Assembly: GCA_963789265.1 (NCBI GenBank)
Contig: CAWBKB010000001.1
Span: forward strand, 608,001-672,000
Direction of reading: 5' to 3'
Length of the DNA: 64,000 bases
DNA from: an uncultured delta proteobacterium
GTDB taxonomy: Bacteria; Desulfobacterota; Desulfomonilia; Desulfomonilales; Desulfomonilaceae
Shown here one piece after another: positions 1-64,000 of the stretch; the stretch's first letter is position 1; every line of letters starts with the position of its first letter. The translations under genes were made by a program, and so were the position numbers. The notes under the pieces are model-generated. The model had not been told where the DNA came from and did no database searches. It saw only the letters and a list, made by a program, of their open reading frames with translations.

Positions 1-3
1 ATA

Positions 4-680
4 ATGAGAGTTGTTCCGATTAATATCGAGATCGACGCGGATCACCAGGTGCGGCCGTACGAAGACCTCCGGCGCACTCTCGAGGCGGCCAAGTCGTTTC
101 AACTGATGGACTGTATTTGCAAGAAGGAGAGGGGGCTTATAGGCGAGCCGTGCAAGCATCCGATGGAGGTATGCATGGCCTTTTCCAATTCCGATGGCGC
201 GTTCGACAAATATCCGTTGGGCAGAGCCATATCCAGAGAAGAAGCCCTGCAAGTAGTAAAGAAATGCGACGAAGATGGGCTCGTCCACATGACGTACAAT
301 GTGCAGAACAACCAGATGTTTGTCTGCAACTGCTGCTCTTGCTGCTGCGGCGTGATCAGAGGAATGATGCATTATAACGCGCCGAACATTATGGCAAAGA
401 GCAACTATCACGCCGAGATAAACCAGGAAACGTGTGCCTCATGCGGAGTATGCGCGGATGAAAGATGTCCTGTAAAGGCGATTGCCGAAAAAGACGGCGG
501 ATATGAGGTCCAGCAGGATCGTTGCATAGGGTGCGGGGTTTGTGTCCCAACCTGCGCCACGGACTCAATCACTTTGGTGCGCAAGCCGGACGCTGCCCAT
601 GAGACCCCTCCCGATCACATCATGGATTGGTACTTCAAGCGCGGTGCGAGAGCAGGGGAACAAAGATTGTCGTGGATTAG
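4..680 (+). CDS. 4Fe-4S dicluster domain protein (5' partial; probable frameshift ~645)
   Basis: CICKK, VCNCCSCCC and two CxxCxxC...CP ferredoxin motifs. A frame change near 645 gives ...ESRGTKIVVD-TAG(678-680), whereas the ORF-track tail to 789 runs into a repeat element. Confidence 0.8.
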
Positions 681-777
681 GACGATTCTCGTGCCGATTC
701 GCAACCGAACGGGAGATAGTCAACTGGATCCAGGACGGATCTGTCAAAGCGCAGAACCGTGGCACCCAGCGCATGCG

Positions 778-943
778 CATAGGCGCTAACTTAAGGCAAT
801 CTTGTTACTTTTGAATAGCCATCTGCCATCAAAGTCCCCCTTTTCTAAAGGGGGATTTAGGGGGATTTTCAAAGAGTTAGACTAAAATCCCCCCTAACCC
901 CCCTTTACGAAAGGGGGGGGAAATCGTTAAGTTAGCGCCTATG
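778..943. mobile_element. MITE, CAT-terminus (IS4/IS231-like) family carrying a CCCCCTTT..AAAGGGGG REP doublet
   Basis: Perfect 17-bp TIR CATAGGCGCTAACTTAA/TTAAGTTAGCGCCTATG; 10-bp flanking duplication AGCGCATGCG/AGCACATGCG. Confidence 0.85.
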
Positions 944-1042
944 AGCACATGCGGGAATCGGGTAGGGCGGCCCGTGGCCGCCGTCCCGCGCCTCGCGGGA
1001 TCGGGCACGGCCCGACCTACTCCCGGGCCAAATCGGGGTGAC
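944..1042. repeat. REP-like composite (GTAG hairpin doublet inside dRS3-like arms)
   Basis: Near-identical to 13735-13812 (GGGAATCG.GTAGGGCGGCCCGTGGCCGCCGTCCCGCGCCTCGCGGGATCGGGCA.GGCCC.ACCTAC). Confidence 0.8.
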
Positions 1043-1067
1043 GGCTCGTGAGTAAGGCGTCAAACAA

Positions 1068-2580
1068 TCAGCCCCTTTCTGACAAACGCAAGCCTTTTGG
1101 AACAAACAACCGTTCCGAAAATTCGAAAACCCCTTGCACCAGAAGTGCGAGCAGCGCGGCCGGAACGGCTCCCTGCATGATCAGACCGATATCATCAAGT
1201 CTGATGCCGGTAAGAATAGGCTGGCCGTAACCGCCGGCACCGATCAGAGCGCCCAGAGTTGCAGTTCCGACATTGATTACCGCGGATGTCTTGATCCCGG
1301 CCAGAATCGCTCTAGATGCCATCGGCAGCTCGACCAGCCACAACCTTGCCATCGGAGGAAGGCCAATCGCCTCGGCGCTTTCTCTAATACCCGAGGGAAT
1401 ATCGTGGATTCCGATATAAGTGTTACGTATGATCGGCAAAAGGCTGTACAGAAAAAGCGCGGCCAACGCGGGGGGACCGCCGATCCCCAGCAGGGGAATC
1501 ATGAAAACGAGAAGAGCCAGAGAGGGAATGGTTTGGATAAGTCCCGCCAGGCTCAGAATAATCTGTCCTATTCTGGGCCGTTTCGCCGCGACAATACCCA
1601 GAGGCACTGAGATAATGATCGCAGCAATCAACGATATTCCCACTAGATAGAGATGCTCCCGTGTGTTTCGCCAAAGTCTGTTAACCGCGCTATGGTTTCG
1701 AACCTTAGCGTTTATGGAGAGTTTCTTTGCCAGGAAGTCAGCCGCAATCGTGTCCTCGGGTACTTTGTCGATCTTGGCTCGAGCGTTCATCTCGATCATT
1801 GCGGTCTCTGTAATTTGTCCTTCAAGTTTGGCAAGCTCGTCCACCACCCGCGGAGCACGCTTGGTCAAATCTTTTCCGTAAAGTATTACCGCGTTATAAA
1901 GCGGAAAGTAGTGGAGGTCGTCTCTCAACACGCAGAGATTGTAATATCCGATTTCAGCATCGGTGGAGTAGAGGTCTGTGGCCTGAATCGAACCGCTCTC
2001 CAGCCCGCGGTAAGCAAGATCATGGTCCATCCCGTAAACATGTTTCTGGGGTAGCCCATAGCGTTTCGAGGCCCGGCCAGCCGTCGGACCGATCCATGAA
2101 CTCATTGCTGAAGCCAAACCTGATTTCGGGGTGGTTGCGCAGGTCTGAAATCTTGGTGATGTGCTGTTTTTTGCACGTTCCTTGCTCCATGCCGATGGCA
2201 TAGTTGTCGCTGAATCCCAGCGAACGTGTCATCATAATTCCGTGTTCGCCCAAAGCCTTTCTTAATGCATCTTCGTCGTTTATGCTTTTATCAGCCAGTA
2301 TTTCCTGGATAATCGTGCCGGTATACTCTGGATAAATATCTATTTCACCTTTCAGCAGAGCATCCCACAGCACTCTCGTTCCACCCAGTTCCAGCCTCTC
2401 CACAGACTGCGCACCAGCGTGGCGGACGAGGATCGACACCATGTCGCCCAAGATCACGGACTCGGTGAACTTCTTGGAGCCTACCGTCACCTCGGGTGTT
2501 GTTCCGTCAACCGGCAAGGCGTTAGATAGAAATATAGCGATCGACAGCGCCGACAGGAAAATAATGCCTGATGTTTTCAC
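1068..2580 (-). CDS. Glycine betaine/osmoprotectant ABC transporter, fused substrate-binding + permease (frameshifted ~2067)
   Basis: N-terminal GSKKFTESVILG...IDIYPEYTGT (OpuAC/OsmF-type SBP) in ORF 2020-2652 joins the permease with QTIPSLALL and an EAA loop in ORF 1068-2201. Confidence 0.85.
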
Positions 2581-3329
2581 TGGGTGATCTGATCCAGCGC
2601 ACCATGCGAATTGCGCTGTGCGTTGACGAAACGAGTTACAAACGGATCGCAAGGCGAACTGATAAGGTCGTCGAGCGCACCTCTCTGCACGATCCCGCCG
2701 TCCTTCATAAGGACTATAATGTCCCCAAAATAAGCAGCTTCTGCCATGTCGTGGGTAACCAAAACCACGGTTTTCTTTAATGCCTGAAAAACTTTCTTCA
2801 AGTGGATCTGCAAGTCTGCACGTATCATCGGGTCGAGCGCGCCAAGAGGTTCGTCCATTAGCAGCACGTCGGGATCGAACATCAGTGCCCGCATGAGGCT
2901 GACTCTTTGTCGTTGTCCACCAGAAAGTTGCACGGGAAAGCGGTCAAGTCCGTCATGAGGGAATTGTGCCAGATCGGAGAGTTCATCGATCTTTTTCCCG
3001 ATTCTGTCTTTGCTCCAGCCGACATAACGGGCCATGAGAGTTACGTTATCGCGTGCCGTAAGGTGAGGAAAGAGTCCGCCTTCTTGGATGACGTATCCCA
3101 TTTCTCTACGAAGGGAGAGGACAGCCTCCGGTAAAACCTGAGTTTCCTTAAAATACACCGAGCCGGAATCCGGATATGTGAGGCCGATGATCAATCGAAG
3201 CAATGTTGATTTTCCGCAACCGCTCGGGCCAATTAGAGATGTTGTAATACCTTGCTGGAACGTCAGATTGATTGCCCTGAGAGCACTTACATGGCCATAA
3301 GTCTTGGTGACGTTTTTCAGATGAATCAT
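2577..3329 (-). CDS. Osmoprotectant ABC transporter ATP-binding subunit
   Basis: GPSGCGKS, GYVIQEGGLFPH, LSGGQ, LLMDEP; overlaps the permease start. Confidence 0.92.
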   Translation of the reverse strand: MIHLKNVTKTYGHVSALRAINLTFQQGITTSLIGPSGCGKSTLLRLIIGLTYPDSGSVYFKETQVLPEAVLSLRREMGYVIQEGGLFPHLTARDNVTLMARYVGWSKDRIGKKIDELSDLAQFPHDGLDRFPVQLSGGQRQRVSLMRALMFDPDVLLMDEPLGALDPMIRADLQIHLKKVFQALKKTVVLVTHDMAEAAYFGDIIVLMKDGGIVQRGALDDLISSPCDPFVTRFVNAQRNSHGALDQITQ

Positions 3330-3343
3330 GAGCTAAGGACCAA

Positions 3344-3577
3344 TACCGATTCGCTTTCAAGCAAGTGATACTGTGTTTCTGGTGGGACAGTCACGCCCGG
3401 GCGTGATTGCCTGTCGTCGTGCCCGCGTACGCGGCTGTAGGGGCGAATGGCATTCGCCCTGGGCGACCGCCGGTCGCCCCTACCATCCCGGGATCGGAGT
3501 CCGGGGTGATCCCGCGGAACGTGGGATGCCCACTATATCCTGTCTAGGATTGTCACCTCTTTGACAGCGCAACAGTA
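3344..3577. mobile_element. Non-autonomous element (degenerate IS630-like TA ends) with nested REP hairpins
   Basis: Left TACCGATTCGCTTTCAAGCAAGTGATA matches 58933. Right TATATCCTGTCTAGGATTGTCAC...TTGACAGCGCAACAGTA matches 8516-8562 and 59116. Confidence 0.65.
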
Positions 3578-3674
3578 TAAAAGAAGATGCAATTGATGTG
3601 CTCTCAATCTCACTCTCCTCGGCGACGACGTGTTTGCACCGATTCGGAGATGCCGCGAAATTCGTGTTTCTGTC

Positions 3675-4628
3675 TTATCGCAAAGGTCCTAGCGGCCGCT
3701 CCAGGGAAGCCCGATCCCATTTTCCCAGGTTTGCCGCGGCTTCATACGTGCTCTGGAGGAAAGCCAGGAGCATTTCATCCGGCTGCTCGGATCCACGCAC
3801 CACCTCATACGGGAGAATGAATTCGCTCATCTCGGTGCTGTAATACGCCTCTTTCGTACGGATAGGCGCTTCTTTGAAGCCCATCGGCTCTGGGTACGCA
3901 TAAGCATAAAAGGCAGGTTCGGGAATTGCCCCGCCTCCCGGCCAGAACCCACAACTGCTTACTTCATGCGAATAGGCTTCTCGCACCACGAAGTCTGCAA
4001 TAGCGGGCACGCCGCCAGGATGCTCGGGCGCACGCCTCCCGGAAAAACGGGTGACGGCCATATCGAATGCCCCCCAAAAGAAGTGCACAGGACTGCACTT
4101 CCCGACGAAGCCCGACCGAAAGTGTTTCAGAATCCGATCGGTCTGCGCCATGATCCGCCAGCACCGCGCGGCGTATTCGGCATCGTAGGAAGCATGCTGA
4201 TCGTCTTCCTCGAAAGGAATACGTTCCGGCACTTCAACCGGCGTGGTCCAAATATTCACATCAATATCGAGAGAGTGCAGGACGGCCATCAGCTCCCGAT
4301 AAAAATCAGCCACCGATCGCCCGCCCAGAGGCAATGTCCGGACGGCACCATCACTTGTTTGTACAACCAATTGATGGTCGATGAAATCGAAGTCGATCTC
4401 GAAAGTGCGTTGTTGGTAAGGAATGGCTGACGTGGTGAGTCCGCGAGCAGTCACATATAGAGTCACCTGCCACCAGTGATTGATGTGCGGGCTCAGCATG
4501 AGTCGGATCTTCCCGACGATCTGAGTCAACATGTGGAGCGTAGTGCAGGTGTCCTTCCAATCATTTAACGGCAGGCTCGGCCAGGCATCGTAATGCAACA
4601 CACCATAATTCGTTTCGCTGTTCGTCAT
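3675..4628 (-). CDS. DUF5996-family protein
   Basis: TLHMLTQIVGKIRL, NHWWQVTLY, SPVHFFWGAFDMAVTRFSGR and REAYSHEVSSCGFWPG motifs. Confidence 0.85.
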   Translation of the reverse strand: MTNSETNYGVLHYDAWPSLPLNDWKDTCTTLHMLTQIVGKIRLMLSPHINHWWQVTLYVTARGLTTSAIPYQQRTFEIDFDFIDHQLVVQTSDGAVRTLPLGGRSVADFYRELMAVLHSLDIDVNIWTTPVEVPERIPFEEDDQHASYDAEYAARCWRIMAQTDRILKHFRSGFVGKCSPVHFFWGAFDMAVTRFSGRRAPEHPGGVPAIADFVVREAYSHEVSSCGFWPGGGAIPEPAFYAYAYPEPMGFKEAPIRTKEAYYSTEMSEFILPYEVVRGSEQPDEMLLAFLQSTYEAAANLGKWDRASLERPLGPLR

Positions 4629-4747
4629 TTAAGTCCCCCTGGTGCTGTGCCCCAAAAGGGCAGTTCAATTTTACCGAATACGTTGCCAGTTTCTATTTAT
4701 GAGTACACAAATTTTAGGATTCACGCCAGGGGAAAAAAAGAATTCGA

Positions 4748-4947
4748 GTAATCATTCAATTGCGAGCGGTGAAGGACTGTCATTGCGAGCGAAGCGAAGC
4801 AATCTCTTCCTTTAAACCCCACTCAGATTGCCAGTGGGACGGGCATCCTGCCCGTCGTCCACAATAGACGGGCAGGATGCCCGTCCCACTATTCACTCCT
4901 CGCAATGACAAGGGGGAGACAATTCCCCCGCGTAAGTGAACCATTAC
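4748..4947. mobile_element. MITE, IS66-like GTAA ends, carrying GTCATTGCGAG and GTGGGAC REPs
   Basis: Ends GTAATCATTCAA/GTGAACCATTAC; exact 8-bp TSD GAATTCGA (4740-4747, 4948-4955); inverted copy at 25289-25487. Confidence 0.88.
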
Positions 4948-5067
4948 GAATTCGATGTTTCATTACCGGCAAAAATACCGGAATGCTTGCAGTGACTCTT
5001 GAAAGTAGTTACCGAAATGGAAGATGATTTGGTGGTGGCGGGCATCTTGCAGTGGAGATGGGCATCC

Positions 5068-5279
5068 AAAACTATCTCAAAACCCCCTGAACAGGACGAA
5101 ATCGTAACACGGAATCCCCTCACCCTGACCCTCTCCCAAAGGGCGAGGGGACTCCAATAGCCTCCTTGGTGCCGCTCCCTCTCCTTCTGGGAGAGGGAGC
5201 GGGGTGAGGGCAACAACTATACGAATGAGACCTAATCGTGGCACGATGTTGGGCATCAAGATAGTTTTGAGACAGTTTC
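5068..5279. mobile_element. MITE, IS1182-like ends, carrying a CCCTCACCC..CCCTCTCCC REP doublet
   Basis: AAAACTATCTCAAAA/TTTTGAGACAGTTTC; 4-bp TSD ATCC; interrupts a GGGCATCCTGCCCG REP. Confidence 0.85.
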
Positions 5280-5379
5280 ATCCTGCCCGTCCACCGGTGA
5301 CAACCTGTCCCACCGCACTGTGACATTGTGGTGAGCTTCTAGTGGGGACCGCGATTGCGATCCCCTGCGCCCTGAAGCT

Positions 5380-6261
5380 TTACTTCATAGTCTCTTTGGC
5401 CGCGGTCAAGGTGTTTTTCATCAGCATGGCAATAGTCATGGGGCCAACACCGCCGGGGACCGGCGTAATGGCAGCGGCTTTTTCCTTCACCTCGTCAAAA
5501 GCCACGTCGCCGACCAGCTTCCAGCCTCTTTCAGTTCCGGGAGCTTCCACGCGGTTGATTCCAACATCTATTACCACCGCTCCCTCTTTCACCATATCGC
5601 CTTTGCAGAACTCGGGTACTCCGATGGCCGCTATGACGATGTCCGCAGCCCTGCAGCGCTCTTTGAGGTTTTTCGTCCTGGTGTGGCACATGGTTACCGT
5701 GGCGTTCCTATCGCGCTGATCGAGCATGTTGGACAGCGGTCGGCCTACGATGTTACTACGACCCAGGATGACTACGTCTGCGCCCTCGGTTTTGAAACCG
5801 CCCCGGTCGATAAGCTCGAGCACGCCGGCAGGTGTGCACGGCAGAAAACGCACCTCGCCGATGCTGATCAAGCCGACATTGTAGGGGTGGAAGCAATCCA
5901 CATCCTTTTCCGGCAGGATAGAACGCAGAATTTTTGTTTCCTCGAACCCTCTGCCCTTGGGAAGGGGCAGTTGACAGAGTATCCCGTGTACGGATTTGTC
6001 TTTGTTGTACCCATCAACTACGTCCAGAAGTTGCTCCATAGTAGCTTCCGCAGGGAGTCTGGATTCAAGGGATATAATCCCGATATACTCACAGGCTTTC
6101 TTCTTGTTGGCGACGTACACCTTAGAGGCCGGGTCCTCGCCCACGAGAATAACCGCCAGACACGGTTGCAGCCCCTGGGCCTTCAGTTTGACGACCTCTT
6201 CTTTCATCTCGTCTTTGAGTTGTTGTGACACTTCGTTTCCGCTGATAATTTTGGCCGACAT
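5380..6261 (-). CDS. folD: Bifunctional methylene-THF dehydrogenase/cyclohydrolase
   Basis: YVANKKKAC, KDVDCFHP, PCTPAG, GRSNIVGRP, TPVPGGVGPMT; RBS GGAGGAGG upstream of ATG 6261. Confidence 0.96.
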   Translation of the reverse strand: MSAKIISGNEVSQQLKDEMKEEVVKLKAQGLQPCLAVILVGEDPASKVYVANKKKACEYIGIISLESRLPAEATMEQLLDVVDGYNKDKSVHGILCQLPLPKGRGFEETKILRSILPEKDVDCFHPYNVGLISIGEVRFLPCTPAGVLELIDRGGFKTEGADVVILGRSNIVGRPLSNMLDQRDRNATVTMCHTRTKNLKERCRAADIVIAAIGVPEFCKGDMVKEGAVVIDVGINRVEAPGTERGWKLVGDVAFDEVKEKAAAITPVPGGVGPMTIAMLMKNTLTAAKETMK

Positions 6262-6328
6262 GCAGTCCTCCTCCTTTATACTCACGACTTAAATCAGTCC
6301 GCTCGCTTTTGGCCTGATTAGGTATACA

Positions 6329-6531
6329 ATAATAGTTAACCGCGGAGAACACAGAAACCGCCGAGAATTCTGTTTCGCTACGGGTCTATCCGCTGGAGCA
6401 CTGCAAGTCTTGGCCTGCGTCAGCGACAATTTCGGCCTGACTGTAAGCATGGGTGACTCAAGCGACGTTCTCTGCGAACTCTGCGGGGATCCCGCGCGGA
6501 ACGCGGGATTGATTGCCGGGTGAACGGTTAC
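6329..6531. mobile_element. MITE, IS66-like ends, with CCGCGGAG..CTCTGCGG REP cargo
   Basis: Right end GTGAACGGTTAC, degenerate left ATAATAGTTAAC; exact 8-bp TSD GGTATACA. Confidence 0.8.
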
Positions 6532-6632
6532 GGTATACACGATACTACAAAGCGGGTGCCCCGTCTCGCTCATCTCAAGCCGCAGCAGCCAATCTACTTC
6601 AAGCATTCTACCTGAGATCTCGCAAAATGGCT

Positions 6633-7400
6633 TTATTTAGTCTCAGGTTCCAGTGCCGCGGCAATTTTTTCAACGGCCTGCAAGATTTCAGGAGCGTCCA
6701 GGGAAGGGGGGCGGCTCTCCAGGTCCGCTGTGGCTATTTCCTCCGAGAAGGGAAGAATTCCTATCAGCGGGATGCCATCCAAATTGCTGTGCAGAAATTC
6801 TTCCTGCTGAGCATTTCGAACTTTGCTCCCCACCGCTGCCACGTTGTAAAGGCCGATGTCCTGTGTCAGCTCCCGCACCTTGGCTGCAGTTTCGATGCTT
6901 CTGCGACCTGGCTCGACGACTATCACGAGTCTGTCCACCCCTTGGGCTGTGCCTCGACCAAGGTGCTCGATCCCCGCTTCCATGTCCATTATCACTCGAT
7001 CCTTCCGGTACAGAACCAGGTGGTTTACCAGGGCCTTGAGAAGGACGCTTTCCGGGCAGATGCAGCCGCCTCCGCCTTTCTTGACGGTACCCATGACCAA
7101 CAGACGAACCCCGTCTTTTTCCCGGCCCAGTGATTCGGGGAGATCCTCGACGTGAGGGTTCATCTTGAAGAAGCCACCCACCGTTCCCGGCTGGACTCCT
7201 GTTCGCTCGTGGATAAGCTTTTCCATTTTGGCCACAGGAACCAGGTCTGTGGTGTCTATGCCAAGAGCCGAGCCCAGGTTAGCGTCCGGGTCTGCATCGA
7301 CGGCCAACACTCTGTAGCCCTCGCGAGCCCAGTACCGAGCCAACAGACTGCTCAGCGTTGTCTTGCCTACCCCTCCTTTTCCGGATATCGCTATTTTCAT
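6633..7400 (-). CDS. cooC: CO dehydrogenase/ACS nickel-insertion ATPase (CooC/AcsF)
   Basis: GKGGVGKT, DADPDANL, GGGGCICPE, DMEAGIEHLGRGT. Confidence 0.93.
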   Translation of the reverse strand: MKIAISGKGGVGKTTLSSLLARYWAREGYRVLAVDADPDANLGSALGIDTTDLVPVAKMEKLIHERTGVQPGTVGGFFKMNPHVEDLPESLGREKDGVRLLVMGTVKKGGGGCICPESVLLKALVNHLVLYRKDRVIMDMEAGIEHLGRGTAQGVDRLVIVVEPGRRSIETAAKVRELTQDIGLYNVAAVGSKVRNAQQEEFLHSNLDGIPLIGILPFSEEIATADLESRPPSLDAPEILQAVEKIAAALEPETK

Positions 7401-7474
7401 GATAATCCTCTTACCGCGCTAAATTAGGCAAATCGCCACTTTTAACATGCGCACTGCTAAGTCATGAAGGAAGC

Positions 7475-8119
7475 TCACCCGCGAGCAGCTTTCAACAATT
7501 CCAAGACGGCCATTTGTCCTGCAACGGCCATGTCTTCCGCACTAAAGAATTGGTCCGCTGTCTCGTCGAACAATACAGTGGCCTCGGGAGGAAATTCCTC
7601 ATCCCCTTTCCAGACAATGCAACTGACCGGAAGACATGGGAAATAAGGCAGTTCTACCGCTGCGTCTCCGGTCTGAACGATCTTTCCGTTCAGTTTTTCG
7701 GCCGCAGCGATCATGGGAGCAGGGTCCTTTCCGAACACCTGGATAAGAATTTCTTTCGTCCTGCGGTTGAAAGCAGGCTCGTAAAAGTGACCGTCCCTGA
7801 ACTCTCGGAAATGTTTGAGCCGTGCTGTTGGCTGTCGGCCGTCGGCATTGTTCAGATAATGAAGGGTTAGGATGGCCAGCCATATCGGGGCATCTTCATC
7901 GGTCTCTTTGATTGAAAATCGGTGCGTATCCACATTCAAGAGGATCTTTCTATCCAAGTGCGGAACAATCACAGTTCGATCTTCGAAAAGGGCTCCGGCT
8001 TTTTGTGCGATTCTGCCGGGGTCCTTCCGGCTGAAAATCTCTAGGCCGATTTTTAGGGCTTGCTCGTAATTGTCCTGTTTAGGAAGCTCAGGATGGGACA
8101 AATCTTTTATGTTCAACAT
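7475..8119 (-). CDS. DUF3786-domain protein
   Basis: ILTLHYL, FREFRDGHFY, WKGDEEFPPEATVLFD, SAED. The ORF-track extension to 8320 lies in repeat DNA. Confidence 0.8.
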   Translation of the reverse strand: MLNIKDLSHPELPKQDNYEQALKIGLEIFSRKDPGRIAQKAGALFEDRTVIVPHLDRKILLNVDTHRFSIKETDEDAPIWLAILTLHYLNNADGRQPTARLKHFREFRDGHFYEPAFNRRTKEILIQVFGKDPAPMIAAAEKLNGKIVQTGDAAVELPYFPCLPVSCIVWKGDEEFPPEATVLFDETADQFFSAEDMAVAGQMAVLELLKAARG

Positions 8120-8313
8120 GAACTGATATCCAGACTGGAAGGGCTTAAAGCCACAGCGGTTGCCAAAAAAAATGTCCGCTCGTCCGACGCTTAGAATGCT
8201 GAACATGCTTCGCTGTGGACGTTTAGCCGTCATTCTCGCGTACGCGGGAATCCACTGTAGGGGCACCCCTCGTGGGTGCCCACAAGAGGGCAGACACAAT
8301 CCCGCGTCACGCG

Positions 8314-8493
8314 CATTCACGTTAAGTTAAGTGCGCCGCGTAATAAAAACTGCTGTTCAACATGTAGGATGTGCTGAACCCTGCCAAAGCAGGGGAAGCG
8401 CATCGGCCGCTTCAGCGCTCCGTCTTACACAATCGATGCGCTTCGCTTCGCTCAGCACATCCTACAAAATTGCTGCTTAACTTAACGCCTATG
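8314..8493. mobile_element. MITE, CAT-terminus family, carrying a GTAG-type REP doublet
   Basis: CATTCACGTTAAGTTAAG/CTTAACTTAACGCCTATG; exact 11-bp TSD CGCGTCACGCG; cargo GTAGGATGTGCTGA...TCAGCACATCCTAC. Confidence 0.88.
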
Positions 8494-8567
8494 CGCGTCA
8501 CGCGGGACTGCCCCTACATATCCTGTCTAGGATTATCACTCGCTTGACGGTCCACCAGTATAAGCCC

Positions 8568-10148
8568 CTATATGGTCAAGCGCCGCACCGACACCACGTT
8601 CTCAATAGTCTTTAGGGCATCCAAGGACTCGTCGTTCGCTTTGGAATCGGTGTTGAGGAACAACAGGGCCTGCCCGCCTTGTTTCCGGCGAGCAAATTGA
8701 AAATGAGAAATGTTGATTCCTTTGTCACCGAGGGTGGCGCCCACTCTTCCAATGACTCCTGGCTTGTCCACGCCGTCAATAAGGATGAGATGACCCGACA
8801 AGTCAAATTCACCGCGGAAGTCGCCGTAACACACCATTCTGGGCTCGGACCTCCCAAACAGAGTCCCCTCCACTAAGTGCTCCCTTCGTTCGGTCGAAAC
8901 TTTATAGCGGAGCAGGGAGAGGAAGCTTTCTGCTTTGCTGACTCTCGTCTCAGAAACGACAATCCCTCTCTCCGCGGCCACCATCGGAGCATTTACCTGG
9001 TTCACGTCATCCTGCATGATCGGCGTGAGAAGTCCGGTAAGAAACGAAGTGGTAATGGGCTTGATCGCCATATTCGTCACATCGCCTGAATACTGGGCTT
9101 CAACGCTTTTGATCCCGGTCTGAATTATCTGGCCAAGGAACGAGCCCAGTCTATTGGAAAGATCGAGATACGGCTGCAAAGTCACCAGAGCTTCACCGGA
9201 AAGAGCCGGCGCATTCACCGCGTTCCGAATCGTTCCATTCTGGAGATAATCCCTTATCTGGTCGGCCACAGCAATAGCTACGTTGTCCTGTGCTTCTTTG
9301 GTTGATGCTCCAAGATGAGGGGTGCAGACAACCTGATCCAGCTCGATCAATCGCGTTTTGCCGGGGGGTTCCACCGAATACACATCAATTGCAGCACCCG
9401 CGACCTTGCCTGATTCTATAGCATCGGCCAAGTCTTCCTCATTTACCACGGGCCCGCGGGAACAGTTCACAATGCGGACTCCGGGGCGCATTTTCGCTAT
9501 ATTCTTGGAACAGATGAGCCCTCTGGTCTCATCTGTAAGTGGCACGTGCAGGGTAATGATGTCAGCCTCCTTGAAAACGTCGTCGAGGGAGCCCAACCTG
9601 ATTCCCATCTGCTTCGCCTGCTCTTCGGACAGAAATGGGTCATAGGCTATAACATTCATTCCAAGGCCCATTGCTCGGTCTGAAACGACAGACCCGATCT
9701 TGCCCAGTCCAATCACGCCAAGGGTCTTGTTGTAAATTTCCATCCCCGAAAACTTCTTCTTTTCCCATTTTGCCTGTTTCATGGACATATTGGCTTGGGG
9801 TATGTTCCTGGCGAGAGCCATCATCATGGAAAGGGTGTGCTCGGCAGTGGTAACGGTATTCCCTCCCGGCGTGTTCATCACCACTATGCCTCTCTTGGAC
9901 GCAGCAGGTATGTCAACATTATCAAGGCCCGTGCCGGCTCGTCCGACAACTTTGAGGTTGTGGGCGGCCGCGATCACATCCGCGGTCACTTTGGTCGCAC
10001 CCCGTACGGCCAGGCCGTGGTATTCGCCGATGATTTGTTTAAGTTCATCGGGGCTGAGGCCGACTTTGACGTCCACTTCGATGCCTTCGGCGTCGCGAAG
10101 GATCTTCACACCCAATTCAGACAAATTGTCCGATACAAGGACCTTCAC
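8568..10148 (-). CDS. serA: D-3-phosphoglycerate dehydrogenase
   Basis: GRAGTGLDNVD, GLGKIG, TPHLGAST, C-terminal ASB/ACT domains; RBS AAGGAGG. Confidence 0.96.
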   Translation of the reverse strand: MKVLVSDNLSELGVKILRDAEGIEVDVKVGLSPDELKQIIGEYHGLAVRGATKVTADVIAAAHNLKVVGRAGTGLDNVDIPAASKRGIVVMNTPGGNTVTTAEHTLSMMMALARNIPQANMSMKQAKWEKKKFSGMEIYNKTLGVIGLGKIGSVVSDRAMGLGMNVIAYDPFLSEEQAKQMGIRLGSLDDVFKEADIITLHVPLTDETRGLICSKNIAKMRPGVRIVNCSRGPVVNEEDLADAIESGKVAGAAIDVYSVEPPGKTRLIELDQVVCTPHLGASTKEAQDNVAIAVADQIRDYLQNGTIRNAVNAPALSGEALVTLQPYLDLSNRLGSFLGQIIQTGIKSVEAQYSGDVTNMAIKPITTSFLTGLLTPIMQDDVNQVNAPMVAAERGIVVSETRVSKAESFLSLLRYKVSTERREHLVEGTLFGRSEPRMVCYGDFRGEFDLSGHLILIDGVDKPGVIGRVGATLGDKGINISHFQFARRKQGGQALLFLNTDSKANDESLDALKTIENVVSVRRLTI

Positions 10149-10479
10149 CGTTCGTTCCTCCTTTATTTTAGGCTAAATCACGCACACTCGGCTTGAGTTC
10201 AGGGTCCGAACATGTGAAGCTTGGTTTTGATGCCTCGCAATGTTCCCGTCGCCCAATGATGACGGCAAACCAATCGCCTGCGCCGGGACGATAGTTTGCT
10301 TCTCGTGATTGAACGCTACCCAACCCGCCCGGCAAAAACCTCCTCCCGAGGAGTCTGAGGAGAATATTCGGCCAAAAGAATGTCACAAATTATGGAGTGA
10401 TATTTGTTTATCAGGAACTGTCCGGCATGTCAAGAAACGTTCCATTTTTGTAAAGTCGGTCAACTTTATAATGTAATAC

Positions 10480-10508
10480 TTGACGCTTTGCACGTTAGAC
10501 TTTAAGAT
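10480..10508 (+). promoter_or_regulatory. Sigma70-like promoter
   Basis: TTGACG-17 bp-TAAGAT upstream of the slt gene. Confidence 0.5.
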
Positions 10509-10515
10509 TGGCTCA

Positions 10516-12660
10516 ATGATTTCTTATCTCAAAATCTGTGCATCCGCGGATTCCACATCATCGGCGGCTGCATCCAGGCGCGTCGCTTCAAGCCTGACAA
10601 TCCTGAGCCTCTCTGTCTTCTTGGCGGCGGCGGTCATGGTGGGCCAGGGTATTTGTCTTACCGTGGCAACAGGGCCCATGCAGGAATACCTCTTCGTTGA
10701 AGGGAAAAAGCTTTATGATGCGGGCAAACTCGGTCGTGCCTCGGACGTGTGGGCCAAAATATTTCCTGACACAGTATACGGCCCGGTAGCATATCTTCTT
10801 TTGGCTCGAGGCAAACAGCGGGCCGGAAATGACAAGGGTGCCGAGGCCCTGCTCGAGGATTGCCTAAAGACTCACCCGGACAGTGTTTATAGCGATATGG
10901 CCCGCCGCGCTCTTGCCGAGGTTCTGTTCCGCCAAGGGAAAAGGGAAGCAAAGCCTTTGCTAATATCACTCCTCGCTACGGCGCAGGACAAAGATAAGCC
11001 GGCGCTTACCTTGAAACTCGCTGAGATGGAGCGACGCTTTGGCGACTATTCTTCGGCCGCTGCTCAGTATCGCATGCTGTTCATCAATTATCCGGCATCG
11101 GTGGAAGGACTCAAAGCGTCTGATGCCCTCACGGCCATGGTTTTCAACGAGAAGATCCCCAGGCTGATTTTTTCCGACTGCGAGCAAATGACCCGCGCGG
11201 ATCGCCTTTTCAACAAAGGGCGCTTCGATCTTGCAGCCGATTCTTATAAGGCTCTGCTTAAAACAAAACCGGCAGACAAGAGCGTAATGCTGAAGCTGGC
11301 TCGCTGTCGTTTCAAGGATCGCCAAAACCAAAAGGCGATAAACATCGTAAAGGACATGCTGAAAGGAGAACTCTCGGAGCATGAACGTATGGAGGCATTT
11401 TACCTCCTGAGCGCAATTTACTGGAGGTTGGGTAGCGAGAAAGATTTCGAATTCTGCTGCAACAGGGTGCTTGAGAAAGGATCTATAAAGCTCAAACGGA
11501 AAATTCTTTATAATATCGCTGCTCACTATATTGAGAAACGGAAATTCGGCACTGCCGAAATTTACTTCAAGAAGCTTCTCAACACACGACCCGATCGGTC
11601 GGTAAAGGCGAATGTAAAGTGGAAGATCGCTTGGATTAAATATTGGAACCATAAATACGGTGAGGCTGCCGAAGACTTTCGTGAAAGCCGGACCGCGGCC
11701 CCCGGGGGGTCAATAGATAACGCTTCAAAATATTGGCAGGCGCGATCTTTGCTTAATGCCAACCGTCGACATGCCGCGGAACCTCTCTTGAAAGTTATCG
11801 TCACAAATTCTCCTCTTGATTACTATGGAACAGAGGCGGCTCGTCTCCTCAAGAAGATGGGGGAACCTAAATACATAAACCCTAGATCCCTGCAACCCCT
11901 TCCCCAGATCGCCCTAACCTCTGAACAGATTTCCAACCCGTTGGTATCAGCCGCCAACAAACTTATGGAGAAAGGTCTCGGAGAATTCGCCCTCGTCAAC
12001 CTGGAAGCCCTTCCCAAGACCATGAAATCTTCCCCTCCCATAGCATTTTTGACGGCAAAGGCGGCTTACGCATCGGGACGTTACCGTGAGGCCCAGGATA
12101 TACTCACCGCGGCGTTCGGTTCGCTCGCGAAGAATCCGCCCCAGGGCGCACCGCCGGCCTTCATTGAAATCGCCTTTCCCCGGATCTATTTTTCTGAAAC
12201 TACACGCACGGCAGAGAAGAACTCCGTTGATCCTCATCTAGTGTGGGCGGTAATCCGTCAGGAGAGCCGGTACGATGCCTCGGCAATATCACCTGCCGGA
12301 GCGCTCGGACTGATGCAGGTCATGCCCGCAACAGCGGGAATTAAGAGAAAGAGAGGCAAATTGCCGGCCAAAGCGGTGGAGGCGGTTCTGGATCCGAAAC
12401 AGAACTTGAGACTGGGTATCAAGATCCTGGCCAAGAATCTGAGCCTCTTCCGGGGAAAACTCGTTCCCGCGATTGCGTCTTACAACGCTGACATCAAGAA
12501 AGTGCGAGAGTGGGTCCATAAGGGAGAAAGGATGAAGCAAGATGAATTCATTGAAAGCATCCCTTATATGGAGACACGTCTTTATGTGAAGAAGGTTTTA
12601 GCCGGATACTGGGCCTATAGTCTTCTGCATGCGAAGAAAGATTTGGCGGGTTATAGATAA
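10516..12660 (+). CDS. TPR-containing soluble lytic transglycosylase (start uncertain)
   Basis: N-terminal hydrophobic segment, TPR repeats, SLT motifs IRQES, GALGLMQVMP, ASYNA, ETRLYVKKV. Confidence 0.9.
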   Translation: MISYLKICASADSTSSAAASRRVASSLTILSLSVFLAAAVMVGQGICLTVATGPMQEYLFVEGKKLYDAGKLGRASDVWAKIFPDTVYGPVAYLLLARGKQRAGNDKGAEALLEDCLKTHPDSVYSDMARRALAEVLFRQGKREAKPLLISLLATAQDKDKPALTLKLAEMERRFGDYSSAAAQYRMLFINYPASVEGLKASDALTAMVFNEKIPRLIFSDCEQMTRADRLFNKGRFDLAADSYKALLKTKPADKSVMLKLARCRFKDRQNQKAINIVKDMLKGELSEHERMEAFYLLSAIYWRLGSEKDFEFCCNRVLEKGSIKLKRKILYNIAAHYIEKRKFGTAEIYFKKLLNTRPDRSVKANVKWKIAWIKYWNHKYGEAAEDFRESRTAAPGGSIDNASKYWQARSLLNANRRHAAEPLLKVIVTNSPLDYYGTEAARLLKKMGEPKYINPRSLQPLPQIALTSEQISNPLVSAANKLMEKGLGEFALVNLEALPKTMKSSPPIAFLTAKAAYASGRYREAQDILTAAFGSLAKNPPQGAPPAFIEIAFPRIYFSETTRTAEKNSVDPHLVWAVIRQESRYDASAISPAGALGLMQVMPATAGIKRKRGKLPAKAVEAVLDPKQNLRLGIKILAKNLSLFRGKLVPAIASYNADIKKVREWVHKGERMKQDEFIESIPYMETRLYVKKVLAGYWAYSLLHAKKDLAGYR

Positions 12661-12722
12661 GATCCGGTGTAACCGTTCACCGGGAAAGTGGTTTACCCGA
12701 CTTTAAGCTTAGCCGACAGGGC

Positions 12723-12877
12723 GAAAATGTCTCAAAACTAAAATGATGTCCCGAATCGTGACACGACTAGGCTTGGTGCGCATTTCGTTGCCCGCACCCT
12801 CACCCTCTCCCAAAGGGAGAGGGTGCGGGGCGTTCGTGTTACGATTTCGTCCGGTTCAAGGGTTTGGAGACACTTTA
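12723..12877. mobile_element. MITE, IS1182-like ends, inverted and internally deleted copy
   Basis: GAAAATGTCTCAAAA/TTTGGAGACACTTT; reverse-complement homology to 37032-37240; a lone IS66-like end GTAACCGTTCAC lies at 12669. Confidence 0.75.
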
Positions 12878-12959
12878 AGCACGCCGGCTCTGTGATCCCG
12901 GTAGGACCGGTCCCGCGAGACGCGGGATGCCGGTTATAAAGTCTTACAAAGGAACTTGT

Positions 12960-13457
12960 ATGGACGGGTGCTCTACTGACGGTAACGGAGAGATCTTCGA
13001 TGTCTCCCCGTATTTGAAGCTCGTGATTGACAAGGATGGCAGATGGTTCCAGAACGGAGCGGAAATTGTTCACCCTGAAATTTACCGATTCTTTTGCCGC
13101 ACGCTTGAGAAGACGGCTGACGGCGTATACATAGTCAGATTCGGTCGCGAAGTATGCCGTGTCGAAGTCGAGGACGCCCCGTTTGTGATTCAAAGTATAG
13201 ATGAAGAGAGCGACGGCCGTATAGTCATCCAATTGAACGATGGAACACGGGAGGCTTTCGACCCGGTATATTTCTGGATCGGTCACAAGAACATTCCATA
13301 TTGCCGCGTTAAAGATGGCGCGTTTCACGCGCGCTTCTCTCGGCCTGCATATTACCAATTGGCGTCTCACATAGTTTCAGACAATGATGAGAAAGACTTC
13401 TTTCTGCTCGTAAACGGCAAGAGGATACCAATTGAGTGCCACGAGCAGCCGGCGTAG
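12960..13457 (+). CDS. DUF1285-family protein
   Basis: IDKDGRWF, VEVEDAPF, ARFSRPAYYQLA. Confidence 0.8.
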   Translation: MDGCSTDGNGEIFDVSPYLKLVIDKDGRWFQNGAEIVHPEIYRFFCRTLEKTADGVYIVRFGREVCRVEVEDAPFVIQSIDEESDGRIVIQLNDGTREAFDPVYFWIGHKNIPYCRVKDGAFHARFSRPAYYQLASHIVSDNDEKDFFLLVNGKRIPIECHEQPA

Positions 13458-13504
13458 GAAATATCTTTTACAACAATTCCTAAAATAGTCACCGATATGG
13501 CCAA

Positions 13505-13835
13505 TGACTTGTGGGGACAGGCATCCCGCCCCCATTACAGTAGGGTGTCCCGCGAAAACGCGAGGGAGCCGCATCATTCGAATCTCGGCAGGCAAGTGGC
13601 TGAACAAGGAATAGTGGGGCAGGCATCTTGCCTGCCTTGGTGACAGGCAAGATGCCTGTCCCACTGGCCTGAGCCATATCCTGCGGGCTGTAGAGGCACG
13701 GCATGCCGTGCGCCTACGGGACGTCGTCATTTCCGCGCACGCGGGAATCGAGTAGGGCGGCCCGTGGCCGCCGTCCCGCGCCTCGCGGGATCGGGCATGG
13801 CCCAACCTACCTCCGGATCGGAGTCCTAGATGACG
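13505..13835. repeat. Cluster of REP-like hairpins
   Basis: GTGGGGCAGGCATCTTGCCTGCC..GACAGGCAAGATGCCTGTCCCAC doublet, GTAGAGGCACGGCATGCCGTG hairpin, and a copy of 944-1020. Confidence 0.8.
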
Positions 13836-13897
13836 AATTTTAGGCAGGATGCGTGCCGACCAGCGGCAGGGCCATGTCTGTTCAATTTGAAGTCCGT

Positions 13898-14338
13898 CTA
13901 CGGTGAATCTACAATCAGCGTCACAGGTCCGTCATTTTCCAGGTGGACCTGCATCATTGCCCCGAACACGCCTTCCTCAACAGGGACTTTCAGTTTCTTC
14001 ACCGCGTCGATAAAGCTTCTGTACACCGCGGCCGCGTCCTCAGGGGGTGCTGAATCGGTGTACGACGGCCGTTTGCCCTTGCGGCAATCGCCGTACAAAG
14101 TGAACTGTGAAACCACGAGCATGGTGCCGCCGACCTGTTCCAGGCTGAGGTTCATCTTCCCCGCATCGTCCGAGAAAATCCTCAGGCCGGTCAGTTTCTC
14201 GGACATCCATCGGACCTCTTCGGGCCCGTCACCTCGAGCAGCCGCGAGGAGCACAAGCATGCCATGACCTATTTCCGCTACAGTTCTATCGTCGATGGAG
14301 ACGCTAGCCCCGGTAACCCTTTGAACCACCGCTCTCAT
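13898..14338 (-). CDS. dtd: D-aminoacyl-tRNA deacylase
   Basis: MRAVVQRV, SQFTL, NDGPVT. Confidence 0.96.
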   Translation of the reverse strand: MRAVVQRVTGASVSIDDRTVAEIGHGMLVLLAAARGDGPEEVRWMSEKLTGLRIFSDDAGKMNLSLEQVGGTMLVVSQFTLYGDCRKGKRPSYTDSAPPEDAAAVYRSFIDAVKKLKVPVEEGVFGAMMQVHLENDGPVTLIVDSP

Positions 14339-14356
14339 TCAGGATTCTCCCCATTT

Positions 14357-14479
14357 GTAACAGTTCACCGGGGACTTTGTGACCGGCGCGGAGGCCGGTC
14401 CTACCAGTATCATAGTAGGGCCGGCGTCCCTGCCGGCTAAGCCTGAAACCGGTAAACCGTCTTCCCAGCGAACGGTTAC
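14357..14479. mobile_element. MITE, IS66-like ends, with GTAG REP doublet
   Basis: GTAACAGTTCAC/GCGAACGGTTAC; no TSD visible. Confidence 0.6.
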
Positions 14480-14988
14480 TATCTGCACTGTAATGGAGCC
14501 TTTCGCCAGAGTAGAATGAATGCCGGAACGACGTCATCGGAGGTGTCCTCAATCAACTCGGTCACTTGGTCACAATTCATGAATGCGCCCCATTGGATTT
14601 CTTCGGGGTCAGGAACCGGCTCCAATTCCGTCACCGCTTTGAACAAAACCACATGCTCATTGTCAGTCTGCTCCGAAGCGGGGACTCTAAGAACTTCTTT
14701 GACTTCGGCTCGAATACCAAGCTCCTCTTGAAGTTCACGAATCGCGGCCTGCTCGTAAGTTTCTCCCGGATCGACATGCCCCGCGGCAGACGAATCGAGC
14801 TTCTCCGCATGCCTGTCCTTTGAAATCGAGCGTCGCTGGATGTAGATTTGGCCTGCCTGATTGAAAACGAAAATATGTACGGCCCTGTGAAGGAGCCCAA
14901 GCTTGTGGATTTCTTTGCGGGTAGCCGTACCGATCACTTTATCTTGAGAATCCACTACTTCGAGAATCTCGTTGTCTGTAGAATACAT
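14479..14988 (-). CDS. NUDIX hydrolase (Idi/YfcD-like)
   Basis: LLHRAVHIF and GHVDPGETYEQAAIRELQEELG Nudix box. Confidence 0.88.
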   Translation of the reverse strand: MYSTDNEILEVVDSQDKVIGTATRKEIHKLGLLHRAVHIFVFNQAGQIYIQRRSISKDRHAEKLDSSAAGHVDPGETYEQAAIRELQEELGIRAEVKEVLRVPASEQTDNEHVVLFKAVTELEPVPDPEEIQWGAFMNCDQVTELIEDTSDDVVPAFILLWRKAPLQCR

Positions 14989-15026
14989 GGTGCACTTATA
15001 CGGCAAGTTATCAAGGAATACCATCC

Positions 15027-15287
15027 ATGAATTCTGATCCACCCAGCCGGCAATTAGATGAACTGAAAACATTGTTGTTCCCTTACATACTGATCGGACC
15101 ATTGTTGTCAGCTCTATTCGCACAGGAAATCAACGACATATTCGTAGCATGTTTATTGTTTGTCGGCATGGTGGGATCTGCTTTTTACTGGTTTTACAAG
15201 CGCTTCGAGATGATCGAAAGATCTGTCCGAGAACAAGAGGAAAAGCTCGTTGAACTGGGGGGCGGGCCGAACGAGGACATGAATTGA
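15027..15287 (+). CDS. Small two-TM hypothetical protein
   Basis: RBS AAGGA, two hydrophobic helices, charged tail. Confidence 0.55.
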   Translation: MNSDPPSRQLDELKTLLFPYILIGPLLSALFAQEINDIFVACLLFVGMVGSAFYWFYKRFEMIERSVREQEEKLVELGGGPNEDMN

Positions 15288-15389
15288 CGCACGCGATCGT
15301 TCGTTTGTAACCATCAGGAAAGAAGGATTCACCGCGGAGTGCGCCGAGATCGCATGCTTGTACGGAATTGGTGGGACAGGCATCTTGCC

Positions 15390-15710
15390 CATAGGCGTTA
15401 TAGCCGTTGCGAAAAGTAATGACTTGTTCACCACACGTCACCCCGGCGAAGGCCGGGGTCCAGAACATATTGAAAAGACTGGATTCCGGCCTCCGCCGGA
15501 ATGACGGTGTCAGGCTACCTCTAATCGGACAAAACTTTTGGCAATGGGTATAAAATAAGGGCGGAGGATTTGCTCAAAATTCCCCCTCACCCTGCCCTCT
15601 CCCGCCAGGGGCGAGGGTTTTCTTGATCCCCTGCCTCGATGGGAGGGGGAAGGGGGAGGGTGACAAGCGGCTGAAATTGCAGACGACGCTCTTTTATTTT
15701 AACGCCTATA
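15390..15710. mobile_element. MITE, CAT-terminus family, interrupted by a second element
   Basis: CATAGGCGTTA..AAATAAG/TTATTTTAACGCCTATA; exact 11-bp TSD GGCATCTTGCC inside a GTGGGACAGGC REP. Confidence 0.88.
15401..15550. mobile_element. 150-bp TA-targeting MITE (IS630-like) with dRS3-like hairpin cargo
   Basis: TAGCCGTTGCGAAAAGT/ACTTTTGGCAATGGGTA; TA duplication; 146/150 identical to 40239-40388. Confidence 0.9.
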
Positions 15711-15905
15711 GGCATCTTGCCTGTCTCTTTGGCAGGCAGGATCCCTGCCCCACTATTCCTAACGCGACAGATGTGGTTCACCCCCTGCTGGGGGTTCACC
15801 ACATCCTATGCTCCTGAATAAGTTATCTCTTTCACTGCGATCTCCGCGCACTCTGCGGTCAATTATCGCTTGTTATTTCCGATTTCGAAATGTTCGTGCG
15901 CTGTC

Positions 15906-15934
15906 TTGACCTTCTCCGCTCTTACCGTTAACCT
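15906..15934 (+). promoter_or_regulatory. Sigma70-like promoter of the glgE operon
   Basis: TTGACC-17 bp-TAACCT. Confidence 0.55.
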
Positions 15935-16069
15935 TAGATCCTATATGGAATTTTCCGCGGCGAAAACGCCGCGTGCCAACTTGCGCCGCTCGATGAGGCC
16001 GCGTCCGGGCAATTGCTTGCGTAAGTATACTGATAATTGCGGCTCGGTGGTCGCTCCGAAGGAGCTCTA

Positions 16070-18064
16070 ATGATCAGAATTCCTGAGGGAAAGGCACGAA
16101 TTGTTATTGAACGTGTCAGCCCCGTAGTCGATTCCGGCAGATTCCCCGTCAAGAAAGCAGTTGGTGAAAACGTGGTGGTGGAAGCAGATATTCTGGTGGA
16201 CGGCCACGACGTTATCTCTGCTGAAGTCCTCTACCGGCACGAATCCGAATCGGATTGGAACACAAACGAAATGGTTTTGGTGCTAAACGATCGGTGGCGT
16301 GCCGACTTCCGCGTCCAAGAGGTGGGAACAGCTTATTATTCCGTGCAGGCCTGGATCGATCATTTTCAGTCGTGGCGGCGCGATCTCATCAAGAAAGCTG
16401 ATGCAGGACAGGATGTGGGCGTCGATCTCCTTGTGGGCGAAGAGCTCCTCGAAGCCGCGATCCCGCGTGCCAAAGAGTCAGACTCAGATCTGCTTCGCGA
16501 ACGACTCAAACTATTAAGATCATCTGTGCCATCGACGAAGAAGATGGATATTGCATCGGACAGAGACCTTATCGCGGTGATGAAAAGATGCGCGGACCGC
16601 CGTTCGGTAGTCCGATTCTCACTGGAAGTGCCTATAGTCGTCGATAGAGAGAAGGCCCGATTCAGCGCATGGTACGAAATATTTCCTCGCTCTTGTGCAC
16701 GGGAGCCTGGAAAGCACGGCACATTCAAGGATTGCGAGGAACGCTTGTCTTATGTCTCGTCCATGGGATTTGACGTCCTCTATTTTCCGCCTATTCATCC
16801 TATCGGACGCGCGAATCGGAAGGGGAAGAATAACTCTGCCGTCTCAGGCCCGGAGGATCCTGGCAGTCCTTGGGCTATCGGGTCTGAGGAAGGCGGGCAC
16901 ACGGCAATCCATCCGAAGTTAGGAACGCTGGATGACTTCAAGCGGCTGATGAGGAAGGCAGAGCAGCTTCACATCGAAATTGCGCTGGATTTGGCGTTTC
17001 AGTGCGCCGCGGACCATCCGTGGGTTCGGGAACACCCAAGTTGGTTCCGGTGGCGACCGGACCGCAGCATTCAGTACGCGGAGAATCCGCCCAAGAAATA
17101 TGAAGATATTTATCCGTTAAATTTCGAGACCGACGATTGGTGGGAATTATGGCAAGCGTTGAGAGATGTGGTCTTATTCTGGCTGGATCAAGGGGTCCGC
17201 ATCTTTCGAGTCGATAATCCTCACACCAAGCCGTTCCGATTTTGGGAATGGCTGATCAATGAAATTAGGAACAGGCAACCAGACGTCATATTTTTGTCAG
17301 AAGCCTTCACACGTCCCAAGGTGATGCAAAATCTCGCAAAGCTTGGATTTACTCAGTCCTATACATATTTTCCCTGGCGAAACACGAAGTGGGAGTTGAC
17401 TCAGTACTTCACGGAATTGTGCCAGACGGAACTCAAAGACTATTTCAGGCCGAGCTTATGGCCCAACACTCCTGATATCCTGACGGAGTATCTCCAGCTT
17501 GGGGGTCGTCCGGCATTCATCACCAGGTTGGTTCTCGCGGCGACGCTGGGGGCAAACTACGGGATTTACGGCCCAGCTTTTGAATTATGCGAGAACGAGC
17601 CGCGAGAATTCGTGAGCGAGGAATACAACAACTCGGAGAAGTATGAAATCAGGCACTGGGATTTGGAAAGCCCTTACACTCTCAGGGACTTCATTGGTAG
17701 AGTCAATCGAATCCGGAAGGATAATCCTGCGCTCCAGAGCGATCGGAACCTACGCTTTCATCCCACCGACAACGAACAGATAATTTTCTACAGCAAGCAC
17801 ACCGACGATCTTGCAAATGTCATCCTGTGCGCAGTGAATCTCGATCCTCATCATACTCAGACCGGATGGGTGGAACTTCCGCTTCAGGAACTGGGGATCG
17901 ATTATCGCCGAGCTTTTCAAGTTCACGATTTACTAAGCGGGGCAAGGTACCTATGGGAAGGGCCGCGGAATTACATAGAATTGAACCCGCGTGTCGTAAG
18001 TGCTCAGATTTTTCGCGTTCGGTTTAAACTGCGCACTGAACGCGACTTTGACTATTTTATGTAG
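16070..18064 (+). CDS. glgE: Alpha-1,4-glucan:maltose-1-phosphate maltosyltransferase
   Basis: WYEIFPRS, PPIHPIG, YAENPPKKYEDIYP, FRVDNPHTKP, SEAFTRP, NTPDIL. Confidence 0.96.
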   Translation: MIRIPEGKARIVIERVSPVVDSGRFPVKKAVGENVVVEADILVDGHDVISAEVLYRHESESDWNTNEMVLVLNDRWRADFRVQEVGTAYYSVQAWIDHFQSWRRDLIKKADAGQDVGVDLLVGEELLEAAIPRAKESDSDLLRERLKLLRSSVPSTKKMDIASDRDLIAVMKRCADRRSVVRFSLEVPIVVDREKARFSAWYEIFPRSCAREPGKHGTFKDCEERLSYVSSMGFDVLYFPPIHPIGRANRKGKNNSAVSGPEDPGSPWAIGSEEGGHTAIHPKLGTLDDFKRLMRKAEQLHIEIALDLAFQCAADHPWVREHPSWFRWRPDRSIQYAENPPKKYEDIYPLNFETDDWWELWQALRDVVLFWLDQGVRIFRVDNPHTKPFRFWEWLINEIRNRQPDVIFLSEAFTRPKVMQNLAKLGFTQSYTYFPWRNTKWELTQYFTELCQTELKDYFRPSLWPNTPDILTEYLQLGGRPAFITRLVLAATLGANYGIYGPAFELCENEPREFVSEEYNNSEKYEIRHWDLESPYTLRDFIGRVNRIRKDNPALQSDRNLRFHPTDNEQIIFYSKHTDDLANVILCAVNLDPHHTQTGWVELPLQELGIDYRRAFQVHDLLSGARYLWEGPRNYIELNPRVVSAQIFRVRFKLRTERDFDYFM

Positions 18065-18086
18065 GTCCGCCGAGGAGATCTATTGT

Positions 18087-21000
18087 ATGCGAGCCAGGAG
18101 AGCGACGAGCGTGGGCCTTGTCGATGAACCGTACTGGTACAAGGACGCGATCATTTACGAGCTACACGTTAGGTCTTTCTATGACAGCGACGGAGACGGT
18201 GTCGGAGATTTTCGAGGTTTAACCGAGAAGCTTGATTACCTCCAGGACCTCGGGATCACCACTATATGGCTCCTGCCTTTCTTTCCTTCTCCTTTACGGG
18301 ACGACGGATACGACATCGCGGACTACCGGAATGTTCATTCGCAATACGGAACGCTCAGAGATTTCAAGCTCTTCATGAGAGAAGCCCACCGCAGGGGGCT
18401 CCACGTAATCACGGAACTTGTAATTAATCATACTTCCGATCAGCATCCCTGGTTTCAGCGGGCCAGACATTCCCCGAGTGGGAGCAAATGGCGTGATTTT
18501 TATGTGTGGAGCGACAGCCCCGAGCGGTACCCTGAGGCTCGTATCATTTTTCAGGAATTCGAGTCGGCTAACTGGTCCTGGGATCCTGCTGCGAGACAAT
18601 ATTTCTGGCACCGATTCTATTCTCATCAGCCCGACCTGAATTATGAAAATCCGCTGGTCCGTCGAGAAGTTCTGCGCCTTCTGGATTTCTGGCTCGAAAT
18701 GGGGGTCGATGGGCTTCGGCTTGATGCAGTCCCCTACCTGTTTGAGCGAGATGGAACAAACTGTGAGAACCTCCCGGAGACGCACGCTTTTTTGAAAGAG
18801 CTCAGGCGGCATGTAGACAAGAATTTCAAGAACCGGATGCTCCTCGGAGAGGCCAATCAGTGGCCCGAGGATGCAGCAGCCTATTTCGGGGATGGGGACG
18901 AGTGTCACATGGCGTTTCATTTTCCCATTATGCCCCGACTATTCATTGCATTGCGCATGGAGGACAGCTTTCCCATTATCGAATCTCTGGAACAGACCCC
19001 TGAGATTCCGGACAACTGCCAGTGGGCTATTTTTCTTAGAAATCACGATGAATTGACCCTGGAGATGGTCACGGACGAAGAGCGGGACTACATGTACCGT
19101 GTGTACGCCCAGGACCGGCAGGCCAGGATCAACCTGGGAATACGCCGGCGTCTTGCACCGCTTATGGATAATGACCGACGCAAGATAGAACTCATGAACA
19201 GTCTGCTCTTTTCACTTCCGGGAACTCCGGTGATTTACTATGGCGATGAAATCGGCATGGGCGACAATGTGTACCTTGGAGACCGAAATGGAGTGCGCAC
19301 CCCCATGCAATGGAGTCCGGACCGAAATGCCGGTTTTTCACCGGCCAATCCGCAAAGTTTGTATCTTCCGCCAATCATCGACCAGGAGTATCACTACGAA
19401 ACCGTAAACGTTGAAATTCAACAAAATAACCCAAGCTCACTGCTCTGGTGGACCAAGCGCGGCATTGCATTGAGGCGGAACTTCAAGGCCTTCAGCAGGG
19501 GTACAATGGAGTTGCTTTACCCGGAAAACCGCAAGATCGTGGCATTCATTCGTCGCCACAAGAACGAGTGCATCCTTGTTGTAGCGAATTTTTCGCGCCT
19601 GTTCCAGTTTGTGGAACTTGATCTGTCTGAATTTCAAGGCATGGTTCCGGCCACTCTTTACGGCCGCATGGAGCTGCCCGTAATAGAGGATTCGCCATAC
19701 TCCTTGACTCTGGGTTCTTACGGATTCGTTTGGTTGTCGCTCGAAAGCCGGACGGGAGGACAGATGCCTGCGCAAGTGACGAAAAAAGACGAATTGCCTG
19801 CTCTCGAGGTTCCCGGGAAGTGGAGCGCGCTATTCGATAAAGAAGCCCGGCCGCAGTTGGAGAAGGCCCTCGGGCGCTTTCTTGCCGGACAGCGCTGGTT
19901 CCGTGCAAAAGCGAGGCGAATACGAACGGCGAAGATCGGCGAAACGATCTGGATGAATAGGCCCCAATTGGGCGCCTGTTTGGCCATCGTTCACGTAGAC
20001 TACATGGAGGGCGAGCCGGAGACCTATCTGGTACCGATGTCCTTTGCCGCAGGAGAACGAGCCGGGAGCCTTCTTGAAAACACCGCCCACGCAGCAATTT
20101 GCCGCGTGGTCATTAAGAATCCGGACCGGAACGGCATTCTTTATGACGCTACCTTTGACCCGGATTTCGCATCGCGGCTATTGCGCTTGATCGCTAATCA
20201 GCGACTCCTGAAGGGCACATCCGGCGAACTGGCCGCTAAGCGGACCAAGGCATTCAAGACTTTGTCCGACATGCCCGTGAAAACTTTGGAAGCGTCCGTC
20301 ATGGGAGCGGAACAAACAAACACATCCATCCGATTCGAGGATCGGCTTATTCTGAAGCTATACCGAAGGCTTGACGAAGGGATCAATTCTGAAGTGGAAA
20401 TTGGCCGATTCTTGACCGACCGGGGATTTCCTTTCGTCGCCCAACTTGCCGGGGAAGTCGAATACCGCCCTTCGCGCGGCAGACAGCGAGACCCCACGAC
20501 GATCGCCATTCTGCATGGGTGGGTCCCCAACCAGGGGGACGCGTGGAAGTACACTCTGGATGTGTTATCTCAGTATATAGAGGAGAGGCTCGCCCGCCAT
20601 CCAAATCTCGGCGATCTGTCTCTACCCGAAACGAACTTGCTCGATCTCGCGGCAGAGGAGCCTCCGCCTATATGCTACGATCTTGTAGGCTCGTATCTTG
20701 AGTCCGCACGACTGCTGGGAGAACGGACCGCTCAATTGCATTCCGCTCTCGCTTCCGAGCAAGATGCCCCCAATTTTTCGCCGGAGAAGTTCACCTCTCT
20801 GTATCAGCGCTCCTTATATCAGTCAATGTTGAACCTGAGCGAACAAGTGCTGGAGCTACTCAAACAAAGGCTCAGAAACTCTACCGGAAGCAATGAAGGA
20901 AGAAGCCAAAGCCCTTATTGCACGAAAGGACGAGGTACGCACCCGTTTCAAATCTATGCTGGACAAGAAGATTAATGCGGCTCGTATCCGGTGCCACGGA

Positions 21001-21441
21001 GACTACCATCTCGGGCAGGTCTTGTTCACAGGAAATGATTTTGTAATCATGGATTTCGAAGGAGAACCCGCCCGGTCCCTAAGTGAGCGCCGCATAAAAC
21101 GCTCTCCTTTGCTGGATGTCGCGGGCATGCTAAGGTCTTTCCATTACGCGGCGTATTCGGCCCTATTTGCTTTGCAGGATTCAGGCCTTGTCAGGACTGA
21201 TGACGCCGAGTATGCAGAGTCCCTGGCGCTATTCTGGGACAAATGGGTGCGCGTGAAATTTCTCAGAGCCTATCTGGGGTCAGCGGCCCCGGACTTGTTG
21301 CCTAAAAACCGAGATGAACTTCGAAGGCTATTGGATGCATACTTGCTGGATAAGGCCATTTACGAATTAGGCTACGAACTCAACAATCGTCCAAACTGGG
21401 TGAAAATACCGCTTCAGGGCATCCGGAGGATTCTGGAATGA
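18087..21441 (+). CDS. treS: Trehalose synthase-maltokinase (Pep2) fusion (frameshift ~20880)
   Basis: WYKDAIIYE, GLRLDA, FLRNHDELTLEMVT; kinase half AEQTNTS and HGDYHLGQ, DFEGEP continues in ORF 20893-21441. Confidence 0.93.
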
Positions 21442-21528
21442 CATGGGCGCCAGCGTAGTCCCACGTCTTCGGATGATTCGAGAACGAAGAGGCAAATCAC
21501 TGGCCTATGTACACAGGAAGGCCGCACA

Positions 21529-23448
21529 ATGCCCGTAAATTTCGATATTTCACTGTTGACCGAAGACGACATTTTCCTGTTTAACGAAGGGAATCACTTT
21601 CGTCTGTATGAAAAGCTGGGCAGCCATGTCATCTCCGAGGAAGGGATAGACGGCGCATATTTCGCAGTGTGGGCCCCGAATGCAAATCGCGTGGGAGTAA
21701 TCGGAGATTTCAATGGGTGGAGTAAAGATGGTCACCTGCTCCGGCCCCGCGGAAGCTCGGGCATTTGGGAAGGCTTCATCTCCGGCATTGGACAGGGCGC
21801 TCGCTACAAATATTGGATTGCGTCCCAGTACAACGGGTACCAAGTGGAAAAAGCCGATCCCTTTGCCAGATACAGTGAAGTGTCACCGAAGTCTGCTTCA
21901 GTTGTATGGGCGACCGATCACAGGTGGCGGGATCAGGATTGGCTCAGGGACAGGAATCGCTATAACGGCGCGAATTCCCCCATTGCCGCGTATGAAGTGC
22001 ATCTCGGTTCGTGGATACGGGTACCTAAAGAGGATAACCGATTCTTTACCTATCGTGAGTTGGCATCGAATCTCGCGGATTACGTTCAGAACATGGGCTT
22101 CACGCATGTGCAGTTTTTGCCGGTAATGGAGCATCCTTTCTACGGTTCATGGGGCTACGAGTCGCTGGGCTACTTTTGTCCGACGAGCCGGTACGGGCCT
22201 CCCGAGGATTTCATGTACCTTATTGACGTGCTCCATCAACGAGGCATTGGTGTCATCTTGGACTGGGTCCCCTCACACTTTCCTACCGATGGTCATGGAT
22301 TGGCTTATTTTGACGGGACTCATCTTTTCGAGCATCAGGACTTCAGGAAGGGATTTCACCCGGATTGGAAAAGCTTCATCTTCAATTATGGGCGAAACGA
22401 GGTTAGAAGTTTCCTGATTAGTAGCGCATTGTTTTGGCTTGATCGGTTCCATGTGGATGGACTGCGAGTCGATGCTGTGGCGTCAATGCTCTATCTGGAC
22501 TACTCGCGCAAAGCGGGCGAATGGATCCCGAACGAGTACGGGGGCCGGGAAAATCTCGAAGCAATCTCTTTCCTGAGACTTCTCAATGAAGAAGTGTACA
22601 AGAATTTTCCTTCCGTTCAAACTGTAGCTGAGGAATCTACGGCTTGGCCCATGGTTTCCCGGCCTACCTACGTAGGTGGGTTGGGGTTTGGCATGAAATG
22701 GGATATGGGATGGATGCACGACACTTTGAAGTATATGTCCACGGATCCGCTGTTCAGGAGATATCACCATAATGAATTGACCTTCCGCATGATGTATGCC
22801 TTCAGTGAAAATTTCGTGCTACCTCTGTCTCATGACGAGGTAGTATACGGAAAGGGATCTCTCCTGGGCAAAATGCCCGGCGATGAATGGCAGAAATTCG
22901 CCAACTTGCGCTTGCTTTTTGGCTATATGTATTCGCAGCCCGGCAAGAAGCTGCTTTTCATGGGCGGTGAGTTCGGCCAGTGGGGTGAGTGGAATCATGA
23001 CGAGAGCCTCCATTGGCATCTTTTAGAGCACCCGCTCCATCAGGGACTTCAGCGCTGGGTTCAGGATTTGAACCGAGTTTACAGGGATGAACGAGGACTC
23101 CATGAGCTTGATTTCGACCAGCGGGGCTTCGAATGGATAGATTGCAATGATTCCGACAGCAGTGTTCTGAGCTTTATCCGAAAAGGGTCGGGGCCGGAAG
23201 ACACACTCGTTGTGGCGTGCAATTTTACACCGGTGCCCAGGCACAACTACATGATCGGAGTCGACTCCGGGGGTTACTGGAAGGAAGTGCTGAACAGCGA
23301 CGCCACACCGTACGGAGGCAGCGGCCAAGGCAACATAGGTGGAGTAGAAGCAGCCCCCATCTCCTGTCATGGGCGAAGCCATTGCCTCAATCTGGTACTG
23401 CCGCCTCTGGCCATGGTCCTGTTCAAGTCCGCGGACCGGGAAACGTGA
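21529..23448 (+). CDS. glgB: 1,4-alpha-glucan branching enzyme
   Basis: FAVWAPNA, GSWGY, GLRVDAVASMLY, AEEST, LSHDEVV. Confidence 0.97.
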   Translation: MPVNFDISLLTEDDIFLFNEGNHFRLYEKLGSHVISEEGIDGAYFAVWAPNANRVGVIGDFNGWSKDGHLLRPRGSSGIWEGFISGIGQGARYKYWIASQYNGYQVEKADPFARYSEVSPKSASVVWATDHRWRDQDWLRDRNRYNGANSPIAAYEVHLGSWIRVPKEDNRFFTYRELASNLADYVQNMGFTHVQFLPVMEHPFYGSWGYESLGYFCPTSRYGPPEDFMYLIDVLHQRGIGVILDWVPSHFPTDGHGLAYFDGTHLFEHQDFRKGFHPDWKSFIFNYGRNEVRSFLISSALFWLDRFHVDGLRVDAVASMLYLDYSRKAGEWIPNEYGGRENLEAISFLRLLNEEVYKNFPSVQTVAEESTAWPMVSRPTYVGGLGFGMKWDMGWMHDTLKYMSTDPLFRRYHHNELTFRMMYAFSENFVLPLSHDEVVYGKGSLLGKMPGDEWQKFANLRLLFGYMYSQPGKKLLFMGGEFGQWGEWNHDESLHWHLLEHPLHQGLQRWVQDLNRVYRDERGLHELDFDQRGFEWIDCNDSDSSVLSFIRKGSGPEDTLVVACNFTPVPRHNYMIGVDSGGYWKEVLNSDATPYGGSGQGNIGGVEAAPISCHGRSHCLNLVLPPLAMVLFKSADRET

Positions 23449-23713
23449 CACTTATCTGTTTCACCGCGATGAAGCATGAGAGATCCGTGTGAAAGGGTGA
23501 TGGCAGTTCGCCCTCAAACAGGTGAGAATCGGTCGTTAGCAAATGGCACTGACCAGGCGCCCAGAATGGGGCTTCCCGCGTCCCGCGGGAAGCTTTGTTA
23601 GATCCGTGCCGCATTTACTTGAACTTCGGAATTGTTTGATCGCGAACTCGATTGATGGACGCGTCCAGCGGCCATGCGTGTTTTTGGCCGGAATTATCAT
23701 TTCAAGGAGCATC

Positions 23714-25210
23714 ATGAACATTCGCGCAAGTGGCATCCTCTTGCACATCAGCTCTCTGCCGTCGCGTTTGGGGATCGGCGACATGGGCCCTTGGGCTTAT
23801 AGGTTTGCCGACTTCTTGGAAGAGACAAAACAGAGTTATTGGCAAATAATTCCATTGACTCCGCCCAATCCTTATCACTATTCGCCGTACCACAGCCCGT
23901 CGGCCTTTGCGGGCAATCCATTGCTGATCAGTCCCGAAATCCTTGTCCAGGAAGGCTTGCTCGATGATTCGGACGTGGAATCCGCCCCATCTTTCCCAGT
24001 GGATCGCGTGGACTTCCCCGCTGTAATGAAATTCAAGGATCAGCTTCTTGAGAAGGCTTTCGAGCGATTTTCAGCCCGCTCCGATCAAACCACGGATTTG
24101 GTTCACTTTTGCTTGGCAAATCAAAGGTGGCTTGACGATTACGCGCTTTTCAACGCGCTTTCAAAGCGATTTCAGGGAAAATTGTGGAGTGAGTGGCCTG
24201 AAGAATTGCGGGACCGGCGCGCCGATACTTTGGAAAGATGGTCGGAAGACCTTAGCGAGGCCATCAAGAAAGAACGGTTTATACAGTATCTCTTTTTCAA
24301 GCAGTGGTACGCGCTCAAAGCCTACTGCAATCGGAAACGAATTCAAATCATCGGTGATCTTCCCGTTTACGTCGATTACAGCAGTGCAGACGTATGGACT
24401 CATCCCGAGTTCTTCAAGCTGGACCCCATGAAAAAGCCGTACGTCGTGGCCGGAGTGCCGCCTGACTATTTCAGTCCGACAGGCCAGTTGTGGGGCCATC
24501 CCATCTACGACTGGGACGCTCTAGAGAAAGCCGGATACTCCTGGTGGGTGGACCGAATCGAGCATAACGTGGCCCAGTGCGATCTACTGCGGATCGACCA
24601 TTTTCGGGGCTTCATGGGATATTGGGAAGTTCCTGCAAGCGAGAAAACCGCTCTCAACGGCAAATGGGTTGAGGGTCCGGGAAGAGACTTCTTCGAGACC
24701 GTCTCACGACGATTTCCGCGACTGCCGATCATCGCTGAAGATCTCGGGGTCATCACTCCGGATGTGCGAGAAGTAATATGTGAATTCGGGTTTCCCGGCA
24801 TGAAGCTGTTGCTGTTCGCTTTCGGCAAGGATTGTCCCACCAACCCTTATGCACCGCACAACATTCCCCGAAATTGCATCGTTTTCACCGGGACTCACGA
24901 CAACAACACAGTCAAAGGGTGGTTCAGACACGAGGCTACGCCTGGCGACAAAAAAAGATTCTTTGGATACATGGGACGGGAAATCGGGGAAGACGATATC
25001 CATTGGGAGATGTGCCGGCTGGCCATGATGACCAGGGCCGACACAGTGATTTTGCCCATGCAGGATATTCTTGGCCTGGGTCAGGAAGCTCGCATGAATC
25101 TCCCTTCGCAAAAGGAAGGTAACTGGATGTGGAGACTCTTGCCCGATCTCCTCACGCCCGAAATTGCCCGGGAGCTTCGACTACTCACAGAGATTTACGG
25201 CAGAGCGTGA
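23714..25210 (+). CDS. malQ: 4-alpha-glucanotransferase
   Basis: RASGILLHISSLP, GVPPDYFS, RIDHFRG, AEDLG, TGTHDN. Confidence 0.96.
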   Translation: MNIRASGILLHISSLPSRLGIGDMGPWAYRFADFLEETKQSYWQIIPLTPPNPYHYSPYHSPSAFAGNPLLISPEILVQEGLLDDSDVESAPSFPVDRVDFPAVMKFKDQLLEKAFERFSARSDQTTDLVHFCLANQRWLDDYALFNALSKRFQGKLWSEWPEELRDRRADTLERWSEDLSEAIKKERFIQYLFFKQWYALKAYCNRKRIQIIGDLPVYVDYSSADVWTHPEFFKLDPMKKPYVVAGVPPDYFSPTGQLWGHPIYDWDALEKAGYSWWVDRIEHNVAQCDLLRIDHFRGFMGYWEVPASEKTALNGKWVEGPGRDFFETVSRRFPRLPIIAEDLGVITPDVREVICEFGFPGMKLLLFAFGKDCPTNPYAPHNIPRNCIVFTGTHDNNTVKGWFRHEATPGDKKRFFGYMGREIGEDDIHWEMCRLAMMTRADTVILPMQDILGLGQEARMNLPSQKEGNWMWRLLPDLLTPEIARELRLLTEIYGRA

Positions 25211-25288
25211 TTGGGACCGCAACAGCGTCATCCTCTGCCTGCACTGCAAAGGTTGCCAGGCGCTGGGCGTACGTCATTTAGTTTCCTT

Positions 25289-25487
25289 GTAACCATTTAC
25301 TTATGCTGGGGAACTTCTTCATCATGTCATTGCGAGGAGCAGATAGTAGGACAGGCATCCTGCCTGTCTATTATGGACGACGGGCAGGATGCCCGTCCCA
25401 CTGGCAATCTAAGCGGCGTTTAAAAGAAAAGATTGCTTCGCTGCGCTCGCAATGACAATCTCTTCCCGCGCGAAAGTGAATGCGTAC
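25289..25487. mobile_element. MITE, IS66-like ends (inverted copy of 4748-4947)
   Basis: GTAACCATTTAC/GTGAATGCGTAC; exact 8-bp TSD GTTTCCTT. Confidence 0.88.
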
Positions 25488-25631
25488 GTTTCCTTGACCT
25501 GACGCCTGCCGGTATTTAAAGTAACTCCCTGCAATGTACTTCCGCGCCCCCTTGGCAGGTTGAGGTACACCATATCTCAATGCCCCGCTTTGAGGTCGAC
25601 AAATAGGTCGAGCCTTTTCCGGAACAAACGT

Positions 25632-26864
25632 ATGAGCGACGTCAGTTCTAATCAGCGGCTTTTAGACAGAATCAACGAACTGGAACGCCGAAACGCGGAC
25701 TTGGAAGCATTGGAGGTGCAGCGCAAGTCCGTCGAAGAAGCACTCCGAGATTCGGAAACCAAGTTTCGATCGGTTGCTGAATCGGCCATAGACGCCATAG
25801 TCCTGACCAACAGTCAAGACAAAGTGATCTTCTGGAACAAAGGTGCCGAAAAGATATTCGGGTACAATGAGAAAGAAGTAATTGGCCGCCCGGTAACCAT
25901 GCTCATCCCTGAATCATTGCGAGAAGCGCATAGCATGGGAGTACGCCGATATTTGGCCACCGGCGAACGCAACATCATCGGCAAGACGAGGGAATTGCAA
26001 GGTCTGACCAAAGGTGAACGAGAGTTCCCGCTCGAACTGTCCCTTTCGACTTGGAGAACGAGAGAAGAAATATTTTTCACGGGAATGATACGCGATATCA
26101 CCCTCCGGAAGAAGGCTGAAAAGGCGCTCGAACACCGAACCATCGAAGCTCGGCAACGAAGCGAGGAACTGGAATCGTTGATCCAGATGGTTGCCCACGA
26201 TTTGAAATCGCCTGTGATAACCATTGGAGGACTGATTCGCCTTCTGCAGAAGAACCTTGCCAACATGCCCGCTGACGCCAGGAGAGACCAAATCCTGAAT
26301 CAGCTTGCCCTGACCAGTGAAACCATGGAAAGATTCCTGCGGGATCTGCTGGATGGACTGGTGTTTGAGCACACTGAGCCTGAGCGGGAAGAGGTTCGGC
26401 TCGGCGAGGTCGTAAGAGAAGTAGTACGACAACATAAGCAAATTATCGACGAGAAGAGAATCGACATAGAAGTAGAGACTGCTGAGGCAGCACCGGTTCT
26501 CGCCGACAGACACCGCATCGCGCAAGTATTGGATAATCTCGTGGTAAATGCTGTAAAGCACATGGAACCGAAAAATGACCCCAAGATTCGGATTGAGGTT
26601 CGCAGCAGTGGAGGCTTGGTTATCACGAGGGTATCCGACAATGGCATCGGAATAGCGGCCGAATACATCGACAGAATATTCGAGCGGTTCTTTCGTGGGG
26701 CAAAATCCGGAGTTCAGGGTGGCACAGGACTTGGACTCCCCATTGCAAAAAAGATTGTAGAAAGTCACGGCGGCCGAATATGGGCTGAGTCCGAGGAAGG
26801 GGAGGGCGCAACTTTTGTTTTCACGCTTCCTAAGTACACGCCCAAGGATTCAGACTCGTCATGA
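25632..26864 (+). CDS. PAS-domain sensor histidine kinase
   Basis: PAS (WNKGAEKIFGY), AHDLKSP H-box, DNGIGI, GTGLGL. Confidence 0.93.
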   Translation: MSDVSSNQRLLDRINELERRNADLEALEVQRKSVEEALRDSETKFRSVAESAIDAIVLTNSQDKVIFWNKGAEKIFGYNEKEVIGRPVTMLIPESLREAHSMGVRRYLATGERNIIGKTRELQGLTKGEREFPLELSLSTWRTREEIFFTGMIRDITLRKKAEKALEHRTIEARQRSEELESLIQMVAHDLKSPVITIGGLIRLLQKNLANMPADARRDQILNQLALTSETMERFLRDLLDGLVFEHTEPEREEVRLGEVVREVVRQHKQIIDEKRIDIEVETAEAAPVLADRHRIAQVLDNLVVNAVKHMEPKNDPKIRIEVRSSGGLVITRVSDNGIGIAAEYIDRIFERFFRGAKSGVQGGTGLGLPIAKKIVESHGGRIWAESEEGEGATFVFTLPKYTPKDSDSS

Positions 26865-26926
26865 GACTATCGACCTGACCTATGAACAGCCAATTCGATT
26901 GTTAGTGGAGTGTGCCAAAAATTTGA

Positions 26927-27850
26927 ATGACATTAATACTCAACAGCGTCATTCCCATATTTGCGATTATCGCGCTGGGAACCTTTCTGAGGCGTTTCCA
27001 ACTAATTGACGACACCTTCACCAGGGTGTCCGACAAGCTAATTTATTACATATTTTTCCCTGCGCTCCTTTTTTGGAAGATAGGAAAGCCGGCAGCAGGT
27101 GCAACAATAGAGACGCGCCTGATACTTGCAGTGCTTTGTGCCGTCTTCTGTGTGTTCCTGTTGAGTCTTGTGTTCGTCAAGTTATTCAGAGTGCCGGATC
27201 ATGCTGTCGGCTCGTTTTCGCAAGGCTGCTTTCGGTTCAGCACGTACATAGGTATGGCTGTCATGTTGGCCGCGCTGGGTGAAGAGGGTGTCAGGCAGTT
27301 AGGGGTGCTCATAGGCTTTGTTATCCCTTTCATAAACGTTCTGGCCGTCTCCACCTTGATTTGGTTCTCCGGCGAAAGTTATGCCTGGCCTCGCAAGGCG
27401 ATCTTGCTCGTCAAAGCCACGCTGCTGAATCCTCTGATTATAGCCTGCATGCTGGGCATCCTGTATTCAGAGCTGAACACCCCGTTTCCCGTCTTTGTGG
27501 ACAACACTTTGGGCTTGACATCTCTTCTCACATTGCCCCTCGCCCTGATTTCCATAGGGGGATCCCTTACTCTGGAGAAGCTCAGGGGTCACCTAAAGTA
27601 CGCCTCTGTTGCCGCTTTGTTCAAATTGATTATCATACCGGTTGTTGGCTATTCTTGTTTACGACTTTTTCATGTTTCCGGCCTGCCGTTTACGGTTGCG
27701 ATGATATATTTTTCCTTGCCCACATCGCCCAACAATTACATTCTGTCCGCGCAGCTCAACAGCGACGTGGATTTGGCCACTGCGACCGTTGTTTTCTCGA
27801 CTCTCTTGTCGATCGGTTCCCTGTCTGCGATCCTCATAATTTTCGGCTAA
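26927..27850 (+). CDS. AEC-family transporter
   Basis: Multi-TM protein with YIFFPALLF, NPLIIA and LPLALISIG. Confidence 0.88.
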   Translation: MTLILNSVIPIFAIIALGTFLRRFQLIDDTFTRVSDKLIYYIFFPALLFWKIGKPAAGATIETRLILAVLCAVFCVFLLSLVFVKLFRVPDHAVGSFSQGCFRFSTYIGMAVMLAALGEEGVRQLGVLIGFVIPFINVLAVSTLIWFSGESYAWPRKAILLVKATLLNPLIIACMLGILYSELNTPFPVFVDNTLGLTSLLTLPLALISIGGSLTLEKLRGHLKYASVAALFKLIIIPVVGYSCLRLFHVSGLPFTVAMIYFSLPTSPNNYILSAQLNSDVDLATATVVFSTLLSIGSLSAILIIFG

Positions 27851-27878
27851 CAGACATGGTTTGATAGGGATTCTGTTT

Positions 27879-28103
27879 TCTCGTTCCCAGGCTCTGCCTC
27901 GCCCCCGATTGTGTAACAAAGGCGGTTTGCGGGCAGAGCCCGCCAGGTATGGATTCAAATCGAGGCAGGGGTGCAATTCGTGGCACGATCGACTTTTGCC
28001 CCGGTAATCCCGCGTTCCGCGGGACCGGGCTATTATCGGCAGTCCCTACGGGACGCTTGCATTTGAGTCCCATTGGGGCGACAGAAAGTGGACCGGTGCT
28101 TCA
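27879..28103. repeat. REP-like modules shared with 40521-40700 and 52496-52649
   Basis: TCTCGTTCCCAGGCT.TGCCT and TTCGTGGCACGAT...CATTGGGGCG.AGAAAGT homologies. Confidence 0.7.
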
Positions 28104-28312
28104 GAAACTGTCTCAAAAACAATGAAGCGGTCGGAATCGTAGCACGAATCCCTCACCCTGTGCCCCTCTCCCAGAGGGCGAGGGAAGAGCAAAACTGCCC
28201 TGGATCTGCTCCCTCTCCCTCTGGGAGAGGGTTGGGGTGAGGGCGACGACTATACGAATGAGCCTGAATCGTGCCACGATTCCAGGCATCAAATTAGTTT
28301 TGGGACAGTTTG
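28104..28312. mobile_element. MITE, IS1182-like ends
   Basis: GAAACTGTCTCAAAA/TTTTGGGACAGTTTG; homologous to 5068-5279. Confidence 0.85.
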
Positions 28313-28390
28313 GGAAATCGTCCCACACGCCACCGAGAACTTTTTGCTTGACAGACTCAGTTCATAACGATAGTAAACACCGATGCAGAA

Positions 28391-28407
28391 CATCGTAATT
28401 TACGATG
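28391..28407. promoter_or_regulatory. Palindromic operator upstream of the DCCP gene
   Basis: CATCGTAA-T-TTACGATG perfect 8-1-8 palindrome downstream of TTGACA (28348). Confidence 0.55.
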
Positions 28408-28451
28408 ACGGCACGAGATAGAATACAGATCACCGTAGGGAGAACGATCTC

Positions 28452-29730
28452 ATGAGCACCACTTATGAACCAATGTGGCGGGAGCTTGGACTGGATCTTG
28501 AAGCCCACGACGCGCTTCTACAAATCCTGGGAAAACGGTATCAGGATATCTTTCTTAGCCAGAAGGACCGCCCGGCAGGCATGGATTACTTCAACTTTGT
28601 CATGAGCGAGGTCCACGGCCTGAGGATCAAAGAGCTTCTTGACGGAAAGAAACAAGGTCACAAGGTCGTCGGTTGCTATTGTGTTTTCGTTCCTGAAGAA
28701 ATCGTTCGAGCTGCGGATGCCACCGCTGTGGGCTTGTCGCGCGGGAGCGGAATTCGCAACTGAGGAAGTTGAAAAGATACTTCCGCGTAACACTTGCGCT
28801 TTGATCAAGTCCGCGTTCGGATTCAAGCTCGGTAAGGTGTGTCCGTACGTCGAAGCCTCGGACATGATCGTCGGGGAAAACACCTGCGACGGCAAGAAAA
28901 AATCCTACGAAGTTCTGGACACCCTGGTCTCGAACCTCTACGTGATGGATCTCCCGCAGATGAAATCAGATGACGGTCGGGCCCTATTGAGAGCTGAATA
29001 CTACAAGTTTAAGACTGCTATGGAAGAATTAACCGGAGTTACCATGGACGCCTCTCGCCTTAAGAAGGGAATCGAAATCGTCAACAACAAGCGTAAAGCG
29101 ATCCATAGGCTATCCGAGCTGAGGAAGGCCGACCCTGCCTCCATTTCCGGTTTGGATGCGCTTCTGATAAATCAGGTGTTCTTCTACGACGATCCTGTTA
29201 GGTTCACCGAATCCGTCAACAAGATTTGTGACGAGCTGGAGGTGCGAGTCCGCGACAAGAAAGGCGTGTACCCGCAAGGTACGCCTCGTATCCTCCTGTC
29301 CGGGTGTCCTATGGCGGTACCCAACTGGAAGCTGCCATGGGTTATCGAAACATCGGGAGCTGTTATCGTGGGAGAAGAATCCTGTGTGGGTGAGAGAGGC
29401 ACTCGCAACCAAACCGACGATTCCGGCGCCACAACGGATGAACTGATGGAAGCTATTGTGGATCGGCATTTCAAGATCGACTGTGCCGTCTTCACACCAA
29501 ACCCGGACCGTCGCGAGCACGTCAAGCAGATGTACGCTGATTACGGGGCGAACGGAGTCATTCATTACGGGTTGCAGTTCTGCCAGCCCTATCAGATAGA
29601 GTCTTTGCCGGTGGAAAATGCTCTGGAAGAATCAGGTATCCCGACATTAAGAGTGGATACTGACTACAGCGTGGAGGATGTTGAACAGGTTAAGACAAGA
29701 GTGGAGGCATTCATCGAGCGAATCAAATAG
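28452..29730 (+). CDS. Double-cubane-cluster protein (2-hydroxyacyl-CoA dehydratase family; frameshift 28738)
   Basis: MWRELGLDLEAHD, SEVHGLRIKEL, CVFVPEE, LPRNTCALIKS, ENTCDGKKK, EESC, IDCAVF, LQFC. Removing C28738 restores GLCAG. Confidence 0.88.
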
Positions 29731-29823
29731 CAAGAATCTCTGCTACGGGATGAAGCGGGAACGAATTCGCGTTTAAAATTATGAGAAAATCCCCTCTGCC
29801 CCCTTCTGTAAAGGGAGTAGGGG

Positions 29824-30010
29824 TATGGGCGTTAAAATAGCCCAGTGGGACTCAGCGTTCCCCCCTTTTTAAAAGGGGGGCCAGGGGGATTTTGCTTTAA
29901 CTCCTTGGAAATCCCCCTAAATCCCCCTTTAAGAAAGGGGGACTTTGATGGCCTGTCAGCGACGTGAAGTGCTCTAAACTATCAGAATTAGCTCTAATTT
30001 AACGCCCATG
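29824..30010. mobile_element. MITE, CAT-terminus family, same cargo as 778-943 (inverted)
   Basis: TATGGGCGTTAAAATAG/CTAATTTAACGCCCATG; imperfect TSD AGGGAGTAGGGG/AGGGAAAGGGG. Confidence 0.8.
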
Positions 30011-30056
30011 AGGGAAAGGGGATTATGAATGCGAATTCTTATGACAGGAGGAAGAA

Positions 30057-30809
30057 TTGGTCGTCACAGGAATTGATATAGGCTCAAGGACAATTAAGCT
30101 GATAGTCTTGGACTCCGAACGCGGCTGCGTCCTGTCGTCCCGCAAGGCCGAAACCACTTTCAGACCTCTGGAGCAGAGCAAGTCGATTCTTGCCCAGACC
30201 CGATGGGACCGGTTGATAGCCACGGGTTACGGCAGGAAGCTGGCTCAAGATCATTTTAGCGCAGAAACAATTACGGAAATCCAGGCACACGCCCTGGGGG
30301 CTCGGAGTCTGTTCCCCGACACCAGCTCTATCCTTGATATCGGAGGACAGGACACCAAGGCCATCGCGTTGGACGATCGGGGCCGAGTTCGAAAATTCGA
30401 AATGAATGACAGGTGCGCCGCGGGTACGGGCAAATTCCTGGAATTGATGGCCACGAGTTTTCAGCTTTCGGTCGAAGATTTTGGAGAGTTTGCCTTGCAA
30501 GGCAAACCGGGCCTGGTCATTAATAGTATGTGCACGGTTTTTGCCGAGACAGAGGCCACTTCCCTTATGGCGCGGGGACACAAACCTCAGGATATCGCCC
30601 TGGCACTCCACCTTTCTGTGGTGAAGCGCTCGTTGTCAATGCTCAAAAGGATGTCAACGAACGGGGTCCTGGTCTTTTCCGGTGGGGTGGCACGCAACCG
30701 ATGTGTGGTGAAGCTAATCGAGAGGGAAACAAAGTCGAAACTGTTGATTCCGGAAGATCCGGATATGGTCGGCGCACTGGGGGCCGCATTGCACGGCGCC
30801 CGAAACTGA
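30057..30809 (+). CDS. ASKHA-type Fe-S activator ATPase (HgdC/BcrAD/DCCP-R family)
   Basis: GIDIGS, ATGYGR, DIGGQDTK, MNDRCAAGTG, CTVFAE; RBS AGGAGG. Confidence 0.93.
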   Translation: MVVTGIDIGSRTIKLIVLDSERGCVLSSRKAETTFRPLEQSKSILAQTRWDRLIATGYGRKLAQDHFSAETITEIQAHALGARSLFPDTSSILDIGGQDTKAIALDDRGRVRKFEMNDRCAAGTGKFLELMATSFQLSVEDFGEFALQGKPGLVINSMCTVFAETEATSLMARGHKPQDIALALHLSVVKRSLSMLKRMSTNGVLVFSGGVARNRCVVKLIERETKSKLLIPEDPDMVGALGAALHGARN

Positions 30810-30875
30810 CTTCTCCAAGCCGGAAATCTGTGGGCCGCGGGGCGATCACCCGCAATACATCTCTTCCCCCGAAAA

Positions 30876-31934
30876 TCATGTATATATGCTGGAGTATGGG
30901 ATCGGTCGCACGTCTCCGCTTAAAGGGGGGGGGACAATGAGCTGCAAGTCGACGTTGAGCCACTGATAATCGGGGTTCAGTTCTCTCAACTTGCCGTCGT
31001 CCGGGGGAGAGGAGTGCTCGTTGTGAGTGTAGGTCACGAGAAAAATGCCAACTCCGTATTTAGTGGTTTTGTCGATCAGATAGGAGTTGATGAACTCCTT
31101 TTCCGTGATGTTGACCTTACGAGCAAGCTCCCTGAAGTCATCAATCGGGATTCGAATGAGCACGTACTTTGCGATTCCCTGCTCCGAGGTACGAATCAAC
31201 GTGCGGGCCTCTGAAGAAGAGATATACACAGTTGATATGAAGTCGAATCTGGCCATATAACGCGCGGCCACCAGTGCGGCAGTCCGCCTTCCGCCGACCG
31301 TGTGATGGAATCCATAATACTCATATAGCTTCTGCTGCAGATTTTCGGCCGGTCTCTCCCCCTTTTCATACAATTCCTTAGATATATACCTCAGCCAACG
31401 CCCCAAATCCTCAGCCGCGTCAGCTACGGGCCAGTCTATGCGCACATGAAAATGGGTGAGTCCGAACCTGTACCTGGCCTTTATGGTGGGGTCTCTCTGG
31501 ATTAGCACCGCGAAGTCTTCTTTGAGGAGCTTCTTCAGAAGGTTTACGAATTCGGTATTCTCAAAATAGCGCATTCGTTGGTGGAAAACATCTTGAAGAT
31601 CAAAAACGCCCAGCCCGCCCAGGTTCTCCTTTGTGACTTTGTTGGAATCGAAAAATCGGATGTTGGTCTTCGCGTTGGCCGGAAGAGTGTCCTCATTGAA
31701 TATCACGATGAAATGACGTTGTTCCGGATATTCAGGCCCGACTATCTTTGCCCTGGGTTTTAGCTGGCGCATCTCGACAAAAGGATAGCTCTCATCGCGA
31801 TTCCTGAAAGCCATATAGGATTCGATCAGAGATTCAGTGACTAAAACGCTGTCCAGCTCATCTCTAAGAAAAAAGTACAAACAACGGCGAAACCTCTCAT
31901 TCCAAGATATTTCGTTGCGTCGCAAGAAGGGCAT
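30876..31934 (-). CDS. Hypothetical protein of unknown function
   Basis: Long ORF with globular-protein composition; no family recognised; start uncertain (31934 or 32036). Confidence 0.75.
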   Translation of the reverse strand: MPFLRRNEISWNERFRRCLYFFLRDELDSVLVTESLIESYMAFRNRDESYPFVEMRQLKPRAKIVGPEYPEQRHFIVIFNEDTLPANAKTNIRFFDSNKVTKENLGGLGVFDLQDVFHQRMRYFENTEFVNLLKKLLKEDFAVLIQRDPTIKARYRFGLTHFHVRIDWPVADAAEDLGRWLRYISKELYEKGERPAENLQQKLYEYYGFHHTVGGRRTAALVAARYMARFDFISTVYISSSEARTLIRTSEQGIAKYVLIRIPIDDFRELARKVNITEKEFINSYLIDKTTKYGVGIFLVTYTHNEHSSPPDDGKLRELNPDYQWLNVDLQLIVPPPLSGDVRPIPYSSIYT

Positions 31935-32331
31935 GGATTTCCCGCCTATGTCGAGTCCGATACATTGTCCGGGCAGGTATTGGACGTGAAGCTTACACGA
32001 AAAAGCTTCAACTTTGGTCCCCTCCTTCTCCGGCAAAGGGAGAGAGAATACATTCCGCCCGGAGGGGCGGGATTGAGGGAGGACGACACCAAATCAATTT
32101 CAACGCTTACAGCGCAGCCAAAGCTGATAGACCATCACTCCAAAAGTTGATGCCGGTCAAGGCCGTCGGGCCGATCGAAGGCCATTATTTGTCACGGCCC
32201 GAAGGGATAACTATCCTCTTTTAGGGTAGTGTTCAGAACTATTAATAAATACCAGAGAGCAGGGCCTCTTGCAAGCCACATTGAAAAAAGGTAACAAGTG
32301 AGTCTCACTCTGACGGAAGAAAGGGAAGGTT

Positions 32332-33798
32332 ATGGCCGATCGGGAGCGAGATCAGGCAATTGACGGCGAATCACAAGCAGAGACGGACGACCCGCAAAAT
32401 GACTTTGCCTCTCTTTTCGAGGCAAGCCGGCACTCTCATGATATGCGCATCCAAAGGGACGCCAAGATAGAAGGGACGATTGTTTCTATCGGCGAGGAAT
32501 GGGTCTTTGTGGATGTCGGCGGTAAGAGTGACGGGACGATAGCCCGTGACGAACTGCTCGACGATAAAGGACAGTTCCACGCCAAGATCGGGGACTCGGT
32601 TACAGCCTATGTGGTTAGTACTCGAGGAGGGGAAATCCTTCTCAGCAGAAAAATGACCGCGGCCGCGTCGGATGACGCCATAAGGGGTGCTCACAGAAGC
32701 GGCATACCGGTTGAAGGCCTTGTAACAGAGGAGCGCAAGGGTGGTTTCAGCGTTACGGTTTTGGGCAAGCAAGCGTTCTGTCCGTATTCGCAAATCGATC
32801 TGAAGTCGACTGGAGTGCCTTCGGATTACATCGGCCAACGGCTCACTTTCAGGATCATCGAATTTTCTGATAGGGGCCGAAATCTGGTATTGTCCCGCCG
32901 GGAAATTCTTGAAGAGGAGCGGCTCAAGACCGTGGCCCAACTCAAAGACACTCTCAGCCCCGGGGATGAGGTCCAGGGAACCGTGCAGAAACTGGCTAAA
33001 TTCGGCGCCTTCGTAGACATCGGCGGCGTGGAAGGGCTCATACCAATGTCTGAGCTCGCTTGGCACAGGGTGGGCGATGCGGCCGAGGTTCTCCATGAGG
33101 GCCAATCAGTGACCGTGAGGATACTTGCGCTGGATTGGGAGAAGAACAGGATTTCTCTGAGCCTGAAACAGACCCTTGAGGATCCCTGGAGTTCGGTTTC
33201 CCGGAGATACAGCGAGCAAACGGTCGTGAGCGGTACCGTGAGCAAGCTCATGAACTTTGGGGCCTTTGTTCAGTTGGAGCCGGGAGTGGAAGGGCTCATT
33301 CACATATCTAATCTAGGCATGGGGCGGAGGATCAATCATCCAAAGGAGGCAGTCTCCGAAGGGGATCAGGTCGAAGTAAAAGTGATCTCCGTCGATCCGG
33401 AAGCCAGGCGTATAGGTCTTGAACTTGTGCTCCAGAGTGCCGAGGGCGAAGGCTCCACCCCTCTCGTCCTCGAAGAGGGAGACGTAGTCACCGGCATAGT
33501 AGATACCGTGAAAGAATACGGCGTATTCGTCAGCCTGCCGGGCGGCAAAACCGGCTTGCTGCATATTTCCGAGGTCGATGACAAGAAGATAGGCGATCTG
33601 AAAAACAAATTTCCCGTAGGATCTTCTGTTAATGTCCAAATCCTTGGAGTTGATCCGGAGACCAAGAAGATCTCGTTGAGCACAAAGAGCCTCCGCGCGA
33701 CCGAGGAACGGGAGCAGTTTAAGGAATTCGCTGGGGGCAAAGGCGGTCGATCCCTGGGGACTCTGGGGGACCTTCTGAAGAACAAGATCAAGAGCTAG
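32332..33798 (+). CDS. rpsA: Ribosomal protein S1-like multi-S1-domain protein
   Basis: Repeated S1 motifs (FGAFVDIGGVEGL, FGAFVQLEPGVEGL, YGVFV) and a TLGDLL tail; may be a paralog. Confidence 0.8.
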   Translation: MADRERDQAIDGESQAETDDPQNDFASLFEASRHSHDMRIQRDAKIEGTIVSIGEEWVFVDVGGKSDGTIARDELLDDKGQFHAKIGDSVTAYVVSTRGGEILLSRKMTAAASDDAIRGAHRSGIPVEGLVTEERKGGFSVTVLGKQAFCPYSQIDLKSTGVPSDYIGQRLTFRIIEFSDRGRNLVLSRREILEEERLKTVAQLKDTLSPGDEVQGTVQKLAKFGAFVDIGGVEGLIPMSELAWHRVGDAAEVLHEGQSVTVRILALDWEKNRISLSLKQTLEDPWSSVSRRYSEQTVVSGTVSKLMNFGAFVQLEPGVEGLIHISNLGMGRRINHPKEAVSEGDQVEVKVISVDPEARRIGLELVLQSAEGEGSTPLVLEEGDVVTGIVDTVKEYGVFVSLPGGKTGLLHISEVDDKKIGDLKNKFPVGSSVNVQILGVDPETKKISLSTKSLRATEEREQFKEFAGGKGGRSLGTLGDLLKNKIKS

Positions 33799-33810
33799 AG
33801 GAGGCTTCGC

Positions 33811-34804
33811 TTCGGGAATAATTAGTATAAAAGGGATTACCAAGAAATTTGGAGACCTGACCGCTCTGGGAAGCATAAACCTGGAGATCGAACCGGGCGA
33901 GCTTTTCGGTCTTCTCGGACCAAATGGCGCCGGTAAGACCACATTGATCTCCATACTTTCTACAATGCTTTCAGCCACATCCGGCGCGGCGACGGTCTGC
34001 GGGCATGATGTGCGCCGCGAACAAGACGCGGTCCGCCAGTGCATCGGCATAGTATTTCAGGACCCGAGTCTGGATGACGATTTGACGGGCGAAGAGAATC
34101 TAGATTTCCACGGCCGGCTTTATGGAATGGACTCTCGTACTCGTCGTTCCCGGATAAGCGAGGTCCTTAGCCTGGTGGATCTCGAAGACCGCAGTCGTGA
34201 CTTGATCAAGACCTATTCGGGCGGGATGCGACGTCGCCTGGAAATCGCGCGCGGCTTAATGCACAGGCCCAGAGTGCTTTTTCTCGACGAACCCACCCTT
34301 GGGTTGGACCCTCAGACCAGGAGGAAAATCTGGAACTACATCAGAAGTCTGAAGAACTCTTACGGCATGACCGTCATATTGACGACCCACTACATGGACG
34401 AGGCGGATCAGCTCTGCTCTCGAATTGCGGTTATAGATCGCGGCGCGATCGTCGCTTTGGATAGTCCGGAGGCGCTGAAAGCGAGTCTCGGCGGAGACGT
34501 GCTTGAATTGGATATTGTTGCACCACATCAATCATTTATAGATCAGATCGAGACTCTGGAAGAAGTGGATCACATTTCCGTACAGAACGGCAAAGTAGCT
34601 CTAACTGTTAGAAACGGGGAATCTTTCATCCCTCGTGTATTTGAAGCAGCTCAGGCCGCGGGAGTTGAGATATCATCCGTGTCGATGCGCAAGCCTAATC
34701 TGGAAGATATCTTTCTCAGCCTCACCGGCCGGGAAATTCGAGACGAACGGATCAGCGAGCCCAAGGAGCGCATGAGGATCTTTCTGGGGGCGCGAAGACG
34801 ATGA
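33811..34804 (+). CDS. DrrA/NodI-type ABC exporter ATPase
   Basis: The frame is open upstream of 33944 and includes Walker A GPNGAGKT, then YSGGM and FLDEPT. No canonical start follows RBS AGGAGG (33799). Confidence 0.88.
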
Positions 34805-35556
34805 AGTTTGCCTCTACCATATACACTCTCTGGCTAAGGGAGCTAACGAAGTTTCAAAGGAACCGCAGCCGCCTTATCGGATCTATGGCGCAGCCCGCGC
34901 TATTTCTCGTAGTATTGGGGATGGGTTTCGGAGGGTATTTCCGTTATAGTACCAATATCTCATACATGCAGTTTATAGGACCGGGGGTGGTCGCAATGAC
35001 ACTGCTCTTTTCTTCCATGTTCGGAGGATTGAGCGTCCTGTGGGACAAGCAGTTCGGCTTCCTGAAAGAGATCTTGGTAGCCCCGGTAAGCCGAATCGGT
35101 ATCATGGCAGGAAAAACCCTTGGAACTGTTACAACTTCGATGGCACAAGCACTGGTCTTCGTTATCGCTATGCTTGCGTGCAATCTGATCAAAGTGGATG
35201 CAGCGGGATTTTTGCTCGCGCTATTGTTCATGTTCCTCATTTCAGCCTCATTCGTCAGTTTGGGCATAGCCTTCGCGGCGCGAATGAGTGATCCACACGG
35301 ATTCCAATTGGTTATGAACTTTCTCATCATGCCCGTGTTCTTTCTCTCGGGGGCGTTATTTCCGCTGGACAAGATACCTCGGTGGCTTAAGATACTCACT
35401 CAACTAAATCCGCTCACCTATGGAGTGGACGGGATGCGCTTCGCTCTAGGCGGGCCGCACCAGCTTTCTCCTCTTTCGAATCTCGCAGTTCTAAGCGGCT
35501 TCTGGTTCGTATCAACACTAGTCGGGGCGTTGCTGTTCCGAAAGATGCCTGCATAA
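34801..35556 (+). CDS. ABC-2 type permease
   Basis: GFLKEILVAPVSR, FLSGALFP, NPLTYGVD. Confidence 0.92.
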   Translation: MKFASTIYTLWLRELTKFQRNRSRLIGSMAQPALFLVVLGMGFGGYFRYSTNISYMQFIGPGVVAMTLLFSSMFGGLSVLWDKQFGFLKEILVAPVSRIGIMAGKTLGTVTTSMAQALVFVIAMLACNLIKVDAAGFLLALLFMFLISASFVSLGIAFAARMSDPHGFQLVMNFLIMPVFFLSGALFPLDKIPRWLKILTQLNPLTYGVDGMRFALGGPHQLSPLSNLAVLSGFWFVSTLVGALLFRKMPA

Positions 35557-35617
35557 GGAGACTGTAGCCGGTTTCCTCAGTTCAAACACCAGGCTGAGCG
35601 TGCAAAGGGAACCACTG

Positions 35618-36169
35618 ATGAAAATAGCTTTTGACATAGACGGCGTCGTCCTAAGATCCATCGAAGTGATACTGGAATACATCAACAGCACAACCAGACG
35701 ACACCTGGTCCCGGACGATCTATTTGGCTGGGAGCTGGAGCCCCTTGGATTGGATCTGGGGACGCTGCGGCAGGCGGTGGATTACATGTATTCTCAGCGG
35801 ACGATTGAACCGTACGACGGTGCAGTGAAGGTCCTTTCCCGGATCTACAGTACCACAGGAGAGCCTCTGTTATTCATCACGGGACGTGCAACTCCCCAAA
35901 CGGCTCAACGCCAGCTCGAGGCGCTTCCGTGGAATCCCACCGTGCCTGAAATGATCGTGACAGGAGGAAACAGGGATAAACGCGACTACCTGAGCCGGGA
36001 AAACGCCAACTTTATAGTGGAGGACGATGTGGAGTACGTAAAAGCCTATTTGGACGAAGGAATTGGAGTGGGGCTGATGCTTCAACCCTGGAATCGGCTC
36101 TCCAAACTGCCGGTTACGACGAAATTTCGGGGCTGGCAGGACTTGGAGCAGTGGTTCTTCACGCTTTAG
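35618..36169 (+). CDS. HAD-superfamily hydrolase (5'(3')-nucleotidase-like)
   Basis: FDIDGV, FITGR, IVEDD, QPWN. Confidence 0.8.
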   Translation: MKIAFDIDGVVLRSIEVILEYINSTTRRHLVPDDLFGWELEPLGLDLGTLRQAVDYMYSQRTIEPYDGAVKVLSRIYSTTGEPLLFITGRATPQTAQRQLEALPWNPTVPEMIVTGGNRDKRDYLSRENANFIVEDDVEYVKAYLDEGIGVGLMLQPWNRLSKLPVTTKFRGWQDLEQWFFTL

Positions 36170-36176
36170 AGCTTGC

Positions 36177-36204
36177 TTGACATGAAACCTGCCGAACATA
36201 GAAT
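36177..36204 (+). promoter_or_regulatory. Sigma70-like promoter of the pspA-like gene
   Basis: TTGACA-16 bp-TAGAAT. Confidence 0.55.
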
Positions 36205-36273
36205 AAAGATAAGTGATATCCTGATTATCGTTGATTTCTAATCGGTTGGAGTAACCATGAGGGAGGGAGCAAA

Positions 36274-37021
36274 ATGAGTTTCTTTGGAAACCTCTGGGCA
36301 ATGATCCGGGGCATCTTTATCGGGGCCGGAGACGACATGGTGTCTTCGAGTCCTGAAGCCATCAGGGCCACGTACGCAACCGCAATTGACGAGGCCAAGA
36401 GGCGTTACAAGGACATGGAAAAAGCTGTTGCGCTGCTTGCCCGAGAGAGAGAAAAGACGGAGATGATCCTCAAAGACCTCCAAAAGGAGGAACTGGAGAC
36501 TCAGAGGAAGCTGGACGGAGCTCTCGCGGCTGCTGAAGGTGAGCCTCAAAACCCGGCTCATCGTGAAGCGGGAGTCAGGTACATTGCCCGTATGAGAGAG
36601 ATCGATGAGAAAGAGACAAAGTTGACGGAAGACCTGGAAGTTCAGAAGAACAAAGTCGAAGAGTATAAGATGAAACTCCGCTCCTTCACCGATGAAATCG
36701 AGAACCTCAAAAAAGAACAAGGCGAAATGGTGGCTGAGCTAATCTCCAACCAGCAAGTACGACAGCTCGAAAACAGACTCCGCGGTCTCGGGAGAATCCG
36801 CGGTTGATGAATCCATAGTGGCTATCAGGGATAAGGTCGCGGGATTACGCCAACAAGCAAAGATTGCCGCGGAAATGCGAGGGGCCGGACTGGGCACCCA
36901 AGATGCAGCCTACGAGCGGATAGGCGCGGAACGCGAGGCAGCGTCGCGGTTTGACGAGCTGTTAAAAGCGCGGGCCGCAGCCAAAGTCGGGGTTCCGGAA
37001 AAAGAAAGAGATCTTGGTTGA
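36274..37021 (+). CDS. PspA/IM30-family protein (frameshift ~36791)
   Basis: Amphipathic N-terminus MSFFGNLWAMIRGIF, SPEAI, long coiled coil. Removing one G joins LGESAVDESIVAIRDKV. Confidence 0.78.
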
Positions 37022-37031
37022 AAGGGTTGGA

Positions 37032-37240
37032 GAAACTGTCTCAAAATTCTTGAACTGGACGCAATCGTAACACGAAATTCCCTCACCCTTACTCTCTCCC
37101 AAAGGGCGAGGGAACGCTAATAGAGACCTTGGATCAGCTCCCTCTCCCTCTGAGAGAGGGCTGGGGTGAGGGCACCGAAAATGCTGACAGGCTTAATCGT
37201 GGCACGATTCTGGACATCAAATTAGTTTTGAGACAGTTTG
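37032..37240. mobile_element. MITE, IS1182-like ends
   Basis: GAAACTGTCTCAAAA/TTTTGAGACAGTTTG; 4-bp TSD TGGA. Confidence 0.88.
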
Positions 37241-37336
37241 TGGATGCCGGCCCCGCCACCTAGTAGTTTCAGTTTCGGAGATTGCTCTTGGGAATTTTTG
37301 TAAGCTCCGACGCGGTCGCTCACACGAAGAGGGTTT

Positions 37337-39078
37337 ATGAACGAGGATCACCCACAACCTCCCGGATTCGCTAAACGCATAATCGAAAAATATGTTTCGG
37401 CTGAGTCTAATACATTTATCGTCTACGGAAATACTAAAGACATATACCCTGTATCAACAGACCATTACCTCCCGTTGGTCGATTTCTTAGTTCAAGCACT
37501 CATAAAACCTTACAAGGCAGGTTCTCCCAGGATAGTCGTTCTGTACGATCCGGCAGGCGGAATATCTTCTCAAATCCCCTGGATATGCGCCTCATCGGTA
37601 GCGAAATCGGGGAGGACCGCCTGGGAAGAATCTTGTCATCCGCGCGCGCTGACATCGTCACGGCATTGGCGGCGCTGCGCGAATTCACTCGCTTGAGCGT
37701 AATGGTCCCCCTTGAAGGAGACCCGGCGAAAAAGGTTCGCAAAGACTTTGCCGTGATCATACGCTACGGCGAAGCGGTGGCCCCTCCATCAAGAGGGGAG
37801 ATGATGTTGGATTCCGATAGACTCAAAGTGATAACACTGGAGAACTGGTTTACCGATAGTGCCTTTGTAGCATCCTCGGACATTGTCTTTGTCGTGAGCG
37901 AAACATTGCATGGAATTAGCGAACGAATTGTGGACCTGCCGTACTGCTCGGCCATCAAAATCGACAGGCCGGATGAAGATCAAAGAAGGAAGTACATCGA
38001 GTATCTGATAAAAGAAGATAAGATCCAAACGGCCGTCGAGCCCCGGCAAATAGCTTATAACTGCGCAGGGCTCTCGCTGCTTTCCATGAGACAAATCTTT
38101 CGACAGGGAGCGTACAAAGCTCAACCTCTCACGCCCGAACTTGTCTTCGAGAAGACCAAAGAAATCATCGAGAAGGAGTTGGAGGGGCATATCGAGTTCC
38201 CGGTTCTCAACTACGGCTTCGAAAGAATTATTGGCGCTTCAAAGCTGTTGAAGAAACTGAGTGAATTGAAAAGCTGCATCAGAGGCGACAATCCGGAAGT
38301 CATGCCCGTGGGGATATTGGTGGCCGGAGCCAATGGTGTGGGAAAGACTTTCATATACAAGGCCTTTGCAAAGGAGTGCGGCTGGGTAGCAGTGGTACTC
38401 AAGAATATTCGCGGGCCGTATGTCGGCCAGACCGAAAAGAACTGGGAGAGAATACGATCGGTGCTGGAAGCCATGGGAAACGTGATGGTCCTCTACGACG
38501 AGGCTGACACCGAAATCGGCGGCCGCAGCGCTCAAACTCACGAAGTGGATCGACGGCTGTTCGGAAACATTCTCAAAATGATGTCCGATCCCGGCAATCG
38601 TGGGAAGATTATCTGGATCATTATTACTGCGCGGCCTGATCGCTTAGAGCCGGATATAAAACGATCGGGCCGAGCCGGAGATCATCTCCCCGTGTTTGAC
38701 AATGAGGGCGAGGAGAGAGAGATTTTCATCAAGTATGTTCTGGCCCAAGCCGGCATAGCGCTGGAAAAGTTCTCCCCCGAACAATACGACGACTTTCTAC
38801 GGCTCACTTCCGAGTATTATCCCGCGGACTTCGACCAGCTTCTCACACAACTGAGACGCCGCAAGCTTGTGGAAGGAGACCTCATCCCCGAAATGGTCAT
38901 CGACGAAGTCAAAGACTTCATTCCTTCGGATGTCGCCCGCCAACGGGAGTATCAGGAGCTTCTAGCCGCACTGGAATGCACGTCCCGTGAATTGCTCCCC
39001 AGCCGGTATGCACGGCTGTCGCGTGAATCCATCGAAAAAAGGGTCCGTGAAATCCGGGCCGGCATGGGTGATGCATAA
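37337..39078 (+). CDS. Classical-clade AAA+ ATPase (frameshift ~37565)
   Basis: Walker A GANGVGKT, pore loop PYVGQTE, Walker B VLYDEAD, SRH TARPDRLEPDIKRSGR. Confidence 0.88.
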
Positions 39079-40133
39079 TGCTGGTGCTGGGTATAGAAAC
39101 GTCTTGCGACGAGACCGCTGCCGCGGTGGTCGAATCGGGTACAAAGGTGCTTTCGGATGTGGTGGTTTCCCAGATTGACGTGCACAAAGAGTATGGAGGC
39201 GTGGTACCGGAGTTGGCTTCCAGGAAGCATATCGAAGCCATTTCCTTAGTAATAGAGCAAGCTTTTCATGATGCCCGGATCGAACCCAAAGATATTAACG
39301 GGATCGGAGTCACCCGCGGGCCCGGTCTGATTGGATCTTTGCTCGTAGGCATCAGTGCGGCAAAAGGCATGGCCCTTGCTCTGAGCTGTCCGCTTTGTGG
39401 AGTGAATCACCTCCACGGCCATTTATTTGCAGCGTTTCTCGAACGCAGTGATATAACTTTTCCGTTTGTGGGTCTGGTCGTTTCGGGGGGACACACAAGT
39501 CTTTACGATGTCCGGGGGCCGCTCGATATACGCCCGATCGGTAAAACTCGGGACGATGCTGCGGGCGAAGCCTTCGACAAGGTAGCCAAACTGCTGGGAC
39601 TTGGATATCCTGGGGGAAGAGTAATTGAAGAGCAGGCGCGAGGCGTTGAACCCGGCGCGATCCACTTTCCCAGAGCCCTTATGGAGAAGGACAACCTGGA
39701 TTTCTCGTTCTCCGGGCTCAAGACCGCGGTATTGCGTCAGTCCGAGAAAATGTTCGGCATTTCGCAAAGAAATGACATCCCGGGCAGCTTCCATCCGGTT
39801 GTAGCGCCGGAGGAAGTCGGTGAAACGAGCGCGGGAATTCGAGCTATAGCGGCCGCGTTTCAAGATGCAGTAACTGATGTGCTCGTAGCAAAGGCGTTCA
39901 ATGCCGCTCAGATGTACCGGGTGGATAAGCTCATTATTTGCGGAGGCGTCGCGGCCAACGGAGAGTTGAGAAAAAAGATGGGTCTCGAAGGAACACGCCG
40001 CGGTATAGAGCCGATCTTTCCGTCTCCGAGACTGTGTACTGATAACGCGGCCATGATCGCGGCCCGTGCTGATACGCTCCTTGGCGCAGGGATGGTGGAT
40101 GATTTGAACTTTGGCGCTATAAGCCGCTGGTGA
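39078..40133 (+). CDS. tsaD: tRNA N6-threonylcarbamoyltransferase
   Basis: LGIETSCDET, GGVVPELASRKH, HLHGH, SGGHT, DDAAGEAFDK, CTDNAAMI. Confidence 0.97.
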   Translation: MLVLGIETSCDETAAAVVESGTKVLSDVVVSQIDVHKEYGGVVPELASRKHIEAISLVIEQAFHDARIEPKDINGIGVTRGPGLIGSLLVGISAAKGMALALSCPLCGVNHLHGHLFAAFLERSDITFPFVGLVVSGGHTSLYDVRGPLDIRPIGKTRDDAAGEAFDKVAKLLGLGYPGGRVIEEQARGVEPGAIHFPRALMEKDNLDFSFSGLKTAVLRQSEKMFGISQRNDIPGSFHPVVAPEEVGETSAGIRAIAAAFQDAVTDVLVAKAFNAAQMYRVDKLIICGGVAANGELRKKMGLEGTRRGIEPIFPSPRLCTDNAAMIAARADTLLGAGMVDDLNFGAISRW

Positions 40134-40238
40134 AAAACCTGACGCTCCATTTGGAGGAGCAAAACATCACGGTTCATGAAAGATTCGGAGAGATTTCGTG
40201 TACGGAACGCTGCAAGACGCAGGGTTGGGCCAGGCTTA

Positions 40239-40388
40239 TAGTCGTTGCCAAAAGTAATGACCTGTTCACCACCCGTCACCCCGGCGAAGGCCGGGGTCCA
40301 GAACATATTGAAAAGACTGGATTCCGGCCTCCGCCGGAATGACGGTGTCAGGCTACCTCTAATCGGACAAAACTTTTGGCAATGGGTA
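40239..40388. mobile_element. 150-bp TA-targeting MITE (copy of 15401-15550)
   Basis: TIRs, TA duplication, 4 mismatches to the other copy. Confidence 0.9.
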
Positions 40389-40498
40389 TAAACCAGTAGG
40401 ATGGGCGTCTCGCCCGTCGATTCTTTGTGTGTGGCAAGATGCCCACCAGGTTAATCAAGCGGCGGGCAATGCCCATCCCACTAAGATGCCGGCAGGAA

Positions 40499-40755
40499 GA
40501 AACTGTCTCAAAATCGAGGCATAAGAGGAATTTGTAGCACGATGCCCCCTTGCCCGGCAATCCCGCGTTTTCTCGTTCCCAGGCTTTGCCTGGGAATGCC
40601 TATCGCGAGGCTCTGCCTCGCCTATGAGGGTGAAATAAAATTAGTTTGCGGGCAGAGCCCGCGAGATATGGGTTCCCAGGCGGAGCTTGGGAACCAGAAC
40701 TCTGGCGGCTTTCATAGCAAGATCTCGACCTGGTCCGCACTTTTGAGACAGTTTC
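40499..40755. mobile_element. MITE, IS1182-like ends, with different REP cargo
   Basis: Perfect TIR GAAACTGTCTCAAAA/TTTTGAGACAGTTTC; cargo GTTCCCAGGCTTTGCCTGGGAA hairpins. Confidence 0.85.
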
Positions 40756-40819
40756 TTTGGCACCGGGTTGCCTTTAGAGGACATCTGAGGATATCTACAA
40801 AATCTGTATGGAGAGAATC

Positions 40820-41342
40820 ATGAAAGAATTCAAGAAGAGGGTCCTGTACGACGGCCCAACCATTGCTCAAAGGGTCAAGGAGATCGCTAAGGAGATCTCG
40901 CTGAAGTACCCGGACGGCAATGTTGTCCTGATAGGTATCCTTAAGGGGTCTTTCATCTTCATGGCGGATTTGTGCCGCAACCTCGATGTGTCCTGCAAGG
41001 TCGATTTTGTGCGCATCTCATCTTACGGGGAGGAAACAGTCAGCAGCGGCAAGCTCGATATCATCATGGACATAGGAATACCCGTTCGAGAGAAGCACGT
41101 GATTCTCGTGGACGACATAGTTGATTCCGGGCTTACCCTCAGTGAGTACCGTCAGTCGTCTAGAACAGCAACATCCGCTTTCACTGGAGACCGCCGCGTT
41201 GATAGACAAGACCTGTAGGCGGGAAAGGCACGTGCAGCTTGATTATTGCGGCTTTTGCGTGGAAGACGGCTTCATTGTGGGATACGGACTTGATTGTAAC
41301 GAGCAGTACCGCAATCTCCCGGGGCTCTACATCCTGGAATAG
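40820..41342 (+). CDS. hpt: Hypoxanthine phosphoribosyltransferase (frameshift ~41153)
   Basis: ILKGSFIFMADL, VDDIVDSGLTL, FIVGYGLD, YRNLP. Confidence 0.92.
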
Positions 41343-41411
41343 TATTCGGATGATCGCCGGCGGCCGGGACATTTTCCTCAATCCCCTTTCGCCTGAGAGA
41401 GAAGTCTGGAA

Positions 41412-42416
41412 TTGCAGCCTTCCAACCCCCTTAAGAATGCTCTTATAGGCATAGCATGCGTGCTAATCGCCGGGACGGTAGGTTATCGGCTCATCGAGGG
41501 CTGGTCGTTTCTCGACGGTTTTTATATGACGGTCATTACTATTACCACCATCGGTTTCACGGAAGTTCATCGCCTCACCGTGGCGGGGAAGATTTTTACC
41601 CTGTTCATCATATTCACGGGAATAGGCGTTGTGGGCTATGCGATGTTCACGGGCAGCAAATTGGTAGTCGAAGGGGAACTCAACAAGATTTTCACGAGGC
41701 GGCGATCCATGAAGGCTATAGAAAAACTCAAAGATCACTACATCGTCTGCGGGTTCGGACGCATGGGCTCCTTTATCTGCGATCAACTCCACGCCAGGGG
41801 AATTCCTTTCGTAGTCGTGGAGGAAAAGGTCGAGATCCAGGACAAGATTGTGCGCGCGGGGTACTATTTGTCTCCTGGGGACGCCACAGAGGAAGATGTT
41901 CTGCTGGCTGCGAGCATCAAGACCGCAAAAGGATTGGTGTCGGTGCTGAAGTCGGACGCGGCCAATGTTTATGTGGTGCTCACTGCCCGTGAGCTGAACC
42001 ACGAACTTGAGATTATCGCCCGCTCCTCTGAGGAATCCGCTCGTAGCAGGTTGCTTCGAGCGGGCGCGACCCGCGTTATTAGCCCTCATCAAATTGGTGG
42101 AATGCGGATGGTCATGGGGATTGTTAAGCCGACTGTCATGGATTTTCTGCAAGTGGCTATGGACTATCAAGAGATGGACGTCGATCTCGCCGAAGTCCGA
42201 GTTGCAGCCAATTCTGTCTACAGCGGCAAGAAGCTTGTACATACCGACATACGCAAGGAACTGAATTTAATCATCATCGCAGTAAAAAAGAGAGATGGTA
42301 AGATGGTCTTCAATCCCGGACCACACACCGTCATCCACGATGACGACACTTTGATAGCTATGGGCAAGAGAAAAGATCTCGAAGTTTTTGAAAACAAAGC
42401 GGGGATCGGCTCGTAG
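41412..42416 (+). CDS. Potassium channel with RCK (TrkA-N/C) domains
   Basis: TITTIGF filter, HYIVCGFGRMG, GDAT, FNP. Confidence 0.92.
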   Translation: MQPSNPLKNALIGIACVLIAGTVGYRLIEGWSFLDGFYMTVITITTIGFTEVHRLTVAGKIFTLFIIFTGIGVVGYAMFTGSKLVVEGELNKIFTRRRSMKAIEKLKDHYIVCGFGRMGSFICDQLHARGIPFVVVEEKVEIQDKIVRAGYYLSPGDATEEDVLLAASIKTAKGLVSVLKSDAANVYVVLTARELNHELEIIARSSEESARSRLLRAGATRVISPHQIGGMRMVMGIVKPTVMDFLQVAMDYQEMDVDLAEVRVAANSVYSGKKLVHTDIRKELNLIIIAVKKRDGKMVFNPGPHTVIHDDDTLIAMGKRKDLEVFENKAGIGS

Positions 42417-42586
42417 GGCGGGAGATGTCGCGCCCATCGCAACGCCGGTGACACCGTATGCAATTGGTTCATCATGTCCAGAGTTGTTAAGATTTCCGGG
42501 ATTACGCAGATGTCAGTCTTGACACGCCGGCTGTGTCAGTTGACTATGTAATTTGTAGTCGAAGAGGCCGGTTCAAAGGTGCAGTC

Positions 42587-42931
42587 GTGGACGGAACAGA
42601 TACTTCACTCGATCCGATGATCGAGGAAATTGTCCGGGCAGTGGTGGACGCCGTGGCCCCGGAACAGATCATACTTTTCGGGTCATCCGTCCGCGACGAG
42701 CGAGGGCCGGACTCCGACGTGGACCTGCTCGTTGCAGAAAAGGAAGCCTCGTTTCATCACGGCTCTCGATGGGCGGAATCCGGCCGCATACGCAGGGCTC
42801 TATGGAAATTCCCGGTTCCCATCGACGTGCTCATTTTCACTCCCGAAGAAGTGGACGAGTGGAAGCATGGGACCAATCACGTTATAGCGCGCTCCCGGAG
42901 AGAGGGAAGGGTGGTCTATGACCGGGCATGA
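42587..42931 (+). CDS. Minimal nucleotidyltransferase (MNT antitoxin)
   Basis: ILFGS...DSDVDLLV; EGRVVY tail overlapping the next start. Confidence 0.88.
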   Translation: MDGTDTSLDPMIEEIVRAVVDAVAPEQIILFGSSVRDERGPDSDVDLLVAEKEASFHHGSRWAESGRIRRALWKFPVPIDVLIFTPEEVDEWKHGTNHVIARSRREGRVVYDRA

Positions 42932-42990
42932 AGAAGCCCAGAGGATGCTTGCCGTAGCCGGGATCGATTTGAAAACCTTGCGCGGGGGGT
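42918..42990 (+). pseudogene. Truncated HEPN-domain gene
   Basis: MTGHEEAQRMLAVAGIDLKTL resembles the first HEPN helix; it breaks at the GGGGTCA repeat. Confidence 0.55.
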
Positions 42991-43010
42991 CATTAAGGGG
43001 TCACCCCAAA

Positions 43011-43122
43011 GGCATTGCTTTTTGCAGCAGGGAACTCGCAGCTCAGGTTGAGCTCCATTACTCGACAGTGAGTGGGACCGGACGGCACGAAAAGTGTAAG
43101 TCAAGACACAAGTCCTGGCCCC
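43011..43122 (+). pseudogene. Remnant of an HTH-tailed Y1 (RAYT-like) transposase 3' end
   Basis: RELAAQVELHYSTVS followed by CAAG.CCTGGCCCC; homologous remnant at 56632-56741. Confidence 0.5.
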
Positions 43123-43184
43123 AATTCCATTCATCGACCCCACCTCACTGGATGCGTAGTATAGAACAAAAGGTGAATTGATAC

Positions 43185-43394
43185 ATGCAAGATTACAGAG
43201 TGGAAACAAAAGTCTCAAGTGATGGGTCACTGACTATCAGCGGCGTACCTTTCCAGCCGGGAGACAAAGTCGAGGTCATCATACGAAGTCATAAGGAACG
43301 CCAGGGTAAACGTTATGCTCTGCGTGGTAAGCCGATTAGACATAACGATCCATTTGGCAGGGTGGCTGAAGAAGATTGGGAAGCTATAAAATGA
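43185..43394 (+). CDS. Putative antitoxin (AbrB-like) preceding a PIN toxin
   Basis: DGSLTI..VPFQPGDKVEVII, DPF..VAEEDWE; ATGA overlap with the vapC fragment. Confidence 0.7.
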   Translation: MQDYRVETKVSSDGSLTISGVPFQPGDKVEVIIRSHKERQGKRYALRGKPIRHNDPFGRVAEEDWEAIK

Positions 43395-43441
43395 TCATCC
43401 TTGATACCCACATTTGGGTGTGGTGGGTACACGCACATTAA
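43391..43441 (+). pseudogene. Truncated VapC/PIN toxin
   Basis: MIILDTHIWVWW is a typical PIN N-terminus; it stops after 16 codons beside TGACCCC repeats. Confidence 0.75.
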
Positions 43442-43548
43442 TGGGTGACCCCATCCTGACCCCATCCCACTTCAAAACCTTACCCGTTCTTTCTCCGAAA
43501 ACGACTCAAACTTCTTGACCCTCGAATATTGTGGGTACAATAATTCTT

Positions 43549-43836
43549 GTGAAGGTCGACTTTGACCCTGAAAAGAAGGCCCGAAACATGGAGTTGCGAG
43601 GGATTTCTTTTGAGGAAGCCGCCCGATTCGAATGGTAGAGCGCAGTAATCATCCCTGACACGCGCCAAGATAATGGTGAGGCACATTACCGGTCTTTCGG
43701 CTTCATTGACAATCGTCTTCATGCCCTGGTTTTTACCCCACGTCAAGGCGCAATCCGGGTTATTAGTTTCCACAAGCCCAACCGTCGGGAGGTGCTTAGG
43801 TTCTATGAAACGCAAATCCAACCCGGAACTGATTGA
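43549..43836 (+). pseudogene. brnT: BrnT toxin with in-frame TAG (43636-43638)
   Basis: FDPEK..RN..RGISFEEA..FEW*...VFTPR..IRVISF; not in the ORF track. Confidence 0.82.
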
Positions 43837-44113
43837 TAAGGAGAATCCGGAATGGACCAAGGAAGATTTCCAGCATGCCCGCCCAGGCGGTGAAGTGCTG
43901 CCGGAACTCTTTGGGCCACAAGTTGCCGCCGACATGCTGAAATCACGAGGGCGGCCGAAAGCCGCTGAAACTAAAACCCATTTCAATATCCGCCTCGACG
44001 CCGACGTTCTGGAGGCCTTCAAGGCAACAGGGCGTGGCTGGCGAACTCGCATAAATAAGGCTCTGCGTGAATGGCTTAAGGAAAAGAGCTCAGGAAAATC
44101 ATTACGCACCTGA
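43805..44113 (+). CDS. brnA: BrnA antitoxin
   Basis: ENPEWT, RGRPK, IRLDADVLEAFKATGRGWRTRINKAL. Confidence 0.92.
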   Translation: MKRKSNPELIDKENPEWTKEDFQHARPGGEVLPELFGPQVAADMLKSRGRPKAAETKTHFNIRLDADVLEAFKATGRGWRTRINKALREWLKEKSSGKSLRT

Positions 44114-44248
44114 TCGTCAGGAGGTTGGCTTGTAATCATTCAGCGTATGCGCAAGAGAGTTACTTGCGGCTGCACAGTCCGCCGATCGGCGGCTCTCGGC
44201 ACGGTTTCGGGTGTCATTTTTCGACCCGATATGATAAGATCGGTCTTT

Positions 44249-44662
44249 ATGAAGAAATCAATACCTTTCTTTTTAGTGACCGTTACGGTCCTGTGGAGCC
44301 TTGCGTCGGCGGTCTCGGCCTCCGGGGCGAACTACTACGATATTCGAGGCCAATGGGTCGGGAACGCCAAGGGTCCCATCTTTGGTGCCAAGGGCACCGT
44401 CACGATTATCGGCCAGCGCGGCGAAGACATTGAGGGCATAGTAGAAGGCGGGAACTGGCTTGGAAGTGCCAAATTCAACATAATCGGCAAGATTCGCGGC
44501 AATTATATCTTCGGGGAGAAAGAAGGGAACACGTTCCAGGGTTATCTGTACGCCGACGGGACCATTAGAGGGTTCATGCGTGGGGTGGACGGAGACACGT
44601 ATCAGATATTCCTGAAAAGGCCCTACCAGCAATGGGGAATGCCTCCTGGAGGAATGTGGTAA
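44249..44662 (+). CDS. Secreted hypothetical beta-rich protein
   Basis: Signal peptide ending AVSA; DIRGQWVG. Confidence 0.7.
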   Translation: MKKSIPFFLVTVTVLWSLASAVSASGANYYDIRGQWVGNAKGPIFGAKGTVTIIGQRGEDIEGIVEGGNWLGSAKFNIIGKIRGNYIFGEKEGNTFQGYLYADGTIRGFMRGVDGDTYQIFLKRPYQQWGMPPGGMW

Positions 44663-44675
44663 TCCACTCGATCTC

Positions 44676-45521
44676 ATGATGCGACGCAGATTCATCGGGG
44701 GACCGGGCAGAAGAGCGTTCGTTGTTCTCGGCCTTTGTGTTGCCGTCTTCCTGGTCCTTCTTTATGTCTTCACCAGGGAACACAAATTGAACGGTTTGTT
44801 GGTGGATCTTGAATTGGGAGGGCCGGACCCTTCCCGGCACAGCGCTTTGAGAGAAGTGCTCACTCACAGCCTTCAAGATGAGATTCCTTCTCTCGGGAAT
44901 ACTCATATTACCATCCGATACGTCCATTTTTCGGACCTTACGAGCAAAGACCTGAATCGGGGAGACGTAGATTTCGTAATCTTGAGCCCCCAGAGCACTC
45001 CATGGTACAAATATCGCGGCGAGGCCGGAGCAAAGCTGGAATCGGCCAAAGCGCTGGTGAAGGACCTCGTGTTGAAGGGAGATGTCCCGGTACTTGGCAT
45101 TTGCGGTGGCCTCCAGTTTCTGGCCCTGGCTTTTGGCGGATCGGTCGATTTCATTGATTCCAATTTCATGGGTGCCTTCCCGGACGTTTATCCCAAAGAT
45201 GCGTGCGCTGAGCGTGGAGAGGTTGTCTTACACATCTTGAGAAGGGACGATCCAATCTTTGCCGGTTTGGCCGAGAACTCCGACAATGTCACAGTCATGG
45301 AAAGCCATTACGAGGAAGTGAAAGCCATCCCCAAGGGCTTCATCAATTTAGCGACAAGCAGCCTGTCACCCCTACAATTGATTCGATTTCCTGAAAAGCC
45401 CGTGTACGGTGCAGCGTTCCACCCGGAGAGATGCCCCGAGGGCGGGAATGGGTCAGGGGCAAGCGTGTGCGACGGCAGGCAGATCCTTGCCAATTTCTTA
45501 AGAATGGCCTCCCGCAAATAA
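44676..45521 (+). CDS. Membrane-anchored class I glutamine amidotransferase-like protein
   Basis: N-terminal TM, PVLGICGG nucleophile, FHPE dyad. Confidence 0.8.
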   Translation: MMRRRFIGGPGRRAFVVLGLCVAVFLVLLYVFTREHKLNGLLVDLELGGPDPSRHSALREVLTHSLQDEIPSLGNTHITIRYVHFSDLTSKDLNRGDVDFVILSPQSTPWYKYRGEAGAKLESAKALVKDLVLKGDVPVLGICGGLQFLALAFGGSVDFIDSNFMGAFPDVYPKDACAERGEVVLHILRRDDPIFAGLAENSDNVTVMESHYEEVKAIPKGFINLATSSLSPLQLIRFPEKPVYGAAFHPERCPEGGNGSGASVCDGRQILANFLRMASRK

Positions 45522-45606
45522 CAGGCTCGCCGCCGTTGACAGCAGCGCCATCCCACCTTATCGTCTTTCTAAAGGCCCTTTGAAGAAGGCCTCGAAGGAG
45601 GTTCTC

Positions 45607-45906
45607 ATGGATGATATCGAGAAAAGCAGAGTGCGGCTTATACACTGGATCGAACACAACCTGGAGCATCTTAAAGGTTACAATGAAGTAGCAGAAATTC
45701 TTGAAAGAGATGGTTTCACTTCTGCGTCCGACCGCATACGTCGCGGAGTGAAATTGATTGAGGCTGCAAACGAGGAATTCGAGACGGCTCTAGCCGGCTT
45801 GAGTGCACCGGCGGAAGAAGTTTCAGCGGTCGCAAGTGAGCCTACTCACAGCCATGCGCATGCAGAGAGTCATGAGCACGGCGTCGAGCACGCTCACAAA
45901 CATTAA
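45607..45906 (+). CDS. His-rich putative metal-binding protein
   Basis: HWIEHNLEH motif, His-rich tail, RBS AAGGAG. Confidence 0.7.
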   Translation: MDDIEKSRVRLIHWIEHNLEHLKGYNEVAEILERDGFTSASDRIRRGVKLIEAANEEFETALAGLSAPAEEVSAVASEPTHSHAHAESHEHGVEHAHKH

Positions 45907-45935
45907 CCAAACAATTCGCCCGGAAACAGGATAAC

Positions 45936-47232
45936 TCACTCGGCCAGGGCTTGGGCCAGGTCCTCCAGAATGTCGTCGATGTCTTCAATGCCCACCGATA
46001 GCCTGATGAGATCCGGAGGAAGTCCTGCTGCCACTTGTTGCTCCCGCGATAGTTGAGAATGGGTTGTACTCGCCGGATGAATCGCTAAACTTTTCGCATC
46101 GCCCACATTGGCCAAATGCGAGAACAAGCGCAATCGATTTATAAACTCTTCGGCCGCGGCGCCGTTGCCCTTTATGCCGAAGACGACCATCCCGCCTCCA
46201 AGCCCTTTACGAAAATAGCGCTGGACCGCATCGTACGATGGATCTCCGGGCAGGCCCGGATAGCGAACCCACTCCACGCGCGGATGCTTCGCCAAGAACC
46301 GGGCCACTTCCAGCGCATTGGAACAATGGCGCTCCATCCTCACTGAAAGCGTTTCCAGCCCTTGCAAGAAACATCCAGGAATTATCGGGGCTTATGCATG
46401 CGCCCAGATTTCTGAGGGGTACAAGGCGCATCCGCAGTATGAACGCCATCGGCTGAAGTTCACCGAGGTCGTATCCGAACCGTATTCCCGCGTACGAGGG
46501 TTCCGGCTTACTGAATAGCCCAAACTTTGAATCGGTCCAATCGAATTTCCCCGCATCTACGACCACACCGCCGATACCTGTGCCATGTCCGCCGATCCAT
46601 TTGGTGAGAGAATGAACAACCACATCGGCTCCGTGCTCAATGGGCCTGAAGATGCAGGGGGGCGTAAACGTGGAATCTACGATCAGAGGGACGTGCGCTT
46701 CCTGTGCTATGCGTGCGATGGCCTCAAAGTCGGGTACTCCCAATTCCGGGTTGCCGATGGACTCGACGTAAATCGCCCTGGTTTGGGAATTCACAGCGGT
46801 ACGGAATTCCTTTGGATCTCTATGATCGACAAAACGCACCGTAATGCCGAGATGAGGCAGGATATCGTTGAACATAGTATACGTCCCGCCGTAAAGGTTT
46901 TTTGCCGAAACCAACTCCTCTCCTGCTTCCATCATATTGATCAGCGAATAAAAGATGGCGCTGGTTCCCGAGGCAAGGGCAAGAGCGGCCACCCCCGATT
47001 CCAGAGCGGCCATCCTTTTTTCAAGGATTTCCGTCGTAGGGTTCGTCAAGCGGGTGTATATATTCCCCAGTTCCTTCAAGGAGAACAGGGCCGATGCATG
47101 TTTAGCATCCCTGAACACATAAGCCGCGGTGCGATGTATTGGGACACCTCTCGCGAGCGTGACCGGATCGGGTTCCTGACCGGCATGGATAGCCAGAGTA
47201 TCAAATCTATACTCGGGATCGGGTGATCTCAC
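45936..47232 (-). CDS. metY: O-acetylhomoserine aminocarboxypropyltransferase (frameshift ~46370)
   Basis: IYTRLTNPT, HSLTKWIGGHG, HLANVGDAKSLAIHPASTTH, IRLSVGIE. Confidence 0.93.
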
Positions 47233-47537
47233 TGCACGGGCCTCCTGAGGGTTCTATACGGGCAATTTCAACGGTAAGTTCTCAGAGTACCTCAATATCG
47301 ACTCATTGGCAACCGGTCGTGCAAAGTTTTCTGCTAAAGCGGAGGTGGTTTCGTAATGCCGCAACATCATGGGGCAAAGCCGGAGTCAGGCTCGCCTTCG
47401 TGCTGTTCTAATAATTCGTCAAGTTACCTGCAAAAAAACTTGACAAGACCCTCAATCCTAATTATAGGGAGCCTCGTGATTACGGTGTATTAGCCGTAAC
47501 TAGGGATGATGACAGGCGGATTTTGCTTGTAGTCGTT

Positions 47538-47717
47538 CACCGCGAAGTATGCCGAGAACGCAGAGATAAAAAATGGCTAGCGTATCATCGCACAAGCCGA
47601 GCAGGGACCCGGCCAAGCCGGCATCGTCTTCATTCTAACAGACCTGAATGCTCTGCGCGTCGATCGGGAGAGACGCAAGAAATAGACTGCTCGACGTTCT
47701 CAGCGGTCTCCGCGGTG
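47538..47717. repeat. CACCGC.GAG-type REP pair
   Basis: Inverted arms CACCGCG...GAGAACGCAGAGA / TCTCAGCGGTCTCCGCGGTG; similar arms at 6340-6486, 15330/15836 and 52915-53087. Confidence 0.65.
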
Positions 47718-47749
47718 TACAAATACCAGTATGTAATTGGGGGTAGGTT

Positions 47750-48169
47750 ATGCGCAACAATGTCTCCTTCGATCATGGTGAAGCATGTTCTGAAGATTTA
47801 GTTGGGGCAAAGTACAAATATGTGAAAACTCTGATCAACATAGCCAAAAAGAACGGCTTGGATATCGAAAGTCTGGACCTCATACCGAAGGACCTGCCGC
47901 CCATCACAGACGAGAGTCTCTCCAAAAGGGAAATCGCCGGGCGCAACCGTCTCGTCAAGAGTATCTTTCAACGCTTCAGCAGCATTCTTACCCCACCAAT
48001 TCCCCGCGATCTGGAAAAGTCGATAAAGAGCAAAGAGCCAAATAATTGGTTGCCTTGGGAAAAAGAAGCCATGGAAAAAAGTGCCCTGTGGCGCAATGAA
48101 ATAGCCACAATTCGGCCGGAGATTCTGCGGGAACTCAGTCACGCCTTTCGAATGAATGCGGGGAAATGA
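47750..48169 (+). CDS. Hypothetical protein
   Basis: 139-aa ORF between repeat clusters; no family recognised. Confidence 0.6.
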   Translation: MRNNVSFDHGEACSEDLVGAKYKYVKTLINIAKKNGLDIESLDLIPKDLPPITDESLSKREIAGRNRLVKSIFQRFSSILTPPIPRDLEKSIKSKEPNNWLPWEKEAMEKSALWRNEIATIRPEILRELSHAFRMNAGK

Positions 48170-48184
48170 TTTGCATCAATTCCC

Positions 48185-48340
48185 TTTGAAGCGAGTGAAA
48201 CCATATTCCTGGTAGGGGCGGGTTTCAGACCCCCCCTACATGTCGTCATGCCAACGTACGCCGGCAACCGCTGTCGGGGTGGACACGCGGGTCCGCCCCG
48301 ACATAGCCCGGATCGAAGTCCGGGGTGATCCCGCGTTCCA
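48185..48340. repeat. Partial copy of the 3344/58933 composite element
   Basis: AAGCGAGTGA..CTGGTAGGGGCGGGTTTCA..ACATGTCGTCATG..CCCGGATCGAAGTCCGGGGTGATCCCGCG. Confidence 0.7.
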
Positions 48341-48427
48341 CACGTAACTGCTTCACAAGACTTAATGGTTATAAATGCCTGTGCTTAATTCTTGACATTT
48401 GACGTAATATCGAATAATTGCTTTTCC

Positions 48428-50377
48428 ATGTTAAAGAAGTTTATCATGCAACTGGAGAAGCGGACTCCGGTCGAGAGTTTGCTTTCACGCTTTAAGGATT
48501 TGTTCCAGTCCGACCCGCCCCATCATCCATATTTCACCGATGAAGCGTTTTCCTTTCTGCTGGATTTTCTTGCAAAGGGCGAACCGTCTTATCAACACGT
48601 GGCCGTTCAGGCCGCGGTGCGATGGGCCGCATCTTCGCAACGTGTCATGTTGAGAAACGCCATTCTGCAGAGAGGATTCTTGACGCCTTCGTGTCTGTGG
48701 GCGTACAGGCAAGTCAGGGGCACCCATGACGAGCTCTTCAGGGATTACTCTTCCCCGGAAATGGGATTCCTTCAGATCTTGCTTTTAAAAGAGACCGACC
48801 CTGCCTTGTCCGTCCCGTTTCTCATGGAGCGCTTCTTCAATCGCCGGGATGTGTCGGAAGAGCTTAGAGTGGCTTCCAGACTCTGCATTCTGAGGCTCCT
48901 TGATTCGGTGGTCTCTCCCGATGTGGTGCGTTCCCTTCAATCGAAGTATCCTGGTGTCCCGATCTTGAGGCAGTGGCGACCCGCCATACCTGGCCGATGC
49001 CCGGAGCCGGCCAGGGGACCGAGCCCGGGACACATAGACTTCCATCAACTGGTGCGTTCCGTCCACGACATGAAAGAGCTTTCGTCGCTCACCCGTACCG
49101 TCTATCTGATGTCGTTGTTTTACGTGCCGCTAACCGACAAAGAGTTGAGGGCACTTTGGCTCAGCCAAACAGACCAGGCCTTCTTTGACCGGCTCAGGCA
49201 CGCCAGGGTGGTGGATGCGGCCAACGGGGGTTTTCTTCTTTCGACTGACCCGTCAAGGCAAGCTGTGGTAAAGAAGTTTCTATACGAATCTTATTCATTG
49301 GCAAAAGAATCCGTCCGCCGCCGGAAGGCCGAACGCCTACGGGAGGATCGTGAAAGAAAGGTCCGAAACAGCGAGCTTGACAGACAGGCTCTGGAGATGG
49401 TGCCTGATGGCATCATCTGTGTGGATTGCACCGGCCTTTTGTATTATATGAATCGCGCTGCCGAATCGATGTTGAACGAAAACCGGCCGTTGCGGGAGCG
49501 TCTGTTTGGCACCGGCTCGCTTGAAGATGCGCTGCGAAGTTACTCCAAAGAGGGGGTCCTTTCCAGAATAAAGGCTTCGATTCGGAGGAATGAAGACAGC
49601 GCTGAAATCTTCGGCGATCGAGTTGCGATCGGATGCGGCGGGAAACGATTTGAGGTGGAACTTGGTGCTCAGGTTCTGCTACTCCGCGATGGCACCGACC
49701 AACATTTGATCGATAACGAGATTGGAAAACTGTATCGGCATGAACTAAAGGCGGCACTAGATGTTATCGGTGTCGGCCTGGCTACAATCAAGCAGCTCGT
49801 TGCCGAGGGGCGTACCGAGGAAGGGGTAGAATTCCTGGACCAAGTTGAGGCCAAGCGAGCGGAACTGGTCTCCATGCTTGAAGAACGGATCGATTTTATA
49901 CGACTTCACTCGGACTCGTTTCATATACGCCCTTCAACTGTCAATCTAAACTTGGTGGTGGACAAATGCGTCACAGATTACAGGGACGCCGCAGGGGCCA
50001 AAGGTCTAAGGATAAGCTCTAACCACCTCCACATAACAGCGATTCAGGTAACAGGGGAGGAGCGCTTTCTGGTCAGGGCGCTGGCCAATATTCTGAGAAA
50101 CGCTGTTAAATTCTCTCCCAAGGGGAAAGAAATCAAAGTCTCGATAGGAGAGGTCAACTTTGAAGCTTTCATCCGAGTTGAAGACAACGGCCCTGGAATC
50201 CCACCCGAGAATCTCGGGAAGATATTTCAGTTGGGGTTCACCACAGACGGGACTGGGAGAGGACTTTATCTGGCTCGTAGAATAGCCTCAGCCCACGGCG
50301 GGAGAATAGACGTTAAAACCAAGCCTGATAATGGGGCCACCTTCACGTTTTGGCTGCCTCTGCTAAAGGAGTCGTAA
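48428..50377 (+). CDS. Histidine kinase with unrecognised N-terminal region and PAS
   Basis: VPDGII..MNRAAE (PAS), RHELK H-box, NAVKF, DNGPGI, GTGRGL. Confidence 0.85.
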   Translation: MLKKFIMQLEKRTPVESLLSRFKDLFQSDPPHHPYFTDEAFSFLLDFLAKGEPSYQHVAVQAAVRWAASSQRVMLRNAILQRGFLTPSCLWAYRQVRGTHDELFRDYSSPEMGFLQILLLKETDPALSVPFLMERFFNRRDVSEELRVASRLCILRLLDSVVSPDVVRSLQSKYPGVPILRQWRPAIPGRCPEPARGPSPGHIDFHQLVRSVHDMKELSSLTRTVYLMSLFYVPLTDKELRALWLSQTDQAFFDRLRHARVVDAANGGFLLSTDPSRQAVVKKFLYESYSLAKESVRRRKAERLREDRERKVRNSELDRQALEMVPDGIICVDCTGLLYYMNRAAESMLNENRPLRERLFGTGSLEDALRSYSKEGVLSRIKASIRRNEDSAEIFGDRVAIGCGGKRFEVELGAQVLLLRDGTDQHLIDNEIGKLYRHELKAALDVIGVGLATIKQLVAEGRTEEGVEFLDQVEAKRAELVSMLEERIDFIRLHSDSFHIRPSTVNLNLVVDKCVTDYRDAAGAKGLRISSNHLHITAIQVTGEERFLVRALANILRNAVKFSPKGKEIKVSIGEVNFEAFIRVEDNGPGIPPENLGKIFQLGFTTDGTGRGLYLARRIASAHGGRIDVKTKPDNGATFTFWLPLLKES

Positions 50378-51575
50378 ATGAAGAATCGCCCGACCGTGCT
50401 GTTGGCAGACGACGAGGACATAATCCGCCGCAAAGTACTCATGATGCTGGGCGACACGTTTCACTTCGAACAGGCCGCGACCGCTCGATCTGCGCGTGAA
50501 AAATCCGAGAAGAGCTATGATGCAGTACCTGTTGGATATCGTCTTCCCCGACGGCAACGGGATAGAAATCTGTCGTGAAATAAAAGAGCGGGACCCTCAC
50601 AGCACCGTAATCATAACGTCGTCTATGGAAAGCGTGGATGCTTGGAATCAAGCCTTCCAAGCCGGTGCGGACGGATACCTCGAAAAGAGAGAGCTACTTG
50701 GGTTGGACCCGCGGAAGCTTGTGCTCACGATCCTCAATTTGGTTGAACGTAATCGACTGCGGCGGCAAGCAGAGGCGACCAATCGGCGTCAGACGGAACT
50801 CTTGTCCGTCTTGTCGCATGATGTCAGGGCACCGTTTCAAACATTGCTCGGCACCATAGAGTTGCTCAAAAAAAATCCCGCGAAGCAGGCGACCCACAAC
50901 ATAGAAACGCTTTATAGGTGTGCTAAAGATCAACTTGCCTTCATTAATTCCCTGCTGGAATTCTTGAGGCTCGAATCCGGTACCGTGGGCCTGCGTCGCT
51001 CCCCATTGGATGTCAACCTTCCCGTCAATCTTTCAGTCCAGAGGCTGAGCAGTCTTGCTGCCCGAAAAGAGATCTCTCTGAAAACCAACCTGCAACCGGA
51101 TCTCCCCAAAATAGACGGTGATATAGCGAGGATTTCGCAACTTGTCGGCAATCTCGTCAGCAATGCCATCAAGTTCACTCCCAGGCATGGGCAGATCAAG
51201 GTGAGGACCTCGGTCGCGAACAAGGACGGCGTTTCGGGAGTAGAGATTTCTGTTGAGGATACCGGATTGGGAGTTAATCCAAAGGACCGCGAAAAGATCT
51301 TTCAGCGCTTTCATCGAGGCCGCGATACCGGAACGGAAGGAGAGACCGGAACAGGGCTGGGCCTGTCCATCTGCAAAGAAATAGCTCATCTGCATGGAGC
51401 GACACTGAGAGTCGATGACAGGAAGCCGCAAGGAACCATTTTCACGGCCTGGTTTTCTGCGCTGTCCTCCCATATCGGAAACGATTCAAAGACAGGCCGT
51501 CACGCTCGGTTTTCAGCGGAAGCCGACGCCGGAGGCAACCCCGCGGGGCAATTGACGAATCGTTCCACCGCATGA
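50378..51575 (+). CDS. Receiver-histidine kinase hybrid (frameshift ~50528)
   Basis: LLADDE..LLDIVFPDGNG receiver; SHDVRAP, NAIKF, GTGLGL. Confidence 0.88.
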
Positions 51576-51603
51576 TAGGTTGATAAACTGAGAAAAATGT
51601 ACG

Positions 51604-52308
51604 GTGACTCTGAAACGTTTGACCCCTAGTTTGTTTGCTCGACGCGCCGCAAAAAGGCCGAATCCCGCCGGATCGAGAGCATTAGTGCGTTACGCAGGGA
51701 CTATTGTCGTTGCGGCAATGATGCTTTGTGGATGCCAGCTTGTCCCTCACCAGCCTGAAGCTGTGTTCGTTCTGTATCGAGACCGCATGAAATCCAAAAA
51801 CCTGGAAGAAGCGCGATCTCTACTCACCAGTGATTCAAGAATGCTGGCTCTACAACTTGCTACCGACCACAAACTGAGGCAAGCTCCTGAATCATTGGCG
51901 CTCCTTAACGCTCTGGATCCCCTCGGTACTCCTGTAGTCATGAAATCGGACGAAACTTCCGCCCTGCTGCAGTTAAGAACACTGAAGGGCGGGTTGAGAC
52001 TGATCCGGCTGATTCGAAAGGACCCGAACTCACCCTGGAAAATCGACATCACCGATGAGCTGCAATCTCTTCAGTCTTTTCTAGAGGCTCGTAGCACCTT
52101 GGACATGATTCGGGAGCAGGCTGGCGAATATGCGGCCACATATAGGGCATTCAGCGATCAACTTGATAAGATGCACGTACCCGAGCCACCGCCGGTCAAG
52201 GCAGCGACCCTAAAATCTCCGGCTCCAAAACAGCGCAAGAAGCCGAAAGCACAAAAGAAGAGTAGCACTAAGAAAAAAGGACACAAAAAGCAGGTGAATC
52301 GGCGTTGA
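51604..52308 (+). CDS. Putative lipoprotein with Lys-rich tail (start uncertain)
   Basis: LCG-C lipobox after a hydrophobic stretch. Confidence 0.65.
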   Translation: MTLKRLTPSLFARRAAKRPNPAGSRALVRYAGTIVVAAMMLCGCQLVPHQPEAVFVLYRDRMKSKNLEEARSLLTSDSRMLALQLATDHKLRQAPESLALLNALDPLGTPVVMKSDETSALLQLRTLKGGLRLIRLIRKDPNSPWKIDITDELQSLQSFLEARSTLDMIREQAGEYAATYRAFSDQLDKMHVPEPPPVKAATLKSPAPKQRKKPKAQKKSSTKKKGHKKQVNRR

Positions 52309-52330
52309 TGTGAATTGATGCGGGATGTGC

Positions 52331-52681
52331 GAAACTGTCTCAAAACTCTTGAATTGGACGCAATCGTAACACGAAATTCCCTCACCCTGACCCTCTCTCA
52401 AGGGGCGCGGGGACGCTAATAGAGACCTTGGATCAGCTCCCTCGCCCTCTGGGAGAGGGCTGGGGTGAGGGCACCGAAAATGCCCACCAGGCTTAATCGT
52501 GCCACGACGGCAGCCCTGCGCCGAAGCGCGGGTCTACTTTCTAGCGCCCCAATGAGGCTCAAATGCACGTGGCCGGAGGGACCGGTGATAGTAGCTCGGT
52601 CCCGCGCAGGACGCGGGATTGCCGGGAAAAGGGGGCAGCGTGCTACGAATTTCGTTTGTGCTTTGGTTTTGAGACAGTTTC
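52331..52681. mobile_element. MITE, IS1182-like ends, two-module variant
   Basis: Perfect TIR; first ~175 bp closely match 37032, followed by an extra ~150-bp module. Confidence 0.88.
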
Positions 52682-53119
52682 GGAAAGCCCGCCCCACGCA
52701 AGTGAATGCTAACACTCCTTGCAATCTCACCTTGACCGTTGAGAATCGGCATGTTATCGGTGGCTTTATCCCTCCGGCGAATCTGACGGACGTGAAGGTT
52801 TAACGCAGACCTTCAGCTTCAGAATTCCGAGGGGGGAATTGTCAAGTTTGTTACAAGTGTCGTATCTCAGTAATCGGTGCACCCTGCAATCAATCCCGCG
52901 TACCGCGCGGGATCGCCGCAGAGTGCGCATAGAAAAAAGAATAGCATATTCAACGCTACGTGAATCACCCAGGCGAGCGCTCAGGCCGAAATTGGCCCCT
53001 TTGTCGCAGACCGGGACTTCCGGTGCTCGAACGGATAGACGCTCTGCAAAACAGCATTCTCTGAGGTCTCTGCGTTCTCTGTGGTGAGCTTTCGCTTATT
53101 TCATAATTGCGGAGGGAAG

Positions 53120-53596
53120 ATGTTCTCAAAGCTGGTAAGAGCTGAACAAGCTCTTCACCTTTTGGATTTGCCCGATAAGGCGCAGTTGGAGCAAAGTGTG
53201 GCCGAGGGCCTGCTTAAGCCGGCCAAAGAAAGCTCCAAAGGGCCGTGGTTCCTCGTAGCAGACATCGTCATGTTCAAGTTAACCCAGGCCATTTCTCACG
53301 TCGGAGTGGAGCCGCATAAGGCTGCAAGATACGCAGAGGCAATTCTCGGTACGCGGCTCCAAGCCCACGACAACAACGTCGTAGATTGGATAGAAAACGA
53401 AACCCAGGAACTGTTCTGCTTTATTGCCGACAATCAGTTGACAAGGATCTTCCTCAGAAATAAGGAGGATTCCAAGGAAGTTGACGTAGGCGCAGTCAAG
53501 CCGGTTTTGTTTCCAACCACCAAGTGTGAGATCAACGTTTTCCGGGTGATCAGACCGGTGGTATTTCGGACGCGACAGCTACTTGGCCCTAAATGA
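53120..53596 (+). CDS. Hypothetical protein, possible divergent MerR-like HTH
   Basis: RBS GGAGG; the EGLLKP...WFLVADIVMFK...GV pattern resembles a MerR wHTH. Confidence 0.6.
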   Translation: MFSKLVRAEQALHLLDLPDKAQLEQSVAEGLLKPAKESSKGPWFLVADIVMFKLTQAISHVGVEPHKAARYAEAILGTRLQAHDNNVVDWIENETQELFCFIADNQLTRIFLRNKEDSKEVDVGAVKPVLFPTTKCEINVFRVIRPVVFRTRQLLGPK

Positions 53597-53631
53597 GGCC
53601 CGCTGGTGCCGACCCCGCCCCGTCTCTACCG

Positions 53632-53928
53632 CTATCTGCCGGCTACGCAGCCTTTGATACTAATAGCTTTCATTACTGAATCCAGTTGCTTCAGAGCCGC
53701 GCCCTTTTTCAACTTGTAATTCTTGATCTGCGTCATGTTGCCCGAGTCGATGGCTGAGCCCAACACGGTATCTATGGTCTTCACATCTTGCTGGTACCCC
53801 TGGGCCAGTCGGATAAGCTCAGCGCAACTTTTGGCCAGCAAATCATCGGCATAGGTATGCGCTGTCATAAAGAGCATCGCTAAACTGACAATCGCGACAG
53901 CCGCGCAGTATTCAATCCGCCTCTTCAT
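53632..53928 (-). CDS. Small secreted helical protein
   Basis: Signal peptide, Cys pair, RBS GGAGAGGA. Confidence 0.7.
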   Translation of the reverse strand: MKRRIEYCAAVAIVSLAMLFMTAHTYADDLLAKSCAELIRLAQGYQQDVKTIDTVLGSAIDSGNMTQIKNYKLKKGAALKQLDSVMKAISIKGCVAGR

Positions 53929-54333
53929 TCAGTCCTCTCCTCTCCTTCGGGCTAATGGACATGGTTTCGGCCGGGGCCGGCGCACCGGCATCGGCCAAGC
54001 CTCGGCAGGGCCTCCTTATATCACAATGCAACAGCAGCACAACCGTAATTTTGGCATGCATTCAGTTACAGCCGGAATTTACCGGTGGCTTCGTGGGGTG
54101 GGCTTTCTAGCCCGCCATTGAACAGGGGTTTCCGCGGCAGGCTGTCCCGCGCCTCGCGGGACTGCCCCACAAGACTGAATGGATACTAATTTTGTGTGCT
54201 TTTCCTTGACCTGCCCATCAGTCTTTGCATAATAAGATCAAACTTTTCAGGCTCTGCGAGAGAAGTTCTTTCTTCCACTCGCTTTACCGATGAATCATGA
54301 ATAACAACAGGGCAGGTGCCCGAGAGGAAAGCA

Positions 54334-55242
54334 ATGTTCAACAAAGTGACTACGACAATCGACGAGGATCTGTGCACAGGATGCGGCCTGTGTGTGGAAA
54401 TATGCCCCAGCAGAACTCTGTCAATACAAAACGGAAAAGCTGCGGTAACAGGCAGCCGATCCCTGAACTGCGGACACTGTATGGCGGTTTGTCCGGAGGG
54501 GGCAGTCACGGTGGGAGCGATTGACGAGAGTATGTCGCAATTCGTCAATTTCGAGCCCGATCACAAATGGCTGCCGCACGGAGAATTCGACACGGCCCAA
54601 CTGGCCAGGTTGATGGCGTCAAGACGCTCCTGTCGCAATTTCTTGGACAAATCGGTCGATCGGTCGATTCTGGAAGATCTGGTAAAAATCGGGTGCACAG
54701 CACCTTCCGCCACGAACTGCCAGCTTTGGACGTTCACAATATTGCCGACTCGGAAGGCAGTGTGGGAGCTTGGCAAGGGGGTCAAAGATTTCTACGTCAA
54801 ATTGAACTCCACGGCCGAAAACTCTTTGCTACGGACGTTCCTCAAGCTCATCGGAAAGCCCGAGTTGGATCAATATTACAGAGAGTACTACGAGACCGTG
54901 AAAGAGGGCTTGGCCGAATTTGACCGGACCGGAGTCGATCACCTGTTCCATGGCGCCCCATCGGCCATTGTGGTCGGATCCAGGCGAGGGGCCACGTTGC
55001 CCAGGGAAGACTCAATGCTCGCCGCTCAGAACATACTCTTGGCTGCTCACAGCATGGGGTTGGGAAGCTGTCTGATCGGCATGGCAGTGGAAGCGATGAA
55101 GAATGATCGAAAGCTCCAGAGGGTAATTGAAATTCCACCCAAAGAGACGGTTTATGCAGTTATAGCTTTAGGTTATCCGGACGAACATTACACGCTTCAG
55201 GCCGGCAGGAAGAAACCTGTTGTCAGAGTCTTTGAACAGTAA
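54334..55242 (+). CDS. Ferredoxin-nitroreductase fusion
   Basis: CTGCGLCVEICP, CGHCMAVCP, RRSCRNF, APSATN, GLGSC, LGYP. Confidence 0.92.
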   Translation: MFNKVTTTIDEDLCTGCGLCVEICPSRTLSIQNGKAAVTGSRSLNCGHCMAVCPEGAVTVGAIDESMSQFVNFEPDHKWLPHGEFDTAQLARLMASRRSCRNFLDKSVDRSILEDLVKIGCTAPSATNCQLWTFTILPTRKAVWELGKGVKDFYVKLNSTAENSLLRTFLKLIGKPELDQYYREYYETVKEGLAEFDRTGVDHLFHGAPSAIVVGSRRGATLPREDSMLAAQNILLAAHSMGLGSCLIGMAVEAMKNDRKLQRVIEIPPKETVYAVIALGYPDEHYTLQAGRKKPVVRVFEQ

Positions 55243-55267
55243 GTTGTGATGGAGAGGGAGCGATCTA

Positions 55268-55837
55268 ATGAAAAAATCCATGGGTGCAAAAACAATTCTT
55301 TATCCGACCCCGGTCCTGATCGTGGGCACTTACGATAAGTCCGGTAAACCCAATGTCATGACCGTCGCCTGGGGCGGGATCTGCTGTTCGTCTCCACCTT
55401 GCGTCTCCATATCCGTTCGCGAGGCCACATACACGTACGGCAACCTCATGGAGCAGAAAGCGTTCACCATAAGCATCCCATCGGAGAAATACGTGAAGCA
55501 GGCCGATTTCATCGGAACCGCGTCGGGGAGGGAAGTCGACAAATTCACAGCCACCGGACTTACGCCTATGAAAAGCGACGTGGTCAATGCCCCGTATGTT
55601 GAAGAGTTTCCGTTAGTATTGGAGTGCAAGATCATTCATACCCACAAAATCGGCCTTCACACTCAATTCGTCGGTGAAATACTCGACATCAAGGCCGACG
55701 AGTCCGCTGTCGGAGAACACGGCCCTGAGATCGAAAGGATCAAGCCTTTCTTGTGGTCGCCTGATTACGGCCGCGGCTATTATGGGGTTGGCCGGAATCT
55801 GGGCAAGGCGTTCTCAATAGGAAAAGACCCGAAATAG
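55268..55837 (+). CDS. Flavin reductase family protein (flavoredoxin-like)
   Basis: [39 protein letters not shown]. Confidence 0.92.
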
Positions 55838-55839
55838 CC

Positions 55840-55975
55840 TTACTTGCGAAGCGGAAGGGTGGGCCTGACTCTAGGTCAAAAGACGATACTCGCTTGACTG
55901 CACGAAAGCGCGCACGGGTCTCTTAACCACAAGGAAATCGAGGAACTCCTCCAAGCGCATGGAGCAAGAGAATGA
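55840..55975 (+). pseudogene. Ankyrin-repeat protein 3' remnant
   Basis: KDDTRLTA../NHKEIEELLQAHGARE* across a frameshift. Confidence 0.5.
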
Positions 55976-56055
55976 GGTGTCCCGAGGACCGCAAAAGGAC
56001 TCGTGTGGTGGTTTATTACTGGTTGTCGTAAGTGCGGTCGCGGATTTTCAAGGTA

Positions 56056-56130
56056 GAGATTGCTTCGTCGTTTCACTCCTCGCAATGACATTCCCACTAC
56101 CTGTCATTGCGAGCGCAGCGAAGCAATCTT
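56056..56130. repeat. GTCATTGCGAG..GAAGCAATCT REP doublet
   Basis: Same family as the cargo of the 4748 and 25289 elements. Confidence 0.8.
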
Positions 56131-56243
56131 CTTCCGTACCGGGTCCTCATGTCACAGTATTTGCGAAAAGGAGTACTCAGTCGTCGGCCCAGAACCCCGA
56201 GTCAGTAACACCGCCACAGAATTCCCGGCGAACGGAGGCTGGC

Positions 56244-56597
56244 ATGTATTGTCCCAAGTGCGGATGTGAATACCGCGAAGGCTTTTACGAGTGCTCAGAC
56301 TGTAGAGTCTCTCTGGTCTATGACCCGCCGCCACAAGCGAGGCCCGCTGCCCGGAAACGCGAACTTGTTACAATTCTGCAGACCGGTGACCCAGCTCTCA
56401 TTGCGGTCCTCAAATCGGTACTCGAAGGTGAGGAAATTTGGTACGTAGTCCAAGGTGAAGGAATGTCGAACCTTTTTCCCGGAGTGCTAGGATACCACCC
56501 TGTCACTTTTCAAGTCGATTCAGAGGACGAGGAGAAGGCCAGGGAGTTGCTCCAGGAATTTGATTCCGAAATGTGGGAAGGACCAATCGAGCCCTGA
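56244..56597 (+). CDS. Zinc-ribbon + DUF2007-like protein
   Basis: MYCPKCGCEYREGFYECSDCRVSLV; KSVLEGEEI...EKARELL; RBS GGAGG. Confidence 0.8.
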   Translation: MYCPKCGCEYREGFYECSDCRVSLVYDPPPQARPAARKRELVTILQTGDPALIAVLKSVLEGEEIWYVVQGEGMSNLFPGVLGYHPVTFQVDSEDEEKARELLQEFDSEMWEGPIEP

Positions 56598-56856
56598 TCG
56601 GGAAAGCTCGATCAGCCTGACTCATGGGCCGGGCCTTGCTGCTTGCGGCGGGAGATCGCCGCGGAGGTCGGCTTCGTTACTCCACACTGAGCAGGAATGG
56701 ACGGCGCGAAAAGAGGGAGTCAAGAAACAAGAGCTGACGCCGTTGGGGGCATTACTCGAACAAAACTGCGAATGATACCGTTCCGCAGTGAACCGGGTGA
56801 TTCTTTGCGTTTTGGGCTTGTTGGGGCAGAGAGAAAAGGCCGAGAAAACTGCTCAA

Positions 56857-57387
56857 CTAGCCAAGCGACAATAACTGAATCAGTTGGCGCAGATTTGACA
56901 AATCCTTCGGCGAGATCTTTGTTATCTGGAATCCGCCGTACCACTCTTTGGGCGATTTGCGTGCCTCAATCCATCTACACTCCACTTCAAGCCAGATGTT
57001 ATCGACGTCCAAAAATGGGCGACAAGCAATCATTAAGGATATGACCTCCCCGATCCTCGCCTGAATACCGGTTATGCCTATTCCTTTTTCCGTAACATCG
57101 CGAATCCTGCCCTGGCGGTTCGGTAGGCCGGGTTCGTGGATAGGAATGGTCATGGACAAAAAGTGTCTGGGCAGTTCCCGAACGTCGTTGATTATGACGG
57201 TATCCTGGCCGGATCCACGCTGACCGTAAATCTCCGCAACTGTCATAATTCCGCTATTCACGAGTTTGGAGAAAGCGCTCTCAAGTCCTTTCGCAGATAG
57301 TTCATATTTCTCCATGAGTCCCGCGTCGGTCATACCGGAACGAATATCCTTTACGATGTCCTTGGCCTGTATGATTCTTTTGCTCAC
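56857..57387 (-). CDS. HTH + PilZ-domain protein (Desulfomonile-type)
   Basis: DIRSGMTDAGLMEKYELSAKGL; RELPR...DVTEKG PilZ motifs. Confidence 0.82.
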   Translation of the reverse strand: MSKRIIQAKDIVKDIRSGMTDAGLMEKYELSAKGLESAFSKLVNSGIMTVAEIYGQRGSGQDTVIINDVRELPRHFLSMTIPIHEPGLPNRQGRIRDVTEKGIGITGIQARIGEVISLMIACRPFLDVDNIWLEVECRWIEARKSPKEWYGGFQITKISPKDLSNLRQLIQLLSLG

Positions 57388-57460
57388 CTGCCATCCCTGT
57401 CCTAATTTCCAGCGAGAGAAATTGACCCCTCAGCAATTTGCGACTCCCGGTAGCGTATGA

Positions 57461-58888
57461 TTATCGACTCATGTCGATGATTTCCATCCGATTATTTGTA
57501 TCCGGGTATTTGGAAGAAGGGCCTTCTGTTAAGATCACCAGACGCGGTTCAATTCCATGCGATTCAAGCCACGATCGAGCATACGCCTTCCAGTTGTGCG
57601 GATGATCGGGTTCGTGGATCGGCCAAACACCATACGAAAACAACAGCTTCTGGCACGTGGCCCTTTGAGAGCTTACAGATGTAATCCATGCAGGCAGCTT
57701 GTATCGGCTCAAGATTCTGGCTGTTCTGCCGCTTCTCGTTGGAACTATCACAACATCCGGTGTGACTCGTTCCACCACGGTGAGGACGCCAAGCGCCACG
57801 AGGTCGGCTAGAACGGTGCCGCCGCTCCGATCGCGTTCCGTCAGTGCCTGTCTGGCCGGGAAATAGGTCCGGTGCGGCTCGACAGCCTCGGCAATCCGGG
57901 CCAGCATGCCTACACATTCCACTGGATACCGGCCCATGGCGGACTCCTCCGATAGCATAACACAATCGGTGCCGTCCAGGATGGCATTGGCAACATCCGT
58001 AGACTCCGCGCGGGTAGGACGCCGGTTCCTGGTCATCGATTCCAACATCTGAGTGGCTGTAATAACCGGCTTACCCAGCACATTCGCCTTCTGAATCAAT
58101 TGCTTCTGTACAACCGCGATCCGTTCTATGGGGATTTCCACGCCAAGATCACCGCGGGCTACCATGATACCGTCAGCCGCATGCAAAATACTGTCGATTT
58201 GATCGAGTGCCCCGGAACGTTCTATTTTAGCTATGATAAGTAAGTTCCCACCTAAGACCGTTACTGCATCGCGGACCGCCTCAATGTCCTTGGCAGACTC
58301 CACAAAAGACTGACTGACCGCATCGATTCCCTGTTCCACGGCAAATCTGAGACACTCTTGATCCCGGTCGGTGAACGCACTAATTCCAAGATCTATACCG
58401 GGTAAGTTGAGCCCTTTTCGGGAGCGAAGCTCTCCGCCGACCAGCACCCGGCACCGAACTTCCGGTCCCGACACTTCCAGAACTTTCAACTGGATCAGTC
58501 CGTCGTTGAGGAAAAGGGCGTCGCCTTTCTTAACGACGTCGGGCAGATGTGCAAAACTAACTGAAGCCCTTGTCTTGTCTCCCACGATATTCTGAGTGGT
58601 CAACGTAAAGGTGGTCCCAATCTCTAATTCTATAGGCTCACCGGCTAACTCCCCAATCCGCATCTTGGGACCGGGCAGATCGGCCATGATGGCCACAGAC
58701 CTGCCCGCTACTTCGGATGCTCTTCTAATTAAGTCAATTCTGTGTTTGTGAGCCGTGAGATCTTCGTGAGAAAAATTCAGTCGCGCAACATTCATCCCTG
58801 CGCAAATCATCTCTTCAAGAATCGCAACCGAGTCTGATGCAGGCCCGATTGTGCATACTATTTTTGTTTTGTGGGCTGAAAGGTTCAT
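57461..58888 (-). CDS. pyk: Pyruvate kinase
   Basis: TKIVCTIGPAS, ARLNFSH, IAKIE, MVARGDLG, ATQMLES, DVANA. Confidence 0.97.
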   Translation of the reverse strand: MNLSAHKTKIVCTIGPASDSVAILEEMICAGMNVARLNFSHEDLTAHKHRIDLIRRASEVAGRSVAIMADLPGPKMRIGELAGEPIELEIGTTFTLTTQNIVGDKTRASVSFAHLPDVVKKGDALFLNDGLIQLKVLEVSGPEVRCRVLVGGELRSRKGLNLPGIDLGISAFTDRDQECLRFAVEQGIDAVSQSFVESAKDIEAVRDAVTVLGGNLLIIAKIERSGALDQIDSILHAADGIMVARGDLGVEIPIERIAVVQKQLIQKANVLGKPVITATQMLESMTRNRRPTRAESTDVANAILDGTDCVMLSEESAMGRYPVECVGMLARIAEAVEPHRTYFPARQALTERDRSGGTVLADLVALGVLTVVERVTPDVVIVPTRSGRTARILSRYKLPAWITSVSSQRATCQKLLFSYGVWPIHEPDHPHNWKAYARSWLESHGIEPRLVILTEGPSSKYPDTNNRMEIIDMSR

Positions 58889-58932
58889 GATGTTCGGTGC
58901 CCCCTTTTGCCGTCCGACTATCTCCAGGATAT

Positions 58933-59162
58933 TATCCCGATTCGCTTTTAAACAAGTGACATCGTGTTTCTGGTAGGGGCGGGTTTCAAACCCGCCCTTA
59001 CATGTCGTCATGTCGAGTACGCGGGCACTGTAGGGGCACCTCTTGTGGGTGCCCACGAGAGAGCAGACACTAGGTCTGCCCCACGTGCCCGGATAGGAGC
59101 CCAGGGTAACCCCGCTATATCCTGTCTAGGGTTGTCATTCGATTCACGACGTATTGAGACTA
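58933..59162. mobile_element. Composite non-autonomous element (family of 3344-3577)
   Basis: Shared left and right ends with different GTAG REP cargo. Confidence 0.65.
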
Positions 59163-59190
59163 GACCGCGAAGGACAAATCTTCGATGGTC

Positions 59191-60840
59191 TCAGCCCCCT
59201 ACTGTGCTTCTGCTCAATTCAGCCTCTGTGCTAAATCCGTTAAGCCGATACAAAGTGACGGGTGCGTCAATGCCCTTGAGAAAACATTCTCGCGTCTCTT
59301 TTACCGAAGCCTCTCCGTTCAAATTACGAAAGACTTCCGGTGACACGAGCACCTCGCCGCCCGCGGCTTTCGCCTGAATCCTAAAAGCGAGATTTATGGG
59401 ACTTCCTATGGCTCCGTATTTCATGCGTTTCTCGGAGCCGATATTGCCGACAATTAGCTGCCCGGTATTCACTCCAATCCCCATTTGAAGTTCGGGGAGG
59501 CCCAGCGGCAGATTGGCACTGTTCAATCCTTTCATGGCGTCCTGCATTTCCAAGGCGCATGCCACCGCGCGCCCGGGGTGATGCGGGAGGGACTTGGGCG
59601 CTCCAAAGAATACGAGTATCCCGTCCCCGGTGAATTCGTCGATGGTGCCTCCGTGTTTCAATATGATATCCGTCATTTCGCCAAGGTAACGGTTAATCAT
59701 TTCCAAAACTTGTCGGGGATTTAACAACTCCGTTGTACGAGTGAATCCACGAATGTCCGATACCAAAATAGTGATCTCTCTAAGCTCCCCTCTCAGTTCC
59801 ACCCCCCCTGGGGATTTGAGGATTTCGTTCACGACCTCCTCGCTCAAGTACCGGCCGAAGGTCTCCCTGACGGAGTCCAGGCGCTTGTGCTCCTGAACCA
59901 TGCTATTGAATCCTTCCCCCGTACGCCCGATCTCATCATTGGAAAATACCGGGATGCTGGCGTCGAGATCTCCGTTGCGGAATGTTTCCATAGCGGCTTC
60001 AAACGTCTTGAGCGGCTCGGAAACACTCTTGGCCATGAATATCGATACCGCAATCGCCTCGGGAATGAACACAGCGAGGAGAAACCAGATCAGCAACGGC
60101 ATGTGGGAAATGAAGTTTCCTATTGATTGCTTTCCCACCTCAATCTCTTGAATCTGGCCTAACGTCACCGTCCCGATCATTGCAAGGGGAAGTGTTGTTA
60201 TCAATAGAGAAACAATCAGCATCTTCGGAAGAACATTGATCCTGAATGTGAGTGGAGTTTCGAGCAATGCCCGGGGCGGAAAAAACTCACGCATCTTTGT
60301 ACGGATCCAACGTTCCTGGAAGAAAAATATCGCACTAACCGTTAGAGGAGCAGCGATCAACACCATCCAGGCCGAGATCTTATCTGCGGAGTTGTGGGTC
60401 CACGGATAAAGTTTCGGGGGAAGACTGTGACCGATTAAGTAAAAAGTTGTGGCGCCAATAACCCACCCTACGAGCGTTGTTCCTGCGAGCCGTACAGGCA
60501 GTTTCAACAGGTCTCCTGCCAAAACGCGGAATCTGTCGATGTCTACTTCCTGTGTTCCGCCAACCCCGTGAGGCTGTAGCTTTCTCTTGATTTCTCGTAC
60601 CAGAGGGAGAGCCCAGCTCAGGTTGATGGGGGCAATCACTGCAACCGCGGACATCCATACGATCGCGACGATGACCACTCTTGCCATCAGGCTTTCCGTC
60701 ACGGTCCCGGGAGCCGGATTGGATTGAACCAGCGCGAAGTATACAAAGGTAAGCAGGACCCCGATAAGGTTCCCGAACACGTTGATCACAGCCGTAGCTT
60801 TCACAAGAATCGTTGCCGGGGAAATCCTTTTGTCAGTCAT
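59191..60840 (-). CDS. Membrane adenylate/guanylate cyclase with HAMP
   Basis: TM helices, NDEIG, SDIRGFT, FTGDG, GNIGS, INLAFRI. Confidence 0.92.
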   Translation of the reverse strand: MTDKRISPATILVKATAVINVFGNLIGVLLTFVYFALVQSNPAPGTVTESLMARVVIVAIVWMSAVAVIAPINLSWALPLVREIKRKLQPHGVGGTQEVDIDRFRVLAGDLLKLPVRLAGTTLVGWVIGATTFYLIGHSLPPKLYPWTHNSADKISAWMVLIAAPLTVSAIFFFQERWIRTKMREFFPPRALLETPLTFRINVLPKMLIVSLLITTLPLAMIGTVTLGQIQEIEVGKQSIGNFISHMPLLIWFLLAVFIPEAIAVSIFMAKSVSEPLKTFEAAMETFRNGDLDASIPVFSNDEIGRTGEGFNSMVQEHKRLDSVRETFGRYLSEEVVNEILKSPGGVELRGELREITILVSDIRGFTRTTELLNPRQVLEMINRYLGEMTDIILKHGGTIDEFTGDGILVFFGAPKSLPHHPGRAVACALEMQDAMKGLNSANLPLGLPELQMGIGVNTGQLIVGNIGSEKRMKYGAIGSPINLAFRIQAKAAGGEVLVSPEVFRNLNGEASVKETRECFLKGIDAPVTLYRLNGFSTEAELSRSTVGG

Positions 60841-61135
60841 GGATTCCATCCTTCTCGATGCCGCTGGAAGCCAGGTACGTTGCACCTCCAAGTTTCTTAT
60901 CACAGGTCGGCCTACTAGATCGAATGTAGAGTAGCGGATTGGAGTTGAGGAAGGCAAGGGCTGGGAAATCCGGCAATCACGGGAGATCGCGTCTGCACAA
61001 TGCTCCCACGCCTCGTGGTTTAGAAATCTGTTTTCATCGAATATGAGGCCAGGGGCAGTCCTTGACCTGCCAAAAGCGTAGAACCGACATGCTGCACAGC
61101 CGAATGCGCAGTTCGTTCACCGATCGTCTGAAATG

Positions 61136-62016
61136 TCAGGCCTCCGGCGCTGTACCAAGCACCTTGCTCAGCTCCACCGCTATTTTCCGAAAGCGTCTTT
61201 GAGCAAGCGCTATCCCCAGCGAGGGGAAAAAGCGATTGGTCCACCAATACACCTTCCACCAGGACGGCACGATAATGATGGGTTTATTCTTTGCCACTGA
61301 ATCTATTACCTTTTCCGCGAAACAGGGGGTGACATGGGCCGGAGCCTTTCCCACATCTGGTGCAGCTTTTCCTGGGGGATATCTATGAGCATTTTGCCGT
61401 ACTTGCCGCCTCCTTCCAGGATAGGTGTACGGATTACCCCAGGACATAAGGCACTGACGCGTATCCCGAAAAGTGCGGCTTCGGCTCGTAAAGACTTTGA
61501 AAGACCTACCACCGCATGCTTGGTCATCGAATAGGCCACGGCTCCCGGAGAAGGCATGAGACCTGCCATGGATGCAGTATTGACGATGTGCCCGAATCCT
61601 TGGTTCATCATGATCCCATAAGCTGTTTGGACTCCGTTTACCACTCCGCGAAGATTGACGTCCATGATCTGATTCCATTCTTGGATGCCGTAGTGGTGCA
61701 CGTTCCCGCCGATAGCGATTCCCGCATTATTGAACATGTAGTCCAGTCGGCCGGTACGATCGACAGTATCGTGGACGAGCTGTTGCATGGCAGGGAAATC
61801 AGTAACATCCATCTTCACGGCTGTGGCTTTTCCGCGGGTTAAAGACCTGATTCCGGACGCGACTTCTTCTGCCAGTACGACTTGACGGTCCGCCAATACC
61901 ACCTCGCAGCCCCGTTTTGCCAGTTCTTCGGCAAGCGCTCGGCCGATTCCGGACGCTCCACCGGTGACAATCGCAGTAGCATCGCTGAAAACACGAATTG
62001 TCTTATTAGATTTCAT
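61136..62016 (-). CDS. SDR oxidoreductase (frameshift ~61325)
   Basis: TGGASGIG, NNAG, YSMTK; the C-terminus continues in the frame of ORF 61136. Confidence 0.9.
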
Positions 62017-62059
62017 CGTCAGCACCTTCCGTATCCCTTCATCAGTGTGAATGTGTTTC

Positions 62060-63307
62060 TTATAACCACTTCATGGCAGTTAATGACAGGGCTTCATTGA
62101 CCCCGTCTTCTATCATCGAGGATCGCGCGTCTCTGAACATCTTTTCAATAGGATATTCTCGGGACAAACCACTGGCACCGAATATCTGTATCGCCTGACT
62201 GGCTGCCTCAAATGCGGTTTCCGTGGACAGGCACTTGCATGCAACGGCATGGGGGCCGGAGGGTCGGGAAACAGAGGCGTTATACACGGCCATCCGTCTG
62301 GCCGAGGCACGGGCCGCCTCGACCATGGTGAACATCTTGAAGAGTTTCAATTTGATGTTCTGGTGCTCGATAATGGCCACGCCGCCTTGAACGCGCTCCT
62401 TGGCATAATTCAGCGCCTCGTCAAGGGCTGCCCTTGCCACCCCCGCGAAGACGGCCGCCATACCGCCGTTGACCTCGGCAAGTGATCTCTCTTCCAAAAG
62501 CTCGTTCATCCCCAGCGCTTCTCTCATCGTGGGCGTCAGAACCATATTGTCGGCAGGAATCCGGACGTCATCGAAAAATATTTCACCTTGGTTCAGGGGG
62601 CGCTGCCCTATCTTGTCTAAAGGTTTTCCACGAGAGATGCCATCCAGATCCAAGGAAACAAGGGCGAGGCCCTGACCTTTCATCCCCATATCAGGGTCTA
62701 GACCGACGTGGAGCAAGGCGTGTGTGGCGATGGTGCCGTTGGAGACCCAAGCAGATTTTTGGCCGTTAATGACGTATTCATTATCTCTTAGCACAGCCTT
62801 AACCGAGGGCCCACATTTGGGGTCATCGCCACCCAAGGTCCAGTCGGTGCCGTGATCCGGTTCGGTTATGGCCCAGCAGCCGATAAGCCCGCCATCATTG
62901 TCCTCTACAAATTGGCTCACCATTTCGCGCAAAAATTTCTTTCCCGGGAAATAGGGGACCAAAGATGCGGCGGTATAAAAGGGCATGGCAGATACTCCCA
63001 AGGAGATGGCTAGCCCGGCGTCAGCGTATCCCAACTCCTCTGCGATGAGGTACTCTGTAATGGGGTCGACATCTTCCTTAATGCCGCCCATAGCCTTTGG
63101 GATACGTATCTTGTGCAGGCCCAGCTCGCGGGCTATTCTAAAGACGTCCCAAAGCACCGACCCCTGAGCGATCACGTCGGCAGGATCGTGAAGCTTATCT
63201 AACTCGACGCCGGCAGGACGCATCACTTCGGCGCCGAATTTGCGTACGGTATCTCGCATCGCAATTTGCTCTTTTGTCAGGTTGAAGTCTATTTCCCGGT
63301 AACTCAT
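62060..63307 (-). CDS. Acyl-CoA dehydrogenase
   Basis: AITEPDHGTD, NGQKSAWVSNG, KIGQR, QIFG, IEKMFRDA. Confidence 0.93.
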   Translation of the reverse strand: MSYREIDFNLTKEQIAMRDTVRKFGAEVMRPAGVELDKLHDPADVIAQGSVLWDVFRIARELGLHKIRIPKAMGGIKEDVDPITEYLIAEELGYADAGLAISLGVSAMPFYTAASLVPYFPGKKFLREMVSQFVEDNDGGLIGCWAITEPDHGTDWTLGGDDPKCGPSVKAVLRDNEYVINGQKSAWVSNGTIATHALLHVGLDPDMGMKGQGLALVSLDLDGISRGKPLDKIGQRPLNQGEIFFDDVRIPADNMVLTPTMREALGMNELLEERSLAEVNGGMAAVFAGVARAALDEALNYAKERVQGGVAIIEHQNIKLKLFKMFTMVEAARASARRMAVYNASVSRPSGPHAVACKCLSTETAFEAASQAIQIFGASGLSREYPIEKMFRDARSSMIEDGVNEALSLTAMKWL

Positions 63308-63462
63308 CACATCTGCCTCTTTTGACAAGGAACTTGATTTCAATCAAAATAAAAATCATGCGGTTATCCACTAGCAGCTCAGGCAAGGCTTGGGCTATGC
63401 CTCGCGCCCACAGTGACAACCGCGACTTTGTCTTCGAACTTGCCCCTATGTATACCCGAGGA

Positions 63463-64000
63463 TCATTCCGTGCCGGAGAAGCGATCCCACCGCAGGAACG
63501 CGTGTCGCGCAAATTGAACGGGATCCACCTCAGCCACGACCTTACCAGGCAGCATGGTGTTGTCGCCTTTGGTGTAGATCGCTCCCAACATCTTGACTAC
63601 CTCGACTGTGGCCCAGGGGTCGTTATCCGAAGGGTTCATCACCACTTCAGCTTTACCGATCCTTATTTCCGCAGGCTTGAAGGTCACCGCCTCGCGCACC
63701 AGCCTCGGATTGTAGTCGAAGCCTAAGCCTTCAGGATTGGGGAAATGTTTAAAGTTGTATGAGTAACGTTCTTGCACCGCCTCGCCGGATGCGGTGCCTG
63801 CAAAAAATTCCGCCAGTCCGGCGTCATTAGGCTGCCCCGTCAACTCAGACTTGACCTGGAAATATCGCACACCATGGCGCTCTACCCAACCCTCGGCAAA
63901 ATCGCCCTGGTTGTCGAAGTGGATGTCGGCCATCTTCTTGGGGTAGCCGAACACCTCCCGGCCACCGGCCATGGCCATGTCATTAGTGACCGGCATGGCG
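63463..64000 (-). CDS. Acetoacetate decarboxylase-family protein (5' partial)
   Basis: GREVFGYPKK Schiff-base lysine motif. Confidence 0.85.
   Translation of the reverse strand, partial: AMPVTNDMAMAGGREVFGYPKKMADIHFDNQGDFAEGWVERHGVRYFQVKSELTGQPNDAGLAEFFAGTASGEAVQERYSYNFKHFPNPEGLGFDYNPRLVREAVTFKPAEIRIGKAEVVMNPSDNDPWATVEVVKMLGAIYTKGDNTMLPGKVVAEVDPVQFARHAFLRWDRFSGTE

Follow-up and report, generated by a model that had tools for sequence, protein, structure and literature searches.

What is a stretch of DNA in which several unrelated families of small mobile element both contain hairpin repeats and lie within them? This question is raised by a 64,000-nucleotide window from a delta-proteobacterium-like MAG (6.06 Mb in 9 contigs, the longest 2.59 Mb; 95.6% complete, estimated contamination 6%), all of which was searched. 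Tiny non-coding elements in this genome carry hairpin repeats as cargo and favour hairpins as landing sites. An earlier note on the window had claimed at least four end families with distinct target duplications; elements are present at 15 of 15 claimed sites, with counts far above chance. Four MITE shells, A, B, C and T, occur genome-wide, their target duplications differing by shell, and follow-up added a further family, D, an IS1595-family IS nested in hairpins of A. The same element families are present in six of six same-genus genomes searched.

Shells, ends and empty sites

The exact 15-mer C end occurs 89 times in 6.06 Mb against ~0.01 expected by our own arithmetic, and 100 C pairs with a 4-bp target duplication are found genome-wide. 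Eighteen autonomous copies of 1675–1677 bp have ends common to the C MITEs, about 75 of which are copies of ~209 bp. The C transposase scores 363.8 bits against the NCBIfam IS1182 model (cut-off 270), also matches Pfam DDE_Tnp_1_6, DUF772 and DDE_Tnp_1, and accounts for 18 of the 19 PF01609 matches in the genome; on these protein-family matches, C belongs to the IS1182 family. A 4-bp duplication had been claimed where visible at six C sites, and stands as ATCC and TGGA, but the element at 12723 is decayed and retains its left end only. Shell A has ends of the form CAT-AGGCGTT-AA-CT-TAA and a target duplication of 10–12 bp; the exact motif occurs 85 times in 6.06 Mb (~3 expected, likewise by our arithmetic), and 45 end pairs are found genome-wide. 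Judged by sequence, these ends fit the IS231-subgroup signature CAT-------AA--TAA--- and its repeats of 10–12 bp (PMC2266710, Table 1). B pairs number 82 across the genome and T pairs 23; among the B pairs, 32 show an 8-bp duplication without mismatch.

The exact B end also lies on a frameshifted IS66 transposase remnant, and a broken copy is the only IS66 found to share this end, none being intact. No autonomous A copy or T partner was found in the 95.6%-complete assembly, and the genome's two IS630 copies have ends unlike those of T. The family calls made earlier therefore hold for IS1182 (C), the IS231 signature (A) and the IS66 end (B); T has the TA flanks but differs in its ends from the two IS630 copies here. 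Matching autonomous ends, for which the earlier note had suggested a search, exist for C (18 copies) and in part for B (the broken IS66), but were not found here for A and T. With autonomous A and T not found and the IS66 of B broken, it is from their duplications and empty sites that we infer A, B and T to be mobile at the present day.

Table 1. Elements and hairpin blocks in the window (positions within the window; features carry no strand)
Feature	Position	Description
A MITE	778-943	ends CATAGGCGCTAACTTAA; interior a CCCCCTTT hairpin pair
B MITE	4748-4947	8-bp duplication GAATTCGA; inner inverted repeat GTCATTGCGAG
C MITE	5068-5279	duplication ATCC; in loop of REP-like hairpin GGGCATCC/TGCCCGTCC
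B-like element, decayed	6329-6531	8-bp duplication GGTATACA; left end degenerate, good right end GTAACCGTTCAC
A MITE, interior unrelated	8314-8493	perfect 11-bp duplication CGCGTCACGCG
C element, decayed	12723-12877	left end GAAAATGTCTCAAAA only; one CCCTCTCCC hairpin; without clean duplication
Free hairpin-repeat block	13469-13874	free REP doublet 13614-13664
A MITE	15390-15710	11-bp duplication GGCATCTTGCC
T MITE	15401-15550	TA flanks; nested in A 15390-15710
B MITE	25289-25487	8-bp duplication GTTTCCTT; REP doublet 25346-25401
C MITE, 209 bp	28104-28312	ends present; without clean duplication
A MITE	29824-30010	variant ends ..TAAAATAG; cargo a CCCCCTTT hairpin
C MITE	37032-37240	4-bp duplication TGGA
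T MITE	40239-40388	TA flanks; ends TAGTCGTTGCCAAAAGT
C shell	40499-40755	different interior, TTCCCAGGC.. and GCGGGCAGAGCCCGC hairpins; without clean duplication
C shell, 351 bp	52331-52681	mixed interior; mini-hairpin 52600-52618; without clean duplication
Two B-inner-type hairpins, back to back	56058-56134	upstream of DUF2007 gene

Empty sites, which the earlier note had proposed to seek in related genomes, are found for A, B and C in G001, an independently assembled same-genus genome used for orthologous sites. Hairpin CCCGCGCACGCGGG is uninterrupted there, an empty site for A at 778; the entire B element at 4748 is missing from the orthologous site; B at 25289 meets an exact empty site with GTTTCCTT present once; and the C elements at 5068 and 37032 both have exact empty sites. 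G001 also lacks the C MITE 28104-28312 and, at the place of 29824, has a remnant with a different A-type MITE inside it. The 12670-12943 block, which includes C at 12723, is missing in G001 and in contigs from two relatives' metagenome runs, and the free-hairpin block 13469-13874 is missing in G001, with one relative's contig joining 13429 to 13874. Collapsed repeats or chimeric joins arising in assembly or binning could mimic nesting, and in favour of this are the estimated contamination of 6%, a region that G001 carries twice in divergent form and the breaking of short-read contigs of public runs at repeats; such an artefact is nonetheless extremely improbable, since the contigs number only 9 and reach 2.59 Mb, the elements have precise duplications to which precise empty sites correspond in a relative assembled independently, and the families recur in 6/6 same-genus genomes.

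Hairpins are landing pads for A, C and D

The insertion points of A, C and D are the tips of hairpins or of short palindromes, which vary widely in sequence, the duplicated part being the loop for C (4 bp) and the loop plus upper stem for A (10–12 bp) and D (12–13 bp). Among 95 C pairs examined, 73 have a duplication with at most one mismatch, and 41 of the 73 are palindromic in a symmetric test that demands complementarity at 6 or more of the 8 bases around the 4-bp duplication; 100 of 20,000 random sites (0.5%) pass this test, and 32 of the 73 targets score as non-palindromic in it. Autonomous C copies lie in CCCGGC..GCCGGG hairpins in 15 of 18 cases, 6 of these in A-type MITEs (flanks read by eye). 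For A, 15 of 41 pairs have an 11-bp duplication with at most two mismatches, and 13 of these 15 are palindromic at a threshold of 3 or more of 5 positions, which 10.6% of random sites reach. Two D insertions, independent of each other, lie in the hairpin pair of A MITEs, and four of the five D copies are within or beside A ends. B target sites show no obvious pattern. Within the window, the host site of A at 778 is an NTS-like hairpin with an imperfect 10-bp duplication, and duplications CGCGTCACGCG and GGCATCTTGCC are the tops of a mini-hairpin and of a GTGGGAC REP, respectively. The left end of A at 15390 is itself interrupted at a TA by the nested T MITE.

MIC231 elements are modular IS231 cassettes, with the same ends round different cargo. 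A resembles IS231 and MIC231 in its end signature, 10–12-bp duplications, target specificity and varied cargo behind the same ends, but is without a transposase copy here, has a delta-proteobacterium-like host and carries hairpin repeats rather than genes; the IS231 subgroup of the IS4 family is described as target-specific and almost restricted to Firmicutes (De Palmenaer et al. 2008, PMC2266710). In staphylococci, IS1272/TnSha1 of the IS1182 family targets hairpins by a blunt cut in the stem, with part of the target deleted (Furi et al. 2016, PMC4923244). C shares the transposase family and the hairpin targets, but inserts in the loop with a 4-bp duplication and has spawned ~75 MITEs of ~209 bp. 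IS elements that land in REPs are also on record, those named being mostly of IS110 and IS3 type (Tobes & Pareja 2006, PMC1525189; Delihas 2011, PMC3184786); by contrast, three DDE families with duplications are involved here.

Hairpin cargo and adjoining enzyme genes

True REPs, GT[AG]G-headed hairpins, flank RAYT genes in this genome, an arrangement that the earlier note had proposed to look for; three of seven Y1-transposase matches exceed the NCBIfam RAYT cut-off. REP units number 321 and head-out doublets 63, 31 of the latter free in unrelated flanks and 32 carried in B shells. These shells make up 24.1 kb, or 2.2% of the DNA outside long frames, and yet hold 32/63 doublets, an association above intergenic expectation for which the binomial P of 6e-36 overstates the case because copies are not independent. 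Interiors vary behind the same B shell in a graded nesting series: base forms are without GT[AG]G REPs, and among 54 elements with an 8-bp duplication of at most one mismatch, 19 contain a REP and 11 a mini-hairpin. Within the inner module of B the doublet has a main position and at least one second position. At many loci the REP-carrying copies are flanked by 8-bp duplications of their own, and as whole units they are missing from a relative. The doublets in B would reflect either site-specific insertion or a small number of captures that were then amplified. B at 4748-4947 carries a GTGGGAC-headed doublet (4834-4889), and the B-like element contains a TCCCGCG..CGCGGGA mini-hairpin (6490-6508) of a class of 17–21 bp. 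Its 272 copies lie between highly diverse flanks, no pair of which recurs more than seven times.

That one shell may hold different interiors, as the earlier note had it, is borne out for A, B and C, but the claim that the interiors are REP doublets stands for part of the cargo only: much of it is not RAYT-type and comprises CGTC/NTS-like hairpins adjoining small GIY-YIG nuclease genes and family-specific hairpins without a known enzyme. Hairpins of B-inner, NTS-like and T-cargo types flank GIY-YIG genes, and one such gene with its hairpins is enclosed by B-type (IS66-type) ends. There are 117 NTS-like copies (at most three mismatches to the published motif core, first 25 of 28 positions). An NTS-like hairpin, CGTCATTTCCGCGCACGCGGGAATC, lies at 13725-13749 in the free block, which also has a mini-hairpin at 13774-13790. 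T shells, like those of B, hold hairpin doublets; T at 40239 carries two CGTC-tagged hairpins in inverted order (40274-40297 and 40320-40344), and the back-to-back pair seen at 56058-56134 flanks GIY-YIG genes elsewhere in the genome.

Behind identical A ends there are four or more unrelated interiors, and A at 15390-15710 also holds a CCCTCACCC/GGGAGGG hairpin pair; C interiors at 40499 and 52331 differ from that at 5068. Recognised A shells contain 35 of 79 CCCCCTTT hairpins and recognised C shells 33 of 50 CCCTCTCCC hairpins, no enzyme gene was found adjoining either class, and these two are perhaps simply parts of the A and C MITEs. All interior hairpins might be functional MITE parts, such as sub-terminal transposase binding sites or terminators, their likeness due to descent, recombination or gene conversion, as this concentration by shell, the missing enzyme genes and the REP-free base forms of B would suggest. 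We consider that improbable, since GT[AG]G REPs and CGTC/NTS-like hairpins lie free in many contexts and flank RAYT and GIY-YIG genes, the 272 mini-hairpins have diverse flanks and the interiors behind the same A ends are unrelated.

Reciprocity between shells and repeats

The earlier note went on to propose that REPs hitch-hike in shells while serving as their landing pads, a two-enzyme dispersal cycle. Hitch-hiking and landing are both borne out, but no observation here sets a cooperative cycle apart from a by-product of target choice. In a two- or three-enzyme cycle, REPs brought to new loci in shells would be re-amplified locally by RAYT or GIY-YIG enzymes and the resulting hairpins would recruit DDE insertions, both partners gaining copies beyond those they would have alone. 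Besides the existence of carriage and landing pads, it can draw on RAYT genes that look intact (HUH and Y motifs readable in translations), on the same REP doublet classes lying free in unrelated flanks, and on a REP-bearing inner module in an outer shell otherwise holding another module, an arrangement of which C1:1230357 versus C1:2010072 is the sole clear example. We nevertheless hold the cycle to be unlikely: no shell-borne REP was caught seeding free copies, many abundant hairpin classes lie wholly outside recognised shells (42/42, 42/42, 42/42 and 35/35), and hairpin targeting is reported as general in these transposase families, requiring no partnership (PMC4923244, PMC2266710).

We favour, with a probability of about 0.7, the reading that the window samples a genome-wide, hairpin-organised mobile-DNA community in which REP–shell reciprocity is most simply a by-product. 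This community would comprise five DDE families, namely IS1182 (C) with active autonomous copies, IS1595 (D) with full copies, IS66 (B) as a broken copy only, and IS231-like A and TA-targeting T as MITEs only, together with two hairpin superfamilies, GT[AG]G REPs and their doublets, adjoining RAYT genes, and CGTC/NTS-like hairpins, adjoining small GIY-YIG nuclease genes. Targets would be chosen by structure or symmetry rather than by sequence. As the non-autonomous elements are all built of hairpins, each insertion would add landing sites and so produce stacks up to three or four deep, and a transposing shell would give its REPs extra copies. Target preference plus cargo capture would suffice for reciprocity, with no need for an evolved two-enzyme cycle. 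Of the three outcomes that the earlier note had named as counting against it (no empty sites, no matching autonomous ends, and a shell–cargo association no greater than shared intergenic location predicts), none was obtained.

As in published REP/REPIN–RAYT systems (Nunvar 2010, PMC2817692; Bertels & Rainey 2011, PMC3116915), there are GT[AG]G-headed hairpins, inverted doublets, REP-flanked RAYT genes and IS in REPs, but half of the REP doublets here are in IS66-type MITEs. Di Nocera et al., who define GTAG and CGTC superfamilies, report REP dimers regularly within longer inverted repeats in Anabaena variabilis, Thermomicrobium roseum and Halothiobacillus neapolitanus; their account of these enclosing palindromes does not treat them as transposon shells or mention duplications or empty sites, whereas the shells here show duplications, ends typical of their families and empty sites. 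Chenal et al. (2025, PMC11893778) describe NTS/SRM hairpin repeats that accompany the Ssn enzymes, single-strand nucleases of the GIY-YIG type. NTS-like copies and hairpin-bracketed small GIY-YIG genes (putative Ssn members) are likewise present, but B-inner hairpins fail the published degenerate SRM pattern and the cassette here lies inside IS66-type ends. In cyanobacteria, Elhai et al. in 2008 reportedly described repeats of ~20–27 nt that lie within other repeats and at the tips of hairpins; these very small dispersed repeats differ from ours in sequence and phylum. Published work already covers the targeting of hairpins or REPs (by IS1182, IS231 and REP-seeking IS) as well as modular cassettes of IS231, and the ingredients are individually known. 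Their combination in this genome is unusually rich: because shells both land in hairpins and carry hairpins, elements stack inside one another in nested-doll fashion.

Miniature elements and their empty sites

The assembly that holds the window (6.06 Mb in 9 contigs, contig GC 51-53%, estimated completeness 95.6% and contamination 6.1%) carries there the genes of an ordinary anaerobe chromosome, including GlgE-pathway enzymes, 2-hydroxyglutaryl-CoA dehydratase, ribosomal protein S1, TsaD and a pyruvate kinase with 90% amino-acid identity to its closest named public record ('MAG: uncultured delta proteobacterium'). An earlier note had placed miniature inverted-repeat shells of four families at sites across this region, and inverted ends are present at every coordinate it claimed. 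The families are A (IS231-type, with ends CATAGGCGTTAACTTAAG and CATAGGCGTTAAAATAAG and the bounding motif CATAGGCGTTAA..TAA), B (IS66-type), C (IS1182-type) and T (TA-targeting). End motifs of A (85 exact matches, 201 at ≤1 mismatch) and of C (a 15-mer with 89 exact matches, 253 at ≤2 mismatches) are strongly in excess genome-wide. Pairing of ends across the genome yields 45 A pairs, 100 C pairs, 82 B pairs, whose 8-bp duplication is perfect in 32 and has at most one mismatch in 54, and 23 T pairs of 138 or 151 bp, most of them with TA at the flanks. No family reached its gathering score in an Rfam scan of the window. Short open reading frames of 100-130 codons, among them 6289-6606 and 15130-15468, overlap MITEs or hairpin repeats and are probably spurious; repeats of this kind would inflate hypothetical-protein counts.

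Empty sites were provided by a same-genus genome, G001, which is collinear with window positions 5287-43395 on one contig and with about the first 13 kb on another, at 84-93% identity. The C elements at 5068 and 37032 have exact empty sites in G001, as does the B element at 25289, where a single GTTTCCTT is found; the B element at 4748 is absent as a whole. At the A element at 778, the hairpin CCCGCGCACGCGGG is intact in G001, and the window copy is split with a 10-bp duplication. G001 is also without the blocks 12670-12943 and 13469-13874; contigs of relatives from public runs skip 12670-12943 and one skips 13429-13874, the best-holding run yielding only short contigs broken at repeats. For the A element at 15390, the corresponding G001 region is rearranged or duplicated.

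G001 has insertions of its own, of 1.0-1.3 kb, on its contig C55 (about 21936-23192 and 38424-39448) that the window is without, and it contains two divergent copies of the window region (contigs C4 and C55), which could reflect strain mixture or duplication. G001 is also without a 215-bp stretch of the window (23449-23664) that lies between a branching-enzyme-like gene (21529-23448) and a 4-alpha-glucanotransferase gene (23543-25210); this stretch includes a mini-hairpin and shows no recognisable ends of a shell.

Transposase partners and target choice

The 18 autonomous C copies (1675-1677 bp) have ends of the form GAAACTGTCTCAAAA, and so do about 75 pairs that span at most 700 bp, mostly about 209 bp. 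The C transposase (476-487 amino acids) matches the Pfam families DDE_Tnp_1_6, DUF772 and DDE_Tnp_1 and scores 363.8 bits against the NCBIfam IS1182 model NF033551 (cut-off 270), and 18 of the genome's 19 PF01609 matches belong to the autonomous C element. A 4-bp duplication at ≤1 mismatch is seen in 73 of 95 C pairs, and 41 of these 73 targets are palindromic, with at least 6 of 8 complementary flanking bases, compared with 100 of 20,000 random sites (0.5%). C inserts in hairpin loops. Its targets comprise REPs (GGACGGGCA-TCT-TGCCCGTCC), GGCAGGCT-TTCC-AGCCTGCC, CGCCGGC-AGGGAC-GCCGGCG and others; by our own reading of the flanks, CCCGGC..GCCGGG hairpins host 15 of the 18 autonomous copies, and A-type MITEs of about 265 bp enclose 6 of those 15. 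A further hairpin class, CCCTCTCCC, occurs mostly in C, and no enzyme gene linked to it was found in the genome. Targeting of hairpins irrespective of sequence conservation is described for IS1272/TnSha1, of the IS1182 family, in PMC4923244; in the insertions described there the target is partly deleted and no duplication arises, whereas C leaves a 4-bp duplication. At several of the 18 IS1182 copies, the two halves of the split hairpin are different hairpin variants (for example, CCCGGCAAT.. left of the element and ..GCGCCGGG right of it), a mismatch that flank-swapping recombination between IS copies would produce.

The earlier note had assigned A to IS4/IS231. The A ends match exactly the published IS231-subgroup signature CAT-------AA--TAA--- of the IS4 family, and the 10-12-bp duplications agree with its direct repeats of 10-12 bp (PMC2266710, Table 1), a source that also notes target specificity for IS231. 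PF01609 and NCBIfam searches found no DDE transposase with a YREK motif between A ends in this assembly, so that the assignment of A is supported by its signature of ends and repeats only. The single PF01609 gene outside IS1182 was considered as a partner and proved to be an IS701 with ends unlike those of A. An 11-bp duplication at ≤2 mismatches is found in 15 of 41 A pairs, 13 of these 15 being palindromic at three or more of five positions, compared with 10.6% of random sites. The duplication, of 10-12 bp, is centred on the hairpin loop, and the targets are mini-hairpins of the form TCCCGCG-NNN-CGCGGGA, REP tops and CGTC-type hairpins. Hairpins of the CCCCCTTT class are found mostly in A, and no enzyme gene linked to them was found. 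A RAYT link of the GTAGCCCGGC hairpins of A-type MITEs was also considered; the Y1 fragment at C6:391845 adjoins a decayed A-type MITE with an IS1182 copy and is uninformative.

Two pairs of A ends 3057-3063 bp apart (C1:1641746-1644808 and C4:43328-46384) resembled autonomous A copies and were identified as IS1595 elements nested in A MITEs. This IS1595-family element, D, has five copies with common ends (see table) and a length of about 2.2-3.6 kb; its transposase scores 162.8 bits against NCBIfam NF033547 (cut-off 75) and has Pfam zinc-ribbon and DDE matches too. Its passengers are a 113-amino-acid GIY-YIG-like frame and unknown frames of 308-352 amino acids. Each 3-kb pair is an ordinary A MITE with D inserted in one of its two hairpins; the CCCCCTTT hairpins of A MITEs are recurrent landing sites of D, and 4 of the 5 D copies lie within or beside A ends. 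The duplication at these D insertions, of 12-13 bp, is longer than the 8 bp of the IS1595 family.

GTAA-type ends with an 8-bp duplication are the signature of the IS66 family, and B fits both. A frameshifted IS66 (PF03050) remnant at C7:313691-314468 has an exact B end, GTAACCATTCACTTACG, 250 bp away; its second B end was not found, and the genome yielded no intact IS66 copy with B ends. A second IS66 gene (C3:479571), tried as a B partner, is without B-type ends. The targets of B have no obvious pattern across its 82 pairs. Duplication of a TA target is a trait of IS630/Tc1-mariner elements, and the TA flanks of T fit elements of this kind; the two IS630 copies of the genome have ends CTAGTGTCCTGTCCC.., unlike T, and were rejected as its partners.

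Hairpin cargo, its candidate enzymes and nesting

Genome-wide, GT[AG]G-headed REPs amount to 321 units and 63 head-out doublets, in which two REPs stand inverted. B shells hold 32 of the 63 doublets, and the other 31 lie free in unrelated flanks; these shells make up 24.1 kb (2.2%) of the 1.08 Mb that lies outside long frames, an enrichment with a binomial P of 6e-36, for copies that are not independent. Among the 54 B elements with a duplication at ≤1 mismatch, 19 contain a REP, 8 a full doublet and 11 a mini-hairpin. A B sub-family of 121-122 bp consists of hardly more than ends and a doublet of another REP class, and in its 133-bp variants a mini-hairpin replaces one REP tip. Genes resembling RAYTs, the Y1/HUH transposases tied to REPs, are flanked or overlapped by these REP hairpins (see table). 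Insertion into REPs is known for other IS families, as reported in PMC1525189 and PMC3184786. Two near-identical frames of about 370 amino acids (C4:127739-128857 and C1:91569-92702) have a RAYT-like Y1 domain fused to a DnaA-like C-terminal DNA-binding domain.

A second kind of cargo resembles the published NTS hairpin repeats of Ssn GIY-YIG nucleases, with 117 copies at ≤3 mismatches to a core made up of the first 25 of the 28 positions of the motif given in PMC11893778. The SRM pattern from the same source has 225 matches on both strands, and the hairpins of B's inner module (B-inner) do not fit it. Hairpin repeats stand on both sides of five small GIY-YIG (PF01541) genes: B-inner hairpins at three, NTS-like and CGTCACCCCGG hairpins at one, and a T-cargo hairpin at one. 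The five proteins have no NCBIfam match, and UPF0213 is the only PDB relative (E = 3e-4); Ssn (cd10448) is a candidate subfamily. One of these genes is enclosed in a B-type element (see table), and the common 145-bp B MITE looks like a derivative of this element that has lost the gene. Likewise, B's inner module resembles what a hairpin-nuclease-hairpin cassette would leave on losing its gene. The interior of T holds two CGTC hairpins, inverted relative to each other. The cargo includes two kinds with candidate enzymes, the GT[AG]G REPs and the CGTC/NTS-like hairpins, together with family-specific hairpins, and several abundant hairpin classes of the genome never lie within recognised shells.

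The mini-hairpin TCCCGCG-N3-5-CGCGGGA, of 17-21 bp, occurs in 272 copies genome-wide, and its core is that of the NTS-like repeat. Its flank contexts are highly varied, the commonest flank pair recurring only 7 times, and a larger hairpin encloses 58 copies (21%), compared with 102 of 5,000 random sites. It replaces 6-8 apical bases of REPs, B-inner hairpins and A-cargo REPs and is not a clean insertion; it is itself a favoured landing site of A. Between the window and G001, one case of mini-hairpin gain was seen by hand, near 27950, the small-indel scan offering few alignable intergenic stretches. B elements form a nesting series, from a base inner module of 76-85 bp to 131 bp with a REP doublet, 141-143 bp with a mini-hairpin in place of a B-hairpin loop and 147-168 bp with the REP tips replaced too; the larger forms of 231 and 309 bp contain a T MITE, and in those of 247, 287 and 314 bp an A MITE lies within the mini-hairpin. 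In the window, the A element at 15390 lies in a REP and has a T element at a TA in its own left end.

Locations of D elements, enzyme genes and mini-hairpins (C, genome contig)
Feature	Location	Particulars
D copy (IS1595 family)	C1:1641852-1644724	ends CGATATTATACTTGCCAAACC
D copy	C4:43370-46236	ends CGATATTATACTTGCCAAACC
D copy	C1:2246811-2249678	ends CGATATTATACTTGCCAAACC
D copy	C6:260930-263132	ends CGATATTATACTTGCCAAACC
D copy	C4:37931-41516	ends CGATATTATACTTGCCAAACC
B-type element enclosing GIY-YIG gene	C7:55729-56229	about 500 bp; IS66-like ends; imperfect 8-bp duplication; gene between two B-inner hairpins
RAYT-like gene	C7:408822-409439	hairpins flank or overlap; exceeds NCBIfam RAYT cut-off
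RAYT-like gene	C3:99509-100036	hairpins flank or overlap; exceeds NCBIfam RAYT cut-off
RAYT-like gene	C5:552004-552648	hairpins flank or overlap; exceeds NCBIfam RAYT cut-off
RAYT-like gene	C3:1051264-1051857	hairpins flank or overlap
Mini-hairpin	window 984-1000	
Mini-hairpin	window 6490-6508	
Mini-hairpin	window 12911-12927	
Mini-hairpin	window 13774-13790	
Mini-hairpin	window 23574-23590	
Mini-hairpin	window 28008-28024	
Mini-hairpin	window 52600-52618	
Mini-hairpin	window 52894-52912	
Mini-hairpin	window 54145-54161	

Target choice, possible module exchange and their meaning

The pattern described in the earlier note, of shells that carry interchangeable hairpin cargo and land in each other, is genuine, and none of the note's three refuting conditions held: empty sites exist, IS ends match those of C and, in part, B, and REP cargo exceeds the level of intergenic chance, with 32 of 63 doublets in 2.2% of the sequence outside long frames. 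The simplest mechanism would be a structural or symmetry-based choice of targets by three DDE families, for which non-autonomous elements built of hairpins would serve as genome-wide targets, with the composite elements moving as units. For a cooperative dispersal cycle we estimate a probability of roughly one in four. We give the same low probability to the idea that shells trade hairpin repeats as modules, through a mechanism that acts on single-strand hairpins, with DDE MITE shells as the vehicles and nurseries of the repeats; the clearest sign of such exchange is the mini-hairpin, with its copy number, its replacement of apical bases and its use as an A landing site.

Targeting of hairpins and REPs by IS elements is known. 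Our literature search found no paper on DDE-type MITEs that regularly carry REP doublets or NTS-like hairpins and in which targeting is reciprocal, and this combination is apparently what is new. The closest published case is that of REP dimers enclosed in longer palindromes, as described in PMC3733652.

Small bacterial repeats are usually catalogued family by family. As this genome shows, where transposases prefer hairpin tips and the non-coding elements themselves consist of hairpins, dense, multi-layer repeat stacks can arise, and REP doublets can gain copies by riding in MITEs. Short-read assemblies break at such stacks, and spurious ORFs arise over them, so that annotation of uncultured genomes gains when they are recognized. 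The genome is a natural system in which to test how far transposases of IS1182, IS231 and IS1595 type choose targets by structure, whether RAYTs and Ssn-like nucleases act on embedded repeats, and the way in which very short hairpins spread. If module exchange is true, the mini-hairpin would be among the smallest mobile units known, and the DDE, HUH and GIY-YIG enzyme classes would be tied together in one self-reinforcing repeat economy.
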